The translations under genes and the position numbers were made by a program. A stretch of 64,000 nucleotides of DNA. Source: Clostridia bacterium (GTDB lineage: Bacteria > Bacillota > Clostridia > TANB77 > UBA1234). Below are positions 1-64,000 of the stretch, one piece after another; positions within the stretch are counted from its first letter, which is position 1, and the number at the start of each line of letters is the position of its first letter. Location of the stretch: positions 30,941 through 94,940 of the forward strand of contig JAFUGE010000008.1 of the NCBI GenBank assembly GCA_017469545.1, in the 5' to 3' direction. Under the pieces are notes generated by a model. The model worked only from the letters and a program-made list of their open reading frames with translations, ran no database searches and was not told the DNA's origin.

Positions 1-10
1 TGGCAAATAT

Positions 11-586
11 TTGCTAAATTCTAGAGGCGTCAAGAGCAATTGGCAGCCTACGGATAACACCAAGCCAGTTTATATGATTAAGAGGAGACTTGCTGGAAAT
101 CAGGTAATTATTGCATATATGCAGAAAGTAGGAGCTTTTAAGAGCTTTGTGCTAAATCCAATGATGTTTGCGAAGAGGCAAAATACGAAGTTCCAGCCAT
201 CTGGCGGGCAGGTTGTTTTGATTAAAAATGATATTAAGATTGACTTTGTTTTTGAAGTTGTAAGGAGAAATACTGGCTGGGAAGAGAAGTTTATGGAGAA
301 AATGAAGCTTTATGAAGAGTTTTATGAAAACTTCCAATCCAAGGATTGTAATTTTGATAAAAAGCCGCAATTAGTAATTGTGGGAGAGGACGACGAGCAT
401 TTGATTGAAATTTTTAAGGCGTATAAGAAAGCAAAAGTGGAGCTTAAGGGCATTGAGGCTTATTATACGACGGATTTAAGACAGCTTAGTGAGGAGCTTG
501 ATACATCGCTTATTTCATTTAAGCTTGACGAAGAGATGCAGAAGTATAAGATGGAGATAATTAAGACGTCGTTATTAGAGAAATAA
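11..586 (+). CDS. hypothetical protein, possibly mobile-element associated
   Basis: ORF of 191 aa adjacent and divergent to a conjugative coupling-ATPase-like gene; no recognisable catalytic motifs. Confidence 0.3.
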   Translation: MLNSRGVKSNWQPTDNTKPVYMIKRRLAGNQVIIAYMQKVGAFKSFVLNPMMFAKRQNTKFQPSGGQVVLIKNDIKIDFVFEVVRRNTGWEEKFMEKMKLYEEFYENFQSKDCNFDKKPQLVIVGEDDEHLIEIFKAYKKAKVELKGIEAYYTTDLRQLSEELDTSLISFKLDEEMQKYKMEIIKTSLLEK

Positions 587-596
587 TAAGAAAGAA

Positions 597-622
597 CGGG
601 CAGCGTGGTACACTGCCCCTAC
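597..622. repeat. REP-like GTAG-flanked palindromic element, reverse orientation (CGGGCAGCGTGGTACACTGCCCCTAC)
   Basis: Matches family consensus GTAGGGGCAGCGT-loop-ACGCTGCCCG in reverse complement; intergenic between convergent genes. Confidence 0.7.
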
Positions 623-680
623 GCATGCATATGCATCATAAAAAATAGCCGCCCCACAAGGACGGCCATTTTCATTTTTC

Positions 681-3155
681 TTATTTCTTGAAATCAATGA
701 TTACAGAATCATTGCTGTTCATATTCGACAAATCAACGGTTGCACCGCTATTATCATTTTTCTTTCTTAGAATGGAAGAATCCACTACGACGTCTACTAC
801 GTTGTCGTCGCTGGATGCCATTCTTTCTTTGTCATTATTTCCAGTAAAAAAGTGTGAATCTGCCTTTGCATTTTCTGAAGCAGAGGAGCTATTGGCGTCT
901 GCATATAGTTGGAAATCGTATTTCGAGCATTTATGCTCTTCATAATATTTCTTATCAATAAAGTCTGCCATACCACGGCCAACGATTGTCTTACCGCCAG
1001 CATTTTTTGTCTTATAAATACATTGTTTGAATTTAAGTCCCACAATCTTGCCAGCCTTGTAATATTCTTCTGGCGCTTTCTTCTCGGCCATTAATGCTTC
1101 CGTTTGTGCCTTAGAACTGTCTGCATCTTTGTCGTCGTAAATCTTCTTTGCACGATATGTCCATTTCTTGTATTTACCAAGTTCGCCTTCCCAGAAAATA
1201 CTTTCTTCGTTCGTCATATCACCAAATAGAATTTGTGTTTTTGTATTGGTAATCACAACGTCTTTAAAATAGGCAAGGGAAGAAGTTTTCGTTAATTGTG
1301 ACAAGTTCTGTATTGTAATTAATGTTCCGCAGCGATACTTTCTAAACAAAGTAAAGAATGCTTCTGTATCTTTGTTGACGTATAGTGGGAACTCGTCAAT
1401 GTAAATGAAGTGTGGCGTTCTTGTGTTTTCGTCGCCAGGTCTTCTAAGCACGGCATCTTTAAATGACAAGATTACAAACATACCAAATGCTTTTTGGTGT
1501 GTTTCACCCAAGTCACCTTGTCTTGTACAAGCGGTGATTATTTCGCCGTTTTGAAGTGCTTTATCTAGGTCAATATTGTTATTTCTGCTACAAAGTACTC
1601 TCTTTACACCAGGATTTCTAAGGAAGTTGTCAAGCTGCGTAATCGCACCATACACGTGCTTTTCCGTCTCTTTTCTGCCGCTACCATAAGTAGAAGCGAT
1701 TTCATATCCGTGGATATTTACTGGTGGTTTATAGAAGTTCTTTTCAAAGTATCCGATTAATGATTTGTAATCTTCAGCAAGCTGAGGGTCTTTTTTCAAG
1801 ACTTCGCACATTTCTTCTGCGATATCAAAGTTATTTAAAATGCTAAGCATATCTTCTAGTGTAGGAATTTCGCCATTATGCATTCTTGGATATACTAGCT
1901 TTAATAGAATTGCCAAATTTTCGAAAGCCTGTTGCGTCACGTTTGCGAAGAAAGCACTGCTCTCGCTATTTTCTGCTTGGTACATTCCTTTTAATACCGT
2001 AGAAATGATAGCTGCAACTTTGGCTGGGTCTTTTCCTGTGAATGGGTTAATACCGTACGAGTTAGGGTCCATCGGGTCGATCACATTAACGTCCATACTG
2101 TAGGCATTTGCTACTTTTCTTACTCTTTCAATACAAGCATTATCAGGCGCAACTAGCGTAAATCCAAGGCCTCTGTAGTAGATTTCGTTTGTTGCTGGGT
2201 CTACGTAGGTAATCATGTCTTTCATGTAGTCTTTGTATTCTTTCATTCTGCTATCTCTTGGCTTTAAGAAGTTAAGAGTAAAGTTTCTGTTTAGGTAGTC
2301 ATTGCTATAAGGAACTGTCATATCTGCAAGGCCTGTTTGCAAAGCGTTGTAGCCAAGCTTTTTGCTTAATTCTCTGAAGAAATACTTTCTTTCGATATCA
2401 TTTGCACACATTGGTTCAACCATGGTAGAAGTTTTACCTGTACCCGTGGCACCTTGAACCATTGTTGCTTCAAATCTTTTCTTTTCTGGAATGAAAACAA
2501 CTTTACCTGTCTTATCGTCCACACAAATTGGTGCATTGCACTCGAAGGCCTCTGGCAATGTATCTTTCTTTTTCTTGAAGCTTAGCTTTGTTCCACCGTA
2601 TTCCTCGAAAGATTCAATCCAATCAGAATCGCCGTCAACCACATTTCCCATATAGTATTTCCATCTTCCTCTGAAAGTAGATACGGGAATAATTAAGGAA
2701 AGTCCAGCAACCGCAGGGGCGATAACCTCTGGCATATTCGTCGCGATATATTTAAAGTTACTTAAGTTCATTAAGCAGAAGTAAATAATTTCATTAGACC
2801 ATTGTGCCGTCATTCCTAGGAATATTCCATAAAAGCATAGGGAGAAGAATACGAAAAACTTCATTGGATGCCTTAGGGTAACATTCATTGGCGAGCCACA
2901 CATAAATTGGAAACCAGCGACACACGCTAAATATGCAAGTGTATATCCGATTGGCGACCAGTATGTAGCAAGCTCTCCCGTAAGAAGTACGCGGAATAGT
3001 TCAGCAACTCTATCTACTGCCAATACGACGCAAATAACGGCAAAGATATATGCGACGTATTCGTTAAGATTCACTTTCATTTTTTCTACTAAAAACCACC
3101 CTAATAGAAACAATATTAGGACAGCTACTAATCCATAAATAATATAGGTTAACAT
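681..3155 (-). CDS. type IV secretion coupling protein-like ATPase (TrwB/TraD/VirD4 family)
   Basis: N-terminal hydrophobic helices, Walker A QGATGTGKTS (TrwB-like GATGTGK), Walker B-like HFIYIDEF, downstream TLITIQNLSQL motif; GGAGG RBS before Met at 3155 (11th codon of the tracked ORF). Confidence 0.5.
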   Translation of the reverse strand: MLTYIIYGLVAVLILFLLGWFLVEKMKVNLNEYVAYIFAVICVVLAVDRVAELFRVLLTGELATYWSPIGYTLAYLACVAGFQFMCGSPMNVTLRHPMKFFVFFSLCFYGIFLGMTAQWSNEIIYFCLMNLSNFKYIATNMPEVIAPAVAGLSLIIPVSTFRGRWKYYMGNVVDGDSDWIESFEEYGGTKLSFKKKKDTLPEAFECNAPICVDDKTGKVVFIPEKKRFEATMVQGATGTGKTSTMVEPMCANDIERKYFFRELSKKLGYNALQTGLADMTVPYSNDYLNRNFTLNFLKPRDSRMKEYKDYMKDMITYVDPATNEIYYRGLGFTLVAPDNACIERVRKVANAYSMDVNVIDPMDPNSYGINPFTGKDPAKVAAIISTVLKGMYQAENSESSAFFANVTQQAFENLAILLKLVYPRMHNGEIPTLEDMLSILNNFDIAEEMCEVLKKDPQLAEDYKSLIGYFEKNFYKPPVNIHGYEIASTYGSGRKETEKHVYGAITQLDNFLRNPGVKRVLCSRNNNIDLDKALQNGEIITACTRQGDLGETHQKAFGMFVILSFKDAVLRRPGDENTRTPHFIYIDEFPLYVNKDTEAFFTLFRKYRCGTLITIQNLSQLTKTSSLAYFKDVVITNTKTQILFGDMTNEESIFWEGELGKYKKWTYRAKKIYDDKDADSSKAQTEALMAEKKAPEEYYKAGKIVGLKFKQCIYKTKNAGGKTIVGRGMADFIDKKYYEEHKCSKYDFQLYADANSSSASENAKADSHFFTGNNDKERMASSDDNVVDVVVDSSILRKKNDNSGATVDLSNMNSNDSVIIDFKK

Positions 3156-3286
3156 GTTTACCTCCATAAGCTTACTTGTTGACAAATCAACACATCTATA
3201 TTATCCTATATTTTGAGGAAAAAAACAAGTCATTTTGCGTAATTTGTTCAAAAAATTATGTAAATATTAGGAAAAGAAAGGTGGAA

Positions 3287-3848
3287 ATGCAAATGATAGT
3301 GGTAGGCCTACGGAAATCCGGGAGAGCAGTACAAAAATACAAGACACAATGTTGGATTTAAAGCAGTGGATAAGATTGCAGAAAAGTTGAATATTGAAGT
3401 GAATAAAGAGAAATTTAGTGGACTTTTTGGGGAAGGAATGTATAATGGCAAGAAAATGATGCTCCTAAAGCCAAGTACATTTATGAACTTAAGCGGAGAG
3501 AGTGTGTGCGAAATCATTAATTTCTATAAAGTGCCGCTATCGGATTTACTTGTCATTTATGACGATATTGATATTGATGTTGGGAAGATTAGAATTAGGC
3601 CGGAGGGCAGCAGTGGCACTCATAATGGTATGAGAAATATTAGTGATATGCTAGGGAGCCATGACTTTGCGAGAATTAGAATTGGTACAGGTAAGCCATT
3701 GGAAGGAATAGATTTGGCGGATTATGTGCTAAGCAATTTCTCGACTGAGGAGAGCAAAGAGATTGATAATGCTGTGAATATGGCGGCGGATGCTGTGCTT
3801 GAAATCATGGATAATGGCGTGGAAAAGGCTATGAATATTTATAATTGA
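3287..3848 (+). pseudogene. pth: peptidyl-tRNA hydrolase with +1 frameshift (extra C at 3311)
   Basis: Frame 1 encodes MQMIVVGL then RKSG.. to stop. Frame 2 continues GNPGEQYKNTRHNVGF..VDKIAEKL..GTHNGMRN..GTGKP (Pth catalytic His region). Deleting c3311 (cta-C-gga) restores MIVVGLGNPGEQY. Confidence 0.75.
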
Positions 3849-3851
3849 AAG

Positions 3852-3877
3852 GTAGGGGCAGCGTATCACGCTGCCCG
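3852..3877. repeat. REP-like element GTAGGGGCAGCGTATCACGCTGCCCG
   Basis: Exact family consensus; 9-bp stem GGGCAGCGT/ACGCTGCCC; between pth and rng. Confidence 0.8.
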
Positions 3878-3896
3878 TAAAAGGTGGTGTAATAAA

Positions 3897-5051
3897 TTGC
3901 AAAACGTAATCATTAATCAAACAAATGACGAGACGTCGGTATACATTTTAGAAAATAATAAGCTGTGTGAAATGTATTGCTACAGAAAGGACATAGAGAG
4001 TACTTTAGGCAATATATACAATGGAAAAGTGACAGATATTGTGAATGGCATGCAGGCGGCGTTTATTAATTTGGGGCTAGAAAGAAATGCCTTTATTTCC
4101 GTGAAAGATGCTTTGAAAAAAGTGGATGTGGCGAAAGAAGAGCAAGATACCAATCTTAAAATGTCGGATGTATTGAAAGTGGGCCAAAATGTGCTAGTTC
4201 AGGTAAAGAAAGAACCGACGGACGGCAAGGGAGCCAGAGTTTCGACACATATTACTTTGCCAGGGAAATATATTGTTTTGATGCCGGGAACGGATATTTT
4301 GACGGTTTCACAAAAAATAGAGGACGAAGCAGAGCGTGAGAGGCTAAAGCAGATTATTAGCCGTGTGTTACCGGGAGAGTTTGGGGCGATTATTAGAACA
4401 GACGCCATAAATGCTAGTGAAGAGGCGCTTACAAGTGATGTAGCTAGTTTATTTGATAGCTGGAATGATATTTTGGAGAAGGCCTCTCAAAGTGACGATG
4501 TTGGCATTTTATATGACGATCACGATATCGTAGAAAGAACGATTAGAGACGCTATTAATCAGAATACACAGAAGGTATATGTAAATAGTGAAGTGGTGTA
4601 CTCAAGAGTATGTAGCGCTTTAGGGGACGAGAGATGTATTTTAGATAAAGACGCTGATTTGGTTTCGAAATTTGGATTAGAGGCGGAGATTGCCAGGGTA
4701 CAAAATCGAAAGGTTTATTTAAATTGTGGTGGACATATTGTGATTGACAAGACCGAGGCGCTGACGGCTATTGATGTGAATTCGGGGAAATATACGGGCT
4801 CTAAGGACTTGGAGAGTACGACTTTGAAAGTGAATTTGGAAGCGGCCACAGAGATAATGAGACAAATCAGGCTGAAGGATATTGGTGGAATTGTGGTTGT
4901 GGATTTTATCGATATGCATACCGAGGAAAATAAGAATAAAATCATTGAATTAATGAGAAAAGAAGCGAAAAAGGACAGAAGCAAGGTGGACGTGAGAGAC
5001 TTTACGCAGCTTAATTTAGTGGAACTTACTAGGAAGAAGATGTATGTGTGA
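3897..5051 (+). CDS. Rne/Rng-family ribonuclease (RNase G-like), C-terminally short
   Basis: S1 domain GNIYNGKVTDIVNGMQAAFINLG; catalytic region TEALTAIDVNSGKYTG and DIGGIVVVDFIDM; TTG start. Confidence 0.6.
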   Translation: MQNVIINQTNDETSVYILENNKLCEMYCYRKDIESTLGNIYNGKVTDIVNGMQAAFINLGLERNAFISVKDALKKVDVAKEEQDTNLKMSDVLKVGQNVLVQVKKEPTDGKGARVSTHITLPGKYIVLMPGTDILTVSQKIEDEAERERLKQIISRVLPGEFGAIIRTDAINASEEALTSDVASLFDSWNDILEKASQSDDVGILYDDHDIVERTIRDAINQNTQKVYVNSEVVYSRVCSALGDERCILDKDADLVSKFGLEAEIARVQNRKVYLNCGGHIVIDKTEALTAIDVNSGKYTGSKDLESTTLKVNLEAATEIMRQIRLKDIGGIVVVDFIDMHTEENKNKIIELMRKEAKKDRSKVDVRDFTQLNLVELTRKKMYV

Positions 5052-5142
5052 ATTTGCGCTTGCAAATGGATAGAAGGAGTGGTATACTTTAGATAATTTA
5101 ATACTTGTGAACTCTTCTGGGAAATAGAAAGGAAGGAGAAGT

Positions 5143-5466
5143 ATGAACATCGCTGGCTTACTTGTTATCCTGGCAGTAGTAGCAATTTATGCATTCATGT
5201 TTTTGAAGAAGCGGACTAGCAGATATGACAATCTCATTTACTATGGAACGTTACTTGTTTTATGCGTGTTTATGATCGTCAATCATCCTCTTGTAGGTAC
5301 TCTTTGTACGTTTATGGGGGCTGTGGTGATTTTGATGTTTCACCTCGACGATTTGACACGCAGGGAGTTACCGCAGAGCATTTTGATGGTGTATGTGGTT
5401 TTTGGCCTGTTTGCTTTGTTGATGCTTTTGGGAATGGTTGAGCTTGTTGTTGGAAGATTGTTCTAA
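5143..5466 (+). CDS. small hydrophobic membrane protein, hypothetical
   Basis: 107-aa ORF with three predicted TM segments; RBS GGAAGGAG upstream. Confidence 0.35.
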   Translation: MNIAGLLVILAVVAIYAFMFLKKRTSRYDNLIYYGTLLVLCVFMIVNHPLVGTLCTFMGAVVILMFHLDDLTRRELPQSILMVYVVFGLFALLMLLGMVELVVGRLF

Positions 5467-5472
5467 GTTTTT

Positions 5473-5501
5473 GGTCACTCGAATTCGAGTGACCTTTTTT
5501 G
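5473..5501 (+). terminator. rho-independent terminator
   Basis: Perfect palindrome GGTCACTCGAA/TTCGAGTGACC followed by TTTTTT. Confidence 0.75.
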
Positions 5502-5511
5502 TAGAAAATGT

Positions 5512-5540
5512 TTGACAAGTGGCAATAAGCGTAGTATAAT
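5512..5540 (+). promoter_or_regulatory. consensus sigma-A promoter for rplU-rpmA
   Basis: TTGACA, 17-bp spacer, TATAAT. Confidence 0.6.
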
Positions 5541-5637
5541 ACTCCTTGTGTAATCCGCCTAATTATGGTTATAAATGCCGTCAAACGGCTACCTAAGTAA
5601 GAGATTAGCGAGTTTTATATAAGAGGAGGTGCTAGAG

Positions 5638-6003
5638 ATGTACGCAATCATCGAAGCATGTGGTAAACAATACAAAGTATCAGAAGGAGATTTGGTTTTT
5701 GTTGAAAAACTAGAAGCCAACGAAGGCGAAAAAGTAGTATTTGACAAAGTATTACTAATTTCTGATGGCGAAAAAGTAAAGGTTGGAACACCTACACTTA
5801 AGAGTGCAAAGGTTGAAGCCACAGTTGTTGAGCATGGTAAGGCTAAGAAAGTTCTTGTTTATAAGTATAAAGCTAAGAAAAACGAGAGAAAAACACAAGG
5901 CCACAGACAACCATACACAAAGATTAAGATTGAAAAGATTAGCCAAAGAGCTAGTTCAAAGAAAGCTGCAGAGACGGCTGAAACAGCAGAAGCTGCTGAA
6001 TAA
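5638..6003 (+). CDS. rplU: 50S ribosomal protein L21
   Basis: [25 protein letters not shown]; RBS AGAGGAGGTG. Confidence 0.9.
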
Positions 6004-6059
6004 TAGTTGCATTTTAGAAAGAGACAAATAGAAATTATGACGAGAAAGGGGAGAGAAAA

Positions 6060-6320
6060 ATGGCACATAAAAAAGGTATGGGTAGTACCAAGAACGGACG
6101 TGATAGTGAGTCGAAAAGACTTGGTGCCAAAAGAGCTGATGGACAATTTGTTTTAGCTGGAAATATTCTAGTTAGACAAAGAGGAACAAAGATCCATCCA
6201 GGTACAAATGTAGGAATCGGAAGCGACGATACATTGTACGCAAAAGCTGACGGAATCGTTAGATTTGCAAGAAAAGGTAGAGATAAAAAACAAGTATCAA
6301 TCCAAACGATTGAGGAATAA
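6060..6320 (+). CDS. rpmA: 50S ribosomal protein L27 (no Prp-cleaved N-extension)
   Basis: [29 protein letters not shown]; no ysxB/prp gene between rplU and rpmA. Confidence 0.9.
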
Positions 6321-6327
6321 TGAATCT

Positions 6328-6352
6328 GTAGGGGCAGCGTATCACGCTGCCC
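6328..6352. repeat. REP-like element
   Basis: GTAGGGGCAGCGTATCACGCTGCCC followed by ATTTTG; immediately after rpmA stop. Confidence 0.8.
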
Positions 6353-6372
6353 ATTTTGCATTTTTGTTGTAA

Positions 6373-7701
<1,329 letters not shown>

Positions 7702-7729
7702 TACACCCAAATATTACCTATAATATACT

Positions 7730-7755
7730 GTAGGGGCAGCGTAATACGCTGCCCG
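7730..7755. repeat. REP-like element GTAGGGGCAGCGTAATACGCTGCCCG
   Basis: Family consensus with AAT loop. Confidence 0.8.
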
Positions 7756-7786
7756 CCAAATAACAGCATATCATAGGAGGATTAAG

Positions 7787-8023
7787 ATGGGCAAATATTC
7801 TCATAACGAAAACCTGGCAAGCGAAGAAATGAAAGCAGAACTTCTAGGTGAGCTTGAAAGAGCTATTTTAGATTTGAATGTGGCACTAGAAAATTATAAT
7901 AGTGCCGCACCGGAATTAGTTGATTATTATTCATATCAAATAAAGGCTATGCAAGCAAAGTATGATTATTTGCTAAAACTTACAAAAGATATGAATTTAT
8001 CAAAATTTAAAAAAATTATATAA
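7787..8023 (+). CDS. YaaL-like (DUF2508) small protein
   Basis: 78 aa, size and position immediately upstream of bofA as in Bacillus yaaL-bofA. Confidence 0.4.
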   Translation: MGKYSHNENLASEEMKAELLGELERAILDLNVALENYNSAAPELVDYYSYQIKAMQAKYDYLLKLTKDMNLSKFKKII

Positions 8024-8033
8024 GGAGGGCAAT

Positions 8034-8282
8034 ATGGGAGAAATTATTCTTTTTATTGTAGCGATTGCTGTAATAGCGCTTGTTTTAAAGCTATTAGGCA
8101 AGTCTATGAAAGTAATTGGAGGAGTGCTAATTAATGCTCTAGTTGGCGGACTAATCATTTGGCTTCTAAATATTTTTGGATTAGGAATCGCATTTAACTG
8201 GTTAAATGCATTGCTTGTAGGATGTTTAGGTATCCCTGGCGTGATTATCGTTTTAATCTTAAAATTTGTATTTCATGTATAA
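8034..8282 (+). CDS. bofA: pro-sigma-K processing inhibitor BofA
   Basis: 82 aa, two TM helices, C-terminal GCLGIPGVIIVLILKF resembling BofA GFLGIPGIAALV. Confidence 0.6.
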   Translation: MGEIILFIVAIAVIALVLKLLGKSMKVIGGVLINALVGGLIIWLLNIFGLGIAFNWLNALLVGCLGIPGVIIVLILKFVFHV

Positions 8283-8291
8283 TACATAATT

Positions 8292-8366
8292 GTAGGGGGT
8301 AGCGGAATATGCTGCCTGTTTCTATATCGAAATTTTTTTGCGGGCAGCGTGTTACGCTGCCCCTAC
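8292..8366. repeat. inverted doublet of REP-like elements (BIME-like)
   Basis: Degenerate forward copy GTAGGGGGTAGCGGAATATGCTGCC (8292-8316), 24-bp spacer, reverse copy CGGGCAGCGTGTTACGCTGCCCCTAC (8341-8366). Confidence 0.7.
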
Positions 8367-8438
8367 AAATTTTTTATTGTAATATTTCATATGATTGTAT
8401 ATAATGTTCCTAAGAGAGAAAAACAAAGGAGAGGGAAA

Positions 8439-9533
8439 ATGAACATACTGCTTGTAACCATGAGCATGCAAATCGGGGGAGCGGAGACTCACGTATTAGA
8501 GCTTGCTAAAGGCTTAAAGAGGCTTGGCTATACGGTTTATGTGATGTCGAATGGCGGAGATTATGTGCAAGAATTAGAAGCAAATCAAATCGAACATATT
8601 AAGGCTCCAATGCATAATAGAAAAATAGGCAATATGCTAAAATCATATCGAATTTTAAAGCAAACTATCAAGGAAAAACAAATTTCTGTGGTTCACGCGC
8701 ATGCGAGAATTCCGGCAATGATTGCGGGTTATGCCTGCAAGGTGACCCGCACTCCGTTTGTGACAACGGCGCACGGAGTATACAAAGTAAATCCTGTTTT
8801 GAAGCTTTTGACAAGCTGGGGTGAAAGAACGATTGCCGTGAGCGAAGATGTGAAGGAATATGTGATTAAGGAATACGGCATAAAAGAAGAAAATGTTTCT
8901 GTGACAGTTAATGGCATTGATATGAATAAGTTCCAGAAAGGAACGGATTACGCACGCCTTGAGGCAGAGTTCTCACAAGAGAAAGAGAAGAAGAAAATTG
9001 TGCACGTTAGCCGCTTAGATAAAGAGACTTCAATGGTGGCTCATTCGCTTATTTCGCTTGCGGAGAATTTAGAGGGAATCCAAGTAGTCATTGCGGGAGG
9101 TGGCAACGAGTTTGACGCTTTGAATGCTGAGGCACAGGAAGTAAACGCAAAGCTTGGTGCTCAAAGAGTGATTATGGCCGGCCCAAGAACAGACATTAAT
9201 CAATTTGCGGCTTTGGCAGACATTTTTGTAGGAGTAAGCAGGGCGGCACTGGAGGCCATGGCAAGCGAAAAGCCTGTGATTTTAGCAGGAAATCAAGGGT
9301 ATTTAGGAATATTCGACGAGTCTATTTTAGATAAGGCTTTGGAGACGAATTTCTGCTGTAGAGGATTTGAATTGCCGAGCAGTGAAAAAATAGAGAGGGA
9401 CTTGAAAAAGCTACTAAATGGTAGTGAACAATCCCTTGCAGAAATGGGTAAGTATAACCGTGAAACAGTAAAAAAATATTATTCTTTAGAGAGAATGATT
9501 GGCGACGCCGTGAAAATGTATGAAAGCGTATAA
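8439..9533 (+). CDS. glycosyltransferase family 4 (GT-B fold)
   Basis: MNILLVTMSMQIGGAETHVLELAKGL N-terminal GT4 signature; tracked ORF start at 8349 reads through the REP doublet and is spurious. Confidence 0.7.
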   Translation: MNILLVTMSMQIGGAETHVLELAKGLKRLGYTVYVMSNGGDYVQELEANQIEHIKAPMHNRKIGNMLKSYRILKQTIKEKQISVVHAHARIPAMIAGYACKVTRTPFVTTAHGVYKVNPVLKLLTSWGERTIAVSEDVKEYVIKEYGIKEENVSVTVNGIDMNKFQKGTDYARLEAEFSQEKEKKKIVHVSRLDKETSMVAHSLISLAENLEGIQVVIAGGGNEFDALNAEAQEVNAKLGAQRVIMAGPRTDINQFAALADIFVGVSRAALEAMASEKPVILAGNQGYLGIFDESILDKALETNFCCRGFELPSSEKIERDLKKLLNGSEQSLAEMGKYNRETVKKYYSLERMIGDAVKMYESV

Positions 9534-9551
9534 ATTTTCTGTAAAAATATG

Positions 9552-9615
9552 TTGACAAAAACGAACCTTGGTGGTAGAATTAACTAGCAAACCGCGTAAA
9601 GGTTCTTTTTTTTTG
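9552..9615 (+). promoter_or_regulatory. sigma-A promoter for rpmG-secE-nusG embedded in a hairpin plus T-run
   Basis: TTGACA (9552-9557), 17 bp, TAGAAT (9575-9580); GAACCTT (9563-9569) pairs with AAGGTTC (9600-9606) followed by T9. Confidence 0.45.
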
Positions 9616-9661
9616 AATGCAAAAAGCGGGAAAGCCTTGAGGCGTTACGGAGGTGTAAGAA

Positions 9662-9811
9662 ATGAGAGATAAGATTACATTAGCTTGTACTGAGTGTCAA
9701 CAAAGAAATTATGACTCTAAAAAGAATAAGAAAAATGACCCAGACAGACTAGAAATGAAAAAATATTGCAAATTCTGTAAGAAACATACAGTACATAAGG
9801 AAACAAAATAG
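9662..9811 (+). CDS. rpmG: 50S ribosomal protein L33
   Basis: [49 protein letters not shown], 49 aa, below the ORF-track size cutoff. Confidence 0.8.
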
Positions 9812-9858
9812 TTTCAGTGGGCTACATGTTTGAGAATTGGACAAATTAGAGAAAAGGT

Positions 9859-10077
9859 GTGGTGAATATGCCAGAAGTAGAAAATAAACCTAAAAAAGGC
9901 TTTTTCCAAAGTATGAGAGCCGAACTTAAAAAAGTGATTTGGCCATCTGCATCGCAAACTGCAAAGAGCACAGGCGCTACAATCGCGTTTGTATTATTAA
10001 TTGCTTTAATACTAATTGTGCTAAACTTTGCTTTTCAAGCGTTAGATTCACTTTGGTGGAATACAATTATTAAATAA
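9859..10077 (+). CDS. secE: preprotein translocase subunit SecE
   Basis: Small protein with single C-terminal TM helix, between rpmG and nusG; true start may be ATG 9868. Confidence 0.7.
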   Translation: MVNMPEVENKPKKGFFQSMRAELKKVIWPSASQTAKSTGATIAFVLLIALILIVLNFAFQALDSLWWNTIIK

Positions 10078-10089
10078 AGGAGGAGTAAA

Positions 10090-10632
10090 ATGCCTCAAAA
10101 TAATGATACAAATACTACGGAAGTTGCAAGATGGTATGTTGCGCATACTTATTCAGGATATGAAAACAAGGTAAAAGATACTCTTGAGAAATCTGTTGAA
10201 AACAGAAATATGCAGGATCTTATCCAAGAAGTTGTTATTCCAATGGAAGAGCAAATTGAGATAAAGGATGGCAAGAAGAAAACTACCTTGAAGAAAGTAT
10301 TTCCAGGCTATGTGCTAATTAAAATGATTATGACGGAAGAGTCATGGTATGTAGTAAGAAATATTAGAGGGTTAACTGGATTTGTTGGCGCTGAGGGCAA
10401 ACCTGTGCCACTTACTGACGAAGAGATTAGGAATATGGGATTTGAAGAAATGCCTGTTAATATCGACTATGAGGTTGGGGACTCTGTAAAAGTTGTTTCT
10501 GGCCCATTGGAGAGCTTCGTTGGCGTAGTTGAAGAGATTAATATGGAAAAATCGAAAGTAAGAGTTTTAGTATCTATGTTTGGAAGAGAAACTCCTGTAG
10601 AACTAGAATTTTCACAAATACAGAAAACATAA
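10090..10632 (+). CDS. nusG: transcription antiterminator NusG
   Basis: NGN domain WYVAHTYSGYENKV, KOW domain GDSVKVVSGPLESFVGVV. Confidence 0.9.
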   Translation: MPQNNDTNTTEVARWYVAHTYSGYENKVKDTLEKSVENRNMQDLIQEVVIPMEEQIEIKDGKKKTTLKKVFPGYVLIKMIMTEESWYVVRNIRGLTGFVGAEGKPVPLTDEEIRNMGFEEMPVNIDYEVGDSVKVVSGPLESFVGVVEEINMEKSKVRVLVSMFGRETPVELEFSQIQKT

Positions 10633-10648
10633 GTAGGAGGTGTTTAAA

Positions 10649-11077
10649 GTGGCAGAGAAGAAGGATGTAACAATTATAAAATTGCAAATTCCAGCTGGTA
10701 AAGCGACTCCAGCTCCACCAGTAGGACCAGCACTTGGTTCAAGTGGTATCAATATTATGCAATTCGTAAAAGAGTTTAACGACAGAACAGCAGATCAAGC
10801 TGGTATGACAATCCCAGTTGTAATCACTGTTAATAAGGATAAGTCTTTTTCATTCATAACAAAGGTTCCACCAGTTGCTGACTTACTATTAAAGGCTGCT
10901 AAAATCGAGAAAGGTTCTGCAAAACCTAACAGAGATAAAGTAGCTACAGTAACAAAAGCTACTGTTGAGGAAATTGCAAAAACAAAGATGCAAGATTTAA
11001 ATGCAGGAAGTTTAGAAGCTGCAATGAGTATGGTTAAAGGTACAGCTCGTTCTATGGGCATTGTTGTAGCTGAATAA
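10649..11077 (+). CDS. rplK: 50S ribosomal protein L11
   Basis: [21 protein letters not shown]; GTG start 10649 with AGGAGG RBS 10635-10640. Confidence 0.9.
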
Positions 11078-11124
11078 TTTATTGATGGGAGGCTTAAAAG
11101 CCGTTAGTACCAAAGGAGGAAAAA

Positions 11125-11805
11125 ATGAGAAGAGGAAAGAAATATCAAGATAGCGTTAAAATGATTGATAAGACAGCATCTTATGATTCAAAAGCAGCGC
11201 TAGAATTAATCGAAAAAATGCCAAAGGCTAAATTTGACGAAACTGTTGAAGCTCATTTTAGACTAGGTGTTGATTCAAAACACGCTGATCAACAAGTTAG
11301 AGGCGTTATCGTATTACCTCATGGAACAGGTAAGACACAAAGAGTTTTAGTATTTGCAAAGGGAGAGAAGGCTAAAGAGGCTGAGGCTGCCGGTGCAGAT
11401 TTTGTTGGAGCTGAAGATTTAGTTCCAAGAATTGAGAAAGAGAACTGGTTCGATTACGATGTAATCGTAGCTACACCAGATATGATGGGTATCATTGGTA
11501 GATTAGGTAAAGTTTTAGGACCAAAAGGTTTAATGCCTAACCCAAAATCAGGAACAGTTACAATGGATGTTGCCAAAGCTGTTAGCGAGATTAAATCTGG
11601 TAAGATTGAATATCGTTTAGACAAAAACAACATTATCCATTGCCCAATTGGAAAGCTTTCTTTCGGCGCTGAGAAGTTAAATGATAACTTCCAAGCTTTA
11701 TACGAAGCAATCGTTAAAGCAAAACCAGCTGCTGCAAAGGGACAATACATTAAGAGTATGTCTTTATCAAGCACAATGGGCCCTGGCGTTCCAGTAAAAG
11801 CTTAA
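11125..11805 (+). CDS. rplA: 50S ribosomal protein L1
   Basis: MRRGKKYQ..., position after rplK. Confidence 0.9.
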
Positions 11806-12047
11806 TAACCAAAGACAGTAGGTTGCAAATGTTTGCATAAAATATTCCTACCGAGGTAAAGGATCGGATTTTATCCAAGACATTTATTTCGGTGGAATAG
11901 ATGTCTTGGATTTTTTTGTAGGGGCGGTGTAATACGCCGCCCGCGGGTAGCGTACTACGCTACCCCTACAATGAATTTGGGCGCCCGGAGGGTGACCAAC
12001 GGACAGCCTACCACAATGATGGATTATCAATAAGAGGAGGTGTAAAA
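11806..12047 (+). promoter_or_regulatory. rplJ leader region with hairpins and an embedded REP doublet
   Basis: Hairpin CCAAGACAT...ATGTCTTGG (11877-11910) plus REP doublet 11918-11969, in the position of the L10(L12)4 autoregulatory leader. Confidence 0.3.
11918..11969. repeat. inverted doublet of REP-like elements with compensatory stem variants
   Basis: GTAGGGGCGGTGTAATACGCCGCCCG + CGGGTAGCGTACTACGCTACCCCTAC; each stem carries paired compensatory substitutions relative to consensus. Confidence 0.75.
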
Positions 12048-12551
12048 ATGCCAAACGCAAAAGTTTTAGCGCAAAAGCAAAATGACGTAGCAGCATTAAA
12101 AGAAAAATTCGAAAAATCTAAATTAGTGATTTTAACAGACTATAGAGGAATTAACGTAGCTGATATTACAAAGATTAGAGCTGACTTAAGAAATGCTAAC
12201 TGTGAATATCAAGTTGCGAAAAACTCTACTTTAAAATTTGCTGCAAAAGAAGCAAATTTAGAGGGATTAACAGAAATACTAGAAGGCCCTACAGCTGTCA
12301 CATTTAGCTATGAGGATTACGTAGAGCCAGCAAAAGTTTTATATAACTATGCGAAAGATTCAGAGTTTTATAAAATTAAAGGCGGAGTAATGGATGGTAA
12401 GATTATTTCAGTTGACGAAGTTTTGAAACTTGCAAAACTTCCATCAAGAGAAATGCTACTTACTCAACTTGCTACTGCATTGCTTGCTAATATTAGAAAC
12501 TTAGCTGTTGTTCTTGATCAGACTAGGGAGAAGTTAGAAGAAAATGCATAG
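12048..12551 (+). CDS. rplJ: 50S ribosomal protein L10
   Basis: Typical L10 sequence and position. Confidence 0.9.
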   Translation: MPNAKVLAQKQNDVAALKEKFEKSKLVILTDYRGINVADITKIRADLRNANCEYQVAKNSTLKFAAKEANLEGLTEILEGPTAVTFSYEDYVEPAKVLYNYAKDSEFYKIKGGVMDGKIISVDEVLKLAKLPSREMLLTQLATALLANIRNLAVVLDQTREKLEENA

Positions 12552-12677
12552 AGAAACGCGTGATAAGCAGCAATTTGCTGCGTCAAATGAATTTCGAGTG
12601 TCCTCAACGTGCCAGCGCACGCCTCCGGTACTCTCGATTCATTTTCCTTGCAACTTACTACTTCTGACGCGTTTCTC
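12551..12677. repeat. 127-bp intergenic element with perfect 10-bp terminal inverted repeats GAGAAACGCG/CGCGTTTCTC
   Basis: Abuts rplJ TAG stop; internal hairpin GCAGCAATTTGCTGC; enlarges the rplJ-rplL spacer to 185 bp. Confidence 0.45.
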
Positions 12678-12736
12678 GGAGGTAAATTTTAGTAGGTGCG
12701 AGATATGAAATTTAAATTAAAAAGGAGATTATTAAA

Positions 12737-13108
12737 ATGGAAAAAATCGAAAATTTATTAGCTGAAATCGAAAAACTTACAGTTTTAGAATTAGCTGACT
12801 TAGTAAAAGCAATTGAGGACAAATTTGGTGTATCTGCAGCCGCTGCTGCAGTTGTAGCTGCTGCTCCAGGTGCTGGCGCTGCTGCTGCTGAAGAAAAGAC
12901 TTCTTTCAACGTAGTATTGAAAGAGGCTGGCGCTAACAAGATCGCTGTTATCAAAGTTGTTAGAGAAGTTACAGGATTAGGATTAAAAGAAGCTAAAGAC
13001 TTAGTTGATGGCGCTCCTAAGACAGTAAAAGAGAACGCTTCTAAAGAAGATGCTGAGAAAATGAAAGCAGACTTAGAAGGTGCTGGAGCAGTTGTTGAAT
13101 TACAATAA
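12737..13108 (+). CDS. rplL: 50S ribosomal protein L7/L12
   Basis: [33 protein letters not shown], Ala-rich hinge. Confidence 0.9.
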
Positions 13109-13122
13109 TTGAATCAAATATT

Positions 13123-13158
13123 GTATGGGCAGCGTATTACGCTGCCCGCTTTTTTTAT
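13123..13158 (+). terminator. REP-like hairpin (GTATGGGCAGCGTATTACGCTGCCCG) + T-run as rplL terminator
   Basis: Family hairpin followed by CTTTTTTTAT. Confidence 0.75.
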
Positions 13159-13212
13159 CCGCTTTTTCTTGATTTTGACTATGCGTAATGATAAAATGAA
13201 TAGCGTAAGGAA

Positions 13213-15783
13213 GTGATTTTTGTGGAAGAATTGACGCCTATGATGAAGCAATATATGGAGGTAAAAAATCAATATCAAGATTGTATTTTGATGTATCGTT
13301 TAGGCGATTTTTTTGAGATGTTTTTTGACGATGCGATTACGGCGTCGAGAGAATTGGAATTGACACTTACTGGCAGAGACTGTGGCTTAGCGGAGAGAGC
13401 ACCAATGTGTGGTGTGCCTCACCATGCGATTCAAAGCTATTTGGCGAAGCTTGTGTCCAAGGGATATAAAGTCGCTGTTTGTGAGCAGATGGAAGATCCT
13501 GCGCTTGCAAAGGGCATCGTGAAAAGAGAGGTAATCAGAGTTGTTACGCCTGGCACAGTCATTGAATCGAATATGCTAGACGAGAAGAAAAACAACTATA
13601 TTGCGGCAATTTATAGAATGGGAATATATTATGGGTTGGCCTATTCTGACGTTTCCACGGGCGAGTTTGCTACGACGGAGATTGTAGAGGGTAACAACTA
13701 TAACAAACTTTTAAATGAACTTGCAAGATTTGAACCGGCCGAGATTGTGGTGAACGAAGAACTTTTTGGTGATGCGACAACGATGGAAGAAATCAAAGAA
13801 AGATTTAAAACATATATTACTCCTGCAAGTCCAGAAAACAAAGTAGAGGTAAACGTCGAGCTTCCTAGGGCTATCGAGAAATTGGTATACGCAAAAGAAG
13901 CGACGAATATGCTTCTTTCGTATATCAAAGAAACACAAAAAATTGATATGAAGCATATCAACAATATCGAGATTTATGAGATTAATCAATACATGGTATT
14001 GGATGGGACAGCAAGAAAAAATTTAGAATTAACAGAGACGTTACGTGACAAAAACAAGAGAGGAAGCTTACTTGGTGTGTTAGATAAAACTTCTACCTCT
14101 ATGGGTGGCAGATTGCTTAGAAAGTGGATTGAGAAGCCTTTAATGAATACCCAAGACATCCACCAAAGGCTACTTGGGGTAAAAGAGCTTAAGGATGCCG
14201 TTATGGTAAGAGGCGAAATGCGAGAAGTTTTGAAGAAAGTTTATGATATTGAACGCCTTACTGGTAAAGTGGCTTATGGCACGGTAAATGCTAGAGATTT
14301 AATCGCCCTTAAAAATTCTTTATCACAACTACCAGAGGTAAAGAAGCTAATTGAGGGCTCGAACGCAGAAATACTAACAAGCCTTAATACGCAAATGGAC
14401 CTACTAGAGGACGTTGTACAGCTAATTGACGATGCGATTGTTGAAGACCCACCAGTTTTAATCAAGGAGGGGGGCATCATTAAATCCTCGTACGACGAAA
14501 ATGTAGATAAACTAAGAACTGCCGCTACGGAAGGGAAGAATTGGATTCTTGCATTGGAGGCCAAAGAGAGAGAAGAAACGGGCATTAAAAATTTGAAGGT
14601 TGGATTTAATAAAGTTTTTGGCTATTACATTGAAGTAACAAAGAGCAATATTCCATTCGTACCAGATCGATATATCAGAAAGCAGACACTAACCAATGGC
14701 GAAAGGTATATTACCAACGAGTTAAAAGATATAGAAGATACGATTCTTGGCGCGCAAGAAAAAGTGGTAAATTTGGAGTACGAAATATTTTTAGGTGTTA
14801 GGGATAAAATTGCAGCACAAATCAAGAGATTGCAGCAGACGAGTAATGCTGTTGCTACACTAGATGTGCTTGCGACTTTGGCGGAAGTGGCTGATAAAAA
14901 TGATTATGTGATGCCAGAAGTGGACGAGTCAGAGGAGATTATCATTAAAGATGGCAGACATGCTGTAGTGGAAAGTTTAATTCCAAGTGGTAGTTTTGTA
15001 CCGAATGATACAACACTAAATACAGGCGAAGATAGGGTAAATATCATTACAGGCCCTAATATGGCTGGTAAATCGACGTATATGAGGCAAGTGGCACTGA
15101 TTGTGCTTATGGCACAAATGGGAAGCTTTGTCCCAGCGAGCTTTGCCAAGATTGGAATTGTCGATAGGATTTTTACGAGAATTGGTGCGTCGGACGATTT
15201 ATCGACAGGGCAGTCTACGTTTATGGTTGAAATGAATGAGGTTTCTAACATTTTGATTAATGCGAATAAGAAGAGTTTATTAATTTTGGACGAGATTGGT
15301 AGAGGAACTTCTACATTTGATGGACTTTCTATTGCCTGGTCTGTGATTGAATACATTAGTGAGAAGGTTGCGGCGAGGACCTTGTTTGCAACGCATTATC
15401 ACGAGCTTACAGATTTAGAAGATAAAATGGAAGGAATCAAAAATTATTGTATCGCTGTCAAAGAAAAAGGCGAGGATGTCATTTTCCTTCGTAAAATTAT
15501 TCGTGGTGGGGCAGACGAGAGTTATGGTGTACATGTTGCCAAACTTGCTGGAATACCAAATGCAGTAACCAATAGAGCAAACCAGATTTTAAAGCAGTTA
15601 AAAGAAAGCAATGTGATTAATACCAGCGAGAAGCCTAGTAAGAAAATGAGCAATGTGCAAGAAGTAGATTTATTTAATTATCGATTGGCGGAAATCGCGA
15701 GTGAGCTAGATAAAATTGATGTGAATGCATTGACGCCAATTGAGGCACTAAATACACTGTCAAAATTGAAAATGAAACTGTAG
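13213..15783 (+). CDS. mutS: DNA mismatch repair protein MutS
   Basis: TPMMKQYMEVKNQY N-terminus, Walker A GPNMAGKST, full length 856 aa; start may be GTG 13222 or ATG 13240. Confidence 0.9.
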   Translation: MIFVEELTPMMKQYMEVKNQYQDCILMYRLGDFFEMFFDDAITASRELELTLTGRDCGLAERAPMCGVPHHAIQSYLAKLVSKGYKVAVCEQMEDPALAKGIVKREVIRVVTPGTVIESNMLDEKKNNYIAAIYRMGIYYGLAYSDVSTGEFATTEIVEGNNYNKLLNELARFEPAEIVVNEELFGDATTMEEIKERFKTYITPASPENKVEVNVELPRAIEKLVYAKEATNMLLSYIKETQKIDMKHINNIEIYEINQYMVLDGTARKNLELTETLRDKNKRGSLLGVLDKTSTSMGGRLLRKWIEKPLMNTQDIHQRLLGVKELKDAVMVRGEMREVLKKVYDIERLTGKVAYGTVNARDLIALKNSLSQLPEVKKLIEGSNAEILTSLNTQMDLLEDVVQLIDDAIVEDPPVLIKEGGIIKSSYDENVDKLRTAATEGKNWILALEAKEREETGIKNLKVGFNKVFGYYIEVTKSNIPFVPDRYIRKQTLTNGERYITNELKDIEDTILGAQEKVVNLEYEIFLGVRDKIAAQIKRLQQTSNAVATLDVLATLAEVADKNDYVMPEVDESEEIIIKDGRHAVVESLIPSGSFVPNDTTLNTGEDRVNIITGPNMAGKSTYMRQVALIVLMAQMGSFVPASFAKIGIVDRIFTRIGASDDLSTGQSTFMVEMNEVSNILINANKKSLLILDEIGRGTSTFDGLSIAWSVIEYISEKVAARTLFATHYHELTDLEDKMEGIKNYCIAVKEKGEDVIFLRKIIRGGADESYGVHVAKLAGIPNAVTNRANQILKQLKESNVINTSEKPSKKMSNVQEVDLFNYRLAEIASELDKIDVNALTPIEALNTLSKLKMKL

Positions 15784-15908
15784 GAAACGAATGAAAATCG
15801 GCATCTCGCTGTGTCACTGCGATTGTTTGCGGTGCTCGACGTACCATATGTACGACTCCGCTCCGCACAATCTGGTTCCTTGCGATATACCAATTTTGCT
15901 TCGTTTCT
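15783..15908. repeat. 126-bp intergenic element with GGAAACGAA/TTCGTTTC termini, related to 12551-12677
   Basis: Abuts mutS TAG stop; shares termini, length and a TTCCTTGC motif ~33 nt from the 3' end with the rplJ-rplL element. Confidence 0.4.
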
Positions 15909-15917
15909 GTAAAAAAT

Positions 15918-15969
15918 GTAGGGGCAGCGTATTACGCTGCCCGCTGGCGGCATGCTATGCCGCCCCTAC
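15918..15969. repeat. REP doublet: consensus copy + variant hairpin GGCGGCATGCTATGCCGCC ending CCCCTAC
   Basis: GTAGGGGCAGCGTATTACGCTGCCCG then CTGGCGGCATGCTATGCCGCCCCTAC; second stem entirely different sequence but same architecture. Confidence 0.75.
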
Positions 15970-15991
15970 AAAAGAAAGGAGATAAAACCAA

Positions 15992-17986
15992 ATGGGTTCT
16001 ATTGTGCTTTTGGACGATTTAACGATTAACAAAATAGCGGCTGGTGAAGTAATTGAAAGGCCGGCCAATGTCGTAAAAGAATTAGTGGAGAATTCGATTG
16101 ATGCCGGTGCTACTTCTATTTCGGTGGAGATAGAAAATGGCGGCATTACCTATATTAGAATTACGGACAATGGAAAAGGCATTAGCCCCGACGACGTAGA
16201 AATTGCTTTTGAAAGGCATGCTACTAGCAAGATTAGAAAAGCAGCTGACTTGGTAAAAGTATCTACGATGGGCTTTCGAGGTGAGGCATTGGCAAGTATT
16301 GCCGCCATTGCAAAGGTGGAGCTGATTAGTAGAACGGCCGATAGCGAGCTTGGTACAAGAATTGTAGTAGAAGGCGGCAAAACGATTCTTATAGAAGAAT
16401 GCGGCGCGCCTGTAGGGACGACAATTACAGTCAAAGAATTATTCTTCAATACGCCTGTCCGTTATAAATTCTTAAAAAGAGATTTTACAGAGGGAGGATA
16501 TATTGAAGACGCTGTTTCCAGAATTGCGCTTATTAATCCAAACATCTCTTTTAAAATGACGAACAACAAAAAAGAAATTTTGAGGACGAGTGGAAATGGC
16601 GATATTGCGGCAGTAGTGTATAGCATTTATGGAAAAGACATTGCACAGAATTTGATAGACGTAGAATACGATTATGAGGGAATAAAAATTACTGGTGTCA
16701 CTGGAAAGCCTGAAATTGCCCGCTCTAACAGAGCAAATCAATTATTCTATATCAACGGAAGATATATCAAAGATAAAATTTTATCGGCTGCGGCAGAGGA
16801 AGCATACAGAACTTTGATACCACATGGAAAGTATGGATTTTGTATTTTAAATGTGCAAATGAATCCAGAATTAGTTGACGTGAATGTGCACCCGGCCAAA
16901 TTAGAAGTGCGTTTTTCAGAAGAGGGGAAAGTTTTTAAAGCCGTTAATGGCGCACTAAAAACAGCCTTATTAAAGCAAGATATTACTTCTGAAGCCACTG
17001 TGCCGGGCGGCGAAAGTGAAAAAGAAGAAAAGAAAGAAGAGACATTTACAAAGACAGAACATTCCAAAGGACTATTTGATATTTTTAGACCAAGGCCTGT
17101 TGAAAAGAGAGATAATGTGATTGTAGCAGACTTCGGTAATAGAGTAGAGGAAGAAAAAGAAGCGTATCATGCTGCACCGAAATCGGAAAGCTTAGTCGAT
17201 GAACTATTCACGAATAGTTCGGAGGCTAACTATCAAGATGGTGATAGTTCGGCAGCTAACTATCAAGCGAATGAAAATTCAAAAGAAGGAAATGCTGCTA
17301 CTGAGAGTGCGGAAATGAATCAGACTGTGGAAGAGAAGCCTGTGGAAATGTCGAAAAAATCACAGCAGATGTTTGAAGATATTGCCATAATAGAAGAGAA
17401 AGCAAAAGTACCTGAATACAAAATATTAGGTGTCGCTTTTTTAACATACATCTTTTTGCAACTTGAAAATGATGTCTATATTATTGATCAACACGCGGCA
17501 CATGAAAGAGTATTATTTGAAAAAGTAAAAGAGAACTTTTACAAAAATGGTGGAAAGGAAGCACAAATGCTACTTTTGCCAGATATTATTGAGCTATCAA
17601 AGCACGACATGCGTACTGTAAGGGAGCATATGGATTTATTCCAAAATGCTGGATTTGAGATAGAGGAATTTGGCGACAACACAATCCGAATTACGAGTGT
17701 GCCTTCTATTTGTTTTGAAATGGATACCAGAACTTTGTTTATGGATATTCTAGATGGATTTGATATTACGAATAGAACGACGAAGCAAGAAGTAGAGCAA
17801 AAATTCCTTGCAACTGTAGCTTGCAAAGCGGCCATCAAAGCGGGGATGCATATTGAGGAAAGAGAAATAAGGGGATTATTAGACCAATTATTGGTTTTGG
17901 AAAATCCTTTCACATGTCCACATGGCAGACCAACAGCAATTAGAATTACGAGGGCGGAGATAGAGAAGAAGTTTAAACGAAGATAA
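15992..17986 (+). CDS. mutL: DNA mismatch repair protein MutL
   Basis: N-terminal GHKL ATPase IAAGEVIERPANVVKELVENSIDAG; C-terminal dimerisation domain. Confidence 0.9.
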   Translation: MGSIVLLDDLTINKIAAGEVIERPANVVKELVENSIDAGATSISVEIENGGITYIRITDNGKGISPDDVEIAFERHATSKIRKAADLVKVSTMGFRGEALASIAAIAKVELISRTADSELGTRIVVEGGKTILIEECGAPVGTTITVKELFFNTPVRYKFLKRDFTEGGYIEDAVSRIALINPNISFKMTNNKKEILRTSGNGDIAAVVYSIYGKDIAQNLIDVEYDYEGIKITGVTGKPEIARSNRANQLFYINGRYIKDKILSAAAEEAYRTLIPHGKYGFCILNVQMNPELVDVNVHPAKLEVRFSEEGKVFKAVNGALKTALLKQDITSEATVPGGESEKEEKKEETFTKTEHSKGLFDIFRPRPVEKRDNVIVADFGNRVEEEKEAYHAAPKSESLVDELFTNSSEANYQDGDSSAANYQANENSKEGNAATESAEMNQTVEEKPVEMSKKSQQMFEDIAIIEEKAKVPEYKILGVAFLTYIFLQLENDVYIIDQHAAHERVLFEKVKENFYKNGGKEAQMLLLPDIIELSKHDMRTVREHMDLFQNAGFEIEEFGDNTIRITSVPSICFEMDTRTLFMDILDGFDITNRTTKQEVEQKFLATVACKAAIKAGMHIEEREIRGLLDQLLVLENPFTCPHGRPTAIRITRAEIEKKFKRR

Positions 17987-18017
17987 CTGATTGAAAAATA
18001 AAATGAGATAAAAAAAT

Positions 18018-18043
18018 GTAGGGGCAGCGTAATACGCTGCCCG
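18018..18043. repeat. REP-like element
   Basis: GTAGGGGCAGCGTAATACGCTGCCCG. Confidence 0.8.
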
Positions 18044-18061
18044 CATAAAGGATGGTAAAAA

Positions 18062-18964
18062 ATGAAACCAAAGGTGATTGTGATTGTTGGGCCGACGGCG
18101 TCAGGAAAGTCTGGCGTGGCCATCGAGCTTGCCAAGAAAATCAATGGAGAAATTGTATCGGCAGATTCTATGCAGGTATACAGAGAAATGAATATTGGCA
18201 CAGCAAAGGTTACGGAGGAGGAAGCGGCAGGCATCAAGCATTATTTAATAGATGTCGCAAGTCCTGCCGAAACCTTTAATGTAGCGATGTATAAAAGCAT
18301 GGCAGAAGAAGCTATCCGAGAAATTATTGCCAAAGGAAAAACGCCTATTGTTGTTGGAGGGACGGGGCTATATGTGAGTACGCTTGTCAATGGTATAGAA
18401 CTTTCAGAAGTAAAAAATGACGATAGGATTCGAAAAAAACTAGAAGAAAGGCTTACGAATGAGGGAATTGATGTGGTGTTCCAGGAACTGCAAAAAGTAG
18501 ACCCAGAAGCGGCACAAGTCATTGATAAGAATAATACAAGAAGAGTCATAAGAGCGCTAGAAATTTATGAAGCGACTGGAAAGACGAAAACGCAGCTTGA
18601 TAGAGAGTCTATCAAGGAAGTAGCATTTGATTATCAAATTTTTGGAATCTTGACGGACAGAGAAGAACTATATGATAGAATTAACAAAAGAGTAGATTGC
18701 ATGATAGAGCAGGGACTTATTGAAGAAGTGAAGAGTTTGCGAGAAAAGTATACTTTTTCGCAAACGGCACTACAAGGCCTTGGCTATAAAGAGGTCATAG
18801 AATTTTTGGATGGAACGATAACAAAAGAAGAAATGATTGAAAAGCTAAAAATGGAAACGCGAAGATACGCCAAAAGACAAATGACATGGTTTAGAAGAGA
18901 CGACAGAATCCATTGGGCTACACGAGAAAATATTCTTGCAGATATTATGTCTATGACATTGTAA
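18062..18964 (+). CDS. miaA: tRNA dimethylallyltransferase
   Basis: P-loop VIVGPTASGKS, DSMQVYREMNIGTAK. Confidence 0.9.
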   Translation: MKPKVIVIVGPTASGKSGVAIELAKKINGEIVSADSMQVYREMNIGTAKVTEEEAAGIKHYLIDVASPAETFNVAMYKSMAEEAIREIIAKGKTPIVVGGTGLYVSTLVNGIELSEVKNDDRIRKKLEERLTNEGIDVVFQELQKVDPEAAQVIDKNNTRRVIRALEIYEATGKTKTQLDRESIKEVAFDYQIFGILTDREELYDRINKRVDCMIEQGLIEEVKSLREKYTFSQTALQGLGYKEVIEFLDGTITKEEMIEKLKMETRRYAKRQMTWFRRDDRIHWATRENILADIMSMTL

Positions 18965-19017
18965 TATTTTTTGTTTTTGTATATAATGATTGTAATTGAG
19001 TTACAAAGGAGTAAAAA

Positions 19018-20283
19018 ATGGCGAATAAAAAAAATCAGTATCAGCAAAATATTGCTTTAGTTGTTTTGTCGATTATCATTATTTTAGTTGTTCTTTTTGT
19101 GATTAAAACAATTAGCTTGCTTAGAAAGCCGACTTTAACGACCATTGTAAAAAATGGTGAATTGATTAAGTATGAAGAAGTGACGGGCTATGTGATTCGA
19201 AAAGAAGAAGTAGTGGATACGAGTACATATAGCGGCATTATCAACACTGCCATTTCTGATGGTTATCGCGTGGCGAAGAACGGAACTATTTCTGCCTATG
19301 TTTCTAATACGGAAAAAAATTTGGTGAAAAAGATTTCAGAGTTAGACGATAAAATTCAGGAAGTCATGAACAGTCAGCAAACGACGCTCCCGAATGATGT
19401 TAAAGTGCTAGATACAAGTATTAAAGCCAACTTATACAATGCCGTTAAGAATAAAGAAGATGTTTACATGGTTTCGGAGTATAAGTCTGCGATTAACCAG
19501 AGCATACAAAAGAAAGCAAAGATTGTGGGAGAGCTTAGTCCGAGCGGTTCGAAATTAAAAGAATTGATCGACGAGCGATTAAAATATGAGGCAGAATTAA
19601 ATAATTCGAAGCAAGTTTTAAAGGCGCCAGTAGCAGGACTTGTGTCATACCGAGTAGATGGCTATGAAAATATATTGACGCCAAATAGTTTGTCGAGTAT
19701 TTCTATTAAAGAATTGGAAAAGATAAAAATCAATGTGGGGCAGATTATTCCGATTGATACGTCGAAAGTGAAAATCATTGATAATTTTTCCTGCTTTATC
19801 GCGATTCCAATGAGTTCTGAGGAAAGCAAAGATACAAAACTAAATGATAAAATAAAGCTAAGATTTGATAATACCGGAGACGAGCTAATTCAAGGAACAG
19901 TGGAATACATATCGGAGGAAGATTCACAAAGACTAATCGTGGTAGAGATTACTTCTAATATTGAGGAGTTATCAAAGTATAGGAAGATTAATTTGGACGT
20001 AGTTTGGTGGAGAGATGCAGGACTGAAAGTTCCAGATAATGCGATAAAATTTACTTCTGTGACCAATAGCGAAACTGGCATGGTAATCGAAAATATTCCA
20101 ACCGTGACCATACAAAAATCGTCTTACACCGAGACAGCTTGGGTCAAAATCATTAGACAGGCCAACGATTTTTCTATTATTGAGAACTATACCGACGACG
20201 AATTATTGGAGATGGGCTTAAGTGAAGAACAAGTATCTAATAGGCAAACCATCAAATTGTATAGTGACGTTGTACTGGAATAA
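19018..20283 (+). CDS. HlyD-family membrane-fusion/periplasmic-adaptor-like protein
   Basis: N-terminal TM anchor, long coiled-coil region, C-terminal beta domain; no partner transporter adjacent; hfq absent downstream of miaA. Confidence 0.35.
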   Translation: MANKKNQYQQNIALVVLSIIIILVVLFVIKTISLLRKPTLTTIVKNGELIKYEEVTGYVIRKEEVVDTSTYSGIINTAISDGYRVAKNGTISAYVSNTEKNLVKKISELDDKIQEVMNSQQTTLPNDVKVLDTSIKANLYNAVKNKEDVYMVSEYKSAINQSIQKKAKIVGELSPSGSKLKELIDERLKYEAELNNSKQVLKAPVAGLVSYRVDGYENILTPNSLSSISIKELEKIKINVGQIIPIDTSKVKIIDNFSCFIAIPMSSEESKDTKLNDKIKLRFDNTGDELIQGTVEYISEEDSQRLIVVEITSNIEELSKYRKINLDVVWWRDAGLKVPDNAIKFTSVTNSETGMVIENIPTVTIQKSSYTETAWVKIIRQANDFSIIENYTDDELLEMGLSEEQVSNRQTIKLYSDVVLE

Positions 20284-20409
20284 TATTACAATAATGTTAC
20301 AAGAAAATTAAAAAAATATTACAGTGTCAGAATAGATTGACTTTAATCGAAAAAAATATAAAATATAGATATACAGATGACGAAAAAGGTATATAGGGGG
20401 TTTATATTA

Positions 20410-20862
20410 ATGGGTAACAAATTTGTGAACAAGATATGGAATTTATTAGGTGTGGAGAATGACGAGTACGAGGACGAGTACTATGACGAGGAGACTACTT
20501 ATGCTCCAGAAGAAAAGGAGTACACAGCTCCAACAAACACAAAAAAGAGTAAGGTTGTAGGTATGCCAGGTGTACCACAAGTTAAAGTGATTATTTCACA
20601 ACCAAGTACTTTTGAACAATCTGAGGAAATTTGTGAGCATTTAAAGGAGAAGAAGTCAGTAATTGTTAATTTAGAATATGTGAATAAGGACGTAGCTAGA
20701 AGAATTATAGACTTTATCAGTGGCTCAGTGTATGCTTTAGATGGAAATATTCAAAAAATCTCTAATTCTATCTTTTTAGTAGCTCCATTCAATTATGAAA
20801 TTACGAATGAAGTCGTAAAAGACGATATTAAAAATAAATTATCTGTATCTTGGATAAAATAG
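20410..20862 (+). CDS. sepF: cell division protein SepF
   Basis: ICEHLKEKKSVIVNLEYVNKDVARRIIDFISGSVYALDGNIQKISNSIFLVAP matches SepF core; start MGNKF with AGGGGG RBS. Confidence 0.75.
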   Translation: MGNKFVNKIWNLLGVENDEYEDEYYDEETTYAPEEKEYTAPTNTKKSKVVGMPGVPQVKVIISQPSTFEQSEEICEHLKEKKSVIVNLEYVNKDVARRIIDFISGSVYALDGNIQKISNSIFLVAPFNYEITNEVVKDDIKNKLSVSWIK

Positions 20863-20881
20863 AAATTAGGTGGTTAGTAGT

Positions 20882-21337
20882 ATGATTACTCCTTTGGATA
20901 TTGAAAATAAGACTTTTAATAAGCAATTAGTCAATGGTTATAGTACAGAGGAAGTACATGAGTTTATGACGGCTGTATTAAAGGATTATGAAAGAATTTA
21001 TAAAGAAAATATTGAATATAAGGATAAGATTGCAGTTTTAAATCAAGGAATACAGCATTATAAGTCAATAGAGGAGACTTTGAGAAATGCCTTAATTGTT
21101 GCACAAGGTACAGCAGATTCTGTGAAGAAAAATGCCAAAGTAGAGGCGGATAACATTGTAAAAAATGCTGAACTGAATGCAATGAAGGCAGTGGACGACA
21201 TTAATCAAAAAGTTGTAGAAAAGCAGTTGCAACTTGACGAAACGAAGAAACAATTTGACGTATACAAAGCAAAGATGGAGTCTCTTTTGATTTCACAACT
21301 TGAAATGTTAAAAGAAATAAATAGAGACCAAAATTAG
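20882..21337 (+). CDS. divIVA: DivIVA-domain cell division protein
   Basis: MITPLDIENKTFNKQLVNGYSTEEVHEFMTAVLKDYE DivIVA N-terminal domain + coiled coil. Confidence 0.75.
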   Translation: MITPLDIENKTFNKQLVNGYSTEEVHEFMTAVLKDYERIYKENIEYKDKIAVLNQGIQHYKSIEETLRNALIVAQGTADSVKKNAKVEADNIVKNAELNAMKAVDDINQKVVEKQLQLDETKKQFDVYKAKMESLLISQLEMLKEINRDQN

Positions 21338-21409
21338 ATGTAGTTAATGGGTCGATAATTTATTGGCCCATTTTTCTAGATATAAAAATATCTTATTTCG
21401 GAGGTTAAA

Positions 21410-22165
21410 ATGAAAAAATTTTTATTTGTTATTTTAGCGGTAGTATTGGTTTTTGGCTTGGTTGCTTGTGATTTTGGAAAGAAACCAGGTGGTAATGATG
21501 TGAAGAATCCAGAAGCAACAGGAGGCAAATATGCCAATGCAAAAAATCCAGTTGTTACTATGACGATGGAAAATGGAGATGTTGTTAAAATAGAGCTTTA
21601 TCCAAATATCGCTCCACAAACTGTTGAAAATTTTGTTTCATTGATTAACAGTGGATTTTACAATGGATTGACATTCCACAGAGTCATTCCTGGATTTATG
21701 GCGCAAGGAGGAGACCCAGAAGGAACTGGCACTGGCGGAGCTGATTACAATATCTATGGAGAGTTCTCAGAAAATAATTTCAATAACACATTGTCTCATG
21801 ATGTTGGCGTTATTTCTATGGCTAGATCAGAAGATTACAATTCAGCTAGTTCACAATTCTTCATTGTAACAGGCGAAAATGTAAAGGCTGATTTAGATGG
21901 CAAATATGCTGCATTTGGAAAAGTAATTGATGGAATGGAATATGTTTATACAATTGTTAATTCAGAAGTAATCAGAACAGATTATTCAGAAGAATTCTAT
22001 AATGCATATCTTGCTTCTGACAGACAATTAGAAGCTGGTACAGAGCTATTTGATTTATACTATAAAGAGACTTTGGAAATGGATAAACCAGTAAACCCAC
22101 CTGTAATCGAAACAATGACGGTAGATACGTATGGCGTCACATATGATCAACCAACTAAATATTAA
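21410..22165 (+). CDS. cyclophilin-type peptidyl-prolyl cis-trans isomerase lipoprotein
   Basis: Lipobox LVAC; FHRVIPGFMAQGGDPEGTGTGG cyclophilin signature. Confidence 0.85.
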   Translation: MKKFLFVILAVVLVFGLVACDFGKKPGGNDVKNPEATGGKYANAKNPVVTMTMENGDVVKIELYPNIAPQTVENFVSLINSGFYNGLTFHRVIPGFMAQGGDPEGTGTGGADYNIYGEFSENNFNNTLSHDVGVISMARSEDYNSASSQFFIVTGENVKADLDGKYAAFGKVIDGMEYVYTIVNSEVIRTDYSEEFYNAYLASDRQLEAGTELFDLYYKETLEMDKPVNPPVIETMTVDTYGVTYDQPTKY

Positions 22166-22184
22166 AATGATTTTGCAAAATTTT

Positions 22185-22219
22185 CGCGTGTTCGCTTGAC
22201 TGGAACACGCGTTTTTGTT
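22185..22219 (+). terminator. rho-independent terminator
   Basis: CGCGTGTTC/GAACACGCG stem followed by TTTTTGTT. Confidence 0.75.
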
Positions 22220-22239
22220 ATGCTTATGCATATAGCACT

Positions 22240-22265
22240 GTAGGGGCAGCGTACTACGCTGCCCG
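22240..22265. repeat. REP-like element
   Basis: GTAGGGGCAGCGTACTACGCTGCCCG. Confidence 0.8.
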
Positions 22266-22295
22266 CAAAACAAATTATATATTAGGAGTGAGAAA

Positions 22296-22895
22296 ATGTT
22301 TGCATATATCAGGGGGACACTAGAGGAAAAAGGAACAGATTTTGTAGTGATTGATGTACAAGGTGTTGGATATAAAATTTTTGCGCCTGCTACGACGATT
22401 CAAAAGTTAGGTGAAATTGGAAATGCTGTGAAAGTTCATACGTATCTTCAAGTAAGGGAAGACGATATGAGTTTGTATGGTTTTTCAAGCAAAGACGAGC
22501 TTAGATTATTTGAATTATTAATTGGGGTTAGTGGAATAGGGGCAAAGTCAGCCAATACGATTTTGGCCAATATTTCGCCTTCTAAGCTTGCTTTGGCAGT
22601 CATTACCAATGATGTGAAAGAATTAACAAAACTTCCAGGAATCGGGGCTAAATCCGCTCAGAGAATGATTTTGGAATTGAAAGATAAATTAAAGACAGAA
22701 GACGCTTTGTTGCAGGCTGACATGGAGACAACGCAAATGATTACTTCTGATAATAATTTGCAGGAAGCAATTTCGGCTTTGCAAGTTTTGGGATATCCTG
22801 CCAAAGATGCTGCTAAGGCTGTCACATCAGTGGATACAACGGGATTAAATGTGGAAGAAATAATCAAACAATCTTTGAAATATTTTGCGAATTAG
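22296..22895 (+). CDS. ruvA: Holliday junction DNA helicase RuvA
   Basis: MFAYIRGTLEEKGTDFVVIDVQGVGYKIF; HhH motifs GIGAKSA. Confidence 0.9.
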   Translation: MFAYIRGTLEEKGTDFVVIDVQGVGYKIFAPATTIQKLGEIGNAVKVHTYLQVREDDMSLYGFSSKDELRLFELLIGVSGIGAKSANTILANISPSKLALAVITNDVKELTKLPGIGAKSAQRMILELKDKLKTEDALLQADMETTQMITSDNNLQEAISALQVLGYPAKDAAKAVTSVDTTGLNVEEIIKQSLKYFAN

Positions 22896-22910
22896 AAAGG
22901 AATTTTTAAC

Positions 22911-24164
22911 ATGGCAAATCAAAATCCTTTGGCGTATCGTATGGCGCCAGAGACAATAGAAGAGTATGTGGGACAAGAACATATTTTATCAAAAGATAAA
23001 ATGCTATATCGATTAATTAAGGCGGATAGATTATCGAGTATTATTTTATGGGGGCCACCTGGCTGCGGCAAGACTTCGCTTGCGAGAGTGATTGCGAAGT
23101 CTACTAAAAATAAATTTGAAAAGCTAAATGCAGTTGCGGCAGGAGTGGCTGACATCAAGAGGATTGTGGACGATGCGAAAAATGTTTTTATGAATCCTTC
23201 GGGAAGAGTCGTTTTATTTATCGACGAGATCCATAGATTTAATAAATTGCAACAAGATGCACTTCTTCCTTATGTGGAAGACGGAACAGTAATTTTAATT
23301 GGTGCGACTACTGAAAATCCGTACTTTTCAGTGAATAAGGCTTTGATTTCGCGTTCTACGGTATTTATGCTTAAACCTCTAACAGAAGCAAATGTGAAGC
23401 AGATTTTAAAAAATGCAATCACGAACAAAGAAAGAGGCCTTGGCAATTATAGTATTAAAATCGAAGAAGAGGTTTTGGATTATATTGCTAATCTTTCTGG
23501 AGGAGATGTGAGAGTCGCCTTAAATTCGCTAGAACTCGCAATTTTAACAACGGATATGAATGCGGATGGATTTATTGAAATTACAAGGGAAGTTGCCAGT
23601 GAATGCATTCAAAAGAAAGTGGCACAGTTTGATAAAGACGGAGATAGCCATTACGATAATATTAGTGCATTTATTAAGTCGATGCGCGGAGGAGACGCAG
23701 ACGCCGTTTTATTCTATTTAGCGAGGGCTTTGTATGCAGGGGAAGACCCCATGTTTTTGGCAAGACGAATTGCTATTTGTGCTTCGGAAGATGTGGGAAT
23801 GGCAAACTCCAATGCACTTGTTGTTGCAAACGCTGCACTTCAAGCTATCCATCAAATCGGTATGCCAGAAGCGAGAATTCTTTTGGCGCACGCTGCGACT
23901 TATGTGGCAAGAAGTCCTAAGTCTAATGCGGCTTATTTGGGAGTTGATAAGGCTTTGCACGACGTAGAAAATATGGATACCGGTACAATTCCAATGCACA
24001 TTCGAAATGCACCTGCAGAGGGAATGGCGAAAGAGGGATATGGCGTGGGATATAAGTATCCGCACGATTTTCCAAACCACGAGGTGGAGCAACAATATTT
24101 GCCAGATAAAATGCTAGGTACAAAGTATTATGTACCAGACGAAACAGAAGAAAAATTGAAATAA
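22911..24164 (+). CDS. rarA: replication-associated recombination protein A (MgsA/RarA AAA ATPase), in the position where ruvB is expected
   Basis: MAPETIEEYVGQEHILSKDKMLYRLIKADRLSSIILWGPPGCGKTSLARVIA matches RarA not RuvB. Confidence 0.8.
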   Translation: MANQNPLAYRMAPETIEEYVGQEHILSKDKMLYRLIKADRLSSIILWGPPGCGKTSLARVIAKSTKNKFEKLNAVAAGVADIKRIVDDAKNVFMNPSGRVVLFIDEIHRFNKLQQDALLPYVEDGTVILIGATTENPYFSVNKALISRSTVFMLKPLTEANVKQILKNAITNKERGLGNYSIKIEEEVLDYIANLSGGDVRVALNSLELAILTTDMNADGFIEITREVASECIQKKVAQFDKDGDSHYDNISAFIKSMRGGDADAVLFYLARALYAGEDPMFLARRIAICASEDVGMANSNALVVANAALQAIHQIGMPEARILLAHAATYVARSPKSNAAYLGVDKALHDVENMDTGTIPMHIRNAPAEGMAKEGYGVGYKYPHDFPNHEVEQQYLPDKMLGTKYYVPDETEEKLK

Positions 24165-24258
24165 ACATTTTTCGTAGTGGAGCACAATGTGCTCCATTTT
24201 TTGTATGTAAAGAGTATACATTATTCAAAATGATTCATAATAACTATGAGGTGTTTTT

Positions 24259-24597
24259 ATGGTTTATGTGATTGGACTTGCCGGAGGAATTGTTGGAGGC
24301 CTTTTTGGAGCAGGAAGCGGTATGATTATTTTACCAGCGATGGTAACTTTGTTAAAAGAAGACGAATACAAGGCAAGAGGTACGACTTTATTGATTGTGC
24401 TTGTCATTACTTTAACGAGCGCCTTCTTTTATTATAAAAATGATTTTTTTGATTTTGGTTCCGCCATTCAAACTGCAATTGGTGGCACAATCGGAGGTTT
24501 TTTAGGAGCGAAATTTATGAAAAAAATTCCTAAATTTTGGCTATCAATTATCTTTTATGCGTTTATGATTTTGGTGGCAATTAGAATGCTCTTGTAG
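24259..24597 (+). CDS. TSUP (TauE/SafE, DUF81) family transporter, 4-TM half-size protein
   Basis: GLAGGIVGGLFGAGSGMIILPAM motif; 112 aa. Confidence 0.55.
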   Translation: MVYVIGLAGGIVGGLFGAGSGMIILPAMVTLLKEDEYKARGTTLLIVLVITLTSAFFYYKNDFFDFGSAIQTAIGGTIGGFLGAKFMKKIPKFWLSIIFYAFMILVAIRMLL

Positions 24598-24627
24598 AAA
24601 TTTTACTTTCTAGAATTAGGAGGAAGT

Positions 24628-24987
24628 ATGCTAATCTTAACAGGAATGGTATCTGGAATCATTTCGGGCATGGGAATGGGTGGAGGAACGATTTTAATCA
24701 TTATCTTAACGAATATTTTTAAAGTGGAACAGCATATCGCACAGGCAAACAATTTAATATTCTTTATTCCAACTTCCATTGCAGCAATCTATGTTCATTC
24801 GAAAAATAAAAATATGGATAAAAAAATAGTAATGAAAATGCTTCCAACGGGGATTATAGGAGCTATGATTGGCGCTTCAATTTCGGCTAAGATGGAGGGA
24901 GAAAATTTAAAAAAATTTTTTGGAATATTTTTGCTGTGTATTGGTGTGTATGAAATCGTCATAACAGTAAAGAATAAGAAAAGATAA
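24628..24987 (+). CDS. TSUP family transporter, second 4-TM half-size protein
   Basis: GMVSGIISGMGMGGGTILIIIL motif; own RBS AGGAGG; 119 aa. Confidence 0.55.
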   Translation: MLILTGMVSGIISGMGMGGGTILIIILTNIFKVEQHIAQANNLIFFIPTSIAAIYVHSKNKNMDKKIVMKMLPTGIIGAMIGASISAKMEGENLKKFFGIFLLCIGVYEIVITVKNKKR

Positions 24988-25037
24988 AATTGGAGGGACA
25001 GCAAATCATGCTGCCCAAAATTGAAAGGAGAATGAAT

Positions 25038-25181
25038 ATGAAAAATTTGGTAACAGGTATGTTGATAGGAGCAGTTATTGGTGGAATGGTAGGCACAGTC
25101 GCTAGCGACGAGATATATGACATGAAGAAAAAAATAATGAAAAATGGCAAGAAATTCATGAGAAAGTGCAACATCATATAA
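25038..25181 (+). CDS. small membrane protein, hypothetical
   Basis: 47-aa ORF MKNLVTGMLIGAVIGGMVGTV with AAGGAG RBS; tracked longer ORF reads through a degenerate REP copy (24995-25016). Confidence 0.25.
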   Translation: MKNLVTGMLIGAVIGGMVGTVASDEIYDMKKKIMKNGKKFMRKCNII

Positions 25182-25203
25182 CAACGATATTGATAATAGG
25201 AAG

Positions 25204-25231
25204 TTGCATTTTTCTGAAAATGTGTTATAAT
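25204..25231 (+). promoter_or_regulatory. candidate promoter for the large ncRNA
   Basis: TTGCAT, 16-bp spacer, TGT-TATAAT extended -10. Confidence 0.4.
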
Positions 25232-25237
25232 AACAAG

Positions 25238-25810
25238 TAGTGGTGTGCTATTCTAGTGATTGCTATGGATTGCGAGGACGGGCCTAAAAATCCGTTGAAA
25301 GGGCATATCGATGAAGTTCTTTAGTTTGGCTCGCGACGCCCAGTCGAGGGTCTCTCTAGGGAGTAAGGTTTAAGGGCGATCTGCAATGGCATGTAGGCGT
25401 TGACCCTTCTACCGTGGAGACACTTCAGTGCGAGCAAAATTTCGCCTGAAGTGATAAACCTGCAAGGCTAATATATTTTGCAAAAAATATTCGTTAGTAC
25501 ACAGTGTAGCTTTCCTTGAGTGAGAATGGCGAATTGCAAATGAAACCATTGTTGCAAAAGAGGATAAACAATCATTTTAGCGATACCGAGGAAATCTCCT
25601 AGAGCATTCTATTAAGAGATGCATTGAGGATTGAAGTGTGGACTAAGTGGTAATCTAGGCTCTTTACCGGCGACGTAAAGATGCTGCCTTTAAAGGGAAA
25701 CCGCTAAGATGGCGATATCTTAGGAGGCAGTAGGGAAATCCTTCTAGACCTAAGCCGCAAAATTTACTTGATGCATTGCCACTACTATTTTTTTAAAATA
25801 ATTGATGGAG
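25238..25810 (+). ncRNA. ole: candidate OLE (ornate large extremophilic) RNA
   Basis: ~575-nt non-coding, stop-rich, GC-enriched structured region immediately upstream of a small 4-TM protein gene, near spoIIIA; assignment by context and size only. Confidence 0.4.
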
Positions 25811-25814
25811 ATTG

Positions 25815-25840
25815 CGGGCAGCGTGGTACGCTGCCCCTAC
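25815..25840. repeat. REP-like element, reverse orientation
   Basis: CGGGCAGCGTGGTACGCTGCCCCTAC. Confidence 0.8.
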
Positions 25841-25875
25841 ACAATATTTTGAATACAGTATGAAAGGTGAGAAAG

Positions 25876-26415
25876 ATGTCAAATAAAACGGAGCAAAATG
25901 TACATAACCATTGGCTAGTAAAAGTGTTTTTTATTACTTTTATTTTGTCATTGATATTTAATTATTTGTCCACGGAAGTGGTGGAGAGTGTTAGTATCGT
26001 TACGTCCATCATTATATTAATTGTTGTAATTTTGATAGGAATTCTATTTGATTTGGTGGCGACTGCCGTTACGGCGGCAGACGAAGCGCCGTTTCATGCA
26101 AAAGCTTCTGATAAAAAGAAAGGGGCAAAGCAATCGGTTAAATTAGTGAAGAATGCAGATAAAGTTTCTAATTTTTGTGCAGACGTTGTCGGAGATATTT
26201 GTGGAATATTAAGTGGAGCGACAAGTGCACTTGTATCAGTAAATTTAAGTAATGCGTTGGGACTTAGTAATATCACGATTGTGACAATGTTAGTGACAGC
26301 AACAGTGACGGCACTAACGGTTTTAGGAAAGGCCTTAGCAAAACACATTGCGATTGATAAGGCAGAAGAAATTATTACGACGCTTGGAAAAGTAATGGCT
26401 GTATTTTCTAAATAA
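25876..26415 (+). CDS. small 4-TM membrane protein, candidate OLE-associated protein OapA
   Basis: 180 aa, predicted 4 TM helices, immediately downstream of the candidate OLE RNA. Confidence 0.4.
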   Translation: MSNKTEQNVHNHWLVKVFFITFILSLIFNYLSTEVVESVSIVTSIIILIVVILIGILFDLVATAVTAADEAPFHAKASDKKKGAKQSVKLVKNADKVSNFCADVVGDICGILSGATSALVSVNLSNALGLSNITIVTMLVTATVTALTVLGKALAKHIAIDKAEEIITTLGKVMAVFSK

Positions 26416-26498
26416 ATATATTTTTGAAAAAATTACATAGAATCATCCTTATTTGTCAATAATAGTAATATGAAATTGACGAATAAAGGGTGATTTTT

Positions 26499-27173
26499 TT
26501 GTATAGAAAAATAATAATTTTTGGTTTAATATTTTTGAATATTTGTCTTGTGGCGAGCGTTTATTTGGTTAACCATGATCCTTCTACAGAGGAAGTATTA
26601 TCTAGATATGGTTCGAGCGGCAGTGAAGTGAGAGAAATTCAAACAAGGCTAAAACGATGGGGATATTATAATGGGGCTATTGACGGAATTTATGGAAGCC
26701 AAACGGTAAATGCAGTCAAATATTTTCAAAGGAAAAATGGACTAACAGCAGATGGAATTGCAGGCAGCAAAACGCTTGCAGCAATGGGGATTGCAGGTTC
26801 CAATAAAGCTTCTAGTAATAATCAATCCAATTTGAATTTGTTGGCACATGCAGTTTATGGAGAGGCTAGAGGAGAACCATACGAAGGAATGGTAGCGGTG
26901 GCAGCAGTTATTCTAAATAGAGTGAGAAGTTCGAATTTTCCAAGTACAGTTGCAGGTGTGATTTATCAGCCAGGCGCCTTCACGGCGGTAAGCGATGGAC
27001 AGATTAATCTAGAACCGAATCAGGCTGCCTACAAAGCTGCACAAGACGCCTTAAATGGTTGGGACCCAAGTGGGGGAGCAATCTATTATTTTAATCCTAA
27101 TACAGCAACAAACAAGTGGATATGGTCAAGACCACTGACTGTTGTAATCGGAAAACATCGTTTCTGTAAATAG
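26499..27173 (+). CDS. sleB: spore cortex-lytic enzyme SleB-like (PG-binding domain + hydrolase_2 domain)
   Basis: SEVREIQTRLKRWGYYNGAIDGIYGSQTVNAVKYFQRKNGLTADGIAG then NLLAHAVYGEARGEPYEGMVAVAAVILNRV. Confidence 0.7.
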   Translation: MYRKIIIFGLIFLNICLVASVYLVNHDPSTEEVLSRYGSSGSEVREIQTRLKRWGYYNGAIDGIYGSQTVNAVKYFQRKNGLTADGIAGSKTLAAMGIAGSNKASSNNQSNLNLLAHAVYGEARGEPYEGMVAVAAVILNRVRSSNFPSTVAGVIYQPGAFTAVSDGQINLEPNQAAYKAAQDALNGWDPSGGAIYYFNPNTATNKWIWSRPLTVVIGKHRFCK

Positions 27174-27229
27174 AATAACCCAAGGGGGGCCAAGGGGGAT
27201 GTCCCCCTTGGGTTATTCTTGTCTTTTTT
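27173..27229 (+). terminator. strong rho-independent terminator
   Basis: AATAACCCAAGGGGGG ... CCCCCTTGGGTTATT stem followed by TCTTTTTTT. Confidence 0.8.
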
Positions 27230-27294
27230 TGCGATATGTTTTAGTTCTAAGATTCCTTTTTTATGCATATATATTCTAATAGAGGTGAAAGGGT

Positions 27295-28203
27295 GTGTAT
27301 GAGAAAATATATGCTGAAATTCTTTCTTTTTTTCCTTCTTCGCTAAGTGAAATTGTTAATCTCAATAAAAATATTTGGAATACTGCTGAGGAAATACGAG
27401 TGCGTCTTGGACAAGCAATTTGTATTAGGCAAAGTTCGGAAGAAATATTTTTAAGCAAAGTTGTTAATCAGGAAGATATGCTTCGACTTTTAGAAAATTT
27501 TTCGAACAACTCTATTTATAGTGTGCAATCTGAGCTCAATAATGGCTTTATTACACTAAAAGGCGGGCATAGAGTTGGAGTAGCGGGAACGAGTATTTTA
27601 GAAGATGGTAAAGTGAAAAATATTAAATACATTTCAAGTTTGAACATAAGGATTGCACGAGAAATGAAAGGTTCTAGTTTGAATGTTATGAAATACATAT
27701 TAGATAAAAATAACTTTTCGAATACGCTTATTATTTCTCCTCCCGGCTGTGGAAAGACAACAATGTTGAGAGATATAGTTAGGTGCCTAAGTAATGGATT
27801 TGAAGGATTTAAAGGAAACAATATTGGGCTCGTCGACGAACGTAGCGAAATTGCTGCGATGTATAAAGGTGTTCCACAAAACGATGTCGGAATTCGAACG
27901 GATGTTATGAATAATTGTGTTAAGCATATTGGAATGAATATGCTGATTAGAAGTATGGGGCCACAAATCATTGCCACAGACGAGATTGGCGGGAAAGACG
28001 ACGAGGAAGCGATTAGAAGAGCAACATATTCCGGTATCAAGCTTTTACTAACAGCCCATGGAGACGATATTCAAGATATTTCGAAAGACATTATGGAGAA
28101 AAAGATTTTTAAGAATGTAGTTGTTTTAACGAGAAACAATAGGCCTGGCGAAATAAAAAATGTCTACAAATTGAAGGAGGATCAATATGTTGCTTACTGT
28201 TAA
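27295..28203 (+). CDS. spoIIIAA: stage III sporulation protein AA (ATPase)
   Basis: Walker A LIISPPGCGKTTMLRD; GTG start. Confidence 0.85.
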   Translation: MYEKIYAEILSFFPSSLSEIVNLNKNIWNTAEEIRVRLGQAICIRQSSEEIFLSKVVNQEDMLRLLENFSNNSIYSVQSELNNGFITLKGGHRVGVAGTSILEDGKVKNIKYISSLNIRIAREMKGSSLNVMKYILDKNNFSNTLIISPPGCGKTTMLRDIVRCLSNGFEGFKGNNIGLVDERSEIAAMYKGVPQNDVGIRTDVMNNCVKHIGMNMLIRSMGPQIIATDEIGGKDDEEAIRRATYSGIKLLLTAHGDDIQDISKDIMEKKIFKNVVVLTRNNRPGEIKNVYKLKEDQYVAYC

Positions 28204-28714
28204 AATTATTTTGCTGTTTTCGATATTTGGTGTTTCAACTTTGGTGGGATATTTGATTTCCAATAGATATTCTTCAAGAGTAAAAGAATTGCAGGATTTG
28301 ATTACGTCATTGGAGTTATTTGAGACGAGAATTAATTATACATATGATACGATTCCAGAGTGCTTTCAATATATTGCCAAATACATAGAGGGTAGTGTAG
28401 GAAATATTTTTAGAAGGACGGCAGAAATTTTAGAAGACGAAAATAATTTGTCTGCGGGAGATTGTTTTAAAAATATCATTGACGAAGAAAGATATTTGCT
28501 TAATTTAAAAGATGTGGATGTAGAAACTATTAAGGGACTATCTGTTTCGCTCGGGCAAATTGATTTAGATAGCCAAATAAAAAATATAAGGCTTATTATC
28601 CACACTTTAAATAATTGTTTGGATCAGGCAGAAGAAGAGAAAAAGAAAAACTTTAAGTTGTACAGAAATATGGGAGTTCTTACGGGATTGGTATTAATGA
28701 TTGTGTTGATTTAG
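28187..28714 (+). CDS. spoIIIAB: stage III sporulation protein AB
   Basis: Size, overlap with AA stop, position. Confidence 0.75.
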   Translation: MLLTVKIILLFSIFGVSTLVGYLISNRYSSRVKELQDLITSLELFETRINYTYDTIPECFQYIAKYIEGSVGNIFRRTAEILEDENNLSAGDCFKNIIDEERYLLNLKDVDVETIKGLSVSLGQIDLDSQIKNIRLIIHTLNNCLDQAEEEKKKNFKLYRNMGVLTGLVLMIVLI

Positions 28715-28723
28715 GAGGAAAGT

Positions 28724-28918
28724 ATGGAAGTTCAATTATTGTTTAAGATTGCTGCGATTGGAATTTTGGTAGCCGTGCTGCACCAAGTGCTAGTAAAAGC
28801 AGGGAGAGAAGACCAGGCAATGATGACGACGCTAACAGGATTGGTAATCGTTTTAGCAATGGTAGTAAAGGAAATTAGCAACTTGTTCAACACCGTAAAA
28901 ACACTGTTCAACCTGTAA
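28724..28918 (+). CDS. spoIIIAC: stage III sporulation protein AC
   Basis: 64 aa, two TM helices, MEVQLLFKIAAIGILVAVLHQVL. Confidence 0.8.
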   Translation: MEVQLLFKIAAIGILVAVLHQVLVKAGREDQAMMTTLTGLVIVLAMVVKEISNLFNTVKTLFNL

Positions 28919-29080
28919 ATGATGCAATTTCGGGGTGGCAGAAAAGTGCGCAAGCTGGGAAAAACTGGGAGGATGCGCATTTTCGGCGACGCCGAAAATG
29001 CGCGTTCTGGCAGAAAATGGAAAGATGCGCGTTTTCGGGGTGGCAGAAAATGTAGCATCATTTATGATAGGAGAATGCAT
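28919..29080 (+). repeat. repeat-rich 162-bp insert between spoIIIAC and spoIIIAD
   Basis: GGCAGAAAA(G/T)G three times, GATGCGC(A/G)TTTTCGG twice, perfect palindrome GCGCATTTTCGGCG/CGCCGAAAATGCGC at 28972-29002. Confidence 0.55.
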
Positions 29081-29467
29081 ATGGAGATTGTGCAAATCAT
29101 TGGGATTGCTTTTGTGGCGACATTTATTGTCGTTTTATTAAGGCAGTACAAGCCAGAATATACCATACATATTTCGATTATCGCTGGGATTATTATTTTC
29201 GGATTAGTTGTTTTTAAACTTTCTGCCATAATAGAACTTTTACAAACGTTATCAAACAAACTAGGTGTGAATGCAAAATTCTTTGCAATATTAATAAAGA
29301 TTACAGGCATTGCATATCTGTCTGAATTTGCGGTTAATATTTGCAAAGATTCTGGAGAAAGTGCAATCGCTGCCAAGGTGGAGCTAGGTTCTAAAATTTT
29401 AATTGTTAGTATGTCTATTCCCATTTTAGGGGCACTATTAGATACAATGGCAAGTATTCTACCATAA
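29081..29467 (+). CDS. spoIIIAD: stage III sporulation protein AD
   Basis: MEIVQIIGIAFVATFIVVLLRQYKPEY; the tracked 182-aa ORF N-extension through the repeat insert is spurious. Confidence 0.8.
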   Translation: MEIVQIIGIAFVATFIVVLLRQYKPEYTIHISIIAGIIIFGLVVFKLSAIIELLQTLSNKLGVNAKFFAILIKITGIAYLSEFAVNICKDSGESAIAAKVELGSKILIVSMSIPILGALLDTMASILP

Positions 29468-29478
29468 AGGGGCTGTTT

Positions 29479-30582
29479 TTGATAAAACGAATTATCATAT
29501 TTTTAGTATTATTTTTATGCCTTGGAAACATAGTATTTGCAATTGATTTAAGTGAGTTTTCCAGTGAAATTAAAAAATATAGTAATGAATATTTTCCAGA
29601 ATTGAAAGACGAAAATCTTGTGGAGAATGTGACAAACATAGAGGATACTTTTAGTGTGTCCAATTTGCTGCATAAACTTTTACATAGTGTTACGGGAGAA
29701 TTAAAGAACAATATTTCTTTGATTTTTAAAATCATAGGAATAGCTATATTGTGTGCTGTTTTAAAAAGTATACAATCCAATTTTGGAGAGACGGGGATTA
29801 GCGAGATTGCGTTTTATGTTTGCTATTTATTGGTGGTAATTTTAATTGTCACTTCTTTTACCAATATCGTAGAACTATGTAGGAGCACAGTGAATCATTT
29901 GAGTCAGTTTATGGAATTTCTCATTCCCATTGTCATTAGTTTTTTGGCAGTTACGGGGAAAATCACAACGGTGGCGATGCTTCAGCCGGTGCTACTTGCC
30001 ATGATTTCAATCATTACTGTGATGCTTACAAATTTCATTATTCCCGTGTTTTTTATCTCTACAGTAATCAATATTATTAGCAATATTTCAGAGCATATCA
30101 ATGTGAAAAGAATTAGTGAATTGCTAAAAAAGAGTGCCTTGTGGTGCGTTGAAATATCGCTTGTGATATTTGCATCGGTTCTTTCGCTAGAGGGGTCACT
30201 TGCTGCTAATGTAGATGGCGTTACGGCGAAAACGGCAAAAAGCGTAGTTTCTAATGCAATTCCTGTCGTCGGAAAACTATTGGGAGATACAGTAGATAGT
30301 GTGATGGGTGGACTTTCTATTACTAAAAATGCGGTTGGGACGATTGGAGTGATGGTAATTATAGCAATGACCATTGTTCCATTAGTTAGGACCCTAATTT
30401 TAATGTTTACTTTCAATTTGGCGGCGGCAATTATAGAACCGATTGCGGACGGAAGAATTGTAAAGTGTATGTCAGCAATCGGGGATTCCGTCAAAATTTT
30501 ATTCGCCATTCTTGCGACAACAACATTTTTGTTTGTTATTGCCATTACATTAATGATAAGAATGACTAATTTCAGTGTATGA
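29479..30582 (+). CDS. spoIIIAE: stage III sporulation protein AE
   Basis: Signal peptide plus multiple TM helices, size and position. Confidence 0.8.
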   Translation: MIKRIIIFLVLFLCLGNIVFAIDLSEFSSEIKKYSNEYFPELKDENLVENVTNIEDTFSVSNLLHKLLHSVTGELKNNISLIFKIIGIAILCAVLKSIQSNFGETGISEIAFYVCYLLVVILIVTSFTNIVELCRSTVNHLSQFMEFLIPIVISFLAVTGKITTVAMLQPVLLAMISIITVMLTNFIIPVFFISTVINIISNISEHINVKRISELLKKSALWCVEISLVIFASVLSLEGSLAANVDGVTAKTAKSVVSNAIPVVGKLLGDTVDSVMGGLSITKNAVGTIGVMVIIAMTIVPLVRTLILMFTFNLAAAIIEPIADGRIVKCMSAIGDSVKILFAILATTTFLFVIAITLMIRMTNFSV

Positions 30583-30629
30583 CGCAAAAGCTGGTAGTAG
30601 TGCTTTTGCAAAATTGTTGGAGGGAACAA

Positions 30630-31181
30630 ATGATAGAGATGTTTTCTAATTTTGCTTCGTCACTGGTTGCAGCAATCATTGCAATCACGATTGCGGAAAT
30701 GCTGCTTCCGAATAGTAAAAATAAGAAATATGTGACGTTTGTCTCTACTATGATTTTGTGTGTTGTGATTATTAATCCCATCATTTCATTACTGAATCAA
30801 AATGTGAATATTGAAGATTTTTTGGAGAAGCAGGAAACAGAAATTGCTAGTAGTGAGTATACGGCCAAAATGGAATATGCTAAAGAAAAAAGTATCAATG
30901 ATATGTATCGTGATGCCTTAAAACAAGATATTATCACAAGGCTTAAGGATAATGGATATATTGCCAAAAATATTTCCTTTGAGATAGATAGCGTATCATA
31001 TGAACCCACTAAAATGGAACTTGAAATAGAGCATAAGGATGGAGATATAGAAAAAGTCGTTATTGATGTATCAAGCAATATTTCTGAAGATATTTCTTTA
31101 GTGGAGAAAGCAAAAGTAAAAGATATTTTATATTCAGCTTATCATATTGATAGGAAAAATATACGTATCAATCATAATTAG
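30630..31181 (+). CDS. spoIIIAF: stage III sporulation protein AF
   Basis: N-terminal two TM helices, position; start uncertain (30579/30630/30639). Confidence 0.65.
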   Translation: MIEMFSNFASSLVAAIIAITIAEMLLPNSKNKKYVTFVSTMILCVVIINPIISLLNQNVNIEDFLEKQETEIASSEYTAKMEYAKEKSINDMYRDALKQDIITRLKDNGYIAKNISFEIDSVSYEPTKMELEIEHKDGDIEKVVIDVSSNISEDISLVEKAKVKDILYSAYHIDRKNIRINHN

Positions 31182-31191
31182 GAGGCTAACT

Positions 31192-31749
31192 ATGGATAAA
31201 ATATTAGAGAAAATAAAAACGAAAAATCCAAAAAGAATGATTGAAAATGCAGTCATATTTGTTGTACTACTTGTCATACTTATAATAGTGATCAATAGTT
31301 TATATACGCCGGAAGAAGAAAATACGCTGCCAACCATCATTGCAACAGAGAGCCCCAAGAATGATACGTTAGAAAGCAAATTAGAAAAAGTATTGAGCAT
31401 GATAGACGGTGCGGGGAAAGTGAATGTTATGATTTCCTATTTATCTTCCGAAGAGCAAATTCCTTTGTATGATGTGAAAGAAAATACGACGGTAACGGAG
31501 GAGAAAGACAAAGAGGGCGGCACAAGGAAAACAGAACAGACAAGTACAGAGCAAAGTATCATTTTTTCAGAGAGTAGTAATAATAAGCAGCCCTTTATCA
31601 AGCAAACCACAACACCTAAAGTAATAGGCGTGATAGTAGTAGCAGAGGGGGCCAGCAATATGAAGGTGAAAGAAAATTTAATCAATGCTGTGGAGGCTGT
31701 GCTAGATGTGCCATCACATCGAGTACAAGTTTTTACAAAACAAAAATAA
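31192..31749 (+). CDS. spoIIIAG: stage III sporulation protein AG
   Basis: AGGAGG RBS, single TM, C-terminal VIGVIVVAEGASNMKVKENLINAVEAVLDVPSHRVQVF. Confidence 0.7.
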   Translation: MDKILEKIKTKNPKRMIENAVIFVVLLVILIIVINSLYTPEEENTLPTIIATESPKNDTLESKLEKVLSMIDGAGKVNVMISYLSSEEQIPLYDVKENTTVTEEKDKEGGTRKTEQTSTEQSIIFSESSNNKQPFIKQTTTPKVIGVIVVAEGASNMKVKENLINAVEAVLDVPSHRVQVFTKQK

Positions 31750-31762
31750 TGGAGGAGATAGT

Positions 31763-32338
31763 ATGAGCGTGACATTTAAGGTAATCAAGAAAAATCAAAT
31801 TTTAGTGGTGGCGGTTTTACTAATGCTGGTGGTGGCTGGATATTTAAATTATCAATATGACCCTAATTCTGTATATGACGTGGAACTTACTGGCGTTATT
31901 GAAGATAATTTGGGGGATGCTGTCTTTGTAAATAGTAATAGTGTGGAGTCAAATATCGAAGAGGTTGCTAGCAGCATCCAAGACGCTGATTCGGAGGGGT
32001 ATTTTATTCAAACCAAAATAGATAGAGCAAATTCTTATGCAGAGCAGATTGAAATTTATGAAAAAATGCTGGAGAATCCGAATATCCCACAAGATCAAAA
32101 AGAGACTGCACAAGAGCAAATTCGTCATATTAATGCAGAAAGAGATGCTATTACTATTTCTGAAAATTTAATAAAGCTAAAAGGTTTTCAAAAAGTGGTG
32201 ATTCTAGTCAATGGCAATAGTATCAATGTCATTATTGAAGAAGAGGAGCTAAGTAGCAAACAAATAGCACAAATTCAAAACATTGTGCAACATGAGTTTG
32301 ATGCCGAAGTAAGCAATATTCATATTACTGTGAAATAG
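31763..32338 (+). CDS. spoIIIAH: stage III sporulation protein AH
   Basis: Single N-terminal TM, last gene of operon, GGAGG RBS. Confidence 0.65.
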   Translation: MSVTFKVIKKNQILVVAVLLMLVVAGYLNYQYDPNSVYDVELTGVIEDNLGDAVFVNSNSVESNIEEVASSIQDADSEGYFIQTKIDRANSYAEQIEIYEKMLENPNIPQDQKETAQEQIRHINAERDAITISENLIKLKGFQKVVILVNGNSINVIIEEEELSSKQIAQIQNIVQHEFDAEVSNIHITVK

Positions 32339-32501
32339 GGGAAATTCAGGTAATGGTTGATTTTTCTCACAAAACGTGATATAACATGAATGTAGCAAAA
32401 CGGATTTTTCATTTCTCGGTAATGGAAGAGAAAATTCCGCCTGAAATGGCGTTCATATATAGCTCTTGTTAACCAATAACGTGATACAGGAGGCGTGAAA
32501 A

Positions 32502-33203
32502 ATGAAAAGGCTTCTTGCTTTTTTGGTAATGCTAGTAGTTGTGTGTGCATCGACGGTTTCACTGGCAAATGGAGACTTGGGCTATTATTATAGTCGGAGC
32601 GGCATCGTGATTTGCACGAATGTGTCTATTCGCGAGAGCCCGAGTACTAGCGCGAAAGCGTATGGACAACTCCATAATGGCGATTCGTGCTTAATTGTTG
32701 GCAGACAGGGAAACTGGCTACTCATTGACTTAGCGTCTTGCGGATTCAAAAATAATCCTGAAGGCGTTGGGTATGCAAAAGCTAGCCTCATATCGGAGGA
32801 GCCGTACTGGATTGTGCTTACCAAGTATACGGTGTTGTATACTGATCCTTGGGGCACAGGCGATTCCAATGGCGAAAAGAGCGCGGGCACACCTCTCTTA
32901 GTCACAAGCGAAAATGGAGAATTTTATTGTGTACAGACTAAGAGTGGCTCTGCAGGAGCTTCTTTCATTCGCAAAAGGGATGTCGGTTGGTACAGCAATT
33001 CGCAGTACGCCCAGTACATTGTGATTGATGGCGATGTTCCACTTTACGATTACTATGGCGCGGGCAGCAATCAAGTTGGCAAATTAAAAACGCTTACGAT
33101 TGTAGACGTTATCTCGTATGGCGGGGCCTATAGCTATATTTGCTATGGGAATGATAACTATGCTTGGATTGAAACTCAACATCTTCAGCGAATTGCAAAC
33201 TAA
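32502..33203 (+). CDS. secreted protein with bacterial SH3-like repeats, hypothetical
   Basis: Signal peptide; GC-richer than neighbours. Confidence 0.4.
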   Translation: MKRLLAFLVMLVVVCASTVSLANGDLGYYYSRSGIVICTNVSIRESPSTSAKAYGQLHNGDSCLIVGRQGNWLLIDLASCGFKNNPEGVGYAKASLISEEPYWIVLTKYTVLYTDPWGTGDSNGEKSAGTPLLVTSENGEFYCVQTKSGSAGASFIRKRDVGWYSNSQYAQYIVIDGDVPLYDYYGAGSNQVGKLKTLTIVDVISYGGAYSYICYGNDNYAWIETQHLQRIAN

Positions 33204-33324
33204 GTGATGTATGGGGGCACTTTTATTAGCGCCCCTGTATTTTTATGAAAATTCCGTTAAAATAATGCTTTTTTAGATATTTTGTAATATAATGAGATTA
33301 TAAATATAGAAAGGGGATACGAGT

Positions 33325-33645
33325 ATGTTAGGTTTGGAAAATATTGGAGAAAAAATAGGAGATTTGGTTAGCAGTAATTTAGGAGATGCTGCTAAAGAAA
33401 AGCTTGAGGGTGTAGTAAATGCTAGTGGCGATAATTCAGCTGAATTTAATACGTTAGTGCAAGAATTAATTGCAAAAGTGACAAGTAAAGTTGGAGACGT
33501 ATCTACTGCAGATAGCACGAAACTTGAAGAGGCTATCCAATCGGTAATGAGCAACGTTAATTTAGAAAATATGGATAAGGGAAAGCTTGTAGCAGCGGTA
33601 AAACAGGGAATTGACATACTAAAAAGAACGTTAGGAAATAAATAG
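33325..33645 (+). CDS. hypothetical protein
   Basis: 106-aa hydrophilic ORF with GGGGA RBS. Confidence 0.3.
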   Translation: MLGLENIGEKIGDLVSSNLGDAAKEKLEGVVNASGDNSAEFNTLVQELIAKVTSKVGDVSTADSTKLEEAIQSVMSNVNLENMDKGKLVAAVKQGIDILKRTLGNK

Positions 33646-33658
33646 GTATTTGATATGC

Positions 33659-33690
33659 AAAAATCCACCATTTTGGGTGGATTTTTTGTT
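33659..33690 (+). terminator. rho-independent terminator
   Basis: AAATCCACC/GGTGGATTT stem + TTTTTTG. Confidence 0.7.
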
Positions 33691-33759
33691 GAATGGGGCT
33701 ATGTTTTGTGATATACTGACGGCAAATAGGAGAAAATATGGGTATGAGGAGAATGAAAG

Positions 33760-36369
33760 TTGAAAAAGTTAGTTGCAATTGATGGAAATAGTATTATGAA
33801 TCGAGCATTTTATGGAATTATGAATTCTAAAATGCTGGTAACGACGGATGGCACATATACCAATGCGATTTATGGCTTTTTATCCATTTTGTTTAAACTT
33901 TTAAATGAAGAAAAGCCAGATTATGTTTGTGTCACATTTGATTTGAAGGCGCCTACTTTTAGGCATTTGAAATATGAAGGCTATAAGGCGACAAGAAAAG
34001 GAATGCCGGACGAATTGAGAATGCAAATGCCTATTATTAAAGATATTCTAAGAGCTATGAATATTGCTATTTTGGAAATAGAGGGATATGAGGCGGACGA
34101 TATTCTTGGTACGCTTGCTAAATATGGCGACGAAAACCATATACAAGTGTTACTTTTAACAGGGGATAGAGATTCTCTTCAATTGGTTTCTGACAATGTA
34201 ACCGTTAGAATTCCAACGACCAAAATGGGAACGACAGAAAGCACAGACTATACGCCAAGTGTCGTGAAAGAAAAATATGGAATTGAGCCGATAGAATTTA
34301 TCCAAATCAAGGGACTAATGGGAGATACTTCGGATAATATTCCTGGTGTTCCTGGAGTCGGCGAAAAGACTGCCTTTTCTTTGATTAAGCAATATCATGA
34401 TGTGGATTATATATATCAACAGCTAGAAGCGGGAAACGAATTAGAGGGTGTTAAAGGTAAATTAAAAGAGAAAATATTAGAGAATAAAGACTTAGCCTAT
34501 TTATCTCGAGAATTGGGAACGATTAATAAAGAAGTGCCTATTGCCATCAATGTAGAGAATCTTGAAACAAAGGAATTTAATCAAAAAGAATTATACGATA
34601 TTTTCGTGAGATTGCAATTTAGAAATTTCATTGAAAAGCTTGGCCTTAGCGGAGAGGAAAGTATTGCGACTAATGTGGTAGAGGACGAGCCAATAGAGGT
34701 AAAAGAGATAAGTGAATTAACACTTAATCAAAAAGAAATTGCCTATTACTTGAATTCTGGCCTTGCTGTTTTTGATGGGGAAAATGTTTTTTATACAGAA
34801 AATCCGACGAAAGAATTGCTGCAGAAAATTTTTGAAAATGATATTTTAAAAATTGGATTTGAAGAAAAGGAAGACTATTTATTTTTAAAGAGAAATGGCA
34901 TTCAGCCTCAGAATATGATGTTTGATTTGACGATTGCCTCTTACATTCTCAATCCATCAAAAGATAGCTATAAGCTAGACGACTTAATCTTAGAAGAACT
35001 AGGAATTATGCTAAATTCCGCAAAAGAGGAGACACAATTAACGCTTGAGGGGTTTAGTGAGGAAAACGACAAAGAGAAAAATGCAAAGTATGCTAAATAT
35101 ATTTTCTTAGCGAAACAAGAATTGGAGAAAAAATTAAAAGAAAAAGAGCAGTATCAGTTATTTAATGAGATTGAAATGCCACTTGTGAAAGTCCTTGCTG
35201 AGATGGAATACAAGGGTGTACTTGTCGACAAGAAAATGTTAGAAGACTATTCTGTGGATTTTTCTAAGAAAGTGGATAGCTTAATGAAAGAGATATGGGA
35301 TATGGCAGGAGAACAGTTTAACATTAATTCTACCAAACAGTTAGGCACCGTACTATTCGAAAAATTGAACTTGCCTGTCATTAAGAAAACGAAGAGTGGC
35401 TATTCTACAGACGCTGAAGTGCTTGAAAAACTAAAAAACGAGCACCCTATTATCGATAAAATATTAGAATACAGAACGGTTAGCAAACTAAAAGCAACTT
35501 ATGTGGACGGAATGTTACCACTGATTAGCAAAGAGGATCATAGAATTCATGCAAACTTTAAGCAAACAGTAACTGCTACAGGAAGAATTAGTTGCACAGA
35601 CCCTAATTTGCAAAACATTCCAATTCGAACAGAACTAGGAAAAGAGCTTAGAAAAATATTTATTGCGCCAGAGAATTATATTTTTATTGATGCGGACTAC
35701 TCGCAAATTGAACTAAGAGTACTTGCTCATATTTCACAAGATGCAAAAATGATAGAGGCTTTTAACAATGATAAAGACATTCACGCAGCTACGGCGTCGC
35801 AAGTATTTGATGTGCCGCTAGAAGAAGTCACAAAGCAAATGAGAAGTGAAGCAAAAGCCGTTAATTTTGGCATTGTCTATGGCATTAGTGATTTTGGCTT
35901 GGCAACGAATTTGGGCACAAGTAGAAAGAAAGCAAAATCATATATTGATAAATATTTTAGAGAGTATCCTAATATTAAAGCATATATGGATGGTTCTGTT
36001 AAAAAATGCAAGGAATTAGGATATGTCGAAACATTATGGGGCAGAAGAAGATATGTGCCTGAAATCAAATCGAATAATTTTAATGTAAGACAATTTGGAG
36101 AGCGTGTGGCAATGAATGCGCCAATTCAGGGTACAGCCGCCGACATTATTAAGATTGCTATGATTAATGTAGAAAAAGAATTAGAAAAAAATCATTTGAA
36201 GTCAAAATTAATTTTGCAAGTACATGACGAATTAGTTATTGAGGCGCCAATAGAAGAAGAAAAAATAGCAAAAGAAATTCTTGTCGGCTGTATGGAAAAT
36301 GTAATGAAAATGGCAGTGCCACTAAAGGCAGAAGCACAAGAGGGAAAGAACTGGTATGAGGCACATTAA
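33760..36369 (+). CDS. polA: DNA polymerase I
   Basis: 5'-3' exonuclease, inactive-looking 3'-5' exo region and polymerase motifs; 869 aa. Confidence 0.95.
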   Translation: MKKLVAIDGNSIMNRAFYGIMNSKMLVTTDGTYTNAIYGFLSILFKLLNEEKPDYVCVTFDLKAPTFRHLKYEGYKATRKGMPDELRMQMPIIKDILRAMNIAILEIEGYEADDILGTLAKYGDENHIQVLLLTGDRDSLQLVSDNVTVRIPTTKMGTTESTDYTPSVVKEKYGIEPIEFIQIKGLMGDTSDNIPGVPGVGEKTAFSLIKQYHDVDYIYQQLEAGNELEGVKGKLKEKILENKDLAYLSRELGTINKEVPIAINVENLETKEFNQKELYDIFVRLQFRNFIEKLGLSGEESIATNVVEDEPIEVKEISELTLNQKEIAYYLNSGLAVFDGENVFYTENPTKELLQKIFENDILKIGFEEKEDYLFLKRNGIQPQNMMFDLTIASYILNPSKDSYKLDDLILEELGIMLNSAKEETQLTLEGFSEENDKEKNAKYAKYIFLAKQELEKKLKEKEQYQLFNEIEMPLVKVLAEMEYKGVLVDKKMLEDYSVDFSKKVDSLMKEIWDMAGEQFNINSTKQLGTVLFEKLNLPVIKKTKSGYSTDAEVLEKLKNEHPIIDKILEYRTVSKLKATYVDGMLPLISKEDHRIHANFKQTVTATGRISCTDPNLQNIPIRTELGKELRKIFIAPENYIFIDADYSQIELRVLAHISQDAKMIEAFNNDKDIHAATASQVFDVPLEEVTKQMRSEAKAVNFGIVYGISDFGLATNLGTSRKKAKSYIDKYFREYPNIKAYMDGSVKKCKELGYVETLWGRRRYVPEIKSNNFNVRQFGERVAMNAPIQGTAADIIKIAMINVEKELEKNHLKSKLILQVHDELVIEAPIEEEKIAKEILVGCMENVMKMAVPLKAEAQEGKNWYEAH

Positions 36370-36431
36370 GGAATTTGCGCTATGATGATGCTAACGCAAA
36401 AAGGAAATAGTAAATGGAGAAATATCAATTT

Positions 36432-36461
36432 GGCAGAGATGGTTTCTCTGCCATTTTTTTC
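36432..36461 (+). terminator. rho-independent terminator of polA
   Basis: GGCAGAG/CTCTGCC stem + TTTTTTT. Confidence 0.75.
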
Positions 36462-36501
36462 TGACGAGGGAAGTAGCAAAAAGTTTCTGTTTTTTCTCTC
36501 T

Positions 36502-36536
36502 TGTAACTTGGGTGTAACTTTGGGTATTATATAATT
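36502..36536 (+). promoter_or_regulatory. direct-repeat operator (TGTAACTTGGG TGTAACTTTGGG) overlapping -35, then TATAAT
   Basis: Two tandem 11/12-bp repeats immediately upstream of -10 element before the ABC transporter operon. Confidence 0.4.
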
Positions 36537-36564
36537 TGACTGTAAGAGGAAAGGAGTTTTATTT

Positions 36565-37245
36565 ATGGAAATTTTGAGAGTAGAGAATTTGACGAAAATT
36601 TATGGCAAAGATACGACACAAGTAGTGGCTCTTGATCATGTTTCTTTTTCAGTCAATAAGGGAGAATTTGTGGCCATTGTAGGGGCTTCGGGAAGCGGAA
36701 AATCGACACTTTTGCATTTGATTGGTGGCGTGGATAGACCAACTAGCGGAAAAGTGTTGATTGATGGCCAGGATATTTTTAGTCTCAATGACGATAAGCT
36801 TGCCATTTTTAGAAGAAGACAAGTAGGGCTAATTTATCAGTTTTATAACCTCATTCCTATTTTAAATGTGGAAGAAAATATTACGTTGCCATTGGCTTTG
36901 GATAATAGAAAAATTAATCAAAAGACTTTAAATGAGTTATTAAAGTTATTGGGACTTGAAAGTAGAAGGACGCATCTTCCTAATGAATTGTCCGGTGGCC
37001 AGCAGCAAAGGACGAGTATTGGTAGAGCTCTAATTACCAATCCTACGATTATTTTAGCTGACGAGCCAACGGGAAATTTGGATTCAAAATCAAGTGACGA
37101 AATTGTAGAATTGCTAAAGAAATCTAATAAAGAGTATAAGCAAACGATTATTATGATTACGCATAATATGGAGATTGCAAAAGAGGCAGATAGAATTATC
37201 AAAATTGAAGATGGAAAGATTGTGAAAGTGGGGGATAATCAATGA
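36565..37245 (+). CDS. ABC transporter ATP-binding protein (MacB/FtsE-like)
   Basis: Walker A GASGSGKST, signature LSGGQQQR, Walker B ILADEPT. Confidence 0.85.
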   Translation: MEILRVENLTKIYGKDTTQVVALDHVSFSVNKGEFVAIVGASGSGKSTLLHLIGGVDRPTSGKVLIDGQDIFSLNDDKLAIFRRRQVGLIYQFYNLIPILNVEENITLPLALDNRKINQKTLNELLKLLGLESRRTHLPNELSGGQQQRTSIGRALITNPTIILADEPTGNLDSKSSDEIVELLKKSNKEYKQTIIMITHNMEIAKEADRIIKIEDGKIVKVGDNQ

Positions 37246-39836
37246 ACTTACTTAGCAGACTAACTATCAAGAATTTGAAATTGAATCAAAAGAGAACAAT
37301 TGTTACGATTATTGGTATTATTCTATCTGTGGCACTTGTGACGGCTGTTTCTTCGATGTATGCGAGTGCGATTGCTTCGCTTATCAAATTTGAAGTGACA
37401 GAAAAAGGTAATTTCCACCTCGCTGTTCACGATGTGCCGATTAGCCAATTGAGCTTTTTTCAGAATAACCGTCATATCGAGAAAATTTATTTGACAAAAA
37501 ATATTGGCTATGCCAAATTGGAAGATTCGCAAAATGAGTATAAACCATATGCGTATGTAAAGGCTTTTACCAAAGGAGCATTAGAGAATTTATCTGTCAG
37601 ACTGCTAGAGGGAAGATTGCCGGAGAATGAAAACGAGATTGTCATTCCTTTGCATTTAGAAACGAATGGCAGAGTGAAGTTAAATGTGGGTGACACGATT
37701 ACACTAAATGTAGGAAGAAGAATCTCGAAAGAGGGCCATGAGTTAAACCAATATAGTTCGTATCACCCGGACGATGCAACAGAAGTAGTCGTGGATGCAA
37801 AAACGAATGAAGTCATTGAAACAATTTATGCTGAGGCAAGCAATGAAAGTATTGTGGATACGAAAGAAATCACATACAAAATTGTGGGCGTAATTCGCAG
37901 ACCGGCAAACAATATCGAAGGATATTCTGCACCTGGATATACATTTATTACGTATATGAATGATAATGATTTGGGTGATAAGGTGGATGTTTATGCGAAA
38001 TATACAAAGCAGGCAGTAAAAGATGCAGAGACAATTACCAATGGCATTATTAGTACGCGTGATTATGATATTGTAGAATCCAATACTTATTTGATAAAAT
38101 TGCAGACGAAGCCTTTCGAAGAAGTGGCGGGCCTTGGTACTGTTGTGATTATTGTGTGTGTAGTGATTGTGCTTACATCCGTATTTTGTATTAAAAATAG
38201 TTTTGACATTTCGATTACTGAGAAAACAAAGCAATATGGAATGCTTGCCAGCATTGGGGCAACGAAAAAACAAATTAGGAAGAATGTCTTTTTTGAAGCA
38301 ACCATATTAGGACTTATCGGCATTCCGATAGGAATTCTTTGTGGCTTTTTGGCTTCCTATATTTTGATAGCCGTCAGCAATTATTTTGTCAGTGATATGT
38401 TAACGATAGATTTGATTTTCCGCTTTTCGTGGGGAGCAGTGTTCCTTGCGGTTATACTGGGAGCTGTGACAATTTACTTATCTGCTGTGAGAAGCGCGTG
38501 GAAGGCCTCTAAAATTATGCCTATCGTTGCCATCAGAAATGGCGGAGATATTAAAATTAAGGCACGTAAAATAAAAGGTTCCAAAGTGATTAGCAAATTG
38601 TTTGGCGTCGGAGGAAATATTTCGTATAAAAACTTGAAGAGAAATAAAAAGAAGTATCGTACGACTGTTATATCAATTGTTGTGTCAGTGGCTGTATTTA
38701 TTGCGATGTATTCTTTTAGTAGAGATGTTTACACGGCAATCAAGGCAACTTACAGTACGACAGAATACAATTTACTGCTTAATGTTCACATTGGTGACAA
38801 CGAAGAATTATATCAAAAAGCAATCGAGACGACAAAACTAAATAACATTAAAGAAGTTACTCTTTTAAGGGAAGTCGGATTCGTTGTGGAAGACGTGAAA
38901 TATACGAAAGAATATAGAGAGTTTCTCCATATAGACGACGAAGACGAGAAGGCCTATGTGAATGTTTTTGCTTTGGGGGAAGAAGCTTACCGAAATTATT
39001 TGAAAAAATTGAATCTTAGCTATGACGATATGAAAGATAAAATCATTATTTCCGATTCCAATAAAGTAATGATTCCTAATGAGCAGAATGGTAATGACGA
39101 ATATGTTCCTATGAAAAAGCTAGACTACCAAATGGGGGATAAAATAAGTGGTATTTTGGAAAGCGAAGAAGAAATCACGATGGAAGTCGGATATTTAACG
39201 ACGGAAGTGCCATTTGGTTTTTCAATCTATGGTGAGAGTATCAAGGGCTTTGTGAGCGACGAATTCTTTCAAAAAATCAATCCGCAGAGCAACTCTTGTA
39301 TCATATACTATGACTCAAGCAAGCCAAATCAGTTGCAAAATGACATTGAGGAAGTTTTCAAAGGATATGATCGCGAAATTTATATGAATAATATTGCAGA
39401 AAATGTGAAAATGATGGAAAATCTTTATACGCTAATCGCTATTTTCCTATATGGATTTATCATAGTCATATCTTTGATTGGAGTAACTAATATTTTTAAT
39501 ACTATTACAACCAGTATGGAGCTTAGAAAGCCAGAATTTGCAATGCTAAAATCGATTGGAATGACGAAGAAAGAGTTTCATAGAATGATTAGATTAGAGA
39601 GTATTTTTGTGGGAGTAAAAGCACTTGTGTTTGGCATCCCGATAGGCGTGATTTTATCTTACGTGATATTTCGATTGTTAAATGCTTATGGATTTATGGA
39701 CTATCGTTTTCCAATCGTAGCCATAGCTATTGCAGCACTTGCCGTATTTTTGCTAATTACTTGCATTATGAAATTTTCTATGGGCAAGATTAACAAACAA
39801 AATATTATTGAAACGATTAGAAACGAAAACATATAA
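37242..39836 (+). CDS. FtsX-family ABC transporter permease with two FtsX/extracellular-domain repeats
   Basis: 864 aa; N-terminal TM followed by large extracytoplasmic domain and TM bundle, repeated twice. Confidence 0.75.
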   Translation: MNLLSRLTIKNLKLNQKRTIVTIIGIILSVALVTAVSSMYASAIASLIKFEVTEKGNFHLAVHDVPISQLSFFQNNRHIEKIYLTKNIGYAKLEDSQNEYKPYAYVKAFTKGALENLSVRLLEGRLPENENEIVIPLHLETNGRVKLNVGDTITLNVGRRISKEGHELNQYSSYHPDDATEVVVDAKTNEVIETIYAEASNESIVDTKEITYKIVGVIRRPANNIEGYSAPGYTFITYMNDNDLGDKVDVYAKYTKQAVKDAETITNGIISTRDYDIVESNTYLIKLQTKPFEEVAGLGTVVIIVCVVIVLTSVFCIKNSFDISITEKTKQYGMLASIGATKKQIRKNVFFEATILGLIGIPIGILCGFLASYILIAVSNYFVSDMLTIDLIFRFSWGAVFLAVILGAVTIYLSAVRSAWKASKIMPIVAIRNGGDIKIKARKIKGSKVISKLFGVGGNISYKNLKRNKKKYRTTVISIVVSVAVFIAMYSFSRDVYTAIKATYSTTEYNLLLNVHIGDNEELYQKAIETTKLNNIKEVTLLREVGFVVEDVKYTKEYREFLHIDDEDEKAYVNVFALGEEAYRNYLKKLNLSYDDMKDKIIISDSNKVMIPNEQNGNDEYVPMKKLDYQMGDKISGILESEEEITMEVGYLTTEVPFGFSIYGESIKGFVSDEFFQKINPQSNSCIIYYDSSKPNQLQNDIEEVFKGYDREIYMNNIAENVKMMENLYTLIAIFLYGFIIVISLIGVTNIFNTITTSMELRKPEFAMLKSIGMTKKEFHRMIRLESIFVGVKALVFGIPIGVILSYVIFRLLNAYGFMDYRFPIVAIAIAALAVFLLITCIMKFSMGKINKQNIIETIRNENI

Positions 39837-39857
39837 ATGAAAATCGCGTGCAACTCT

Positions 39858-39883
39858 GTAGGGGCAGCGTATCACGCTGCCCG
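39858..39883. repeat. REP-like element (exact consensus)
   Basis: GTAGGGGCAGCGTATCACGCTGCCCG. Confidence 0.8.
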
Positions 39884-39918
39884 AAAAATATTGCCAATTG
39901 AATAAAGGAGAATATCAT

Positions 39919-40575
39919 ATGAACATCTTATTAGTGGAAGACAATCTTACGATTATCAAAGGCTTAAAATATTCTTTTGAGAAGAATCAATATCAGTTAA
40001 TGGATAAAACGACAATCAAAGACGCCAAAGCACTTTTCAAGGAAAATTTTAAAATTGATTTGGTCATTTTAGACATTACCTTACCGGACGGAAGCGGATT
40101 TGATTTATACGAAGAAGTAATCAAACCGCTTGGCATTCCTACAATCTTTTTGACGGCAAGAGACGAGGAAGAGACAGTGGTAAAAGGCCTCAATATGGGG
40201 GCGGAAGATTACGTGACGAAGCCTTTTTCTACAAAAGAATTATTAGCCAGAGTGAATAAAGTATTGCTTCGAGCCAAAAAGCAGACGGTGATTAAAGTCA
40301 AAGATATTCAGTTTGATATGGATAAAATGACGGTTTATAAAAATGAAGAGAAAATAGATCTAACAAGTTTGGAATTAAGATTGCTTCATTTGCTATTTTT
40401 GAACATTAATAAAGTAGTGACAAGAAGCGTGATTTTAGATAAAATATGGGAGTGGACGGGAAATGATGTTGACGACCATACGGTAACCGTTTATTTAAAG
40501 CGAATTCGAGAAAAGCTGGGAACGGATATGATTATGACGATAAAAGGAATAGGGTATAGAATTGACAATGATTAA
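39919..40575 (+). CDS. OmpR-family response regulator
   Basis: Receiver domain LDITLPDGSGFDL, winged-helix C-terminus. Confidence 0.85.
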   Translation: MNILLVEDNLTIIKGLKYSFEKNQYQLMDKTTIKDAKALFKENFKIDLVILDITLPDGSGFDLYEEVIKPLGIPTIFLTARDEEETVVKGLNMGAEDYVTKPFSTKELLARVNKVLLRAKKQTVIKVKDIQFDMDKMTVYKNEEKIDLTSLELRLLHLLFLNINKVVTRSVILDKIWEWTGNDVDDHTVTVYLKRIREKLGTDMIMTIKGIGYRIDND

Positions 40576-41473
40576 TTTGGTATTTTTATTAGTGGGAATA
40601 GGAATTGCATCGTGTATATTTTTTATCTATCGCTATCAGAGAAATCGAGAGATTACGCGAATGATAAAGTATGTGGAAGAAATTAATAGCAGAAATTATT
40701 CGATTAATATGGAAGAGTTTAAAGAGGGAAGGCTATCTATTTTGAAAAGTGAGCTATATAAAACGACGATTATGTTAAAAGAAAGCGCTGACAATTCTTT
40801 AAAAGATAAACAAGATTTGAAGAAGTCGTTAGAAGATATTTCACATCAATTAAAGACACCGCTCACGTCCATTTTAGTAATGCTAGATAATTTGATTGAC
40901 GACGAAGAGATGGCAAAAGAAACGAGAGAAGATTTTCTAAGAGATATCAAACGAGAAATTACAAGTGTGAATTTTTTAGTACAGTCTATTTTGAAACTAT
41001 CAAAGTTTGATGCTAATACGATTGAGTACAACAAGGAAAAGTGCAAATTAGAAGAAATTGTGAAAGTAGCCCTCAAAAATGTATCTACCTTGTGCGATCT
41101 GAAAAACATTATGATAAGCCTTTCGGGAGACACGGGTGCAGAAGTTTTTTGTGACTTTCGATGGCAAGTGGAAGCGGTAACTAATATTATCAAAAACTGC
41201 GTAGAACATTCGAAAGAGAATGGCAAAATCAATATTCGTTATGAAGAGAACAAAGTGTACTCTTTGATAGAAGTGCAAGATTTTGGGGAGGGCATTGATA
41301 GTGCAGATTTGCCGCACATATTTGAGAGATTTTATAAGGGCAAAAATGCTTCTCCAGATAGTGTAGGCATTGGCCTTGCCCTTTCGAAGACAATTGTGGA
41401 AAATGATAATGGAAGAATTAGCGCAGAGTCTGACGAAAGTGGCACGAAATTTATCATAAAGTATTTTAAATGA
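40562..41473 (+). CDS. sensor histidine kinase
   Basis: N-terminal TM, H-box SHQLKTPLTSI, HATPase_c motifs. Confidence 0.8.
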   Translation: MTMINLVFLLVGIGIASCIFFIYRYQRNREITRMIKYVEEINSRNYSINMEEFKEGRLSILKSELYKTTIMLKESADNSLKDKQDLKKSLEDISHQLKTPLTSILVMLDNLIDDEEMAKETREDFLRDIKREITSVNFLVQSILKLSKFDANTIEYNKEKCKLEEIVKVALKNVSTLCDLKNIMISLSGDTGAEVFCDFRWQVEAVTNIIKNCVEHSKENGKINIRYEENKVYSLIEVQDFGEGIDSADLPHIFERFYKGKNASPDSVGIGLALSKTIVENDNGRISAESDESGTKFIIKYFK

Positions 41474-41600
41474 TAGGAAAAGTGTATTGTGTGGGCGGCT
41501 TAACAAGCCGCCCATAAATTGCCTCTTGACAAATATGTGTTTGGGCGTTAAACTATGAATTGCAAGGAAATGTAAAGGTATGAAAGGAGTGAGATACGAT

Positions 41601-41897
41601 ATGAAAAAGCTATTAAAGATAATAAAAATAGCTGTATTGACAATGATTATGATTTCACTAGTTGTTTCGAATATGTTATCTCACGACGAACACCATTTGG
41701 AGACTTGCGAAGTGGAAGATTGTACTACTTGTCATATGATTATGCTTGCGCAAGCGATTGTGAAAGTTATGACCTTTGTGATAATAGTTAGTACGCTAAC
41801 TTTTGTAATCTATTTTGTTTTATCAAGAATGCACAAGGTTTTGAAAGTTGATATTGAAAAATCTTTAGTGTTTCAAAAGGTTCAGTTTAATAATTAA
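41601..41897 (+). CDS. small membrane protein with His/Cys-rich motif
   Basis: HDEHHLETCEVEDCTTCH between two TM helices; immediately upstream of znu-like operon. Confidence 0.35.
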   Translation: MKKLLKIIKIAVLTMIMISLVVSNMLSHDEHHLETCEVEDCTTCHMIMLAQAIVKVMTFVIIVSTLTFVIYFVLSRMHKVLKVDIEKSLVFQKVQFNN

Positions 41898-42058
41898 TTG
41901 ATGATTCTTTTTAAGTAGGCAATTTCTATGCTTACTTCTATTTTCAGTGCAATAAAATAATGGATACCTAAGGTACTTAGGTTTATTTGTAATGCTTAAA
42001 AATGATATTTTTTAAGTTTTATTTGTGATACAAAAAAATAGGTGGGAGGAATTTTAAA

Positions 42059-43042
42059 ATGAATATAAAGAGAATTTTGTTTATCATTCTTGCAGTAGCA
42101 ATTGTGGTAGGAGTTGTTTTTGCCATTGTCAATGTAAAAAAGCAGGATACACTTGTATCTAGTAATGATCATTTGACAGAAAAGTTGAAAGTGGTTTCAA
42201 GTAATTTTGCAAGTTATGATTTTTTAAGAGCAATTATTGGAGAGACAGAAAATGTGGAATTAACGTTTTTGTTAGGGCCTGGTAAAGATGCACACAGCTA
42301 TGACCCAACAGCGAGTGACCTAATTAAAATTCAAAATGCAGATTTGTTTGTATACGTTGGCGGAGAAATGGAAGGCTGGGCAGATAGAGTGATTGAATCT
42401 TTGGATAACAAAGATATTGCGATGGTGTGTATTGCCGACTATGTAGAAACAATGGAAGAACAAGAAGTGGATGGCGCAGAAGAGGAGGAGGAAGAAGAAG
42501 AGGAAGGCGCTTTCGACGAGCACATTTGGACGTCGCCAGAAAACGCTGTGAAAATGGTAAATGCATTAGAGGAATCTATGGAAAGATTAGACCAAGGCAA
42601 TAGGGAAAAATATAGGGAAAATGCAGACAAATATATTGCTCAAGTCAAAGAAGTAGATAGTAAAATTCAAAATATTGTAGATAACAAAGTAAGAAACAGA
42701 TTGTTGTTTGGCGATAAAATGCCAATGCAATATTTTATGGATTACTATGGACTGGAAGTAAGTGCGGCTTTTAGTGGCTGTAGTACAGAGACAGAGCCAT
42801 CTGCCCAAACAATAGCCTATTTAATTGGAAAGGCAAAAGAAGAAAATATTCCAGTCATTCTATATATTGAGCTAAGCAGTGGAAAAGTGGCAAAAGTCAT
42901 TGCTGACGAAGTGGGGAATGGTTGCTGTGCTATGCAAATTCAAACGCTTCATAATGTTAGCTTAGACGATTTTAACAGAGGTGAAACTTGGGTAAGCCTC
43001 ATGAATAGGAACTTGGATGTTCTAAGGGCCGCTTTGCAATAA
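42059..43042 (+). CDS. znuA: metal (Zn/Mn) ABC transporter substrate-binding protein, ZnuA/TroA family
   Basis: Acidic/His loop EVDGAEEEEEEEEEGAFDEH typical of ZnuA. Confidence 0.8.
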   Translation: MNIKRILFIILAVAIVVGVVFAIVNVKKQDTLVSSNDHLTEKLKVVSSNFASYDFLRAIIGETENVELTFLLGPGKDAHSYDPTASDLIKIQNADLFVYVGGEMEGWADRVIESLDNKDIAMVCIADYVETMEEQEVDGAEEEEEEEEEGAFDEHIWTSPENAVKMVNALEESMERLDQGNREKYRENADKYIAQVKEVDSKIQNIVDNKVRNRLLFGDKMPMQYFMDYYGLEVSAAFSGCSTETEPSAQTIAYLIGKAKEENIPVILYIELSSGKVAKVIADEVGNGCCAMQIQTLHNVSLDDFNRGETWVSLMNRNLDVLRAALQ

Positions 43043-43085
43043 TGAACAAGGAATAAAATAAACTTTTAGGAGGCGAATAGGGAAG

Positions 43086-43761
43086 ATGTCACTGATAAAA
43101 ATGAAACATTTGTATTTTAATTATCCTACGAAAAAAGAAGCACTTAAGAATATCAATCTGGAAATAAAAGAGGGAACATTTAACTGCATTGTGGGAGAAA
43201 ATGGCTCTCGGAAAGACGACTTTGCTGAAATGTATTCTGGACTTAAACAAAGGATATACGGGAGAAATTGAAAAAGAAAAGCATATTGGATATTTGCCTC
43301 AAAAAAGTGAAATTCAGGCGAATTTTCCAGCAAGTATTGAGGAAGTGGTTTTGTCTGGAACAATTGCGAATCACCCACAAAATATCTTTTACAACAAAGA
43401 AGATAAAGAAAATGCGAAAAGTGTGATGCAAAAATTAGGAATATATGAAATGAGAAAAAAGTGCTTTGCAGATCTTTCTGGGGGCCAACAACAAAGAGTT
43501 TTGATTGCAAGAAGTCTATGTGCGACGAAAAAATTGATTATTTTGGACGAACCAACAAATGGCCTAGACCCAAGCATTGCAAGACAAATTTATGAACTGC
43601 TAAGAGATTTGAAAGAAAAAGATAACATCACTATTTTAATGGTTTCGCACGATATCGAGAGAGCATTAACATATGCGGATAATGTCATTGAATTAATCAA
43701 TGGAGAAATTAAGTTTGTTGGAAAGCCGCAGGACTTTCAGTTTGGAGGGGAGAAGAAATGA
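43086..43761 (+). pseudogene. znuC: metal ABC transporter ATP-binding protein ZnuC with +1 frameshift in Walker A (extra C at 43209)
   Basis: Frame 1 VGENGSRKDD..., frame 2 MALGKTTLLKCIL; removing c43209 gives GENGSGKTTLLK; signature LSGGQQQRV intact downstream. Confidence 0.75.
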
Positions 43762-44580
43762 TAGAAATAATGACTGAAATGTTATCTCACGCATTTATAC
43801 AGAGAGCAGTTTTAGTGGGGAGCTTGGTAAGTTTATGTGCGGCACTTTTAGGAGTGAGTCTGGTTTTAAAAAGATATAGTATGATTGGTGACGGACTATC
43901 ACACGTTGGATTTGGAATACTAACCATATCTACCGTTTTGGGAGTGACATCACCGCTATACATTGCAATCCCCGGCGTAGCAATATTTGCAATCATTCTT
44001 CTGAAAATAGATAACAATAGCAGAGTGAAAAGTGATAGTGCCATTGCGCTAATCTCTAGCTCTGCTCTTGCTATTGGCGTGGCAGTAACTTCGGTAACAA
44101 CAGGAATGAATACGGATGTATGTAATTTTATGTTTGGAAGTATCTTAGCAATGAGCAAGGGAGACGTCATTCTAAGTGTGATTGTTAGTATCGTTGTTGC
44201 TATTTTGTTTTTTGTTTATTACAGAAAATTATTTGTGGTAACTTTTGACGAAAATTTTGCTAAAGCAAGTGGACTAAAGGCAAAGAGATATACCAATATT
44301 ATTGCAGTTCTAACGGCACTAATTATCGTGATTGGTATGAGAATGATGGGAGTAATGCTAATTAGTAGTATTATTATTTTCCCTGCACTTACTTCTATGC
44401 GCGTGTTTAAAACATACAAGAGTGTTGTAATCAGCTCTGCTATTATTAGTATGATTACTTTTTGGCTACGGAATTTATTTATCCTATGTCTATAATATTA
44501 GTACAGGGGCAATGATTGTCATTGTTAATCTCATTGCATTTATTCTATTTTCACTGATAGATAAAATCAAAAATAACTAG
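43758..44580 (+). pseudogene. znuB: metal ABC transporter permease ZnuB with +1 frameshift (extra C at 44469)
   Basis: Tracked ORF ends ...FWLRNLFILCL*; removing c44469 gives ...FWLGIYLSYVYNISTGAMIVIVNLIAFILFSLIDKIKNN*, a normal ABC-3 permease C-terminus. Confidence 0.65.
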
Positions 44581-44589
44581 GAGGCGGAT

Positions 44590-45138
44590 ATGAAGAATAG
44601 TACAGTTTTGGTGATAGGAATTGTGATTGTATTAGTAGTGGCAGGTACTGCCTTTGCAATGAATGGCAATAAGAGGCAAGTGAATCGTGCGAATGTAGAA
44701 GAGTTGGTTTCTATTGCAGTGCCAGACGAAAAAGAGGGAGCTAATGTTAGAAAAATGGATAAATTTCTTCCAAGCATAGACGAAACAAATATTTTGGAAA
44801 TCAAAGAAAATTATTTTATAGAATCTACCAATGATGTGTATTTAAATCTTGACGATTATTTGGGCAGAAGTGTGAAAATACAGGGATATGTTTATACGTA
44901 TCGTGATAATAACGGAGATATCTGTTATGCTGTCGTTAGAAATACACCTGGATGTTGTGGAAACGATGGACTTGCGGGACTCGATATTAGATATGCGGGG
45001 GAGTATCCAGAAGAAGGCGATTGGATTGAAGTGGTAGGCATTATTGGAAAAGATAATATTTTTAATTCCGATAAACCCGCCATATACGTTTATCATATGG
45101 AAGAAACAGAAGTGGGAAATATTTTTGTAAATCGTTGA
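44590..45138 (+). CDS. membrane-anchored hypothetical protein with CCG motif
   Basis: N-terminal TM; NTPGCCGNDG; immediately downstream of the znu operon. Confidence 0.35.
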   Translation: MKNSTVLVIGIVIVLVVAGTAFAMNGNKRQVNRANVEELVSIAVPDEKEGANVRKMDKFLPSIDETNILEIKENYFIESTNDVYLNLDDYLGRSVKIQGYVYTYRDNNGDICYAVVRNTPGCCGNDGLAGLDIRYAGEYPEEGDWIEVVGIIGKDNIFNSDKPAIYVYHMEETEVGNIFVNR

Positions 45139-45209
45139 TATTACTCTGATTTTGTGATAATATGTTATTTGTGCATTGAGCATCAATTAATGAATCAAAC
45201 AAGGAGGAT

Positions 45210-45656
45210 TTGGTTATGAATAAAGAAGAAATGAAAGAAAAAATTGCTGAGTTAAGTGAGAAAATGAAAGGATTGGAAGATAAGGCAAAAGACTCTATTG
45301 AGTCTGCTCAAATTGCCGGATTGTATGCTAAGGATAAAGTAGACGTAGCTATTAATGAGACGAAAAGTAGCGCAAATGCTTTAAAAGAAAATTTTAGAAT
45401 CTTTTCTGAAAAAGTAAAAGGAAAAGCTTCTTCTGAATTAATAAAGGCACAAATGAATATTGATGTTGCGAAAAAAGAATTAGAAGCGAAAAAAGAAGAG
45501 CACGATAAAACAAAACTTGCCGAGTATATAGAAGATATGGTTGAATATGCTTCAGCGTGTGTGGAATTATCTTTGCTTGCTGCAGAGGAAGCAAAACTTG
45601 CCACATTAGAGGCAGCAGGCGCACAAGCAGAATATGACGAGTTGTACGGAGAGTAA
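45210..45656 (+). CDS. hypothetical coiled-coil protein
   Basis: Lys/Glu-rich helical ORF with AGGAGG RBS. Confidence 0.35.
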   Translation: MVMNKEEMKEKIAELSEKMKGLEDKAKDSIESAQIAGLYAKDKVDVAINETKSSANALKENFRIFSEKVKGKASSELIKAQMNIDVAKKELEAKKEEHDKTKLAEYIEDMVEYASACVELSLLAAEEAKLATLEAAGAQAEYDELYGE

Positions 45657-45671
45657 AATTTCTTTGTTTAT

Positions 45672-45700
45672 GTAGGGGCAGCGTAATACGCTGCCCTTTT
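45672..45700 (+). terminator. REP-like hairpin + TTTT
   Basis: GTAGGGGCAGCGTAATACGCTGCCC followed by TTTT. Confidence 0.7.
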
Positions 45701-45821
45701 GGCATGCAAATCACCCATTGTTTTATGCCCATCCTGCCTCACTGGTCAGTTTGGTTGAAACTGTTTGATTTTTGTGATATGATTACCAAATAGGGAAAAA
45801 AGCGAGTAATGGGGTGAAGTA

Positions 45822-47525
45822 ATGAAAAAGGAATTTAAATTTTTTGAAACTTATGAGATAAATGACTTAAAAGATATGCTTTTTAAAACAACACAAAGGA
45901 ATAAAAATAGAGTTGCTTTTCGATTAAAAGATAGCAATGGAAAAATATATACAAAGACGTATGCAGAGTATAAGAGTGATGTTGAAGCGTTGGCGACTAA
46001 AATGATTCGCGATGGCTTTCAAGGGAAAAGAATTGCTGTGATTGGCAAGAATAGCTATGAATGGGCCATTTCGTATTTGGCATCTGTGATTATCGGCGTA
46101 GTGGTTCCAATCGATAAAGAGTCGTCCGACGGCAATATCAAAGAGTTTTTTAACAAGGCGAAGGTGACGGCTGTTTTTGGAGACGAAAAATATATCAAGC
46201 GAATTGAAAAACTAATGCCAGAATTAGAAAGCAAACCGAAATTATTCAATATGAATGCAGATATGGAGGGGCTAATTAGCGCGGGCAAAGAGTTACAGGC
46301 AAATGGAGATCAAGAATTTGAAAAAATAGAAATTGACCCGAATGAAATGAGAATTTTACTGTTTACTTCTGGTACAACGGGCAATTCTAAAGGCGTTATG
46401 CTATCGCATAAAAATATTTGCTCTGATATGATTGCCGTCGCGAAAACGGTAAAAGTCGACCATACGACTTCTGTTTTGTCGATATTACCAATCCATCATA
46501 CTTATGAATGCACATTAGGATATCTGCTTGTTATTTACGGTGGGGGCAATATTGCTTACGTGGAAGGCCTAAGATACATTACGAAAAATATTGCAGAATA
46601 CAAACCAACTTTTATCTTGTGTGTTCCGCTTTTGTTAGAAAATGTGTATCAAAAAATATTGAAAACATTAAAGGCAAGTTTGCCAGAAAAATATACAGCT
46701 GATGAGAATGCCATTATGGATAAACTGCCATTTTACTTAAAAGTAATTGTGAAACATAAAGTGAAGAAGTCTTTGGGGGGTAGAATGAAAACATTTATCG
46801 TTGGCGCCGCGGCTATCAATCCTGCCATTGTAGATGGCTTCTTTAGCATGGGGATTAAAGTGTTGCAAGGATATGGACTAACGGAATGTTCACCATTAGT
46901 GGTAGGTAATAACGACTATTATCATAAAGCTGCCTCTTGTGGTATGCCGATTCCAGGCGTTGAGTACGCCATAGAAAATCCAAATGAAGAAGGCGTTGGC
47001 GAGATTATTGTAAGAGGCCCAAATGTGATGCTTGGCTACTACGAGAATGAAGAGGAAACAAATAAAGTTTTAAAAGACGGATGGTTTCATACAGGCGATT
47101 TGGGATACAAGGACGACGAGGAATTTTTATATATTTCTGGTAGAAGCAAAAATATGATATTGACGAAAAATGGAGAAAATATTTATCCGGAAGAAATAGA
47201 GGGAATTTTAAATAGCGAAGAATTGATTGGAGAGGCCATTGTCATTGGTGCTTCTGATGGGAAAGACGACGTACAAGTGAAAGCAAAAATTTTCCCTAAT
47301 ATGGAGGCAATTAAAGAATACTTGGGCAATAAAATTCCGTCTAAAGAGGAAATTCGTAAGGTAATATCTGACGTCATTAAAAAAGCGAATGAAAAATTAC
47401 CAAATTTCAAACATATCAAATCTTTTAAAATTATGGAGGAGGACTTCGAGAGAACGACAACGAATAAGGTTAAGAGATTCGGTAAAAATGTGGAAGACTA
47501 TGACGAGAAGAAAGAAGAGAAATAA
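45822..47525 (+). CDS. AMP-binding enzyme (long-chain fatty acid-CoA ligase-like)
   Basis: AMP-binding motif LFTSGTTGNSKGVMLSH; 567 aa. Confidence 0.75.
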   Translation: MKKEFKFFETYEINDLKDMLFKTTQRNKNRVAFRLKDSNGKIYTKTYAEYKSDVEALATKMIRDGFQGKRIAVIGKNSYEWAISYLASVIIGVVVPIDKESSDGNIKEFFNKAKVTAVFGDEKYIKRIEKLMPELESKPKLFNMNADMEGLISAGKELQANGDQEFEKIEIDPNEMRILLFTSGTTGNSKGVMLSHKNICSDMIAVAKTVKVDHTTSVLSILPIHHTYECTLGYLLVIYGGGNIAYVEGLRYITKNIAEYKPTFILCVPLLLENVYQKILKTLKASLPEKYTADENAIMDKLPFYLKVIVKHKVKKSLGGRMKTFIVGAAAINPAIVDGFFSMGIKVLQGYGLTECSPLVVGNNDYYHKAASCGMPIPGVEYAIENPNEEGVGEIIVRGPNVMLGYYENEEETNKVLKDGWFHTGDLGYKDDEEFLYISGRSKNMILTKNGENIYPEEIEGILNSEELIGEAIVIGASDGKDDVQVKAKIFPNMEAIKEYLGNKIPSKEEIRKVISDVIKKANEKLPNFKHIKSFKIMEEDFERTTTNKVKRFGKNVEDYDEKKEEK

Positions 47526-47526
47526 T

Positions 47527-47559
47527 TTTAGGGTCAGCGTGATACGCTGACCCTAAAAT
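47527..47559. repeat. REP-like variant, fully symmetric (TTTTAGGGTCAGCGTGATACGCTGACCCTAAAA)
   Basis: Compensatory GGGTCAGCGT/ACGCTGACCC stem; sits between convergent genes. Confidence 0.7.
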
Positions 47560-47560
47560 G

Positions 47561-47950
47561 TTAATATAGATTTACTGGTTCGTCTAGTTGAATGATGGAG
47601 TCTTTCTCAGCACTTAGTACGTATTCATTGCTTTCAAGTTCTGCAATCAGATTATCTAATTCCTCAATAGACATATCTCTTTCTGTTTTAACAGCATACA
47701 TATTGAAATTTTCATAATCATAAATGATTTCTAAATGGTATTCCTCGAATAACTTCATTACTTCGTCTTTGGTAGCTGCAACATCTACTGATATAATGAG
47801 TGTGTTTTTGCTATACTGCTGCAAATCACTATTTCCATCAATTTCACCAATCTCTTCAATGTTAGTATTGTCTTGAGGAACAACTTCACTGTGTTCTTGA
47901 GTGCAAGCTGTTAATGAGAACAAAAGAATTAAACATAAAATTACTTTCAT
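47561..47950 (-). CDS. lipoprotein, hypothetical
   Basis: MKVILCLILLFSLTAC lipobox. Confidence 0.4.
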   Translation of the reverse strand: MKVILCLILLFSLTACTQEHSEVVPQDNTNIEEIGEIDGNSDLQQYSKNTLIISVDVAATKDEVMKLFEEYHLEIIYDYENFNMYAVKTERDMSIEELDNLIAELESNEYVLSAEKDSIIQLDEPVNLY

Positions 47951-48092
47951 ATAAATCATCCTTTCTTAATGTTTAGACAATATATTATCTAAAATGTTCC
48001 AAATAATCAATAGATTTATGAGGATGTTGATTATTGGACATTTTTATGGTATTATGATTTCGAAGAATAACGGATATAGGGGGATTATATAT

Positions 48093-48551
48093 ATGGAATG
48101 TTTGTACAAAACAACTACAAAATATACATTAGAGGAGTATAAGAAATTTAACAATGCTATTTTGATGAAAAGACACACTTTGCTTTTATTATTGGCAGGA
48201 CTAGTTTTTATCTTGCTTGGGGGAATTATACTACGAAGTGAGTTTTTAATAATATTTGCAATCATATATCCATTCTTTTTTATTATAATTAAAAATAGTA
48301 GTGTAAAGAAAGTATTTAATTCGAATAAACTTACACAAAATGTTGATGTAACATTTGAATTTTATGAAGATCATTTTGAAGAAAATCATGAAGCTGGTCA
48401 AGCTAAGATACCATATGAAAAACTTCATGAAATAATAGAAACAAAAACTAATTTTTATTTAATGATTGCCAAAAATCAGGGTTACATGCTTGCAAAAGAA
48501 AATATGCCAGAAGGTTTAGAAGAATTTATAAGAACTAAAAGTAAGGTATAA
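48093..48551 (+). CDS. YcxB-like hypothetical membrane-associated protein
   Basis: Two central TM helices; AGGGGGA RBS before MECLYK. Confidence 0.3.
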   Translation: MECLYKTTTKYTLEEYKKFNNAILMKRHTLLLLLAGLVFILLGGIILRSEFLIIFAIIYPFFFIIIKNSSVKKVFNSNKLTQNVDVTFEFYEDHFEENHEAGQAKIPYEKLHEIIETKTNFYLMIAKNQGYMLAKENMPEGLEEFIRTKSKV

Positions 48552-48626
48552 ATAGAGAATTATAGTTTGTTCGTAATATTGTAATATTACACGCAAGTTA
48601 GAAAATATAATTAGGAGTGATTTATT

Positions 48627-48859
48627 TTGGCGACATCAAAAGAATATAAAGATTTTATAATAGAACAATTAGATTTATTAGATAATGTAACTTGCAAAGC
48701 AATAATACAAATAAAAAATATAATATGCAAGAGCAGTTACCTTATGAAAGTACAAAGCCTATGTATTTAGTTGATGATGTAGATAATATGGAATTATTAA
48801 AAGAAATTATACTTGAAACTTGCAAAGGTTTACCAAATAAAAAGTTTAAAGGAGTTTGA
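48627..48859 (+). pseudogene. TfoX N-terminal-domain gene remnant (internally deleted/frameshifted)
   Basis: TTG-start LATSKEYKDFIIEQLDLLDNVTCKAIIQ resembles TfoX_N MASSKEYLDFILEQL...; TfoX-like C-terminal end LPYESTKPMYLVDDVDNMELLKEIILETCKGLPNKKFKGV in another frame. Confidence 0.4.
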
Positions 48860-48914
48860 TGTATAATGGAAAATTTAGAATTGGAAAGATTGAATTATAA
48901 GAGGTGTTTGCAAA

Positions 48915-49469
48915 TTGACTGAAAAAGAGAAAATGTTGGCAGGACAAATTTATGATGCTAATTATGATAAGGAACTAATTGAGTTAAGATTAAATGCTAA
49001 GGAATTGTGTTATGAGTATAATAATTTAAGACCAAATGAGTTAGAAAAGAAAAAAGAGATAATAGAAAAGTTATTACAAAAATCACTTGGAGCTTTTACA
49101 ATAGAACCAAATTTTTATTGCGATTATGGATTTAACATTGAACTAGGAGAAAACTTTTATGCAAATCACAATTTAGTCTTATTAGATGCTAATAAAATAA
49201 AGTTTGGAGATAATGTTTTTATTGGACCAAATTGTGGATTTTATACTTCTGGACATCCGCTTGATTATGAAACCAGAAATAAAGGATTAGAATATGCCAA
49301 ACCTATAACCGTAGGAAATAATGTGTGGATTGGCGGAAATGTTTGTGTAATGCCAGGCGTAACAATAGGTGACAATGTTGTCATAGGAGCAGGAAGTGTA
49401 GTGGTAAAAGACATCCCTTCAAACGTTGTTGCTGTTGGAAATCCTTGTAAGGTAATGAAAGAAATATAA
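48915..49469 (+). CDS. sugar O-acetyltransferase (maltose/galactoside acetyltransferase family, hexapeptide repeat)
   Basis: N-terminal Mac domain, left-handed beta-helix hexapeptide repeats VFIGPNCGFYTSGHP. Confidence 0.8.
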   Translation: MTEKEKMLAGQIYDANYDKELIELRLNAKELCYEYNNLRPNELEKKKEIIEKLLQKSLGAFTIEPNFYCDYGFNIELGENFYANHNLVLLDANKIKFGDNVFIGPNCGFYTSGHPLDYETRNKGLEYAKPITVGNNVWIGGNVCVMPGVTIGDNVVIGAGSVVVKDIPSNVVAVGNPCKVMKEI

Positions 49470-49518
49470 AGCATATGATAGATGTAAAAAATAAAATTGT
49501 CAAGGAGGAATATGTGTT

Positions 49519-50505
49519 ATGGAAAACAAATTTGGATTAGTGTATCAAAATGCAATTACTGAAAATGAAGTAGGAAAGGTAAATATAAGACCAGTAGAGT
49601 ATGAAATTGATGGTATAAAAGTTTCAGCAAATCTTTACTTGCCTGCAAACTTTGACGAAAATCAAAAATATGCAGGAATTACGGTTGCTCACCCAAATGG
49701 TGGAATCAAAGAGCAAGTGGCAGGACTATTTGCACAAAATTTAGCAGAACTTGGATATGTAACGATTGCCTGTGATGCACGTTATCAAGGAGCATCTGGC
49801 GGAGAACCAAGAAACAGAGATTATCCAGAAAATAGAATAGACGATATTAGTGGAATGGTAGATTATCTTTCAAAATTAGATTTTGTAGATAACAATAGAA
49901 TTGGCTCACTTGGAATCTGCGGTGGTGGTGGCTATACTTTAGCTTGCGCTCAAACGGATAAGAGAATAAAAGCAGTGGCAACTTTAAGTATGTTTAATAC
50001 AGGTAGAGTAAGAAGAAATGGTTTCTTGGATAAAGACATAGCAACTATACAAGACAGATTAAACAAGTCAGCAGAAGCAAGAAATAAAGAAGTAAATGGA
50101 GAAGTTCAATACGAAGGTGAAACACCTCCTATGACAGAAGAACAATTAAGAAATATGATGGAAGGACTTCCTACTGGATTATATAGAGATGGCATTGAAT
50201 ATTATGGAATTACACATGCCCATCCAAATTCAACAGCTAAATATACAACAGCATCCTTAATGAAGTTAATGGCTTTTGATGTAGAAGATAGAATGGATTT
50301 AATTAATCAACCTTTACTTATGATGGGTGGCGATATTGCTGATACTTTATATATGACAAAAGATGCTTTTGAAAAAGCAACAGGAACAGAAAATAAAGAG
50401 TTATATTTGATTAAAGGTGCAACACATATTAGAACATACTGGGTTCCAGAATATGTTGAAGATGCTACAAATAAATTAAAAGATTTTTTCGGAAAAAATC
50501 TATAA
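49519..50505 (+). CDS. alpha/beta hydrolase (dienelactone hydrolase/esterase-like)
   Basis: GITVAHPNGGIKEQ, nucleophile elbow GICGGGGY. Confidence 0.6.
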   Translation: MENKFGLVYQNAITENEVGKVNIRPVEYEIDGIKVSANLYLPANFDENQKYAGITVAHPNGGIKEQVAGLFAQNLAELGYVTIACDARYQGASGGEPRNRDYPENRIDDISGMVDYLSKLDFVDNNRIGSLGICGGGGYTLACAQTDKRIKAVATLSMFNTGRVRRNGFLDKDIATIQDRLNKSAEARNKEVNGEVQYEGETPPMTEEQLRNMMEGLPTGLYRDGIEYYGITHAHPNSTAKYTTASLMKLMAFDVEDRMDLINQPLLMMGGDIADTLYMTKDAFEKATGTENKELYLIKGATHIRTYWVPEYVEDATNKLKDFFGKNL

Positions 50506-50644
50506 AATGGAAGTGATTATTTCGCGGGGATAATATAGCTTGCGTTAACAAATAGTTCATACAATCTAAACTATTTTATACTTCTTTTTCTGATCAAGTA
50601 CATATATAATACAATTAGAAATTAAAGAAAAGGAGAGAAAAACT

Positions 50645-51490
50645 ATGGAATATTTTGAATTGAATGATGGCAATAAAATGCCAGTTATAGGAATCGGAAC
50701 ATTTATGCTTACACCTGCTCAAGCGGAAGAATCTACTTTTAATGCTTTAAAAGCAGGTTACAGATTAATTGATACAGCTAATGCATATGTAAATGAAAAA
50801 GCAGTAGGCAGAGGAATGAAAAAGTCAGGAGTAGCTAGAGAAGATATTTTCTTAACTACAAAGCTTTGGCCAACCGTTTATGAAAATGAAAATGCAATCG
50901 ATAAAACTTTAGAAAGATTAGACACAGACTATATTGATTTATTATTACTTCACCAACCAGCTGGCAATTACATTAATGCATACAAGATGATGGAAAAAGC
51001 AGTTAAAGAAGGAAAAGTAAAATCTATAGGTTTATCAAATTTTGATACGAATCAAATTCAAGAGATTATAGATATGTGTGAAATTAAACCAGCTATTTTG
51101 CAAGTTGAGGCTCATCCATATTATACAGAGGAAGAATTAAAAGCTTTTGTTAAACCTTATGGCGTAAGGCTTATGGCTTGGTATCCATTAGGACATGGAG
51201 ATGCGAGTTTAATAAATGAAGAAGTATTTGCAAAGCTTGGAGAAAAATATGGTAAGTCTCCTGTACAAATTATTTTAAGATGGCATGTACAGATGGGCCA
51301 TGTCGTAATTCCTGGTGCAACATTAGAAGAACATATTAAAGCTAATATCGAAATTTTAGATTTTGAGCTTACTAGTGAAGATATGGCTGAAATTGCAAAG
51401 GTAAATAAAAATAAAAGATACTATGAACCAAATCCTGAAATAATTGCTAGCTATGCACAGATGGCACCAGATATGGATGGACAAGAATAA
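50645..51490 (+). CDS. aldo/keto reductase (2,5-diketo-D-gluconate reductase-like)
   Basis: IGIGTF, IDTANAYVNE, LLLLHQP, IPGATLEEHIKANIE motifs. Confidence 0.8.
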   Translation: MEYFELNDGNKMPVIGIGTFMLTPAQAEESTFNALKAGYRLIDTANAYVNEKAVGRGMKKSGVAREDIFLTTKLWPTVYENENAIDKTLERLDTDYIDLLLLHQPAGNYINAYKMMEKAVKEGKVKSIGLSNFDTNQIQEIIDMCEIKPAILQVEAHPYYTEEELKAFVKPYGVRLMAWYPLGHGDASLINEEVFAKLGEKYGKSPVQIILRWHVQMGHVVIPGATLEEHIKANIEILDFELTSEDMAEIAKVNKNKRYYEPNPEIIASYAQMAPDMDGQE

Positions 51491-51509
51491 ACTAAAAAGA
51501 TGTGACTAA

Positions 51510-52412
51510 TTAAGTCACATCTTTTTCCATATAATCTTTTATACAATTAATAAAGAATTCAAAACTTTTAGTTGGATTTTTTGAATAAATTATACCATAA
51601 GGAACTTCAACTTTATTTTTAAAAGGAATATTCACAAGCGAAGGATGGACATCTTTCCAGGCATTCAAGCTCATTAGAACATTTCCGTTTTCTTCACAAC
51701 GATTAAACACATCAATATCATACCAAAATGGAGTTGGTTCAATAGTAACATTTTTACTTTTTTCTAAAATAGATTCTCTCAAGTAATTTGATTTTTCGCT
51801 ATCGCCATCACAAATCATCATTATTGTTTCATTATCAAGATCGGAATAATCAATTTTTTTCTTGTTTGATAATTTATGGTTTCTAGGAACAGATGCAGTA
51901 TATTCGTAATTTCCAAGTTGAAGGAAGTTTAATTTTGTTTTCCACTCGGCAGAATCGCAAGGAGTAACAATGCAATCGAAATCAAAATCCTTTCCTTTTA
52001 GCGTTGTTAAAATATCAGTATGATTATCTTCGAATGGAACTATTTTAATTTTATAGTTAGGGTACTTATCATTAATTTTATACCATATATCCATTAATGG
52101 CTTGCAAGGGCAAATCACTGATGTACCGACTGTTATGGTGTTACTATCATTTTGTACAAGTTTATTTACATGACTTATTGAGTTTTTACAATACTGAACA
52201 ATATGTTTGGCATCTTTATATATTTGCTTACCAGCATTAGTTAATTTAATTCCATGATTTGTTCTTTCTAATAGTTTAACGCCAACATCATTTTCCATTA
52301 AATTCATTTGCTTCATAATTGCAGTAGAAGAAATAAAAAGCTTTTCAGAAGCTTTTGTAAAGCTGCCACATTCTACTACTTCAATAAATATGTCAAGATA
52401 CTTATTATACAT
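51510..52412 (-). CDS. LysR-family transcriptional regulator
   Basis: N-terminal HTH YLDIFIEVVECGSFTKASEKLFISSTAIMKQMNLME; divergent to cupin-flavodoxin genes. Confidence 0.75.
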   Translation of the reverse strand: MYNKYLDIFIEVVECGSFTKASEKLFISSTAIMKQMNLMENDVGVKLLERTNHGIKLTNAGKQIYKDAKHIVQYCKNSISHVNKLVQNDSNTITVGTSVICPCKPLMDIWYKINDKYPNYKIKIVPFEDNHTDILTTLKGKDFDFDCIVTPCDSAEWKTKLNFLQLGNYEYTASVPRNHKLSNKKKIDYSDLDNETIMMICDGDSEKSNYLRESILEKSKNVTIEPTPFWYDIDVFNRCEENGNVLMSLNAWKDVHPSLVNIPFKNKVEVPYGIIYSKNPTKSFEFFINCIKDYMEKDVT

Positions 52413-52556
52413 GAATTTCATCCTTTCACATGTAGAGTATATATTAATTTGTATCAACTTTAGGTTAATGCTATTATAACTAATTTGATATTCCAAAGTC
52501 AAGTATTTTTAGATATACTTCAAGTAGATAAAAATATTTATGGAGGGATAAAGATA

Positions 52557-52976
52557 ATGAATAAAGAAGAATTTGATAAAGTTAATGTATTTGGTCAAGG
52601 AGAGCCAAATGTAAATTTTGCTAGGTATTTTATTGGTAATTCGTATTTGAATCCATTAGCAAAAACAGATAATATGTTTTTAGCAAATGTCACATTTGAA
52701 CCAGCATGTCGAAACAATTGGCATATTCATAAAGCTACAAAAGGTGGAGGACAAATTTTAATATGCACAGCAGGGGAAGGATGGTATCAAGAAGAAGGAA
52801 AAGATGCAGTAGAATTAAAACCAGGTGTAGTAATTACGATTCCAGCCAATGTAAAACATTGGCATGGTGCAAAGAAGGATTCATGGTTTAGCCATATTGC
52901 AATAGAGGTGCCTGGGGAAAATACTACCACAGAATGGTGTGAACAAGTTATTGACGAGGAGTATAACAAACTATAA
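52557..52976 (+). CDS. cupin-domain protein
   Basis: NWHIHKATKGGGQILICTAGEGWYQEEG cupin motifs. Confidence 0.6.
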   Translation: MNKEEFDKVNVFGQGEPNVNFARYFIGNSYLNPLAKTDNMFLANVTFEPACRNNWHIHKATKGGGQILICTAGEGWYQEEGKDAVELKPGVVITIPANVKHWHGAKKDSWFSHIAIEVPGENTTTEWCEQVIDEEYNKL

Positions 52977-52997
52977 AAACATGAAAGAGGGATTATT

Positions 52998-53483
52998 TTG
53001 AAAACACTTATTGTATATTACTCACAAGCTGTTGGAAATACAGAAAGAATTGCAAATATGTTGCAAGAGAGCTTGAATGCAGATATGGAGAAGATAGATA
53101 CTGTTGTACCATATACTGGCTCTTATCAAGAAATATCTGAACAAGGGCACAAAGAAGTAAATAGAGGATATATGCCTGAGTTAAAACCAATTAATAGCAA
53201 TCTTGATATGTATGAAAGAATTATTGTTGCAACTCCAACTTGGTGGTACACAATGGCACCCGCGATACACACATTTTTAGCAAATCATGATTTATCTGAA
53301 AAAGGAGTTGTATTAGTACATACACATGCAGGATGGCCAGGCCATTGCTTAGAGGATATGGAGAAGCTTTGCAATGGTGCAAAAATTATTTCTAAAAAAG
53401 ATATTAAATTTGACTCTGATGGTGGAAATAATTTAGAAACATCAATGACAGAAATTGAAAAATGGATTGAGAGTATTAAATAA
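52998..53483 (+). CDS. flavodoxin-like protein
   Basis: MKTLIVYYSQAVGNTERIA FMN-binding N-terminus; TTG start. Confidence 0.7.
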   Translation: MKTLIVYYSQAVGNTERIANMLQESLNADMEKIDTVVPYTGSYQEISEQGHKEVNRGYMPELKPINSNLDMYERIIVATPTWWYTMAPAIHTFLANHDLSEKGVVLVHTHAGWPGHCLEDMEKLCNGAKIISKKDIKFDSDGGNNLETSMTEIEKWIESIK

Positions 53484-53520
53484 AACTGGCTGTGTAAATT
53501 AATCTGTGAAAAAATATTTG

Positions 53521-53546
53521 TAGGGGTCGGCCTCTGGACGACCCGA
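53521..53546. repeat. REP-like variant GTAGGGGTCGGCCTCTGGACGACCCG
   Basis: Same GTAGG...CCCG frame with different compensatory stem GGGTCG/CGACCC. Confidence 0.65.
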
Positions 53547-53562
53547 AATAGGGGGTTATAAT

Positions 53563-54210
53563 ATGAAAAGAAATATTTTAGTTTTAGGAATTTTAATGAT
53601 TGTAATGATTTTAGGATTATGTGCATGTGGGGAACAACCAATAGATAATAATGAAAATAATGTTGAAAATAATAATTCAAATGAAGTTCAAATAGGTAAT
53701 AATAATGAAACGGAGGAAAATGCAGTGACTACAAATAGTGAAGGAAATGCTTTAGTAGTATATTTTTCTTGGGCAAATCATACGGAAAAAATGGCGAGCG
53801 TAATCGCCGCTGAAACAGGAGCAGATGTTGCAGTGATTGAACCTGTTAATGCTTATCCAACAGACTATAATGAATGTACGGAAGTAGCTTTGGAAGAACA
53901 AAGAAGAGGAGAAAAACCAGCGATTAAAGATTTAGGACTTGATTTAGAGGACTATGATGTAATATACTTAGGTTATCCAATTTGGTGGATGGATATGCCA
54001 CAAGTATTATATACTTTCTTAGAAAACAATGATTTCTCTGGCAAAACAATTTATCCTTTTACAACAAGTTATAGCTCAGGTATTATTGGCACGTTTGATA
54101 AAATTAAAAATATTGCAACAGGTGCTGATGTGGAAGAAGGACTTCATATTTTCCAAAGAGAAATTGATAGAGACAACTACGAAGAAACAATTAAAGATTG
54201 GCTTAAATAA
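53563..54210 (+). CDS. flavodoxin-like lipoprotein (extracytoplasmic)
   Basis: Lipobox GLCAC; LVVYFSWANHTEKMA and GYPIWWMDMP flavodoxin-like motifs. Confidence 0.65.
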   Translation: MKRNILVLGILMIVMILGLCACGEQPIDNNENNVENNNSNEVQIGNNNETEENAVTTNSEGNALVVYFSWANHTEKMASVIAAETGADVAVIEPVNAYPTDYNECTEVALEEQRRGEKPAIKDLGLDLEDYDVIYLGYPIWWMDMPQVLYTFLENNDFSGKTIYPFTTSYSSGIIGTFDKIKNIATGADVEEGLHIFQREIDRDNYEETIKDWLK

Positions 54211-54226
54211 TGAGGTATGATACTAA

Positions 54227-54251
54227 GGGTCGCATATTATGCGACCCCTAC
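54227..54251. repeat. REP-like variant, reverse orientation (GGGTCGCATATTATGCGACCCCTAC)
   Basis: Compensatory stem GGGTCGCAT/ATGCGACCC with CCTAC flank. Confidence 0.65.
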
Positions 54252-54313
54252 GATGTTATAGCGGCAATGTGACTAATACGATGTTATAGAAGAAATGAAA
54301 AGGAGCTAGTAAG

Positions 54314-54995
54314 ATGGAAATAAAGACGAAGAAACGAATCAAAATAATAGTTGATATTTTGATGTATGTTTGTTTGATTACACTAATGGGTTATCATATT
54401 ACAAATAATCTCATTCATGAAATTCTTCGGAACAACTATATTTGTTCTATTTATCATACATAATGCTTTCAATTTCAAATGGTATATGACACTGTTTAAA
54501 GGGAAGCACGACTTGCGTAGAAATTTTCACATATTAATTAATGCACTGCTATTAGTTGCAATGATATTAACGATAATAAGTGGCGTTATGATGTCTCGAA
54601 GTTTATATACATTTGTTAATTTTGGCAAAGCAGCACTTGCAAGAAGAATGCATTTGATTGCGAATAGTTGGACTCTTGTTTTAGTATCAATTCATTTAGG
54701 AATGCATCTTACGCCAATGACGTCAAAAATTAGGACAAAACTGCAAGCAAGTAGAATTAAGTATGCGGTATATGTAATCCTTGTGTTATTTGTGATCCTT
54801 GGAATATATTTATTTATCAAAGCTGGATTCTTCCAAGATATGTTTGGCATCACTAGTTTTAAGTTTATGGATACAGAAGAAAATCCAGTAGTGTTTTATT
54901 TGAAGCAATTAGATATATCACTTACGATAGCATTGGTTACCCATTGGTTATGGAATGTGAAAAGCGCTAGGAGGAAATATGAGAAAACTAGATAA
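54314..54995 (+). pseudogene. DUF4405-family membrane protein with +1 frameshift (extra C at 54428)
   Basis: Frame A MEIKTKKRIKIIVDILMYVCLITLMGYHITNNLIHEILRNNYICSIYHT*; removing c54428 gives ...LIHEILGTTIFVLFIIHNAFNFKWY continuing into the tracked 192-aa ORF. Confidence 0.55.
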
Positions 54996-55653
54996 TTTCT
55001 TGAAAAATAGGAGTATTGATACTGCAAAATTATTGGAGTATGGATTTACTAAGCAAGGAAAAGAATATGTATATCACACCAAAATATATGAAGAACAATT
55101 TGAAATGTTTGTAAGTTTTTCTGCCAAGCAAAACATAGCAAAGATTGTTGACATTGCAAACGAGGAAGAGTACGTACTTGTGGATAATCCAAATTCAGTA
55201 GGGAAATTTGTTGGCAAGCTTAGAGAAGAATACGAAAATAAGTTGCAGGATATGATTGAAAAGTGCACGATTTTGGATGTATTCAAAGAAATGCAGTCAA
55301 AAGAAATCATTCAATTGGTAAAAGAAAAATATCAGGACGATTTAGAGTTTTTGTGGAAGAAGTTTCCCGATAATGCGATTTGGAGAAACAAAACGAATCG
55401 TAAATGGTATGCCGCGTTATTAACTGTTTCGGAAAGAAAATTGGGGATTGATTCGGATGCGGTTGTGGAGATTATCGACTTAAGGTATCAAAAGGATAAA
55501 ATCAAAGAATTGGTTGATAACAAGTTTGTATTTCCTGGTTATCATATGAATAAAGATAGTTGGATTACGATAAAATTGGATGGTAGTGTGGATACAGAAA
55601 AAATTTTAGAGCTATTAGAGAATAGCTATCAATTATCGCTAGAGAAAAAGTAG
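54979..55653 (+). CDS. MmcQ/YjbR-family domain protein with extra N-terminal domain
   Basis: C-terminal WRNKTNRKWYAALLTV...FVFPGYHMNKDSWITIKLDGSV resembles YjbR/MmcQ. Confidence 0.45.
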   Translation: MRKLDNFLKNRSIDTAKLLEYGFTKQGKEYVYHTKIYEEQFEMFVSFSAKQNIAKIVDIANEEEYVLVDNPNSVGKFVGKLREEYENKLQDMIEKCTILDVFKEMQSKEIIQLVKEKYQDDLEFLWKKFPDNAIWRNKTNRKWYAALLTVSERKLGIDSDAVVEIIDLRYQKDKIKELVDNKFVFPGYHMNKDSWITIKLDGSVDTEKILELLENSYQLSLEKK

Positions 55654-55729
55654 TTTGTGGAGGAGAGTATGCATTACATTGAGGCGAAATCATTGCTGAC
55701 AAGGTGGAATGGTATGGATGTAGAGCGGA

Positions 55730-55759
55730 TTGACAAAAGTGGCCTTTTGGAGGTATAAT
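55730..55759 (+). promoter_or_regulatory. sigma-A promoter for tcdA copy 1
   Basis: TTGACA, 18 bp, TATAAT. Confidence 0.45.
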
Positions 55760-55771
55760 GGCGAATATGCA

Positions 55772-55795
55772 GGGCAGCTTTGTTTGGCTGCCCGC
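55772..55795. repeat. degenerate REP-like hairpin
   Basis: GGGCAGC TTTGTTT GGCTGCCCG lacking GTAG flank. Confidence 0.4.
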
Positions 55796-55823
55796 AAATG
55801 ATGTACATAAAAGAGGGGACGAA

Positions 55824-56576
55824 ATGTTAAATCAATTTTCAAGAACAGAATTGTTGATAGGTAAAGAGGCATTAGAGAAACTAAGTAATGCAAAGGTTGC
55901 CGTTGTTGGAATCGGAGGAGTTGGCTCTTATGTAGTGGAGGGCTTGGTCCGCGCTGGAGTAGGAAATTTTGTGTTAGTGGACGACGATAAGGTTTGCCTT
56001 ACGAATTTAAATAGACAGCTAATTGCTACGAGGAAGACGGTTGGAAAGTATAAAGTGGAAATGGCAAAGGAAAGAATTTTAGAGATAAATCCAAAGGCGA
56101 ATGTGGAAACTTTTCAGGAATTTTTCTTGCCGGAGACCGAAGGAATTATTGACGAGAGTGTGGATTACATTGTGGATGCGGTGGATACCGTTACGGCAAA
56201 AATCGAACTTGTGATGAGAGCGAATAAGCTTCATATTCCGATTATTTCTTGTATGGGTACGGGCAACAAATTAGACCCTACCAGATTTGAGGTAACAGAT
56301 ATTTTTAAAACAAGTGTATGTCCACTTGCTAAAGTAATGCGAAAGGAATTAAGGACGAGAGGAATCAAGCATTTAAAAGTGTTGTATTCCAAAGAGGAAC
56401 CGATAAAACCTGACGAGACTTTGGAATGCAGCTGTAAGACGGGCTGTATCTGCCCTCCTGGAACGGTCAGAAAATGTACGCAGAGAAACCAAGTGCCGGG
56501 AAGTATTTCTTTTGTGCCATCCGTTGCCGGATTAATCATTAGTGGCGAAGTAATTAAAGATATTATCAATCTGTAG
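55824..56576 (+). CDS. tcdA: tRNA threonylcarbamoyladenosine dehydratase (TcdA/CsdL, ThiF/MoeB family), copy 1
   Basis: Rossmann VAVVGIGGVGSYVVEGLVRAGVGNFVLVDDDKVCLTNLNRQ; stop codon TAG lies inside GTAG of the following REP. Confidence 0.75.
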   Translation: MLNQFSRTELLIGKEALEKLSNAKVAVVGIGGVGSYVVEGLVRAGVGNFVLVDDDKVCLTNLNRQLIATRKTVGKYKVEMAKERILEINPKANVETFQEFFLPETEGIIDESVDYIVDAVDTVTAKIELVMRANKLHIPIISCMGTGNKLDPTRFEVTDIFKTSVCPLAKVMRKELRTRGIKHLKVLYSKEEPIKPDETLECSCKTGCICPPGTVRKCTQRNQVPGSISFVPSVAGLIISGEVIKDIINL

Positions 56577-56598
56577 GGTCAGCGTAGCACGCTGACCG
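56573..56598. repeat. REP-like variant GTAGGGTCAGCGTAGCACGCTGACCG
   Basis: Compensatory GGGTCAGCGT/ACGCTGACC stem; overlaps tcdA-1 stop. Confidence 0.75.
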
Positions 56599-56620
56599 CT
56601 ATGAAAAAGGAGAATAGAGT

Positions 56621-57379
56621 ATGAATAAAAAATTGATTTTTGGTTTAATTTTATGTATTTTGACAATTGGGTTAGTTGCTTGCACGGAGCAAAATGAAGT
56701 GATTGATAATCAAGATAACCCAGTCGAAGAACAAGTGCAAGAAAATGTAGAAGTAGTGGATAATGGCGAAGAACAAGCAGTGGAAAATAATGAGAATGAA
56801 GCTGAAGTAGTGGAGAAAAACAATAATGAAGAAATAAATGTTGAAAATAGTGAGAAGAAAATTTTAATTGCTTTTTTCTCAAGAGCTGATGAAAATTATT
56901 CAGTAGGAACAGTAGATGTTGGAAATACAGAAATCATGGCAGGATTTATCAAAGATTATTTAGGCGATAAGGCTGATACATTTAAAATAGATCCTGTTGT
57001 TGCATACCCAAAAGATTATAAAGAGTGTACAGAATATGCAACAAAAGAATTAAATGAAAATGCAAGACCAGAATATAAAAATGCAGATAGTTTAGATATG
57101 TCAAAGTATGATACAGTTATATTAGGCTACCCAATTTGGTGGGGTGATGTTCCAATGATTATTAATACATTTTTAGAGAAATACGATTTTTCTGGCAAGA
57201 CAATTTACTTGTTTAATACACACGAAGGAAGCGGAAATAGTGGAACATACACATCAATTAAAAATAAAATGACATCAGCAAATGTAGATACTAATGGCTT
57301 AGCAATTAGGGGTGCTGAAGCAAGAAAAGAGTCTTCAAGAAACACAGTAGAAAACTGGCTAAAAGGATTAGGTTTATAA
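56621..57379 (+). CDS. flavodoxin-like lipoprotein, paralog of 53563-54210
   Basis: Lipobox LVAC; ILIAFFSRADENYS, GYPIWWGDVP, DFSGKTIYLFNT shared with the other lipoprotein flavodoxin. Confidence 0.65.
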   Translation: MNKKLIFGLILCILTIGLVACTEQNEVIDNQDNPVEEQVQENVEVVDNGEEQAVENNENEAEVVEKNNNEEINVENSEKKILIAFFSRADENYSVGTVDVGNTEIMAGFIKDYLGDKADTFKIDPVVAYPKDYKECTEYATKELNENARPEYKNADSLDMSKYDTVILGYPIWWGDVPMIINTFLEKYDFSGKTIYLFNTHEGSGNSGTYTSIKNKMTSANVDTNGLAIRGAEARKESSRNTVENWLKGLGL

Positions 57380-57507
57380 AGGGAAATAGCTGAATTACTA
57401 TTTGTATGACACTATTAAAAGCTATGGACTAAGCAAAGAAAAAATGAAAAATTGTAGAATTAAAAGTTGCATTTTAATTTTTAATTTGCTAGAATTAAAT
57501 CGTAAAT

Positions 57508-57533
57508 TGTAGGGGCAGCGTATCACGCTGCCC
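57508..57533. repeat. REP-like element (exact consensus)
   Basis: GTAGGGGCAGCGTATCACGCTGCCCG. Confidence 0.8.
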
Positions 57534-57556
57534 GTGAAGAAAGGAGGAAAACACAC

Positions 57557-57619
57557 ATGACAAACCTTGTAACCGTTGGGGCTGTACACACACACACACA
57601 CACACAAGTAATTCGTTAA
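57557..57619 (+). CDS. candidate 20-aa small ORF MTNLVTVGAVHTHTHTQVIR containing the (CA)10 tract
   Basis: AAGGAGG RBS 57541-57547, ATG 57557, stop TAA 57617; could be fortuitous. Confidence 0.2.
   Translation: MTNLVTVGAVHTHTHTQVIR
57588..57607. repeat. (CA)10 dinucleotide microsatellite
   Basis: cacacacacacacacacaca read directly; only SSR of this kind in the window. Confidence 0.9.
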
Positions 57620-57656
57620 ATATAGAATTTTATAATAAAATACGCGATGGATAAAG

Positions 57657-57767
57657 TTTCCTAAAAGGGCGCGTACAGACGGGAGTAAAATGTGCACGAA
57701 AACAATTTGCAGAGACAAATTGAAATGCACATTTTAGTCCTGTGTGTACATGTCCCTTTTAGGAAAC
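57657..57767 (+). promoter_or_regulatory. long imperfect inverted repeat (42-nt arms, 27-nt loop) followed by T-run upstream of pilin-like gene
   Basis: GTTTCCTAAAAGGGCGCGTACAGACGGGAGTAAAATGTGCAC vs TGCACATTTTAGTCCTGTGTGTACATGTCCCTTTTAGGAAAC then CTTTTTGTTTC. Confidence 0.45.
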
Positions 57768-57805
57768 TTTTTGTTTCAATAAAAAATAATGGGAGGTAAC
57801 AATTT

Positions 57806-59452
57806 ATGAACAAAAGATCAAACAAAGGCATATCTTTAATTGCCTTAATCATAACAATAATCGTAATAATAATTTTAGCAGCAATTGTTATTGGTGGAGT
57901 GTTCAACACACCTAATGACGCAAAATTCGCAAACTTCTGCCAAGAGTATGACAGAGTGCAAACAGCAATTCAATTAAAGTACTATGAATTATATCAAAAA
58001 TATGCAATATCAGTTTCAACAGAAGTGCCAACACATTATGAAATGTATAATGAAGTAGCAACAGGCACAAAGGCAGACACGCTAACAGGAGCAAATAATA
58101 TAGACTCAGATAAATGGGTAACAATATCAGAAAGTCAGTGGGGAATAGGCAGTAACAAGATATGTGCAAAGCCATCATTTGCTGGTAATTGGTATGTAAG
58201 ATTAAATGATGGAAAACTAGCCTATGCAGGATTTGAAAAAGGCGAGCAAGATATGTATTATACACCTACAGCACATACAACAGGAAATAGGACTGCACAA
58301 GCGGTGGATTATTTTAATGGATTAACTTTAGGGACTGCCGCAGATAGTGAAACGCAAAGTGGACTTTTGGCACTAGTGCTAGGCGAAGGTGGAGGAAGTA
58401 GCAATGGAAGTGGAGACGGTGGTGCAGAAACATTACCAGAGCTAGAAGAAGGCGAAGCATATCTAGCACAAGTAGCCAAAGTAGGAGACTATGTAAAATA
58501 TGTAGCAGATAGTGGCACATGGACACCAGACCCAACTAAAACAGGAAACAGTAATGCAACACCACTAAGAACAGATACAAGTACTGCTTGGAGAGTATGG
58601 GAAAACAATGGAACAACAGTAACACTAATACCAACAAGCCCAGTAAACACATTATATTTAGGAACTAGGGCAAGTACAAGTAACACAAGTTCTCCAGCGC
58701 CAACAGATGATACAGGTGCAACATATGGAGTAGCAGGATATGTGAATGGACCAAGCCTAATGAATGAAATAGCAAGAACATTATATAGTAAGAGTGGATA
58801 CACTAGCAGCGTAAGACATATGACATATGAAGATATACAAGCAAAATTAAAAACACCATTTACACCGACAGCAAATAAATATGCGTATTTTAAAAGTGGA
58901 GATAGCTCGACGTTATCTGCAGGTTCAGCCTATATGAAGAGGACACACACGACAAGTTTATATAATGGAATCACAGAGCCAAGATTTTATACCTGGGACA
59001 CAGATGGAGTAACATATGATACAGACCCAACTTCAGAAACATATCAAGTAAGGACAGATAGTAATGGAAGGACATATATGACACCAACAACAGGACACCC
59101 AGTATATGTGACATATACATATATCAAATCTTCGATAGCAGCAGATAATTGGGCAGATGTAACAGATACACATGCAACAGGCACAACAACTTATGGAAAT
59201 ATTTTGGGAGGTTCGTATAGTTGGCTGGCCTCGCCGTGCGTGTATTTGAGCACTGGCGGTGCGCACTTCTACATGCGCATTGTTGCTTCGGATTACTTGA
59301 ACGGCAATTCCTTGGCTGGCTCGCATGGCGAATCGGCCTCTCGCAGCAATAGTCTTCGCCCCCTAGTAACGCTTAGCTCTTCGGTCAGAGTAAATACAAC
59401 GGATAGTGCCAAAAACGGCTCTACAACAGCAAATGCATGGATAATCAAATAA
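57806..59452 (+). CDS. large N-terminally anchored pilin-like surface protein (prepilin-like leader lacking Glu5), Thr/Gly/Ser-rich
   Basis: MNKRSNKGISLIALIITIIVIIILAAIV resembles class III signal peptide/KG-cleavage site; codon usage (ACA/GCA/GGA-rich) and a GC-rich C-terminal segment 59210-59400 differ from neighbours. Confidence 0.45.
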   Translation: MNKRSNKGISLIALIITIIVIIILAAIVIGGVFNTPNDAKFANFCQEYDRVQTAIQLKYYELYQKYAISVSTEVPTHYEMYNEVATGTKADTLTGANNIDSDKWVTISESQWGIGSNKICAKPSFAGNWYVRLNDGKLAYAGFEKGEQDMYYTPTAHTTGNRTAQAVDYFNGLTLGTAADSETQSGLLALVLGEGGGSSNGSGDGGAETLPELEEGEAYLAQVAKVGDYVKYVADSGTWTPDPTKTGNSNATPLRTDTSTAWRVWENNGTTVTLIPTSPVNTLYLGTRASTSNTSSPAPTDDTGATYGVAGYVNGPSLMNEIARTLYSKSGYTSSVRHMTYEDIQAKLKTPFTPTANKYAYFKSGDSSTLSAGSAYMKRTHTTSLYNGITEPRFYTWDTDGVTYDTDPTSETYQVRTDSNGRTYMTPTTGHPVYVTYTYIKSSIAADNWADVTDTHATGTTTYGNILGGSYSWLASPCVYLSTGGAHFYMRIVASDYLNGNSLAGSHGESASRSNSLRPLVTLSSSVRVNTTDSAKNGSTTANAWIIK

Positions 59453-59460
59453 ATCATAGG

Positions 59461-59484
59461 TGGCGCTCGATTGGGCGCCATTTT
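59461..59484 (+). terminator. rho-independent terminator
   Basis: TGGCGC/GCGCCA stem + TTTT. Confidence 0.5.
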
Positions 59485-59661
59485 AAATTTTGGGGGACGG
59501 AGGAAAAATTTAAAAAATAATATAATCGTAAAGTTGTCATTATAAAGGACTAAGCAAGTAGTTGTTGAAAACTGCTTGCTTTTGTGTTATTATTTAGTCA
59601 AATAAATGTGATTTTAATGAAGTTTGTAGTAATTATAAAAATCACGAAGGAGTAAGTAATA

Positions 59662-60414
59662 ATGTTAAATCAGTTTTCAAGAACAGAATTATTAATAGGC
59701 AAAGAAGCCTTAGATAAATTAAGTAATGCAAAAGTAGCTGTTATAGGAATTGGAGGAGTCGGCTCTTATGTGGTTGAAGGGTTGGTAAGAGCGGGAGTTG
59801 GCAATTTCGTTTTAGTTGATGATGATAAAGTTTGTTTGACTAATTTAAATAGACAGCTTATTGCTACAAGAAAAACAGTTGGAAAATATAAAGTTGAAAT
59901 AGCGAAGGAAAGAATTTTAGAAATCAATCCAAAAGCTAATGTAGAAATTTATCAAGAGTTTTTCTTGCCAGAGACACAAGGCATCATTGATGAAAGTGTT
60001 GATTACATAGTGGACTGTGTTGATACAGTTACTGCAAAAATTGATCTTGTGATGAGAGCAGATAAGCTAAACATACCAATTATTTCTTGCATGGGAACAG
60101 GCAATAAACTAGACCCAACAAGATTTGAAGTTACTGATGTTTTTAAGACTAGTGTTTGCCCGCTTGCTAAAGTGATGCGAAAAGAATTAAGAGCAAGAGG
60201 TATCAAACATTTAAAAGTGCTATATTCAAAAGAGGAGCCAATAAAGCCAGATGAAACACTGGAATGTAGTTGCAAAACAGGCTGTATATGCCCACCAGGT
60301 ACGGTAAGAAAATGTACACAGAGAAATCAAGTGCCAGGAAGTATTTCGTTCGTACCTTCTGTTGCTGGATTAATTATTGCTGGCGAAGTTATAAAAGATA
60401 TCATAAAAATGTAG
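59662..60414 (+). CDS. tcdA: tRNA threonylcarbamoyladenosine dehydratase (TcdA/CsdL), copy 2
   Basis: ~95% aa identical to copy 1 but many synonymous nucleotide differences; stop TAG inside following REP. Confidence 0.75.
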   Translation: MLNQFSRTELLIGKEALDKLSNAKVAVIGIGGVGSYVVEGLVRAGVGNFVLVDDDKVCLTNLNRQLIATRKTVGKYKVEIAKERILEINPKANVEIYQEFFLPETQGIIDESVDYIVDCVDTVTAKIDLVMRADKLNIPIISCMGTGNKLDPTRFEVTDVFKTSVCPLAKVMRKELRARGIKHLKVLYSKEEPIKPDETLECSCKTGCICPPGTVRKCTQRNQVPGSISFVPSVAGLIIAGEVIKDIIKM

Positions 60415-60436
60415 GGGCAGCGTATCACGCTGCCCG
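60411..60436. repeat. REP-like element (exact consensus) overlapping tcdA-2 stop
   Basis: GTAGGGGCAGCGTATCACGCTGCCCG. Confidence 0.8.
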
Positions 60437-60459
60437 CAAAAAAAAGGAGCTTTGTATTA

Positions 60460-61553
60460 TGGAGAAGAAATTAGGTTTTGGGTGTATGCGCCTTCCAATG
60501 AAAGGCGAAGAAGTTGATTATGATGAATTTAATAAAATGATTGATTATTATATGGAACAGGGGTTTAATTATTTTGATACTGCTCATGGATATATTGGGG
60601 GTAAGAGCGAAACTGCAATTCGTGATTGTTTAGCGGCAAGGTATCCAAGAGAAAGCTATATCCTTACTGATAAATTGACGAAGCCATATTTTAATACAGA
60701 GGAAGATATTAGACCATTTTTTGAAAGTCAATTAAAACTAACAGGAGTAGAATATTTTGATTACTATTTAATGCATGCACAAGATAGAGATAATTATAAG
60801 CATTTTCAAAAATGTCACGCATATGAAGTTGCGCAAGAATTAAAGGCAGAAGGAAAAGTTAAACATGTTGGAATATCTTTTCATGATACTGCAGATATGT
60901 TAGAAAAAATATTAACTGACCATCCTGAAATAGAAATTGTACAAATACAGTTTAACTATATAGATTTTAAAGATGCTGGTGTACAAAGTGAGAAATGCTA
61001 TGAAGTTTGCAGAAAGTATAATAAACCTGTTCTAGTAATGGAACCAGTTAAAGGTGGAGGACTAGTTAATTTGCCAGATGAGGCTAAAGCCGTTTTTAAT
61101 GAGTTAAATAAAGACTTAAGTTATGCTAGCTATGCAATTCGTTTTGCAGCATCGTTTGATGGAATATATAAAGTACTTTCTGGGATGAGCAATTTTGAAC
61201 AACTAAAAGATAATGTCAGCTACATGAAAGAGTTTGAACCACTAAATGATGAAGAATATATTGCAATAAATAAAGTTGTAACAATACTTAAAGAAAATGG
61301 TGGTATTCCATGTACAGCTTGTAGATACTGCACAGATGGATGCCCAATGAGAATTTCAATTCCTGATTTGTTTGCTTGTTACAATGCAAAGAAACAATTT
61401 AAAGATTGGAATTCATCATACTATTATGATGTACATACAAAGACAAATGGTAAAGCATCTGATTGCATTAAGTGCGGTCAATGTGAAAGTGTATGTCCAC
61501 AACATTTAAAAATAACAGAACTATTAGAAAAAGTTGCAGAAACATTTGAATAG
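60460..61553 (+). CDS. aldo/keto reductase fused to C-terminal 4Fe-4S ferredoxin domain
   Basis: GFGCMRLP, YFDTAHGY AKR motifs; C-terminal CTACRYCTDGCP and CIKCGQCESVCP cysteine clusters; tracked start at 60270 reads through the REP and is spurious. Confidence 0.75.
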
Positions 61554-61601
61554 TAAATAAAAACAGTACTACGATTATGTGTAGTACTGTTTTTTTGAAA
61601 A

Positions 61602-61841
61602 CTAAATTGATTTAGAATTTTCATATAATTCATTAGGATCTATATCTTCACCATCTGGCCATTCAATTGTTGTATCAGCAGATTTTAGAAGCAAGAAATA
61701 TGCTATATTTTTTAATTTTTCATAATATGGATGAATTAACTGTTTTTGCATATTATATAATTTCTTTTCTCCATCGTAATATTCTATTTCAATATCATAA
61801 TTTTCAAATGCTTTAACACTTTTGATTCTAGGTGGAATCAT
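61602..61841 (-). CDS. DUF2442-like small protein, hypothetical
   Basis: 79-aa ORF, RBS AGGAGG upstream on minus strand. Confidence 0.35.
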   Translation of the reverse strand: MIPPRIKSVKAFENYDIEIEYYDGEKKLYNMQKQLIHPYYEKLKNIAYFLLLKSADTTIEWPDGEDIDPNELYENSKSI

Positions 61842-62016
61842 AAAATAACCTCCTTTATTTCAAAGGCTCGATTTGTGTTTACCAAATACTAATTTGGTAA
61901 GATGATAGTAACACGAAAAAAATAAAAATGCAATAAATTTTAAAAAAGTATATATATTAAAAAAACTGATTATTGAATATATAAATTGCACATAATATGC
62001 AAAAGGATGTGATTTT

Positions 62017-63532
62017 GTGAATTCATATTGGATTGACTCTGTTGATAAAATTGAAGGAAAAACAATTGACAAAGATTATGAAGCTGATGTTTGCATTATT
62101 GGTGCAGGGATAACTGGACTTAGTACGGGGTATTATTTAGCTAAAGAAGGATTAAAAGTTATTATAATTGATAAGAAAGGAATAGGAGAAAAAGCATCAG
62201 GCCATACAACTGCAAAAATTACTTTGCAGCATAATTTGATTTATGATTATTTGATTAATTCTTTTGATGAAGAATTTGCACGCAAATATTTTGAAGCAAA
62301 TGATAATGCAATTAAAAATATAAAAGAAATAATAGAAAGTGAAAAAATAGATTGTGATTTTGAATATCAGCCTAATTTTGTATACACAGAGAATCAAGAT
62401 AAAGTACTAAAAATTCAAAAAGAAGTAGATGCAATAAATAAACTGTCACGGTGAAAATAATTATGCAGAGTTTGCAACTAAATGTGAATTACCTTTTAAA
62501 ATTGCTGGTGCAATAAAGATTAATAACCAAGCACAATTTCATCCAGTTAAATATATGCATGGATTAGCAAACGCAATTGAAAAATATAATGGAATTATTT
62601 TTACAAACTCTATTGTTGATGATGTACAAAGAGATGGTGACGATTTTAAGGTCTTTAGCAATAATCATGAAATAAAAGCTAAGTATGTAGTGATTGCATC
62701 ACATTATCCATTTTTAAATTTCCCAGGCTTTTATTTTTCTAAAATGTATCAATCAACATCATATGCAATTGCTATTGAAACTAGTAAAACAATTCCAGAC
62801 GGAATGTATATTAATGATGAAGAGCCAACACTTTCTTTTCGAACTGCTAAATATGGAGACAAAAGAATTTTAATCATTGGTGGCGGAAATCATAAGACTG
62901 GATTTTCGCCAGATAGCGATGAGAATTATGGATATGATTTTTTGGAGAGACAAGCAAAAAAATATTATCCAGATTGTAATGTGCTATACAAGTGGAATAC
63001 GAGAGATTGCATAACTCTTGATAAAGTACCATATATTGGAGAGTTTTCACACTTTATGCCAAACATGTTTGTCGCAACAGGTTTTAATAAGTGGGGAATG
63101 ACTTCATCTAATGTTGCTGCAAATATTATTTCTGATAGTATTTTAGGAGTAGAAAATGAATATGCAGATGTTTTTAATTCTATGAGAATGGAACCAGTAA
63201 AAAATAGAGGAGAAATGAAAAATATGTTGGGACAAGTTTTTCAGTCATTTGTTACAAATAGAATTAAAATACCGGACGAAGATTTATCCGTAATAAAGAA
63301 CGATAATGGTGGAATTATCAAGTTAGATGGTACAACTATTGGGGTTTATAAAGATAAAGAAGGAAATGTATGCGCAGTTGATCCAACTTGTACGCATTTG
63401 GGATGCTTATTAACGTGGAATAATGTGGATAAGACATGGGATTGTCCTTGCCATGGCTCGCGATTTAATTATGATGGCAAAAACCTGTATGACCCAGCTT
63501 TTAAGGACTTAGATAAGTATGAAATATATTAA
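62017..63532 (+). pseudogene. FAD-dependent oxidoreductase with C-terminal Rieske [2Fe-2S] domain, +1 frameshift (extra C at 62449)
   Basis: N-terminal DVCIIGAGITGLSTGYYLA FAD motif; frame breaks at tca-C-ggt; downstream frame continues to CTHLGCLLTWN...CPCHGSRF Rieske motif. Confidence 0.6.
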
Positions 63533-63689
63533 AATCTTACCAAAAAGGCTTGTAATCCGTTACAAGCCTTTTTTAATGAAAAATTTTACAAATTACTACA
63601 CAAAGTCGAAAAAGTGTGATAAAATGAGCGTGATGTGGGACGCAAGCCATGCGACCCGGGAAATGTATATAATTTAGGAGGTAAATTTT

Positions 63690-64000
63690 ATGTCAGGACA
63701 TAGCAAATGGAATAATATTAAAAACAAGAAAGAAAAATCAGATGCACAGAGAGGAAAAATATTTACTAAGTTAGGTAGAGAAATCCTTATTGCTGTAAAA
63801 GAAGGTGGCCCTGACCCTGCATCTAACTCTAAGCTTAGAGATGTTGTTGCAAAATGTAAAGCAAATAATATGCCAAATGATAATATTGAGAGAAGTATTA
63901 AAAAGGCTGCTGGAGACGGAAATGCGGCTAATTATGAAGATATTACATATGAAGGATATGGTCCAAATGGTGTTGCTATCATTATTGAGGCTATGACGGA
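63690..64000 (+). CDS. YebC/PmpR-family transcriptional regulator (DUF28), 3'-truncated by window end
   Basis: [32 protein letters not shown] matches YebC N-terminus; GGAGG RBS. Confidence 0.8.

Follow-up and report, generated by a model that had tools for sequence, protein, structure and literature searches.

Three GTAG-outward REP heterodimers among the dispersed intergenic REP hairpins of an uncultured Clostridia bacterium

The BIMEs of Escherichia coli are built from REP (PU) units of types Y and Z together with the linker motifs L, S, A and B, and they bind IHF and gyrase. In general, composites of inverted REPs bounded by GTAG...CTAC have been named REP dimers, BIMEs or REPINs (PMC3733652, PMC6006769), and the REPINs of Pseudomonas and Enterobacteria are tied to a single-copy, vertically inherited RAYT (PMC3116915). 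In vitro, a perfect-palindrome REP of S. maltophilia requires GTAG for cleavage and a perfect stem, and only the first base of its loop is selected (PMC8266576). Further, GT[AG]G hairpins within the RAYT gene itself have been published for RAYT subclass 2.4 (PMC6006769). The arrangement reported here adds an example to a known kind of element, one that has been well described in other bacteria and tied there to a REP-specific transposase. It comes from an uncultured, spore-forming Clostridia bacterium, of which we analysed one stretch of 64,000 nucleotides (the window) and, for some counts, an 80-kb stretch that includes it.

The REP unit of the window is 25 nt long and reads GTAG followed by GGGCAGCGT-ANN-ACGCTGCCC, folding as GTAG and then a perfect 9-bp G/C-rich stem with a 3-nt loop (−12.4 kcal/mol as DNA for a single hairpin, z = −7.1). 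Near-consensus copies number 15 in the window, where 0 are expected, and variants are additional; a consensus search allowing at most 3 mismatches returned 17 matches against 0.00 expected, two of the 17 being reverse-strand self-hits of the palindrome. Similarly, GTAGGGG occurs 20 times against 1.7 expected. All 26 copies in the 80-kb stretch are intergenic (17 on the plus strand and nine on the minus strand, six of the latter in the window), giving about one REP per 3 kb, only between genes, and the typical spot lies a few nucleotides past a stop codon and 20–75 nt ahead of the next start. GTAGGG is unchanged in 18 distinct REP units; one copy, at 13123, has a GTAT head. Overall, the family shows the conserved tetranucleotide, the short (20–40 nt) G/C-rich palindrome and the many dispersed extragenic copies (in 80 kb) of GTAG-type REPs. 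The exact consensus is absent from the 185,579 species genomes searched and was found in only 13 short metagenome contigs; REPs lie at both ends of one Logan contig (L002), the pattern that an assembly-breaking repeat would leave.

As shown in Table 1, three inverted pairs carry GTAG outward (8292–8366, 11918–11969 and 15918–15969). On re-reading of the sequence, these composites lie where the preliminary description had placed them, and the first is, as it had said, a degenerate forward copy, a 24-nt linker and a reverse copy. The second does consist of two head-to-head variants with their own compensated stems, but its two 25-nt cores, which had been taken to abut, are 2 nt (GC) apart; because most singlets also end in ...CCCGC, the two 27-nt units of this doublet in effect share the GC. 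In the third, the left copy is indeed consensus, but the hairpin at 15946–15969, previously called unrelated, is a REP variant that retains GTAGGGGC and the REP scaffold, has two base pairs exchanged relative to the consensus, both with compensation (one A-T now G-C, one G-C now A-T), and has GTAGGGGCGG in common with the left arm of doublet 2. That left arm begins exactly at the end of the L10 leader match. The linkers of 24, 2 and 3 nt have no common motif or length, and arm type is not tied to orientation, the left arms being degenerate, CGGTG and consensus and the right arms consensus, TAGCG and CGGCAT. When folded (Z-scores of about −6), doublets 2 and 3 form a GTAGG/CCTAC closing stem that encloses two hairpins, and doublet 1, whose left arm, though degenerate, folds against its right arm, forms a single long arm-to-arm hairpin. 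All three pairs are unchanged in L001, a 99.93%-identical contig of the source metagenome.

Table 1. Arms and linker of the inverted pairs and other REP copies, in window coordinates
Feature	Position	Strand	Description
Doublet 1 left arm	8292..8317	+	degenerate REP GTAGGGGGTAGCGGAATATGCTGCCT; one extra G, several substitutions
Doublet 1 linker	8318..8341	.	24 nt, AT-rich, not common to other doublets
Doublet 1 right arm	8342..8366	-	near-consensus REP GTAGGGGCAGCGTAACACGCTGCCC; 2 mismatches, both in loop
Doublet 2 left arm	11918..11942	+	REP variant GTAGGGGCGGTGTAATACGCCGCCC
Doublet 2 right arm	11945..11969	-	REP variant GTAGGGGTAGCGTAGTACGCTACCC
Doublet 3 left arm	15918..15942	+	exact consensus, 0 mismatches; followed by 3-nt GCT
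Doublet 3 right arm	15946..15969	-	REP variant GTAGGGGCGGCATAGCATGCCGCC; 8-bp stem
Singlet REP	598..622	-	convergent spacer, adjoins minus-strand gene; single G.T wobble in stem
Singlet REP	3852..3876	+	3 nt past pth stop codon
Singlet REP	6328..6352	+	after rpmA
Singlet REP	7730..7754	+	after obg
Singlet REP	13123..13147	+	GTAT head, then GC, then T7; after rplL; terminator-shaped
Singlet REP	18018..18042	+	between mutL and miaA
Singlet REP	22240..22264	+	upstream of ruvA
Singlet REP	25816..25840	-	18 nt past OLE RNA
Singlet REP	39858..39882	+	
Singlet REP	45672..45696	+	
Second-subfamily REP	53520..53545	+	GTAGGGGTCGGCCTCTGGACGACCC; subfamily also in L009, L014 and L016
REP variant	54227..54251	-	GTAGGGGTCGCATAATATGCGACCC
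REP variant	56573..56597	+	GTAGGGTCAGCGTAGCACGCTGACC; supplies the TAG stop of a ThiF-family gene
Singlet REP	57509..57533	+	
Singlet REP	60411..60435	+	supplies the TAG stop of the second ThiF-family gene

We consider it likely that a GTAG-tagged REP family forms the composites as HH (GTAG-outward) heterodimers, its copies being putative substrates of a cognate RAYT and the pairs having formed locally. A rival reading would see the pairs as chance neighbours, many REPs being crowded into few short intergenic spacers without any special process. When the 26 REP copies of the 80 kb were placed randomly in intergenic DNA and their orientations shuffled, pairs at most 30 nt apart were not enriched per se (4 observed against 1.9 expected, P = 0.10), which agrees with chance, as do the unrelated variant arms and differing linkers that independent events would yield. 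However, all three pairs run plus then minus despite the plus-strand majority of the copies (3 GTAG-outward pairs against 0.44 expected, P = 0.007), and two of them are packed within 2–3 nt (2 outward pairs at most 5 nt apart against 0.10 expected, P = 0.004). These pairs account for three of the window's six minus-strand copies (nine in 80 kb), and in L016, a relative whose MutS is 84% identical, the same mutS-mutL spacer holds an HH pair with different stems. Outward orientation and tight packing are non-random and mere proximity is not significant, on thin statistics of n = 3 pairs, and we regard chance neighbourhood as very improbable.

The pairs are the "HH heterodimers" of GTAG REPs surveyed by Di Nocera et al. 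2013 (PMC3733652) and are of the BIME/REPIN class in the broad sense, with two inverted REPs at most 150 nt apart in each of the three HH pairs (spacers as above). Consistent with that survey, a G/C-rich hairpin has GTAG at its foot, singlets and dimers occur with the GTAG-outside (HH) form favoured, partners lie 1–5 bp or 20–100 bp apart, heterodimers have unlike stems, and the elements are sited after coding regions, GTAG providing the TAG stop codon (PMC3733652). The difference lies in the host, an uncultured Clostridia lineage, since neither Firmicutes nor Clostridia are named in the survey. The doublets also recur: in addition to the HH pair of the L016 mutS-mutL spacer, further HH, TT and HT pairs occur at other Clostridia RAYT loci and on contigs from relatives that bear REPs, where HH spacers range from 2 to 61 nt, and the pair types match the published classification (PMC3733652). 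The term BIME-like, used in the preliminary description, holds for inverted-REP composites bounded by GTAG...CTAC but not for a strict likeness to E. coli in linkers, arm types and sequence. What is shared with the E. coli elements is the intergenic composite of REPs in alternating orientation; in contrast, the Clostridia pairs have no conserved extra-REP linker motifs such as define BIME-1 and BIME-2 and no fixed REP type (Y, Z) per orientation, and the Clostridia stem is short, perfect and without a bulge. A blastn search of E. coli (20,395 records; 5,426 genomes) gave no match. Strict E. coli BIME identity is not supported, given the want of a common linker motif, of an arm-orientation rule and of a sequence match.

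Another reading takes the inverted pair as one long hairpin copied as a unit by RAYT, as in REPINs (Bertels and Rainey 2011, PMC3116915), the singlets being decayed halves. The inverted arrangement itself, the ability of doublet 1 to fold arm-to-arm, and the outward-GTAG geometry, which is that of a pair flanking a RAYT relic (see below), all fit, and in Pseudomonas most singlets are HH-dimer remnants (PMC3733652, PMC3116915). However, unlike REPINs, the 80 kb show neither a set of near-identical doublets nor a conserved spacer; no arms or linker are common to any two of the three pairs, 18 of 18 pairs at Clostridia-like loci are heterodimers, and the favoured fold of doublets 2 and 3 is two separate hairpins. 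Intact singlets dominate, outnumbering pairs in the window (15 sites versus 3), and they are the best conserved copies, one of them across species, the opposite of decayed remnants. We therefore hold the REPIN reading to be quite unlikely.

The preliminary description had also proposed that the ends and the hairpin geometry are selected and the stem sequence is not. This is half right. In its favour, across REP variants, double changes occur at five of nine stem pairs while GTAGGG stays constant (variants entered this set only with 8 or more of 9 positions paired, which makes percent paired circular and leaves only the double changes informative). In L016, the right arm of the pair is placed ahead of the mutL ribosome-binding site just as the right arm of doublet 3 is, with a different stem (GGCGGCAT... 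in the window, GGGTCGTCG... in L016) and the same CCCCTAC end, flank and distance to the ribosome-binding site. Against it, the main-family stem is invariant in every copy save 598–622, loop base 1 (A) is fixed and only loop positions 2–3 vary, and the pth-rng copy (3852) is kept at 24 of 25 positions at the orthologous site in L010, where the flanks are 72–80% identical. From these comparisons, the sequence of the stem, too, is constrained, as co-evolution of each REP variant with its cognate transposase would predict (PMC8266576). Compensated changes in a palindrome can also come from hairpin-templated repair, without selection. The S. maltophilia REP, 23 nt long with a perfect 8-bp stem and a loop of 3 nt, is nearly equal in geometry and, with its TnpA_REP, shows the same pattern of constraint (GTAG, perfect stem, first loop base only); it differs in stem sequence and host phylum (PMC8266576).

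We compared orthologous loci for presence or absence, as the preliminary description had suggested. Most REP copies are missing from related genomes: the whole doublet 11918–11969 is absent from the rplA-rplJ spacer in L018 and L019, sites 18018 and 22240 are empty in L016 (at 22240 the neighbouring terminator is kept), and L010 has no REP at site 598 but a terminator hairpin in its stead. Together with the unlike stems of the L016 pair in the mutS-mutL spacer, these empty sites speak for mobility and turnover of the copies. These results also bear on a role at the level of RNA or transcription without a transposase, in which the hairpins would be 3'-end mRNA-stabilising barriers, processing sites or terminators and the pairs stronger versions. 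Copies do lie 3–30 nt past stop codons inside operons, singlets at Clostridia-like loci point with their flanking genes 19:3, the 13123 copy after rplL has a T7 tail, and such REP roles are documented elsewhere (PMC3733652). However, sites empty in relatives with otherwise the same operons indicate that the copies are dispensable; most copies have no T-run, and terminator-like matches are not enriched (17 against 13.3 expected). Further, the hairpin is near-symmetric, and RNA folding leaves the strand-specific invariant GTAG and loop base 1 unexplained, and gene direction is confounded with replication direction. A job at the level of RNA or transcription as the main reason for which these hairpins are kept is, in our judgement, decidedly improbable.

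A link of the putative REP substrates to a RAYT comes from about 1 kb left of the window, where a decayed RAYT (TnpA_REP) gene (relic at L023 4632–5097) is flanked by an outward-GTAG REP pair of the same kind as the window pairs. Its C-terminal Tyr region matches NF047646 (NCBIfam REP_Tyr_transpos) with E = 4e-11, its 43 bits falling short of the cutoff of 80. Having lost the HuH segment and with its frame disrupted, the relic is a pseudogene; full-length homologues carry both HuH and Tyr motifs. No RAYT was found in scaffold positions 8361–88227, and no intact RAYT in the 80 kb read of this genome. Of 1,028 homologues found, several are called RayT by their source, and the order spo0A-RAYT-hypothetical-peptidase M19 is conserved in two species. 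Intact Clostridia homologues have REPs around and inside the reading frame, and GT[AG]G hairpins lie inside the gene in 72 of 80 RAYT loci, 71 of these with an intact frame. Shared features, not a tree, suggest placement in subclass 2.4, whose REPtrons (Quentin et al. 2018, PMC6006769) likewise have a canonical REP with three G-C pairs at the bottom of the stem, and "double-foot" GTAG...CTAC forms that are derivable from an inverted dimer by central deletion. Unlike those REPtrons, this locus has only a deleted relic without the HuH part, and the REPs that flank it are of a variant (GTCGGCG...) that differs from the amplified GCAGCG... form.

If the local-heterodimer reading is right, a cognate RAYT would bind the folded single-stranded REP hairpin, with GTAG as guide, and would cut and rejoin DNA beside it; this mechanism is drawn by analogy with the enzymes of E. 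coli, S. maltophilia and Marinomonas. Singlets would be the main stable form of REP in this genome, and pairs would form in place, either by the joining of a second REP beside a resident one or by loss of the DNA between two inverted REPs, an origin that would explain why arms and linker differ from pair to pair. The hairpins, presumably transcribed within operon mRNAs, may be secondarily used, one copy being terminator-like. The 19:3 co-orientation of REPs and genes hints at a constraint at the RNA level that the DNA model does not need.

Finally, outward-GTAG pairs might be fixed "sockets" in which RAYT exchanges the hairpin in place between the GTAG/CTAC boundaries, an idea that we offer as speculation and consider rather unlikely. 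It starts from the mutL-proximal arm of the mutS-mutL spacer, whose stem differs between the window and L016 while its CCCCTAC end and its distance to the ribosome-binding site are the same. If it were true, conversion at stable loci would join insertion and loss as a route by which REP families evolve, and heterodimers would be the visible product of that exchange.

The REP unit consists of GTAG followed by GGGCAGCGT-ANN-ACGCTGCCC and usually then by GC. When the window was searched with the REP consensus, allowing up to 3 mismatches, 17 matches were found against 0.00 expected, 2 of which are self-matches of the palindrome on the reverse strand, and GTAGGGG itself occurs 20 times against 1.7 expected. 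For the copy count, the window and the adjoining pieces of the same scaffold were joined into 80 kb, which hold 26 REP copies (∼1 per 3 kb), all 26 outside called genes. The copies typically lie 3–30 nt past a stop codon and 20–75 nt ahead of the next start. In two ThiF-family paralogues the stop TAG lies inside the GTAG of a REP (56574–56576 and 60412–60414), and mutS closes with ...CTGTAGG (stop TAG at 15781–15783), which in the alignment falls opposite the GTAG of the mutS-terminating REP of the relative L016. The scaffold is metagenome-derived (ENA ERZ28654170, 265 kb); the host sequence has 36% G+C, a GC skew that is strongly positive over its whole length and almost all of its genes on the plus strand, and it carries the spoIIIA operon, bofA and an OLE RNA. 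The exact consensus gave 0 matches in 185,579 GTDB species-representative genomes and 0 in viral contigs, and a family for this REP was not found in Rfam.

Coordinates of the repeats and associated features (window positions unless a sequence is named)
Feature	Location	Strand	Remark
Doublet 1	8292-8366		inverted REP pair
Doublet 2	11918-11969		inverted REP pair
Doublet 3	15918-15969		inverted REP pair
REP variant, other stem	53520		
REP variant, other stem	54227	-	
REP variant, other stem	56573		
REP beside OLE RNA	25816-25840	-	
OLE RNA	25224-25798		414 bits
Second repeat family	15787-15904		
Second repeat family	12557-12671		
Second repeat family	L019 7582-7698		relative
Second repeat family	L014		
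Second repeat family	L008		
RAYT pseudogene	L023 4632-5097	-	left of window, same scaffold
RAYT locus with REPs	L024 9906-10299		other genome
RAYT locus with REPs	L031 10134-10310		other genome
Symmetric hairpin	47528-47556		convergent spacer

Sequence constraint was assessed on 35 units from the scaffold and 13 metagenome contigs with the same REP, comprising 18 distinct sequences. GTAGGG is invariant across this set, every copy of the main family and its close variants has A as first loop base, and loop bases 2–3 are free to vary. The main-family stem is the same in all copies except 598–622, which has a single G·T wobble, and double-sided changes occur in 5 of the 9 stem pairs across variants; because the set was pre-selected for pairing, only such double changes are informative. 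The pattern agrees with the in vitro requirements of the REP-associated tyrosine transposase (RAYT, or TnpA_REP) of S. maltophilia, whose REP has an 8-bp perfect stem and a 3-nt loop: cleavage needs GTAG, stem mismatches are harmful and, within the loop, selection acts on the first base only (PMC8266576).

The preliminary description had identified doublets 1–3 as composite elements, and the sequence at all three sites reads accordingly. It had also called the hairpin at 15946–15969 unrelated to the REP, which is wrong: this hairpin, whose minus-strand sequence is GTAGGGGCGGCATAGCATGCCGCC, is a variant REP with the scaffold kept and two compensated pair swaps, and it has GTAGGGGCGG in common with the doublet 2 left arm. 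In single-strand folding, a GTAGG/CCTAC closing stem encloses two separate hairpins in both doublet 2 and doublet 3; in doublet 1, arm pairs with arm to give one long hairpin. When the 26 copies were placed randomly in intergenic DNA with their orientations shuffled, pairs separated by at most 30 nt numbered 4 observed against 1.9 expected (P = 0.10), GTAG-outward pairs 3 against 0.44 (P = 0.007) and GTAG-outward pairs separated by at most 5 nt 2 against 0.10 (P = 0.004). Therefore, the non-random features of the pairs are their orientation and tight packing.

Di Nocera et al. (2013) divide REP dimers into the classes HH (head-to-head, GTAG outside), TT and HT, which can be homo- or heterodimers, with spacers of 1–5 or 20–100 bp and with HH as the commonest class (PMC3733652). 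By this scheme, all three pairs of the window belong to the HH heterodimers. The pairs in the collected Clostridia-like loci comprise 8 HH (spacers of 2–61 nt), 4 TT and 6 HT, all of them heterodimers. The resemblance to E. coli BIMEs suggested earlier does not hold in the strict sense, as a shared linker motif, the type-per-orientation rule and a sequence match are all absent. Nor do the pairs look like a REPIN population, from which they differ in that each pair is unlike the others and intact singlets predominate. Overall, the window REPs are a genuine and tidy case of a known class, in a lineage from which that class is not known to have been reported. To the right of the window, L022 (equivalent to window 71461–71519) carries a tandem HT pair of REP variants, both on the minus strand and separated by 7 nt; the pair lies upstream of a GTPase gene on the minus strand, within the divergent spacer ahead of rpoB.

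We compared orthologous loci in relatives for the presence or absence of copies, as the preliminary description had proposed for mobility. In L016 (MutS 84% identical), the copies at 18018 and 22240 are absent, and the mutS-mutL spacer holds an HH heterodimer made up of GTAGGGGTCGGCCTCTGGACGACC, a 22-nt spacer and GGGTCGTCGGGGACGCCGACCCCTAC, the right arm of which is as far from the mutL ribosome-binding site as 15946–15969 is and has a different stem. This pair is detectable only with one stem mismatch allowed, and a strict hairpin finder misses the L016 REPs. Neither the strict nor the one-stem-mismatch hairpin search found REPs in 22 kb of L018 and L019 (79% and 75%), and their rplA-rplJ spacer is without the ∼100-nt insertion that carries doublet 2 in the window. 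In L010, a REP-bearing relative 72–80% identical over window −951 to 4328, the pth-rng copy is kept (24/25) and a terminator hairpin is found at the site of the window's 598 copy. The copies are therefore subject to gain or loss, and some sites retain them over the long term with higher conservation than in their own flanks: most of the examined copies are absent in relatives, and the pth-rng copy is retained in L010.

Doublet 2 begins at the final base of the L10 leader match, straight after its terminator-like hairpin and T-run, and makes up 52 nt of the insertion relative to L018 and L019 in the rplJ leader region (11791–12047); the remainder (11970–12015) has CCTAC at its end. The window and L001, a near-identical contig of the source metagenome (99.93% identical), differ structurally only by small length changes, at 12720–12774 in the rplJ-rplL spacer region and at 27182–27219 past a SleB-like gene, neither at a REP. 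The window also carries a second family of intergenic repeats, ∼115 nt long, with strong structure (−41.6 kcal/mol) and the central palindrome GTACCATATGTAC; it takes up the remainder of the mutS-mutL spacer and has related sequence in the rplJ-rplL spacer. Another hairpin repeat, GTACCGGCGCACAGCGTGCGCCAC, which is without GTAGGG, lies beside REPs in metagenome contigs of the REP-bearing relative (L003, L005, L014 and L015). The Logan contig L002 (2,128 nt, window 15915–18042) begins 3 nt before one REP and stops at the last base of another, an indication that these REPs interrupt short-read assemblies; many RAYT homologues lie on contigs of about 900 nt.

Singlet REPs in the Clostridia-like loci run in the same direction as the flanking genes by 19:3, and in these loci gene direction coincides with replication direction; a GC-skew test of transcription versus replication as the cause of REP orientation had one discriminating case only. 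A role of the REPs as terminators was rejected, as terminator-like matches are not enriched and only the copy at 13123–13158 is convincing: located at the end of rplL, it has GTAT in place of the GTAG head, continues with GC and T7, and is shaped like an intrinsic terminator. The minus-strand REP beside the OLE (ornate large extremophilic) RNA begins 18 nt past it, and a 179-aa gene comes next.

A RAYT pseudogene lies 1.0–1.5 kb left of the window. Two inverted copies of GTAGGGGTCGGCGTCCTCGACGACCCG, GTAG outward, border this 415-bp relic; they represent a different REP variant from that amplified in the window. The relic retains the N terminus and the Tyr-containing C terminus, the HuH part being deleted, and scores under the family cutoff of NCBIfam REP_Tyr_transpos (E = 4e-11) because it is a fragment. 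Full-length RAYT homologues of 160–190 aa are numerous, several of them named RayT by JGI, and the order spo0A-RAYT-hypothetical-peptidase M19 is common to two homologues from two species. At L024, one REP lies upstream of RAYT and a second, inverted, is in frame past the HuH motif; at L031, both REPs are in frame inside RAYT. Hairpins were found inside the RAYT gene in 72 of 80 loci (L035–L114; named genomes, many phyla), 71 with an intact frame, often bracketing the HuH-coding part and encoding peptides such as GSSRTPTPT, VGVGVPDDP and CRGGVPPPP. In L024, several of the dispersed REPs correspond to peptides encoded by in-frame REPs in other RAYT proteins, e.g. VGAGLVPAQ and VGANCVRPQ. REPs in frame within RAYT genes have been described before for TnpA_REP subclass 2.4 (Quentin et al. 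2018, PMC6006769) and are very widespread in the loci collected here. When synthetic RAYT queries with variable loops replaced by REP translations (VGAAYHAA, GQRDTLPLH and others) were used in a protein search for the cognate enzyme, none among the matches listed was a RAYT with a loop matching the amplified REP. The subclass 2.4 study also describes REPs with three G-C pairs at the stem bottom and "double-foot" GTAG...CTAC forms (PMC6006769). The symmetric hairpin TTAGGGTCAGCGTGATACGCTGACCCTAA in a convergent spacer of the window looks like such a double-foot REP with its GTAG/CTAC feet changed to TTAG/CTAA.

REP structure and distribution, the RAYT relic and turnover are all documented here. 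As for mechanism, by analogy with characterised enzymes a cognate RAYT would recognise the folded GTAG strand and cut and rejoin beside the REP, and the pairs may be assembled locally, with a second REP joined to a resident one. An alternative local route would be loss of the DNA between two inverted REPs, as illustrated by the deleted RAYT relic.

Because these REPs appear to break short-read assemblies, supply stop codons and, in the case of one pair, lie within the rplJ leader region, annotators should recognise them. To our knowledge, work on REPs and RAYTs to date has been almost entirely on Proteobacteria. No new type of element emerges from the window; it holds a dense, well-preserved GTAG REP family, with dimers and a RAYT relic, in an uncultured spore-forming Clostridia lineage, and provides a clean data set for asking whether the replicating unit is the singlet or the pair and whether REPs are exchanged in place.

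Follow-up and report, generated by a model that had tools for sequence, protein, structure and literature searches.

Short G+C-rich hairpins recur throughout a 64-kb stretch of the genome of an uncultured gut Clostridia bacterium, referred to here as the window, and the initial annotation of this DNA proposed that they are REPs which have been co-opted as transcription terminators and which supply the TAG stop codons of both copies of tcdA. This raises the question of what the hairpins are and what, if anything, they do for the genes that they abut. Taken together, our analysis makes it probable that they are lineage-specific GTAG REPs spread by an enzyme of the RAYT type, that the copy after rplL would serve as a terminator, and that the tcdA stops lie at their ancestral site.

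Architecture and Orientation of the Repeat

Within the window we found 20 copies of (T)GTAG-GGGCAGCGT-NNN-ACGCTGCCC-GC, where none is expected by chance (Table 1). Matches to GGGCAGCGTNNNACGCTGCCC numbered 18, against 0 expected from 100 shuffles, and the degenerate copies at 8296 and 15945 bring this total to 20. All copies are intergenic and lie outside real coding sequences, those at the two tcdA genes overlapping the stop codon only; one further copy is present in the adjacent 16 kb. The 27-nt unit consists of (T)GTAG, a perfect 9-bp G+C-rich stem, a variable 3-nt loop and GC, and its 21-nt hairpin has a predicted folding energy of −17.8 kcal/mol. Across the copies 99.5% of the stem positions are paired, with compensatory double changes at 4 of the 9 pairs (both arms of the doublet at 11918..11969 carry such changes), and the sole wobbles are T·G, on the GTAG strand. 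The tag, usually preceded by T, reads GTAG in 18/20 copies; the copy after rplL (13123) carries GTAT and that at 47528 TTAG. Three inverted doublets have GTAG outermost, and 12 of the 14 singletons carry it on the plus strand, the sense strand for almost every gene here (GC skew +0.20 to +0.26). In 7/20 copies the hairpin begins shortly after a stop codon, at distances of 0, 0, 6, 7, 11, 11, and 13 nt.

The traits that define GTAG REPs, namely a G+C-rich hairpin of 20-40 bp, dispersed extragenic copies, an unpaired GTAG or near variant 0-2 nt 5' of the stem, and inverted dimers, are all present, and the repeat, with its stem GGGCAGCGT/ACGCTGCCC, is by its architecture a member of the GTAG-type REP super-family, of which 24 families have been published. 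We also considered pairs of DNA uptake sequences of the Neisseria type (terminator DUS), whose short motif occurs singly and within genes as well. This candidate was rejected because GGGCAGCGT and ACGCTGCCC occur in the window solely as paired hairpin arms, never singly.

Table 1. REP copies, tcdA genes and a related hairpin in the window
Feature	Position	Strand	Context
REP	596..622	-	GTAG on minus strand; between convergent genes
REP	3852..3878	+	Between pth and RNase E/G gene; hairpin 7 nt past stop, 20 nt before next start
REP	6328..6365	+	Between rpmA (L27) and obg; ATTTTGCATTTTTG follows; moderate terminator-like site
REP	7730..7756	+	After obg
REP doublet	8292..8366	.	GTAG tags outside; degenerate forward 8292-8318, reverse 8340-8366
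REP doublet	11918..11969	.	Forward and reverse 2 nt apart; interval from L10-leader terminator-like stem/T-run to rplJ
REP	13123..13156	+	GTAT tag variant, then GC and T7; probable intrinsic terminator of rplJL unit
REP doublet	15918..15969	.	Between mutS and mutL
REP	18018..18044	+	mutL-miaA spacer; start codon 19 nt past hairpin
REP	22240..22266	+	Downstream of conventional terminator, upstream of ruvA RBS
REP	25814..25840	-	GTAG on minus strand; 18 nt past 3' end of OLE RNA
REP	39858..39884	+	Between FtsX-type permease gene and response-regulator gene
REP	45672..45700	+	No 3' GC, then TTTT; at best weak terminator
REP sub-variant	47528..47554	+	TTAG-GGTCAGCG...CGCTGACC-CTAA; after AMP-binding enzyme gene, between convergent genes
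Degenerate REP-like hairpin	55769..55795	+	GCAG-GGCAGC-loop-GCTGCC-CGC; tcdA1 5' UTR; beyond the 20 copies
tcdA1	55824..56576	+	True CDS, ThiF-family tRNA t6A dehydratase; GC3 0.39
REP sub-variant	56573..56599	+	GGTCAGCG...CGCTGACC; GTAG holds tcdA1 TAG stop
REP	57509..57535	+	Directly upstream of 19-codon ORF containing (AC)n tract
tcdA2	59662..60414	+	GC3 0.23
REP	60411..60437	+	GTAG holds tcdA2 TAG stop

Distribution and Proposed Spread

No copy of the family was found in ~750 kb from 80 related species, nor in the syntenic 20-kb region of four relatives (L102-L105), in which spacers measure 21-22 nt vs 75-208 nt in the window. The equivalent of the mutL-miaA spacer in a relative is 21 nt long and REP-free, the relative's spacer between mutS and the next gene (MbnB-like and absent from the window) is 22 nt, and the doublet at 11918..11969 is missing from the relative's L10 leader. 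Only two contigs in the JGI metagenome collection matched exactly; all recovered strains (99.5-100% identical) carry the same copies, and the species yielded no empty-site allele. As judged from these comparisons, the copies appear to be lineage-specific insertions.

GTAG has been described as the guide recognized by TnpA-REP, with cleavage at CT/CA (PMC8266576). A HUH enzyme of the RAYT/TnpA-REP type would probably act on the hairpin of the GTAG-bearing single strand, and copies would persist only at sites able to absorb an additional 27 bases, namely the very short gaps that separate co-directional genes. No RAYT/Y1_Tnp gene was detected in the ~80 kb inspected (Pfam for 40 window ORFs, plus tables for ±10 kb), so we can only infer the mechanism of mobilization.

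Probable Termination after rplL

The element GTAT-GGGCAGCGTATTACGCTGCCC-GC-TTTTTTT (13123-13158) begins 18 nt past the rplL stop, has a hairpin with a predicted energy of −17.8 kcal/mol and is the top terminator-like match in positions 1-20000 of a terminator scan. We defined an intrinsic terminator as a G+C-rich stem with a U-rich tract, in which 5 or more of 8 nt are U, following within 0-2 nt. Positions 13126-13156 (U7) conform to this definition and the copy at 6332 does so marginally; the copy at 45676 and the other 17 fall outside it. A canonical U-tract accompanies only 1/20 copies and a weak one 2/20, and the T-run is part of the flank, not of the element. Promoter-like sites, as consensus matches only, follow the copies at 13127 (13169-13197), 6332, and 45676 (45755-45783). 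The REP and its T7 sit in the slot that is held by an ordinary terminator in a syntenic, REP-free relative (L103; 13-bp stem and U7, −21.8 kcal/mol, 18 nt past the rplL stop). Where a transcription unit ends in such a hairpin and T-run, the hairpin would do the work of an intrinsic terminator stem, and the REP after rplL is very probably the intrinsic terminator of the operon, a reading of the initial annotation that its sequence and the equivalent slot in L103 bear out. From a relative with only 95% RplL identity we infer the order of events, i.e., insertion vs replacement of the old stem.

A second canonical terminator had been proposed at 45672-45700 and was not borne out in that form: there TTTT is followed by GG, the site fails the terminator scan, and the predicted fold takes up some of the U-run in pairing with the GUAG flank upstream. 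Across the family, T-runs (at least 5 T in 8 nt) follow 3/20 copies against an intergenic background of 13.6% (binomial p = 0.52), and TTTT within 0-2 nt follows 3/20 against 4.3% (p = 0.05). Since T-runs are not enriched family-wide, terminator use would be limited to 1-3 of the 20 copies, and the general claim of co-option is supported after rplL, weak at 45676 and unsupported for the family as a whole. The terminator role would be clear after rplL and weaker after rpmA and the gene at 45210-45656; elsewhere the REP would be a read-through intercistronic hairpin, transcribed within the mRNA. It is improbable that no co-option has taken place even at rplL, the REP having landed beside a pre-existing T-run as a chance neighbor, with termination by Rho or read-through to a later site. 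Such an account would agree with the T-run frequency given above, no higher than that of intergenic DNA, and with the position of most copies inside operons just upstream of an RBS, but no other hairpin lies in the interval that runs from the rplL stop to the promoter-like site of mutS, a canonical terminator occupies exactly this slot in the relative, and a stem of 9-10 bp, 7 of them GC, with U7 within 2 nt fits every sequence criterion for an intrinsic terminator.

Stop Codons Shared with tcdA and False ORF Starts

The TAG stops of tcdA1 and tcdA2 (56574-56576 and 60412-60414) are, as first reported, the TAG of the element's GTAG when the sequence is read at 56573 and 60411; in both genes the hairpin starts at +1 after the TAG and the next start codon is 23 nt away. 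The initial annotation took the C-termini to end at the insertion point and suggested aligning orthologs to see whether the native end was longer, and on this point the comparison speaks against a longer end. Among ~200 orthologs without a REP most end at the tcdA1/tcdA2 stop position, and the 120 closest TcdA homologs are mostly 249-252 aa long, ending ...GEV(I/V)KDI(I)K plus 0-3 residues. A REP is absent from the end of tcdA in 79/80 genome loci, the exception (L004) being another species in which a different GTAG REP family abuts the stop. The L086 protein ends ...DIIKM-TAA without a REP, its last residues identical to those of tcdA2, and that of L003 ends ...ININL-TAA, close to ...IINL of tcdA1. 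Because REP-free orthologs stop at the same position, the very outcome that the initial annotation had named as refuting its reading, this comparison indicates that the TcdA C-termini are native and the proteins are unaltered by the stop-overlapping REPs. We regard it as highly improbable that REP insertion made new stops and shortened a longer TcdA, even though both paralogs have their TAG within GTAG and four homologs (P0029, P0085, P0109, P0111) have 5-12 extra C-terminal residues: the P0029 extension does not derive from a REP, most of the 120 closest homologs stop at most 3 residues from the same position, and the 79 loci with no REP at the stop and the L086 and L003 termini argue likewise.

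Without a REP, the spacer from the tcdA stop to the downstream RBS would be ~17 nt, so short that a REP would have room there only if it shared the stop codon. Its own TAG, within GTAG, would then act as the stop at the ancestral position, which would leave the TcdA proteins unchanged. The tcdA1 copy is bracketed CT/GTAG...CCGCT/, and excising this 28-nt unit would restore ...AAT CTA TGA, i.e., ...INL-stop.

Four ORF starts that had been flagged as artefacts of reading through the elements are all confirmed as such. The GTG at 8349 is part of the REP at 8342, and the gene truly begins at ATG 8439, which has an RBS; the ORF from 60270 crosses the REP at 60415, with the real start at ATG 60459. 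At 55758 the false start and the -10 box of a 12/12 promoter overlap, and the ORF crosses the degenerate hairpin at 55769-55795 before the real ATG at 55824 (MLNQF..., as in all homologs), while 15791 opens a 64-codon ORF that translates the doublet at 15918-15969.

Origin and Possible Selection of the tcdA Copies

The two TcdA proteins are 94% identical in amino-acid sequence, and the synonymous divergence of their genes is saturated (pS 0.73). It is possible, if somewhat doubtful, that the REP at the tcdA stop predates the gene duplication, that selection for the hairpin kept both copies, and that their shared position reflects common descent. The identical placement (hairpin at +1, next start codon 23 nt away) would fit with this, as would the fact that the two REPs differ only at one stem pair, in a compensatory way, and at one position of the loop, as for a conserved structure, and the similarity of the 50 nt spanning the downstream gene starts, which ranks 6th of 1653 gene pairs. 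However, with synonymous sites saturated and GC3 unlike (0.39 vs 0.23), a 27-mer free of constraint would have been lost; the tcdA1 and tcdA2 REPs are also no more alike than unrelated family copies, the GGTCAGCG sub-variant of the tcdA1 REP is shared with 47532 and not with tcdA2, and no sampled sister species carries the family. As an ancestral spacer of ~17 nt would tolerate a REP at essentially a single position, two independent insertions would also coincide. That the anciently diverged paralogs independently gained a REP at the same nucleotide, by targeting or by selection for the hairpin, seems unlikely to us. If true, either REP insertion is directed by sequence to genes ending in ...NTG/CTN-stop or the hairpin tunes TcdA output, i.e., the modification of tRNA t6A to ct6A in Gram-positive bacteria, and together with the strong sense/leading-strand bias this would be the first functional, strand-specific GTAG REP system to be described in Clostridia.

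Translational control by stop-proximal REPs has, to our knowledge, been shown only in E. coli, and we know of none in Bacillota. There, REPs <16 nt from a stop are reported, as cited in PMC12306157 (its reference 17), to stall terminating ribosomes, and by the same limit (<16 nt) 7 copies here are alike, with hairpins 0-13 nt past the stop and both tcdA genes included. It is conceivable, albeit with a rather low probability, that the hairpins are selected and that the stop-abutting tcdA1 and tcdA2 copies throttle TcdA translation via stalled terminating ribosomes. Besides the E. coli precedent, this would be consistent with hairpins beginning at most 15 nt after a stop in 7/20 copies, two of them at 0 nt, with the bias toward the sense strand, with wobbles that fit only the GTAG (mRNA-sense) strand, and with the different GTAG REP family at the tcdA stop of L004. 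Orientation and wobbles are, however, equally explained by recognition of single-stranded DNA on the lagging-strand template, and the spacers of this genome are so short that a REP within one has to lie near a stop.

Comparison with Known Systems

Rickettsia palindromic elements (RPE) and intragenic REPs are palindromes that overlap coding sequence and leave the protein intact. The present repeats likewise overlap coding sequence without destroying the protein, but here the stop codon alone is shared, real proteins contain no REP-encoded residues, and those that seem to be REP-encoded are artefacts of ORF calling.

REPs have been linked to transcription termination (PMC2817692 and references therein), and REP/BIME-associated attenuation has been described in E. 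coli (Espeli 2001, as cited in PMC3733652); REP-associated termination and attenuation are thus already known. The site at 13123-13156 resembles the latter in that a transcription unit would end with a hairpin of the repeat family and a U-tract, and differs in that 1/20 copies has a canonical U-tract and 2 a weak one, the T-run lying in the flank. With regard to REPtrons (Nunvar 2010, PMC2817692; Corneloup 2021, PMC8266576), the GTAG guide and perfect palindrome resemble group 3 REPs, known from S. maltophilia and Marinomonas (PMC8266576), and CT stands directly 5' of GTAG in 5/20 copies, whereas no rayt gene flanked by inverted REPs turned up in the 80 kb covered, and cleavage, binding and mobility are putative.

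The GTAG super-family includes E. coli REP/BIME, Pseudomonas REP/REPIN, and Stenotrophomonas SMAG, and its members "often provide the stop codon (TAG)" and lead to ORFs with falsely extended N-termini (Di Nocera, De Gregorio & Rocco 2013, PMC3733652); REP-supplied TAG stops and ORF artefacts are therefore not new phenomena (PMC3733652). The repeats in the window share both of these traits, as well as an unpaired 5' GTAG beside a G+C-rich stem (6-13 bp in the super-family) with a 2-3-nt loop, a high number of extragenic copies mostly between co-directional or convergent genes and near the 3' end of the upstream ORF, the occurrence of singletons and inverted dimers with GTAG outside, and sub-families with complementary stem changes. 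They differ in that singletons predominate with a strong sense/leading-strand bias, that no RAYT was seen in ~80 kb of this genome, and that the host is an uncultured low-GC member of the Clostridia (Bacillota), Firmicutes/Clostridia being unmentioned in the 2010 and 2013 REP surveys. The family is one of lineage-specific GTAG REPs, with behavior of a kind already known for REPs, in an uncultured gut Clostridia bacterium, and the window adds to this known type of repeat a GTAG REP family from an uncultured Clostridia lineage.

A GTAG-Tagged Palindrome Family

Using GGGCAGCGTNNNACGCTGCCC with up to three mismatches as a search pattern, we found 18 matches in the window against none in 100 shuffles, and two degenerate copies raise the total to 20, all of them intergenic. 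The aligned unit reads (T)GTAG-GGGCAGCGT-NNN-ACGCTGCCC-G(C/T); 99.5% of its stem cells are paired, compensatory double changes occur in four of nine pairs, departures from Watson-Crick pairing are confined to T·G on the strand that carries GTAG, and the loop varies freely. This repeat has the defining features of GTAG-tagged repetitive extragenic palindromes (REPs) (PMC3733652, PMC2817692). Uptake-sequence (DUS-like) pairs were ruled out, as single arms were never found, only paired hairpin arms. GTAG lies on the plus strand in 14 copies and on the minus strand in six; three of each form three inverted doublets with GTAG outside, and 12 of the 14 singletons are oriented sense/leading-strand. 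A related hairpin variant encloses a flavodoxin gene in the layout usual around rayt genes, and the enclosed gene is no transposase.

The window (35.9% G+C) carries nearly all its genes on the plus strand, with a GC skew of +0.20 to +0.26 throughout, and matches the 265-kb scaffold_47 of an uncultured gut Clostridia MAG (ENA ERZ28654170) at 99.9-100% identity. Its gene content is housekeeping (pth, an RNase E/G family gene, rplU, rpmA, obg, nusG-rplKAJL, mutS, mutL, miaA, sepF, divIVA, ruvA and others), and Rfam matches comprise one OLE RNA and one L10 leader. A reverse-oriented REP lies 18 nt beyond the OLE RNA. A TauE/SafE exporter is split over two neighbouring ORFs whose order is reversed relative to the profile: the first covers profile positions 130-237, the second positions 1-109.

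Features discussed in the text, in window coordinates
Feature	Position	Remark
Degenerate REP	8296	
L10 leader region	11791-12047	Rfam RF00557
rplL-mutS junction	13109-13240	
Post-rplL REP hairpin	13123-13158	
Degenerate REP	15945	
TauE/SafE exporter	24259-24987	
OLE RNA	25224-25840	Rfam RF01071, 414 bits, full-length; range includes the REP that follows
Gene after OLE RNA and REP	25876-26415	Sub-threshold CNNM-domain match
Gene before REP at 45676	45210-45656	
GTAG-variant hairpin	53520-53545	GTAG-GGGTCG...CGACCC; inverted pair
Flavodoxin gene	53563-54210	Flanked by the inverted pair
GTAG-variant hairpin	54227-54251	GTAG-GGGTCG...CGACCC; inverted pair
Promoter upstream of tcdA1	55730-55795	TTGACA-18-TATAAT; range includes the degenerate REP-like hairpin
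tcdA1	55824-56576	Stop TAG at 56574-56576, within the GTAG at 56573
REP before 19-codon ORF	57509-57535	
19-codon ORF region	57558-57777	
(AC)n tract	57586-57606	Within the 19-codon ORF
548-aa gene	57806-59452	No Pfam domain
tcdA2	59662-60414	Stop TAG at 60412-60414, within the GTAG at 60411

REPs at the Stop Codons of the tcdA Paralogs

The initial annotation had placed the TAG stops of both tcdA paralogs inside the GTAG of a REP, and this overlap is exact in each. It had also raised the possibility of a longer native C-terminus, which did not hold up. The 120 closest TcdA homologs are mostly 249-252 aa long and end at the same position, and a stop occurs there without a REP in 79 of 80 genome loci; locus L086 encodes the same protein end as tcdA2, ...DIIKM, before a TAA and with no REP, and locus L003 reads ...ININL-TAA, close to the ...IINL of tcdA1. 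Since REP-free orthologs stop at the same position, the very outcome that the initial annotation had named as refuting, we conclude that the REP did not shorten the TcdA proteins; a stop codon within a repeat is no ground for reading truncation. The C-terminal extension of one homolog (P0029) was examined as REP read-through and is not REP-derived. Once the 27-nt REP is subtracted, the spacer from stop to next start is about 17 nt, mostly RBS, so that a REP fits only by abutting or overlapping the tcdA stop, and this constraint explains why both REPs sit at the same nucleotide.

The tcdA1 REP is bracketed as CT-GTAG...CCGCT-, and excising the 28-nt unit (CT-28 nt-ATGA) yields AAT CTA TGA, that is, INL followed by a stop; the same excision fails to restore a stop for tcdA2. 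It is tempting to speculate that the tcdA1 copy arose by IS608-like, CT-targeted insertion following the mechanism described in PMC8266576, and an empty-site tcdA1 allele is predicted to read ...ATCAATCTATGAAAAAGGAG.... Another idea, that GTAG is the insertion target and the gene's own TAG attracted the REP, was dropped because cleavage occurs at CT/CA and the GTAG guide is part of the REP (PMC8266576).

Whether one or two insertions occurred was judged from the copies and their surroundings. The tcdA1 and tcdA2 REPs are no closer to each other than to unrelated family copies, and the tcdA1 REP shares a sub-variant with the copy at 47532. Across the 50 nt over the starts of their downstream genes the paralogs show 58% identity, which ranks 6th of 1653 gene pairs; the value is suggestive, and unrelated pairs match it. 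On balance we lean towards two insertions, a single one being possible though less probable. REPs are recurrent at the tcdA end, because in another species (L004, a locus of MAG RGIG4468) the tcdA TGA stop runs straight into a tandem array of three 38-nt units, GTAGCGGCGAAC-AGC-GTTCGCC, from a GTAG REP family distinct from that of the window (5751-5865). A unit similar to these adjoins a window-type REP in another locus, L094. The paralogs share 94% protein identity with saturated synonymous sites (pS 0.73), and their GC3 differs (0.39 in tcdA1 versus 0.23 in tcdA2), which, with the low GC3 (about 0.2) of the whole 48-64 kb region, suggests different histories, possibly including horizontal acquisition. 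Duplication of tcdA is itself recurrent in the clade, as another species, RGIG8531 (L002/L003), has its own recent one (dS 0.14). We also observed a perfect sigma-70 consensus promoter directly upstream of tcdA1 and a degenerate REP-like hairpin in its 5' UTR, where the predicted transcript begins.

One Probable Terminator

The proposed terminator role stood as probable for the REP after rplL and as weak at best for that at 45676. The post-rplL hairpin has a folding energy of -17.8 kcal/mol, leads through GC into a run of seven Ts and is the best terminator-like site of the first 20 kb; a promoter-like site lies upstream of mutS. In a relative, a 13-bp stem with U7 (-21.8 kcal/mol) starts 18 nt past the rplL stop, the REP here lies at equal distance, and the rplL-mutS interval of the window contains no other hairpin. 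This positional match makes it highly probable that the REP provides the stem of the rplJL terminator. Its tag is GTAT, and since any GTAG change abolishes binding and cleavage by the E. coli REP-linked enzyme TnpA-REP (PMC8266576), this copy may, by analogy, no longer be mobilisable. At 45676, by comparison, only UUUU follows the hairpin, part of the U-run pairs with the 5' flank, and the terminator scan does not call the site; a homolog of the preceding gene in a relative lies in a non-syntenic context, overlapping a SprT-like gene. With the post-rpmA REP a marginal site and T-runs after REPs not enriched (3/20 versus a 13.6% background, p = 0.52), only one copy appears convincingly co-opted. 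The window also holds many conventional terminators that involve no REP.

In the arrangement around this locus (window 13109-13240; L095 19198), mutS-mutL lies downstream of rplL in place of rpoB-rpoC, an rplL-mutS order shared with the relative (L103), and rpoB is found about 8 kb past the right end of the window. The L10 leader terminates in an 18-bp stem with T7. Between this leader and the RBS of rplJ lie a REP doublet and some 55 nt of additional G+C-rich sequence, both missing from the leader of the relative (L103 9244-9378), which is shorter by 107 nt.

Distribution and Consequences for Assembly

The family was absent from 80 loci (~750 kb) of related GTDB species. In a syntenic relative (L102-L105; RplL 95% identical, 31% G+C), the genes between the GT4 gene and ruvA are arranged as in the window apart from an extra MbnB-like gene, and the syntenic region contains no REP. 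The spacer after mutS is 22 nt there (to the MbnB-like gene, absent from the window) versus 208 nt in the window (to mutL), and the mutL-miaA spacer is 21 versus 75 nt; with REP-free spacers so short, we regard the REPs as insertions into extremely short spacers. Same-species loci (L081-L085, L091-L092, L095-L100; 96.7-100% identical) have the same copies and no empty-site alleles, the only within-species REP polymorphism seen being a stem-breaking GACC to GACA change in the tcdA1 REP (L084 1266-1292). No Y1_Tnp/rayt gene was present among 40 window ORFs or within ±10 kb of the source scaffold (~80 kb), so that membership of the RAYT-associated class is putative. An exact-pattern scan of JGI metagenomes returned just two short contigs of another organism, with no distribution or RAYT information, and a literature search on RAYT in Firmicutes gave only unrelated microbiome and other papers.

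All four ORF starts suspected of being read-through artefacts (8349, 55758, 60270, 15791) proved false, with real ATG starts at 8439, 55824 and 60459; REP hairpins thus mislead the annotation of gut Clostridia MAGs by supplying false starts and small ORFs that are spurious. They also fragment short-read assemblies, since same-species contigs of other public assemblies end inside or at REPs (L082 and L083 at window 60434, L099 at 8291). In the source scaffold a gap of Ns lies between rplJ and rplL (L098 19410-19509). Right after one REP lies a 19-codon ORF (MTNLVTVGAVHTHTHTHTHK*) whose (AC)n tract varies by strain (+12 nt in L095/L081, +14 nt in L084/L085), followed by a near-perfect ~125-nt hairpin (z = -8.3) with a terminal T-run and then by the 548-aa gene; ORF and hairpin could form a leader/attenuator or a phase-variable switch.

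Comparison with Known REPs

The initial observation was largely correct and its interpretation partly supported. [quoted passage not shown] The rplL case illustrates cleanly how a mobile palindrome can occupy the position that a conventional terminator stem holds elsewhere. The 2010 and 2013 surveys do not mention Firmicutes or Clostridia (PMC2817692, PMC3733652), which makes the host modestly new: with this family, REPs of the GTAG type reach an uncultured Bacillota lineage of low G+C, whose RAYT, if found, would be informative on the spread of such elements. Unusual, too, is how strongly the copies in the window favour one strand.

Follow-up and report, generated by a model that had tools for sequence, protein, structure and literature searches.

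The window, that is the whole stretch of 64,000 nt that was analysed, carries on its forward strand a gene that we assign to the OLE RNAs, followed by a gene for the small membrane protein OapA (Table 1). The name OLE stands for ornate, large, extremophilic RNA, and the reference system is Halalkalibacterium halodurans with the partner proteins OapA, OapB and OapC (PMC7936274; PMC9723947). The pair is preceded by ruvA-rarA-tauE and followed by sleB and the spoIIIA genes; spoIIIAA starts at 27295, 880 nt past the oapA stop codon with sleB in between, and an SH3 protein, polA, ABC transporters and a two-component system are encoded 3' of spoIIIAH. The original prediction had stressed synteny with Bacillus, of which the proximity of spoIIIA was borne out; however, this neighbourhood is common to the nearest relatives only (3 of 80 homologous loci, with sleB in 4 of 80), and the nusB/xseAB/ispA/dxs cluster, which had also been invoked as context, was not found in the annotated flanks covering about 13-53 kb of the window. 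Among the small ORFs of the 64-kb window, which were read by eye, no obvious oapB (ybzG, KOW protein) or oapC (ybxF, L7Ae family) was seen; these two genes are unlinked in the model organism. OLE RNAs have about 600 nt and are characteristic of Bacillota, typically of anaerobic or extremophilic ones. With sleB and spoIIIAA-AH near the locus, and with the closest genomes being those of uncultured Clostridia sampled from human and animal guts, the assignment of the host to the endospore-forming Bacillota is supported. Other assemblies contain the ole-oapA locus with 100% identity.

Table 1. Positions of the RNA gene, its helices and motifs, and the flanking elements in the window.
Feature	Position	Strand	Remarks
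Promoter-like site	25204-25231	+	TTGCAT 25204-25209, 16-nt spacer, TGtTATAAT 25223-25231; read from the sequence
OLE RNA gene, P1 5' strand to P1 3' strand	25237-25785	+	549 nt; RF01071 match
P3, 5' strand	25259-25265	+	pairs with 25578-25584; assigned by hand
P3.1, 5' strand	25268-25272	+	pairs with 25569-25573; assigned by hand
P4 hairpin, A-rich loop CCUAAAAA	25277-25296	+	Rfam consensus alignment
J4a/5 k-turn nucleotides AUAUCGAUGAAG, P5/P5.1, P6/P6.1, J6/7 (GUGGAGA)	25301-25420	+	Rfam consensus match
P5.1 loop GCCCA	25338-25342	+	
P6.1 loop AUGGCA	25386-25391	+	
Shortened P7 hairpin	25421-25453	+	deletions within model positions 204-241
P8 hairpin, AU-rich extension containing GCAA	25460-25504	+	16 nt inserted compared to the Rfam model
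Truncated P9, basal stems retained	25513-25564	+	Rfam alignment: 50 model positions reduced to 4 nt
P13 hairpin, UCUUUA[C]CG-GCGA-CGUAAAGA	25661-25681	+	GCGA (GNRA) tetraloop 25670-25673
P14.1 hairpin	25703-25724	+	second GCGA tetraloop 25712-25715; stem near-invariant in the clade
Run of seven U	25788-25794	+	right after the P1 3' strand; read from the sequence
REP-like palindrome GC-GGGCAGCG-TGGTA-CGCTGCCCC-TACA	25814-25841	+	between ole and oapA
oapA	25876-26415	+	179 aa, 18.96 kDa; RBS AGGTGA 25864-25869; ATG 25876

A search with the Rfam covariance model RF01071 matched positions 25224-25798 of the plus strand, flanks included, with 414.3 bits and an E-value of 2.8e-118 (gathering score 50 bits), and the alignment spans the whole model from position 1 to 616 of 616 without truncation. 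The original prediction had proposed a ~575-nt structured non-coding region as OLE RNA on the basis of size and context and had named this search as the check; its inference of the family was correct, as the Rfam result and the OapA criteria discussed below agree. All 12 related loci that were compared with Rfam likewise carry OLE, with 380-543 bits. Canonical OLE RNAs reach 520-543 bits, and the RNA in the window scores ~100-130 bits lower because its P7 and P9 are shortened. Other properties that had been noted beforehand were also recovered. Only one ORF of at least 40 aa overlaps 25238-25810, a frame of 46 aa on the minus strand (25409-25549), in line with the statement that no credible ORF is present, and the reported enrichment in GC is visible as 0.40-0.46 over 25200-25800 compared to 0.31-0.35 just upstream and 0.24-0.38 within and after oapA. 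The many complementary segments are reflected by a z-score of -3.85 for the minimum-free-energy fold versus shuffles and by canonical pairing in 146 of 162 modelled pairs, comprising 120 of the 136 pairs of the Rfam model and all 26 pairs assigned by hand in P1-P3.1. Across six members of the clade, i.e. the window and five close relatives, 89.4% of the cells are paired, compared to 37-47% with the partners slid. Compensatory changes on both sides were found in 59 pairs among these six sequences, a number that was reached by none of 500 shuffles.

The individual helices retain many of the elements described for OLE RNAs. P3 and P3.1 together comprise 12 bp, all of them canonical, and six of these pairs show compensatory changes among the relatives; a P3/P3.1 helix with the same sum has been proposed to span the membrane (PMC12265935). 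The P4 stem includes three covarying pairs, and its loop, which forms a dimerisation contact in cryo-EM models (PMC12265935), is the same in the window and the relatives L002-L004 and differs in the first base in L001. The equivalent of the region 25301-25420 carries the k-turn bound by OapC and the P5.1/P6.1 kissing-loop region (PMC9723947; PMC12286853). In the window RNA, the J4a/5 nucleotides and J6/7 fit the consensus in sequence as a candidate k-turn, and J5/6 is one nucleotide shorter than in Rfam, as it is in L001-L004. In P13, a one-nucleotide 5' bulge is located two base pairs beneath the GCGA tetraloop and represents a candidate OapB-binding determinant; the OapB site of H. halodurans, with the bulged U498 and a GUGA loop, has the same geometry (PMC7936274). 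Tetraloop and bulge are kept in the window, L001-L004 and L010, and are lost in six other short-P9 RNAs of the sample. The tetraloop of P14.1 corresponds to a secondary, weak OapB site (PMC7936274).

The hairpins P7 to P9 deviate in length. Their segments were measured in a MAFFT-based comparison of 71 sequences, which replaced a motif-anchored measurement that parsed just 30 of 80 loci. The P7 segment comprises 34 nt versus a median of 53.5 in the 70 other OLE RNAs, the P8 segment is with 38 nt longer than the median of 25 and exceeds that of L001-L004 by 8 nt, and the P9 segment is with 32 nt the shortest of all 71 (median 77). A 16-nt loop, CGAAUUGCAAAUGAAA at 25530-25545, takes the place of the distal ~50 nt of P9 with P9.2/P9.3 and the GGCC kissing loop; 52 of the 71 RNAs contain GGCC in their P9 segment, but the one in the window does not. 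Full-length OLE RNAs possess a long P9 with a palindromic L9.3 kissing loop, GGCC, GAUC or AGCU. Hence, with a P9 of 32 nt lacking GGCC, the window RNA falls outside the full-length class and still inside the OLE family. OLE RNAs with shorter P7, P8 and P9 and an often missing P13 tip have been described as 'variant 1', a form seen most often in the TANB77 clade (Fernando & Breaker 2024, PMC11332333).

The downstream protein with its four transmembrane helices had been predicted to be OapA, and this identification was substantiated by its 179 aa, the DxxxD motif, the basic loop and a CorB-like fold. The family comparison foreseen in the original prediction fell away, since neither Pfam nor NCBIfam holds an OapA family and the protein gave only sub-threshold CNNM and very weak PRK11573 matches there; the protein was therefore judged by criteria from the literature, which point to OapA. 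These include a DxxxD motif that is absent from true CNNM domains and a weak similarity to CNNM as the 'next closest cluster' (PMC11332333), as well as conserved, positively charged residues clustered on the cytoplasmic loop (PMC12265935). Four hydrophobic segments were detected (~13-33, 40-66, 100-122, 131-151), and the AF2 model with a pLDDT of 80.5 shows long helices at 5-38, 41-67, 94-128 and 133-161. The motif is present as DVVGD at residues 103-107, with D103, G106 and D107 invariant in 22 homologues; the PF01595 (CNNM) match scored 27.8 bits versus a cutoff of 28.4, and CBS and CorC_HlyC domains are missing. The loop between TM2 and TM3 is basic (K76, K80, K81, K82, K85, K89, K92, K96) and contains F73, H74, A75, A77, K80, G83 and K85 as invariant residues of the 22-sequence alignment. 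A further trait ascribed to OapA is the lack of the conserved CNNM proline; the sole proline of the protein, P72, is situated in the TM2-TM3 loop and is replaced by E in 6 of the 22 homologues. The top six Foldseek matches in the PDB were MtCorB (7M1T/7M1U) and CorC (7CFG/7CFF) with query-normalised TM-scores of 0.46-0.59, and 7M1U has been reported as top structural match for the H. halodurans OapA as well (PMC11332333). When the PDB was searched with a sequence profile, only chance-level matches to LolE and CoaBC were returned. More than 1100 OapA homologues were found; the identity to the best GTDB representative genomes amounts to 65-68%, and identical copies of the protein are confined to metagenome assemblies. 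Collectively, the product of 25876-26415 shows every OapA hallmark that was tested on its helices, DxxxD motif, basic loop, domain content and predicted fold.

The regulatory elements around the RNA gene were read mainly from the sequence. The site upstream of P1 had been called a good promoter; its boxes and the 16-nt spacer read as claimed, but the -35 box TTGCAT is weak and agrees with the consensus at 3 of 6 positions, and for this reason the site at 25204-25231 was not listed by a consensus scan of 24900-26600. It is better termed a putative extended -10 promoter than a good -35/-10 pair. Boxes of the type TTGAAA/TTGCAA-17-TAATAT/TATCAT/TATAAT are found at the equivalent place, immediately 5' of P1, in L001-L003 and L010. 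Transcription is predicted to start at ~25237-25240 with the first nucleotides of helix P1. The run of seven U behind P1 might act as terminator; U-rich tails are also present in relatives and in the 3' flank of the Rfam consensus, and the consensus scan reported no plus-strand terminators in 24900-26600. The REP copy that had been noted between the RNA and the protein gene is present as one of 16 sites of a REP-like family in the window, which occur in both orientations, are all intergenic and contrast with 0 sites expected by chance. It forms a 9-bp GC-rich hairpin in a local fold of -22.6 kcal/mol and has no U-run beside it, hence it does not qualify as a canonical intrinsic terminator. The element is absent from the ole-oapA spacers of L001-L004 and L010, and position 25814 is exactly where two independent short-read contigs break off.

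The two genes form a conserved pair. In the window, the 3' end of P1 at 25785 is followed by the oapA start codon at 25876, and the ole-oapA spacer has ~20-45 nt in relatives. Of the 80 genomes encoding an OapA homologue, 79 have an OLE-like sequence 5' of it in the same orientation, which agrees with the statement that OLE almost always lies directly upstream of oapA; in L011, L023, L042 and L070 the distance between ole and oapA is 1.8-5.8 kb. This analysis establishes that the RNA belongs to the OLE family, that it has the potential to fold accordingly, with covariation among relatives, that the protein bears the OapA hallmarks, and that the pairing of the two genes is conserved. With a probability of roughly 96%, we conclude that 25237-25785 on the plus strand is an OLE RNA and that 25876-26415 encodes its membrane partner OapA. 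The RNA class is known, and what is new is a member with a shortened arm, not another kind of element.

The lower Rfam score (414 versus 520-543 bits for canonical OLE), the shortest P9 segment among 71 and the insertion of a mobile REP element between ole and oapA could also be taken as signs of a decaying, non-functional OLE remnant, in which the short P7 and P9 result from erosion. Such a decay is very improbable given that the conserved single-stranded motifs are intact, that 146 of 162 pairs form with compensatory substitutions preserving the helices across the clade, and that the oapA frame is intact with all invariant residues. Moreover, the short-stem architecture is common to relatives with only 59-68% OapA identity and has thus persisted through long divergence; short P7-P9 regions also characterise a recognised, widespread variant.

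That the RNA would act in cis only, as a long 5' leader controlling oapA without a function as stable RNA, is difficult to reconcile with its ~550 nt and some 20 helices, and we know of no leader that approaches these dimensions. An obligatory leader is also contradicted by the four loci in which ole and oapA are kilobases apart, even though the RNA in the window lies directly 5' of oapA on the same strand, the region 25786-25875 holds no convincing separate oapA promoter, and the short spacer in relatives makes co-transcription likely. In addition, the OLE RNA of the model organism is stable, highly abundant, localised at the membrane and binds OapA, OapB and OapC (PMC12265935; PMC9723947), which leaves hardly any likelihood for a mere leader. 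Regarding the protein, a stand-alone CNNM/MpfA-type Mg2+ transporter domain that is adjacent to the RNA by chance would lack the RNA-binding role of OapA. CNNM is its top Pfam match, and in structure it comes closest to the Mg2+ transporters CorB and CorC; however, it consists of the transmembrane part alone (179 aa) without the CBS pair and the CorC_HlyC domain found in every MpfA-family member, the OapA-specific DxxxD motif and basic loop are present, and the CNNM score stays under the gathering threshold as described for OapA (PMC11332333). As OLE precedes 79 of 80 homologues, a chance neighbourhood is highly unlikely. OapA may still have a transporter-like activity alongside RNA binding, as has been proposed in the literature, and an anticorrelation between OLE and MpfA has been reported.

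Assuming an OLE RNA with its OapA partner, a mechanism can be drawn from experiments with H. halodurans and with Clostridium RNAs, i.e. distant species, in which OapA/OapB/OapC binding, membrane localisation, stress phenotypes and dimerisation were observed. The RNA would be transcribed from its own extended -10 promoter, probably starting at the first P1 nucleotides, and would fold into the conserved two-domain OLE architecture. By analogy, OapA dimers would bind the RNA cooperatively (2:1) and tether it to the cytoplasmic membrane. Two small RNA-binding proteins would complete the complex, with OapB contacting the GNRA tetraloop and bulge of P13 and OapC the k-turn next to P5, and the assembled ribonucleoprotein might contribute to stress tolerance. 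The retained P13 tetraloop would predict an oapB gene elsewhere in the genome. Read-through of the ole transcript probably provides the mRNA for OapA, and the REP-like hairpin may serve as 3' stabiliser or partial barrier. With the truncated P9, the P9.3 GGCC kissing-loop bridge could presumably not form as in Clostridium acetobutylicum.

Among bacterial non-coding RNAs without an assigned biochemical function, OLE is, to our knowledge, one of the largest and best conserved. Recently, it has been proposed to represent a membrane-spanning RNA dimer (PMC12265935). A further member from an uncultured Clostridia lineage leaves the picture of OLE unchanged, and natural deletion variants reveal dispensable parts of the RNA. 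In the window RNA, the distal P9 arch and the GGCC kissing loop are lost, and the P4, P5.1 and P6.1 loops, the 12-bp P3/P3.1 helix and the P13 site are kept. With the shortest P9 and with the other bridge loops, P3/P3.1 and the OapB site retained, it is a candidate for a compact construct in structural or dimerisation studies. One could regard it as a naturally minimised OLE RNA, intermediate between the full-length form and variant 1, in which, if it is dimeric, bridge B3 would be dispensable or replaced by a UUGCAA kissing contact, a reading that we consider rather unlikely. The palindromic UUGCAA (core UGCA) is situated in the 16-nt replacement loop of P9. A conserved palindromic loop of short-P9 RNAs was considered and rejected, as no consistent palindrome emerged in the terminal loops predicted for L001-L004 and L010; hence, the relatives do not support a replacement kissing loop, and its probability is low.

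Compared to the OLE RNA of H. halodurans (RF01071; Puerta-Fernandez 2006; Block 2011), the conserved core, P1-P6, P10-P15 and the downstream oapA are alike, and the P13 GNRA tetraloop with its one-nucleotide bulge and the k-turn nucleotides by P5 are also found in the window. In contrast, P7 and P9 are much shorter in the window, a REP-like hairpin parts ole from oapA, and the neighbours are ruvA-rarA-tauE and sleB-spoIIIA instead of the nusB/xseAB/ispA/dxs cluster of Bacillus. Furthermore, the window ole seems to be transcribed from a promoter of its own at P1, whereas OLE of H. halodurans is processed from a long polycistronic transcript. The OLE RNAs of Clostridium acetobutylicum and Clostridium botulinum, which have been resolved as dimers by cryo-EM (PMC12286853; PMC12265935), come like the window RNA from the class Clostridia. 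The dimer-bridge loops, i.e. the A-rich P4 loop and those of P5.1 and P6.1, match the consensus, and the sum of P3 and P3.1 is 12 bp as in Clostridium OLE, but the window RNA lacks the P9.2/P9.3 'arch' with its palindromic GGCC kissing loop (bridge B3) and has a 16-nt loop containing UUGCAA instead.

The window RNA might best be described as a short-stem form that is 'variant 1-like' in its P7 and P9. With variant 1 it shares the short P7 and P9 and its origin from uncultured Clostridia known from metagenomes. It differs in that P8 is not short (38 nt versus a median of 25), the P13 tip is kept, and the host carries sporulation genes. Finally, OapA has the CNNM-type transmembrane fold in common with MpfA, CorB and CorC (TM-score ~0.58 to MtCorB; 27.8 bits for PF01595). 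It possesses neither the CBS pair nor CorC_HlyC, has four transmembrane helices compared to three in the CNNM-family transporters, and is, unlike these proteins, characterised by the DxxxD motif and its genetic coupling to OLE RNA.

The locus is an OLE RNA gene (ole) accompanied by oapA, as the original prediction had it. Scanning of the whole window with Rfam 15 gave two matches above the gathering thresholds, of which the one to OLE (RF01071) covers 25224-25798 on the forward strand with 414.3 bits (threshold 50, E 2.8e-118) and spans model positions 1-616 untruncated; this covariance-model search had been proposed as a check of the prediction. The supporting claims that 25238-25810 contains no credible ORF and is enriched in GC were borne out as well, because only one ORF reaches 40 aa (46 aa, minus strand) and the GC fraction reaches 0.40-0.46 across 25200-25800 versus 0.31-0.35 just upstream and 0.24-0.38 in and after oapA. 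The other Rfam match, a ribosomal protein L10 leader (RF00557, 51.9 bits) at 11791-11918, is unrelated to OLE and lies upstream of ORFs at 12048 (presumably rplJ) and 12737 (L7/L12-like sequence).

The Rfam consensus structure was transferred onto the window RNA, and the long-range helices P1, P2, P3 and P3.1, which are unpaired in the Rfam structure line, were added by hand. Canonical or G-U pairs are formed at 120 of the 136 model pairs and at 26/26 hand-added ones, while the minimum-free-energy fold recovered P1 and the 3' domain with a stability above that of shuffles (z = -3.85). When the RNA was aligned with its five closest relatives, standard pairs filled 89.4% of the pair cells versus 37-47% with the 3' partners slid by 1-3 columns, and changes on both sides occurred in 59/162 pairs, a level reached by 0/500 shuffles. 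Compensatory changes were found in P1, P3, P3.1, P4, P6.1, P9, P12, P13 and P14, which shows that the OLE structure is under selection in this lineage. Conserved elements linked with known OLE partners are all present in the sequence (see table); a GNRA-type tip with a bulge two base pairs below is the geometry recognised by the partner protein OapB (PMC7936274).

Features of the ole-oapA locus and REP-like sites (window coordinates)
Feature	Position	Strand	Details
putative ole promoter	TTGCAT 25204-25209; TG-T-TATAAT 25223-25231	+	16 nt between boxes; read from sequence
ole	25237-25785	+	P1 5' strand to P1 3' strand
P3 plus P3.1			12 bp total
P4 loop			A-rich; present
P5.1 and P6.1 loops			GCCCA and AUGGCA; present
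J4a/5 and J6/7 junctions			k-turn nucleotides in J4a/5, plus J6/7; present
P13 hairpin			GCGA tetraloop; one-nucleotide bulge two base pairs beneath it
P14.1			second GCGA loop
REP-like hairpin	25814-25841		GC-GGGCAGCG-TGGTA-CGCTGCCCC-TACA; between ole and oapA
oapA	25876-26415	+	ATG 25876; AGGTGA 25864-25869; 179 aa, 19 kDa; four hydrophobic segments
REP sites 1-8	598-619, 3855-3876, 6331-6352, 7733-7755, 8342-8363, 13126-13148, 15921-15943, 18021-18043
REP sites 9-16	22243-22265, 25816-25837, 39861-39882, 45675-45697, 47532-47553, 56576-56597, 57512-57533, 60414-60435

The downstream protein had been announced as a 180-aa polypeptide with four transmembrane helices, which agrees with oapA except for its length of 179 aa. 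The suggested Pfam comparison was less direct, since neither Pfam nor NCBIfam holds an OapA family; the sole domain match was to CNNM (PF01595) at 27.8 bits, below the cutoff of 28.4, and no CBS or CorC_HlyC domain was detected in these collections. The protein contains DVVGD at residues 103-107, with D103, G106 and D107 invariant among 22 homologues, and a lysine-rich loop (K76-K96) between TM2 and TM3 that matches the conserved cluster of positive charges suggested as the RNA contact (PMC12265935). The six best PDB matches of its AlphaFold2 model (pLDDT 80.5) were MtCorB (7M1T, 7M1U) and the CorC transmembrane domain (7CFG, 7CFF), with TM-scores up to 0.59. Collectively, sequence and model point to OapA, each of these traits being present.

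A database search returned more than 1100 OapA homologues of about 180 aa. Using the window RNA as nhmmer query, an OLE-like sequence was found upstream of oapA on the same strand in 79 of 80 loci encoding such homologues, taken from one-genome-per-species data; it usually ends no more than a few tens of nucleotides before the start codon, and all 12 loci tested matched Rfam OLE (380-543 bits). In a few genomes the two are not adjacent: 1.8-5.8 kb separate the OLE-like sequence from the downstream oapA in L011, L023, L042 and L070, and in L043 no such sequence was found within 6 kb upstream; several of the entries carry the labels Bacilli, Bacteroidaceae or Muribaculaceae, a classification that may come from binning errors. 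The exact OapA sequence occurs in metagenome assemblies only, for example ENA XIEF21-1_SAMN15829995 scaffold_47 (265 kb), which comes from a nearly identical strain and whose ole-oapA locus is identical. Among reference genomes, uncultured Clostridia come closest, with 59-68% OapA identity.

The surrounding genes are all on the plus strand, in the order mutS, mutL, miaA, two unassigned genes, a DivIVA-domain gene, cyclophilin, ruvA, rarA, two half-size TauE genes, a 47-aa glycine-zipper ORF, ole, oapA, sleB, spoIIIAA-AH, an SH3 protein, polA, an ABC/FtsX pair, a two-component system and znuABC. The sporulation, cell-wall and DNA-repair functions predicted for these genes are in line with the functional categories previously reported around ole. 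The synteny argument of the original prediction holds only in part: sleB-spoIIIA does follow ole-oapA, but this adjacency was seen in only three of the 80 loci (L001, L002, L004; L003 has sleB), and no nusB/xseAB/ispA/dxs cluster was found in the region annotated. The gene directly after ruvA is a rarA/mgsA-type AAA+ gene (22296-24164; MgsA_C 207 bits), not ruvB. The TauE/SafE-family transporter is split into ORFs at 24259-24597 and 24628-24987 in swapped order, the first covering positions 130-237 of the Pfam profile and the second positions 1-109; the pair also occurs in locus L026, and instead of being a broken gene it may encode a half-transporter that works as a heterodimer.

The promoter of ole had been regarded as good. 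Its boxes and 16-nt spacing are as claimed, but TTGCAT matches TTGACA at only 3/6 positions, hence a consensus scan missed it, and it is best called a putative extended -10 promoter. The -10 box ends 5 nt 5' of P1 and comparable boxes occur just upstream of P1 in relatives, which suggests that the primary transcript starts at P1 and is not cut from a long operon transcript. Directly after the P1 3' strand comes a run of seven U. The ole-oapA spacer measures 90 nt versus about 20-45 nt in relatives because of a REP insertion that these lack; the inserted hairpin is stable (local fold -22.6 kcal/mol) but has no adjacent U-run. Since no separate oapA promoter is evident, the simplest model is that oapA would be expressed via read-through from the ole transcript.

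The REP copy claimed in this spacer indeed belongs to a family of oriented REP-like palindromes with the consensus GC-GGGCAGCG-N5/6-CGCTGCCCC-TACA, found at 16 sites of the 64-kb window, whereas chance predicts none. All copies lie between genes, in most cases shortly after a gene's 3' end; 12 face one way and 4 the opposite way, and most have no adjacent U-run on the gene's strand, unlike ordinary intrinsic terminators. Two same-species short-read contigs (L082, L083) start at 25814, exactly at a REP copy. A second GC-rich hairpin type (GGCGGCATAGCATGCCGCC) occurs at 15946-15964, where it is followed by CCTACA and adjoins a copy of the main element, and at 41494-41512. Moreover, spoIIIAC and spoIIIAD are separated by a MITE-like palindromic insertion about 150 nt long (28916-29064). 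It contains two 52-nt tandem units (73% identical) and 26-nt inverted arms, the whole being flanked by a perfect inverted repeat of 10 nt (TAAATGATGC/GCATCATTTA), and the mechanically called spoIIIAD ORF (28919-29467) is artificially lengthened by it at the N-terminus.

The window RNA is a new, short-stem member of a well-known family. Compared among 71 near-full-length OLE RNAs, its P7 segment is short (34 nt versus a median of 53.5) and P8 slightly long (38 versus 25 nt), while in P9 the distal 50 model positions are reduced to 4 nt, leaving 32 nt, the shortest segment of the sample (median 77 nt). The canonical P9 terminal loop is (U/C)GGCC(A/G), which is the palindromic loop L9.3 forming the symmetric kissing bridge B3 of the cryo-EM dimer (PMC12286853). 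In the sample, the window RNA and 18 other sequences lack this loop. The loop in its place in the window RNA contains the palindrome UUGCAA; no consistent palindrome exists at this place among the relatives examined, and hence the idea of a substitute kissing loop is speculative. Short-P9 RNAs of the sample fall into two groups, one keeping the GNRA tip of P13 (window, L001-L004, L010) and one of six that lost this OapB site (L019, L026, L029, L030, L033, L054). The tip is also missing in many long-P9 RNAs of the sample, so that its loss and that of P9 are not strictly coupled. Because the tip is kept despite a short P9, the window clade would represent an intermediate form within known variation and no new class.

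The function proposed for this OLE RNA is extrapolated from studies on H. halodurans and Clostridium, and its interest is modest, chiefly as a natural minimal-P9 variant. P7-P9 stems of reduced length have been described under the name 'variant 1', a form of OLE RNA that is most frequent in the TANB77 clade and often also lacks the P13 tip (PMC11332333), whereas the window RNA combines short P7 and P9 with a longer P8 and a retained tip. Canonical OLE RNAs carry GGCC in the P9 loop that is cut away here. The published top structural match of H. halodurans OapA, 7M1U, is shared with the window protein, whereas the H. halodurans OLE RNA is processed from a long operon transcript and the promoter position in the window suggests a primary start at P1.

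Follow-up and report, generated by a model that had tools for sequence, protein, structure and literature searches.

What is the additional DNA that separates spoIIIAC from spoIIIAD in a spoIIIA operon that is otherwise tightly packed? The operon is encoded at ∼27.3–32.3 kb of the window, by which we mean the whole 64 000-nucleotide stretch of Clostridia bacterium DNA analysed here (coordinates refer to this stretch, and genes, open frames, repeat units, segments and spacers are given on its forward strand); the Pfam assignments of AA, AB, AC, AD, AE, AF and AH were taken from identical contigs, and those of AC and AD were confirmed directly. The other gaps within the operon measure −17, 9 and 11 nt, in keeping with the tight packing that the initial annotation regarded as normal for these genes, and the interruption that it reported is real: spoIIIAC (64 amino acids; 28724–28918; Pfam PF06686, E = 2e-18), whose identical protein product occurs in many gut metagenome contigs, terminates with TAA at 28916–28918, the true ATG of spoIIIAD lies at 29081, and 162 nt, at 28919–29080, stand between the two. 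The final 12 nt (29069–29080; AGGAGAATGCAT, with GGAG at 29070–29073) match the 11-nt spacer of related species (GAGAGGTGCAT / AAGGAGTACAT) and represent the native spoIIIAC–spoIIIAD spacer, which has been retained; the extra DNA is, therefore, 28919–29068, i.e. ∼150 nt extending from the stop codon to the native ribosome-binding site.

This inserted DNA is a repeat element composed of ∼2.9 tandem units of 52–53 nt, and its ends are closed by a 10-bp perfect inverted repeat, two features that had been missed previously. There are two types of unit, denoted P and G, and the architecture of the element (28919–29068; head ATGATGCA, tail CATCATTTATGAT) is G-P-G. Unit 1 (G type; 28919–28971) has the core TTTCGGGGTGGCAGAAAA at 28928–28945, unit 2 (P type; 28972–29023) consists of the palindrome GCGCATTTTCGGCG-A-CGCCGAAAATGCGC at 28975–29003 followed by the linker GTTCTGGCAGAAAATGGAAA, and unit 3 (G type, with the tail; 29024–29068) has the core TTTCGGGGTGGCAGAAAA again at 29033–29050. 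The left arm of the inverted repeat (28916–28925; TAAATGATGC) includes the stop codon of spoIIIAC, and the right arm (GCATCATTTA) is at 29055–29064. Besides its two exact occurrences (28928 and 29033), TTTCGGGGTGGCAGAAAA has a palindromic variant at 28981, and none of 100 shuffles of the window reached as many motif matches. Most of what the initial annotation described in the block is indeed present: GATGCGC(A/G)TTTTCGG occurs twice, at 28972 and 29024, and the GC content of 49%, against a window mean of 36%, is ∼3 SD high for 120-nt windows. Two of its descriptions require correction, as the perfect palindrome with 14-bp arms exists, but at 28975–29003 and not at 28972–29002, and GGCAGAAAA is found three times (28937, 29009 and 29042), but the longer form, GGCAGAAAA(G/T)G, fits only two of these, the first reading GGCAGAAAAGT.

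The block is an insertion in the window's species, and is present in none of the relatives examined. The AC–AD spacing at 10 related loci, which have 67–73% DNA identity to the window, is 11–23 nt, and none of them has the block; the gap is 11 nt at five loci with an identical SpoIIIAC, and either 11 nt (GAGAGGTGCAT) or 23 nt in the closest SpoIIIAD relatives (79–81% identity). Moreover, the insertion varies between strains. Five assemblies of the window's species, which are >99.8% identical, carry an identical 162-nt spacer (long-form contigs include ERZ28654170, ERZ27256838, ERZ28655154 and run SRR12529337), whereas in two others, ERZ28653759 and ERZ28019184, the spacer is 57 nt. Alignment of the window with the contigs L030 and L031 reveals that the 57-nt spacer corresponds to the 162 nt minus the exact 105 nt between the 18-bp repeats: this segment (28928–29032) comprises one G+P period, is bounded by two perfect 18-bp direct repeats, and its absence leaves a single-G remnant. 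An 18-bp repeat is too short to have collapsed in scaffolded assemblies or in those with k = 141, and both forms were recovered in at least two independent assemblies. Given that the long form holds sequence that is not derivable from the short form, deletion is the simplest direction, and we infer that the short form was derived from the long one; single-nucleotide polymorphisms do not polarize the two, as L030 has three private changes and there is no informative nesting.

Searches with nhmmer and regular expressions found no second copy in the window or in its 20-kb extension (L161), so that a single copy is seen in the 84 kb read for this species. Copies do, however, exist at other loci. 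A phmmer search of 1.84 billion representative proteins with the frame-0 translation of the block matched P0124 (60% identity, E = 4e-13) and P0126 (E = 3e-7), which are spurious open reading frames called over other copies of the repeat. The contigs concerned (L164, L165, L166 and L167) were assembled from ruminant-gut metagenomes that also gave the long-form spoIIIA contigs, and their copies, in at least six further clusters, share the P and G units, the linkers, the head (ATGATRCA) and the tail. Five clusters are found within 16.8 kb of L165: a P-P-G cluster between mreD and a PBP gene, which begins 5 nt after the stop codon and constitutes a second intercistronic case; a P-G cluster between minC and a PDDEXK_2 gene; another P-G cluster after the latter gene; and two more in the leader of a DUF285/LRR surface-protein gene. 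The G-P-G copy of L164 is collinear with that of the window from ATGAT to TTATGAT, with a mean column identity of 87%, and six P-G dimers align with a mean column identity of 84%. An nhmmer profile of the family recovers 28964–29071 of the window at E = 2e-31 and every full copy at E = 1e-29 to 1e-32, with nothing comparable elsewhere. All of the copies are non-coding and occupy intergenic or intercistronic sites, all seven clusters are co-oriented with their flanking genes (although five of these are on one contig), and the architectures observed are G-P-G, P-G, P-P-G and solo G.

Beyond these contigs, the searches gave no further members. Scans of 185 579 species genomes with exact and degenerate core patterns produced 20 matches, all of them chance matches in coding or high-GC DNA whose similarity ended with the pattern itself; the JGI metagenome scans gave at least 120 matches, which were all pattern-only among the matches listed, and those of viral contigs gave 0, 3 (chance matches) and 0. 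In phage and plasmid collections, blastn found no match to either the block or the canonical dimer, and protein searches with the minus-strand open reading frame and the +1-frame peptide of the block found nothing. Since the exact-pattern scans returned only chance matches, the family looks to be very narrowly distributed.

The contigs that are rich in copies may come from a different organism. The GC content of L165 and L167 is 44–45% (46–47% for the mreC, PBP and minC genes) compared with 36% for the window, and the tetranucleotide correlation of the copy-rich contigs with the window is 0.64–0.73; given this mismatch in composition, the other copies may be part of a co-occurring relative's genome. 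Three observations point the other way. The contigs and the window's species turn up together in three samples, and two diverged copies of the GTAG-REP family of the window (see below) are found on these contigs. In addition, MBQ9266727.1 (IJ217_00310), an open reading frame of the L165 type, and MBQ9267163.1, the spoIIIAD product of the window, have accessions that are 436 apart, and this spacing suggests that an L165-type contig and the spoIIIA contig were placed in one MAG bin.

Of the possibilities raised in the initial annotation, a small inserted element is the one that fits these observations: the block is missing from all of the related spoIIIA loci examined, it varies between strains, and collinear copies with 83–87% identity lie at other loci, which is the opposite of a conserved spacer that is present in all relatives and has no other copies. 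We consider it probable that the block belongs to a modular family of small, non-coding interspersed repeats, of which it is one copy; we term this repeat the P/G element. The family is built from two alternating types of ∼52-nt hairpin unit, in which the P core, GATGCGCATTTTCGGCGACGCCGAAAATGCGCAT, is a long perfect or near-perfect palindrome, the G core is GATGCGCGTTTTCGGGGTGGCAGAAAAGTGAGCAT, and the linkers joining the units have the form YCTGGNAGAAANTGGAAA. It is undescribed, yet it is an ordinary kind of small repeat, like MITEs, BOX elements and BIMEs. The element would have arrived by a transposition-like insertion, having been mobilized in trans by an enzyme that recognizes hairpins, and the short form would have arisen from the long form when the 18-bp repeats slipped or recombined unequally. 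Presumably, the operon tolerates the insertion because spoIIIAD keeps an intact ribosome-binding site and start codon, and because the element folds back upon itself; the resulting basal stem would bring the stop codon of spoIIIAC and the start region of spoIIIAD together. The insertion would not be a dedicated regulatory device, and its consequences for the operon could be neutral, or could amount to a slight shift, where AC meets AD, in how the mRNA is processed, in its stability or in translational coupling.

The strongest challenge to the P/G repeat interpretation comes from the folding of the transcript. An RNA structure was also suggested in the initial annotation, and in so far as a very stable fold is meant, this is supported: the block has a folding energy of −64.9 kcal/mol on the mRNA strand (z = −5.4), compared with −47.9 kcal/mol on the opposite strand, the hairpin of the P unit on its own folds at −24.8 kcal/mol, and unit 3 folds at −10.5 versus −2.9 kcal/mol because of G–U pairs. 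In both the long and short forms, the left arm of the 10-bp inverted repeat participates in a predicted basal stem that holds the spoIIIAC stop codon and pairs this region with the sequence just before the ribosome-binding site of spoIIIAD, extending as far as the AGG of the latter. All of this would suit an adaptive intercistronic RNA device that sets the stoichiometry of the SpoIIIA proteins, either through processing and stabilization of the AA–AC segment, through RNase III cleavage of the ∼26-bp duplex, or through translational coupling of AD to AC. Moreover, there are precedents, as stem-loops between genes determine the stoichiometry of operons in Clostridia (PMC4423207, PMC8219983), and co-transcribed Correia and ERIC elements are cleaved (PMC3049150).

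Nevertheless, we think such a device unlikely. The block is missing from all of the relatives examined, its inner 105 nt are dispensable in two strains, and the same element is present at unrelated loci. The consensus fold of the family is one long hairpin of 29 pairs, in which the right arm of P pairs with the left arm of G, but compensatory changes among family members affect none of these pairs, and several pairs are broken; sequence evolution, therefore, offers no evidence that an RNA structure has been under selection. Searches of Rfam at both gathering and permissive thresholds likewise returned no family, with only microRNA noise for the window block at E ≤ 10 and no match for L165. The idea that the basal stem occludes the ribosome-binding site of spoIIIAD was dropped, as the predicted pairing probabilities depend on context and are not robust. 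The putative effect of the element on the operon is probably neutral or limited to a mild influence on mRNA structure, and, by analogy with the clostridial stem-loops (PMC4423207), any such effect would most plausibly act via mRNA processing, stability or coupling.

A more ambitious version of the P/G repeat interpretation can be formulated, which we hold to be quite unlikely as a whole: that these are undescribed modular hairpin transposable elements of uncultured ruminant-gut Clostridia, which are moved by a non-classical enzyme, a candidate being a PDDEXK_2/Rpn-like protein, and which, where they are co-transcribed, serve as processing or stabilizing modules and so re-tune the stoichiometry in operons like spoIIIA and mreCD-pbp. 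The candidate enzyme is suggested by L165 (6704–8198), where a PDDEXK_2/Rpn-like putative transposase gene (6932–7972) lies between co-oriented P-G dimers that end 132 nt before it and start 134 nt after it; in the upstream dimer, the right end provides a TTGACA hexamer at a distance of 17 nt from TAGAAT. The transposase gene could encode the partner enzyme, or its position could be a coincidence in a repeat-dense region. The same gene and flanking dimers are also seen at 4848–6360 of L167.

The initial annotation further suggested an internal regulatory site or promoter, and this found no support. It is highly improbable that spoIIIAD–AH is regulated from the block, whether through an array of operator sites bound by a dimeric protein or through an internal promoter. 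To its credit are the perfect palindrome with its 14-bp arms, the presence of three related sites that are 52–53 bp apart (approximately five helical turns), and the fact that spoIIIA operons do have an internal promoter at another position (PMC4605598). However, in both B. subtilis and C. difficile, that promoter lies upstream of spoIIIAG (PMC4605598), driving spoIIIAG–AH and not spoIIIAD, and matches resembling sigma-70 promoters are at chance level, the region having 26 where 22 are expected, with only one of these, scoring 9/12, in the block itself. Furthermore, the site is missing in relatives and reduced to a single degenerate unit in some strains, the motif recurs at loci unconnected with sporulation (those of mre/min and surface-protein genes), and there is no second copy near sporulation genes within the window. 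Terminator-like matches are also at chance level, and no −10 motif of the CATACA type was seen in the block on reading the sequence.

Several other signatures were considered for the block and rejected. Two candidate sigma-54 promoters at TGGCA...GC both have a spacing that is wrong by one nucleotide, CodY and Spo0A boxes are a misfit in half-site spacing or sequence (both judged by reading the sequence), and what might be taken for the spacers of a CRISPR-like mini-array are alike, being linkers that are conserved across copies.

As for the coding potential of the block, the initial annotation was right to treat the in-frame 54-codon N-terminal extension of the tracked spoIIIAD open reading frame (28919–29080) as artefactual. 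Nearly all of the best 120 SpoIIIAD homologues have 128 residues and start with MEI(V/I), relatives start with MEI(I/V) at the aligned ATG, and, in the 182-residue open reading frame, the match to PF06686 is confined to the C-terminal 128 residues. Furthermore, there is a GGAG ribosome-binding site 7 nt upstream of the ATG at 29081, and different gene callers assign 182, 173, 164 or 128 residues to the same DNA, their choice of start varying within the stop-poor block. The true coding sequence, 29081–29467, specifies 128 amino acids. The converse, that the block is translated as a basic N-terminal extension of SpoIIIAD (54 residues in the long form and 19 in the short form) following reinitiation at TAAATG, is extremely improbable. 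It would exploit the adjacent stop and start codons and the single frame of AC, the block and AD, which both forms keep (105 nt being 35 codons), but the ATG at 28919 has no ribosome-binding site, whereas that at 29081 has a good one, the homologue lengths are against it, the 105-nt period is set by the repeat and not by codon phase, and the corresponding ‘ORFs’ called across the other copies bear no relation to any gene. Additionally, the block has no stop codons in two of the six frames and at most one in four of the six, so that an open frame means little.

In the window's species, spoIIIAC, the open frame of the block and spoIIIAD share one reading frame (with TAAATG at 28916–28921), whereas spoIIIAC and spoIIIAD are in different frames in related species. 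The shared frame is probably a coincidence; gene callers fuse the block to spoIIIAD because of it, and because an ATG directly follows the stop codon of spoIIIAC.

Lastly, a local origin through duplication or slippage of neighbouring sequence, independent of any dispersed element, might be read into the tandem units and the single copy in 84 kb of genome, but it is most implausible, as the block shows significant similarity neither to its 400-nt flanks nor to the remainder of the window, and the collinear copies at unrelated loci already contradict it.

Among known small repeats, the architecture of the P/G element is closest to that of the BOX elements of Streptococcus pneumoniae, boxA-(boxB)n-boxC; BIME-type REP clusters are also alike. 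In common with BOX, P/G is a small non-coding interspersed repeat of a Firmicute, the number of its tandem internal units varies between loci and strains, it forms a stem-loop with pairing ends, and it resides in operon spacers and gene leaders, where open reading frames are sometimes called across it (PMC3049150). It differs in that hairpins of two kinds, each of ∼52 nt, alternate where BOX has A, B and C modules; its hosts are uncultured gut Clostridia, and the likeness drawn here is one of architecture.

With the REP/BIME class (including REPINs and the associated RAYT, or TnpA-REP, proteins), the P/G element shares GC-rich palindromic units of ∼30–40 nt, extragenic or intercistronic locations, arrays of variable number, and possible effects on mRNA stability and, near a stop codon, on translation termination. 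The REP definition includes a 5′ GTAG/GTGG guide at the foot of the hairpin (PMC6006769), whereas P/G units begin with GATGCGC and have no such tetranucleotide 0–2 nt 5′ of the foot; in the block, GTGG is confined to the loop of G, and GTAG is seen solely at 29052, in the tail. In the P unit, a perfect stem of 13–14 bp carries a minimal loop, where a REP would have a fully paired stem of 7–20 nt and a loop of 2–5 nt, and the G unit has a 5-bp stem with an interrupted extension and a 9-nt loop. In contrast to BIMEs and REPINs, with their inverted units, every cluster has its units repeated in direct orientation throughout, and no tnpA-REP gene was found in the window or L165. An assignment of P/G as a REP of the GTAG-REP/RAYT type was, thus, rejected, on the basis of the missing guide and the direct units; the true GTAG-REP of the window also differs in sequence.

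The Correia (CREE/NEMIS) and ERIC elements resemble P/G in being self-complementary and ∼100–150 nt in length, in lying within operons where they are co-transcribed, and in having both full-length and internally deleted classes. The known families are from Proteobacteria. RNase III or RNase E acts on them, and they occasionally supply promoter hexamers, to which the TTGACA of the L165 copy is comparable, but P/G has neither 26-bp terminal inverted repeats nor a demonstrated TA duplication, and it is GC-rich relative to its host, whereas Correia and ERIC elements are AT-rich.

Derivatives of IS200/IS605 (of the PATE type) offer a further parallel, with two similar subterminal direct hairpins, termini that lack a clear inverted repeat, and copies all on one strand relative to their surroundings (seven of seven clusters for P/G, five of them on one contig), but P/G is without a demonstrable conserved target tetranucleotide, cleavage site or tnpA partner. 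The left flanks end in RAA in five of the seven copies, the boundary of the element being approximate, and the only putative transposase near P/G copies is of the PDDEXK_2/Rpn family. Finally, the intercistronic stem-loops for the selective processing and stabilization of RNA in Clostridia are, like the block, strong, situated directly 3′ of a cistron and found in an operon for a multi-subunit membrane complex (PMC4423207); they are conserved with their genes, whereas the block is a lineage-specific, strain-variable, dispersed repeat.

Measured against the generic definition of a MITE, applied here as in PMC3049150, P/G is a small non-coding dispersed element (150 nt, with at least six further clusters, perhaps in a second organism) and is highly base-paired (z = −5.4; 29 pairs in the consensus hairpin of the dimer), but it is not AT-rich (49% GC in a window of 36% GC). 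The ends of the other copies (ATGATRCA ... GTGAGCAT) match at ∼6 of 8 positions, compared with the perfect 10 bp of the window copy, and they resemble the outer arms of the hairpin units that come first and last. Four of the seven copies have (A)TGAT both at the head and immediately beyond the right end, by which a target-site duplication is only suggested; as the tails are partly shared between copies, the recurring (A)TGAT may be element sequence.

A second family of small repeats is abundant in the window. There are ∼19 GTAG-REP sites in the window, approximately one per 3.4 kb (at 598, 3852, 6328, 7730, 8342, 11918/11945, 13123, 15918/15941, 18018, 22240, 25816, 39858, 45672, 47528, 56573, 57509, 60411 and others), with the consensus GTAGGGGCAGCGTAWYACGCTGCCC(GC), in which a 5′ GTAG is followed by a 9-bp stem and a 4-nt loop. 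They occur in both orientations and are almost all intergenic, with inverted REPIN-like doublets at 11918/11945 and 15918/15941. The first of these doublets (11918–11969) directly abuts a cis-regulatory ribosomal protein L10 leader (11791–11918, forward strand; RF00557, 51.9 bits). Similarly, REP-family copies at 24991–25025 and 25812–25840 flank a full-length OLE RNA (25224–25798, forward strand; Rfam RF01071, 414 bits, E = 3e-118). Downstream of the latter is a membrane-protein open reading frame of 182 amino acids (25867–26415) with a weak CNNM match, and alignment indicates that the intervening spacer has an insertion of ∼68 nt that contains a GTAG-REP and is absent from related species. 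REP families of the GTAG type have been described mostly in Proteobacteria, and so dense a family in a low-GC gut Clostridia MAG may merit separate attention. The lineage accepts small palindromic insertions in general. The family in the window fits the published definition of REPs (PMC6006769).

Two other observations concern neighbouring repeats. Paralogous surface-protein genes share a common upstream region (L164 95–150 and L165 8375–8435), in which an alternating purine–pyrimidine tract (GCGCGTGCGCGCGCGTA) is followed by a near-consensus promoter, TTGATT-17-TATAAT, and P/G arrays occupy the leader between this promoter and the ribosome-binding site. Within the window, a direct repeat of 300 nt with 82% identity (55823–56122 and 59661–59960, 3.8 kb apart) sits among duplicated Flavodoxin_4 and ThiF genes and, therefore, probably reflects paralogous genes.

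The P/G element has practical as well as biological consequences. It makes gene callers lengthen spoIIIAD by 36–54 codons, and small ‘hypothetical proteins’, such as P0124, P0126 and MBQ9266727.1, are called over its copies; recognizing the repeat removes such artefacts. The possible link to a PDDEXK_2 protein is the sole part that could exceed routine interest. For the organism, it is evident that an operon needed for sporulation tolerates a very stable hairpin of 150 nt between two tightly coupled cistrons, and the long and short forms provide a natural allele pair that could serve as a test case for the effects of insertions on operon expression. Overall, the P/G family is an undescribed addition to the poorly catalogued small repeats of gut Clostridia.
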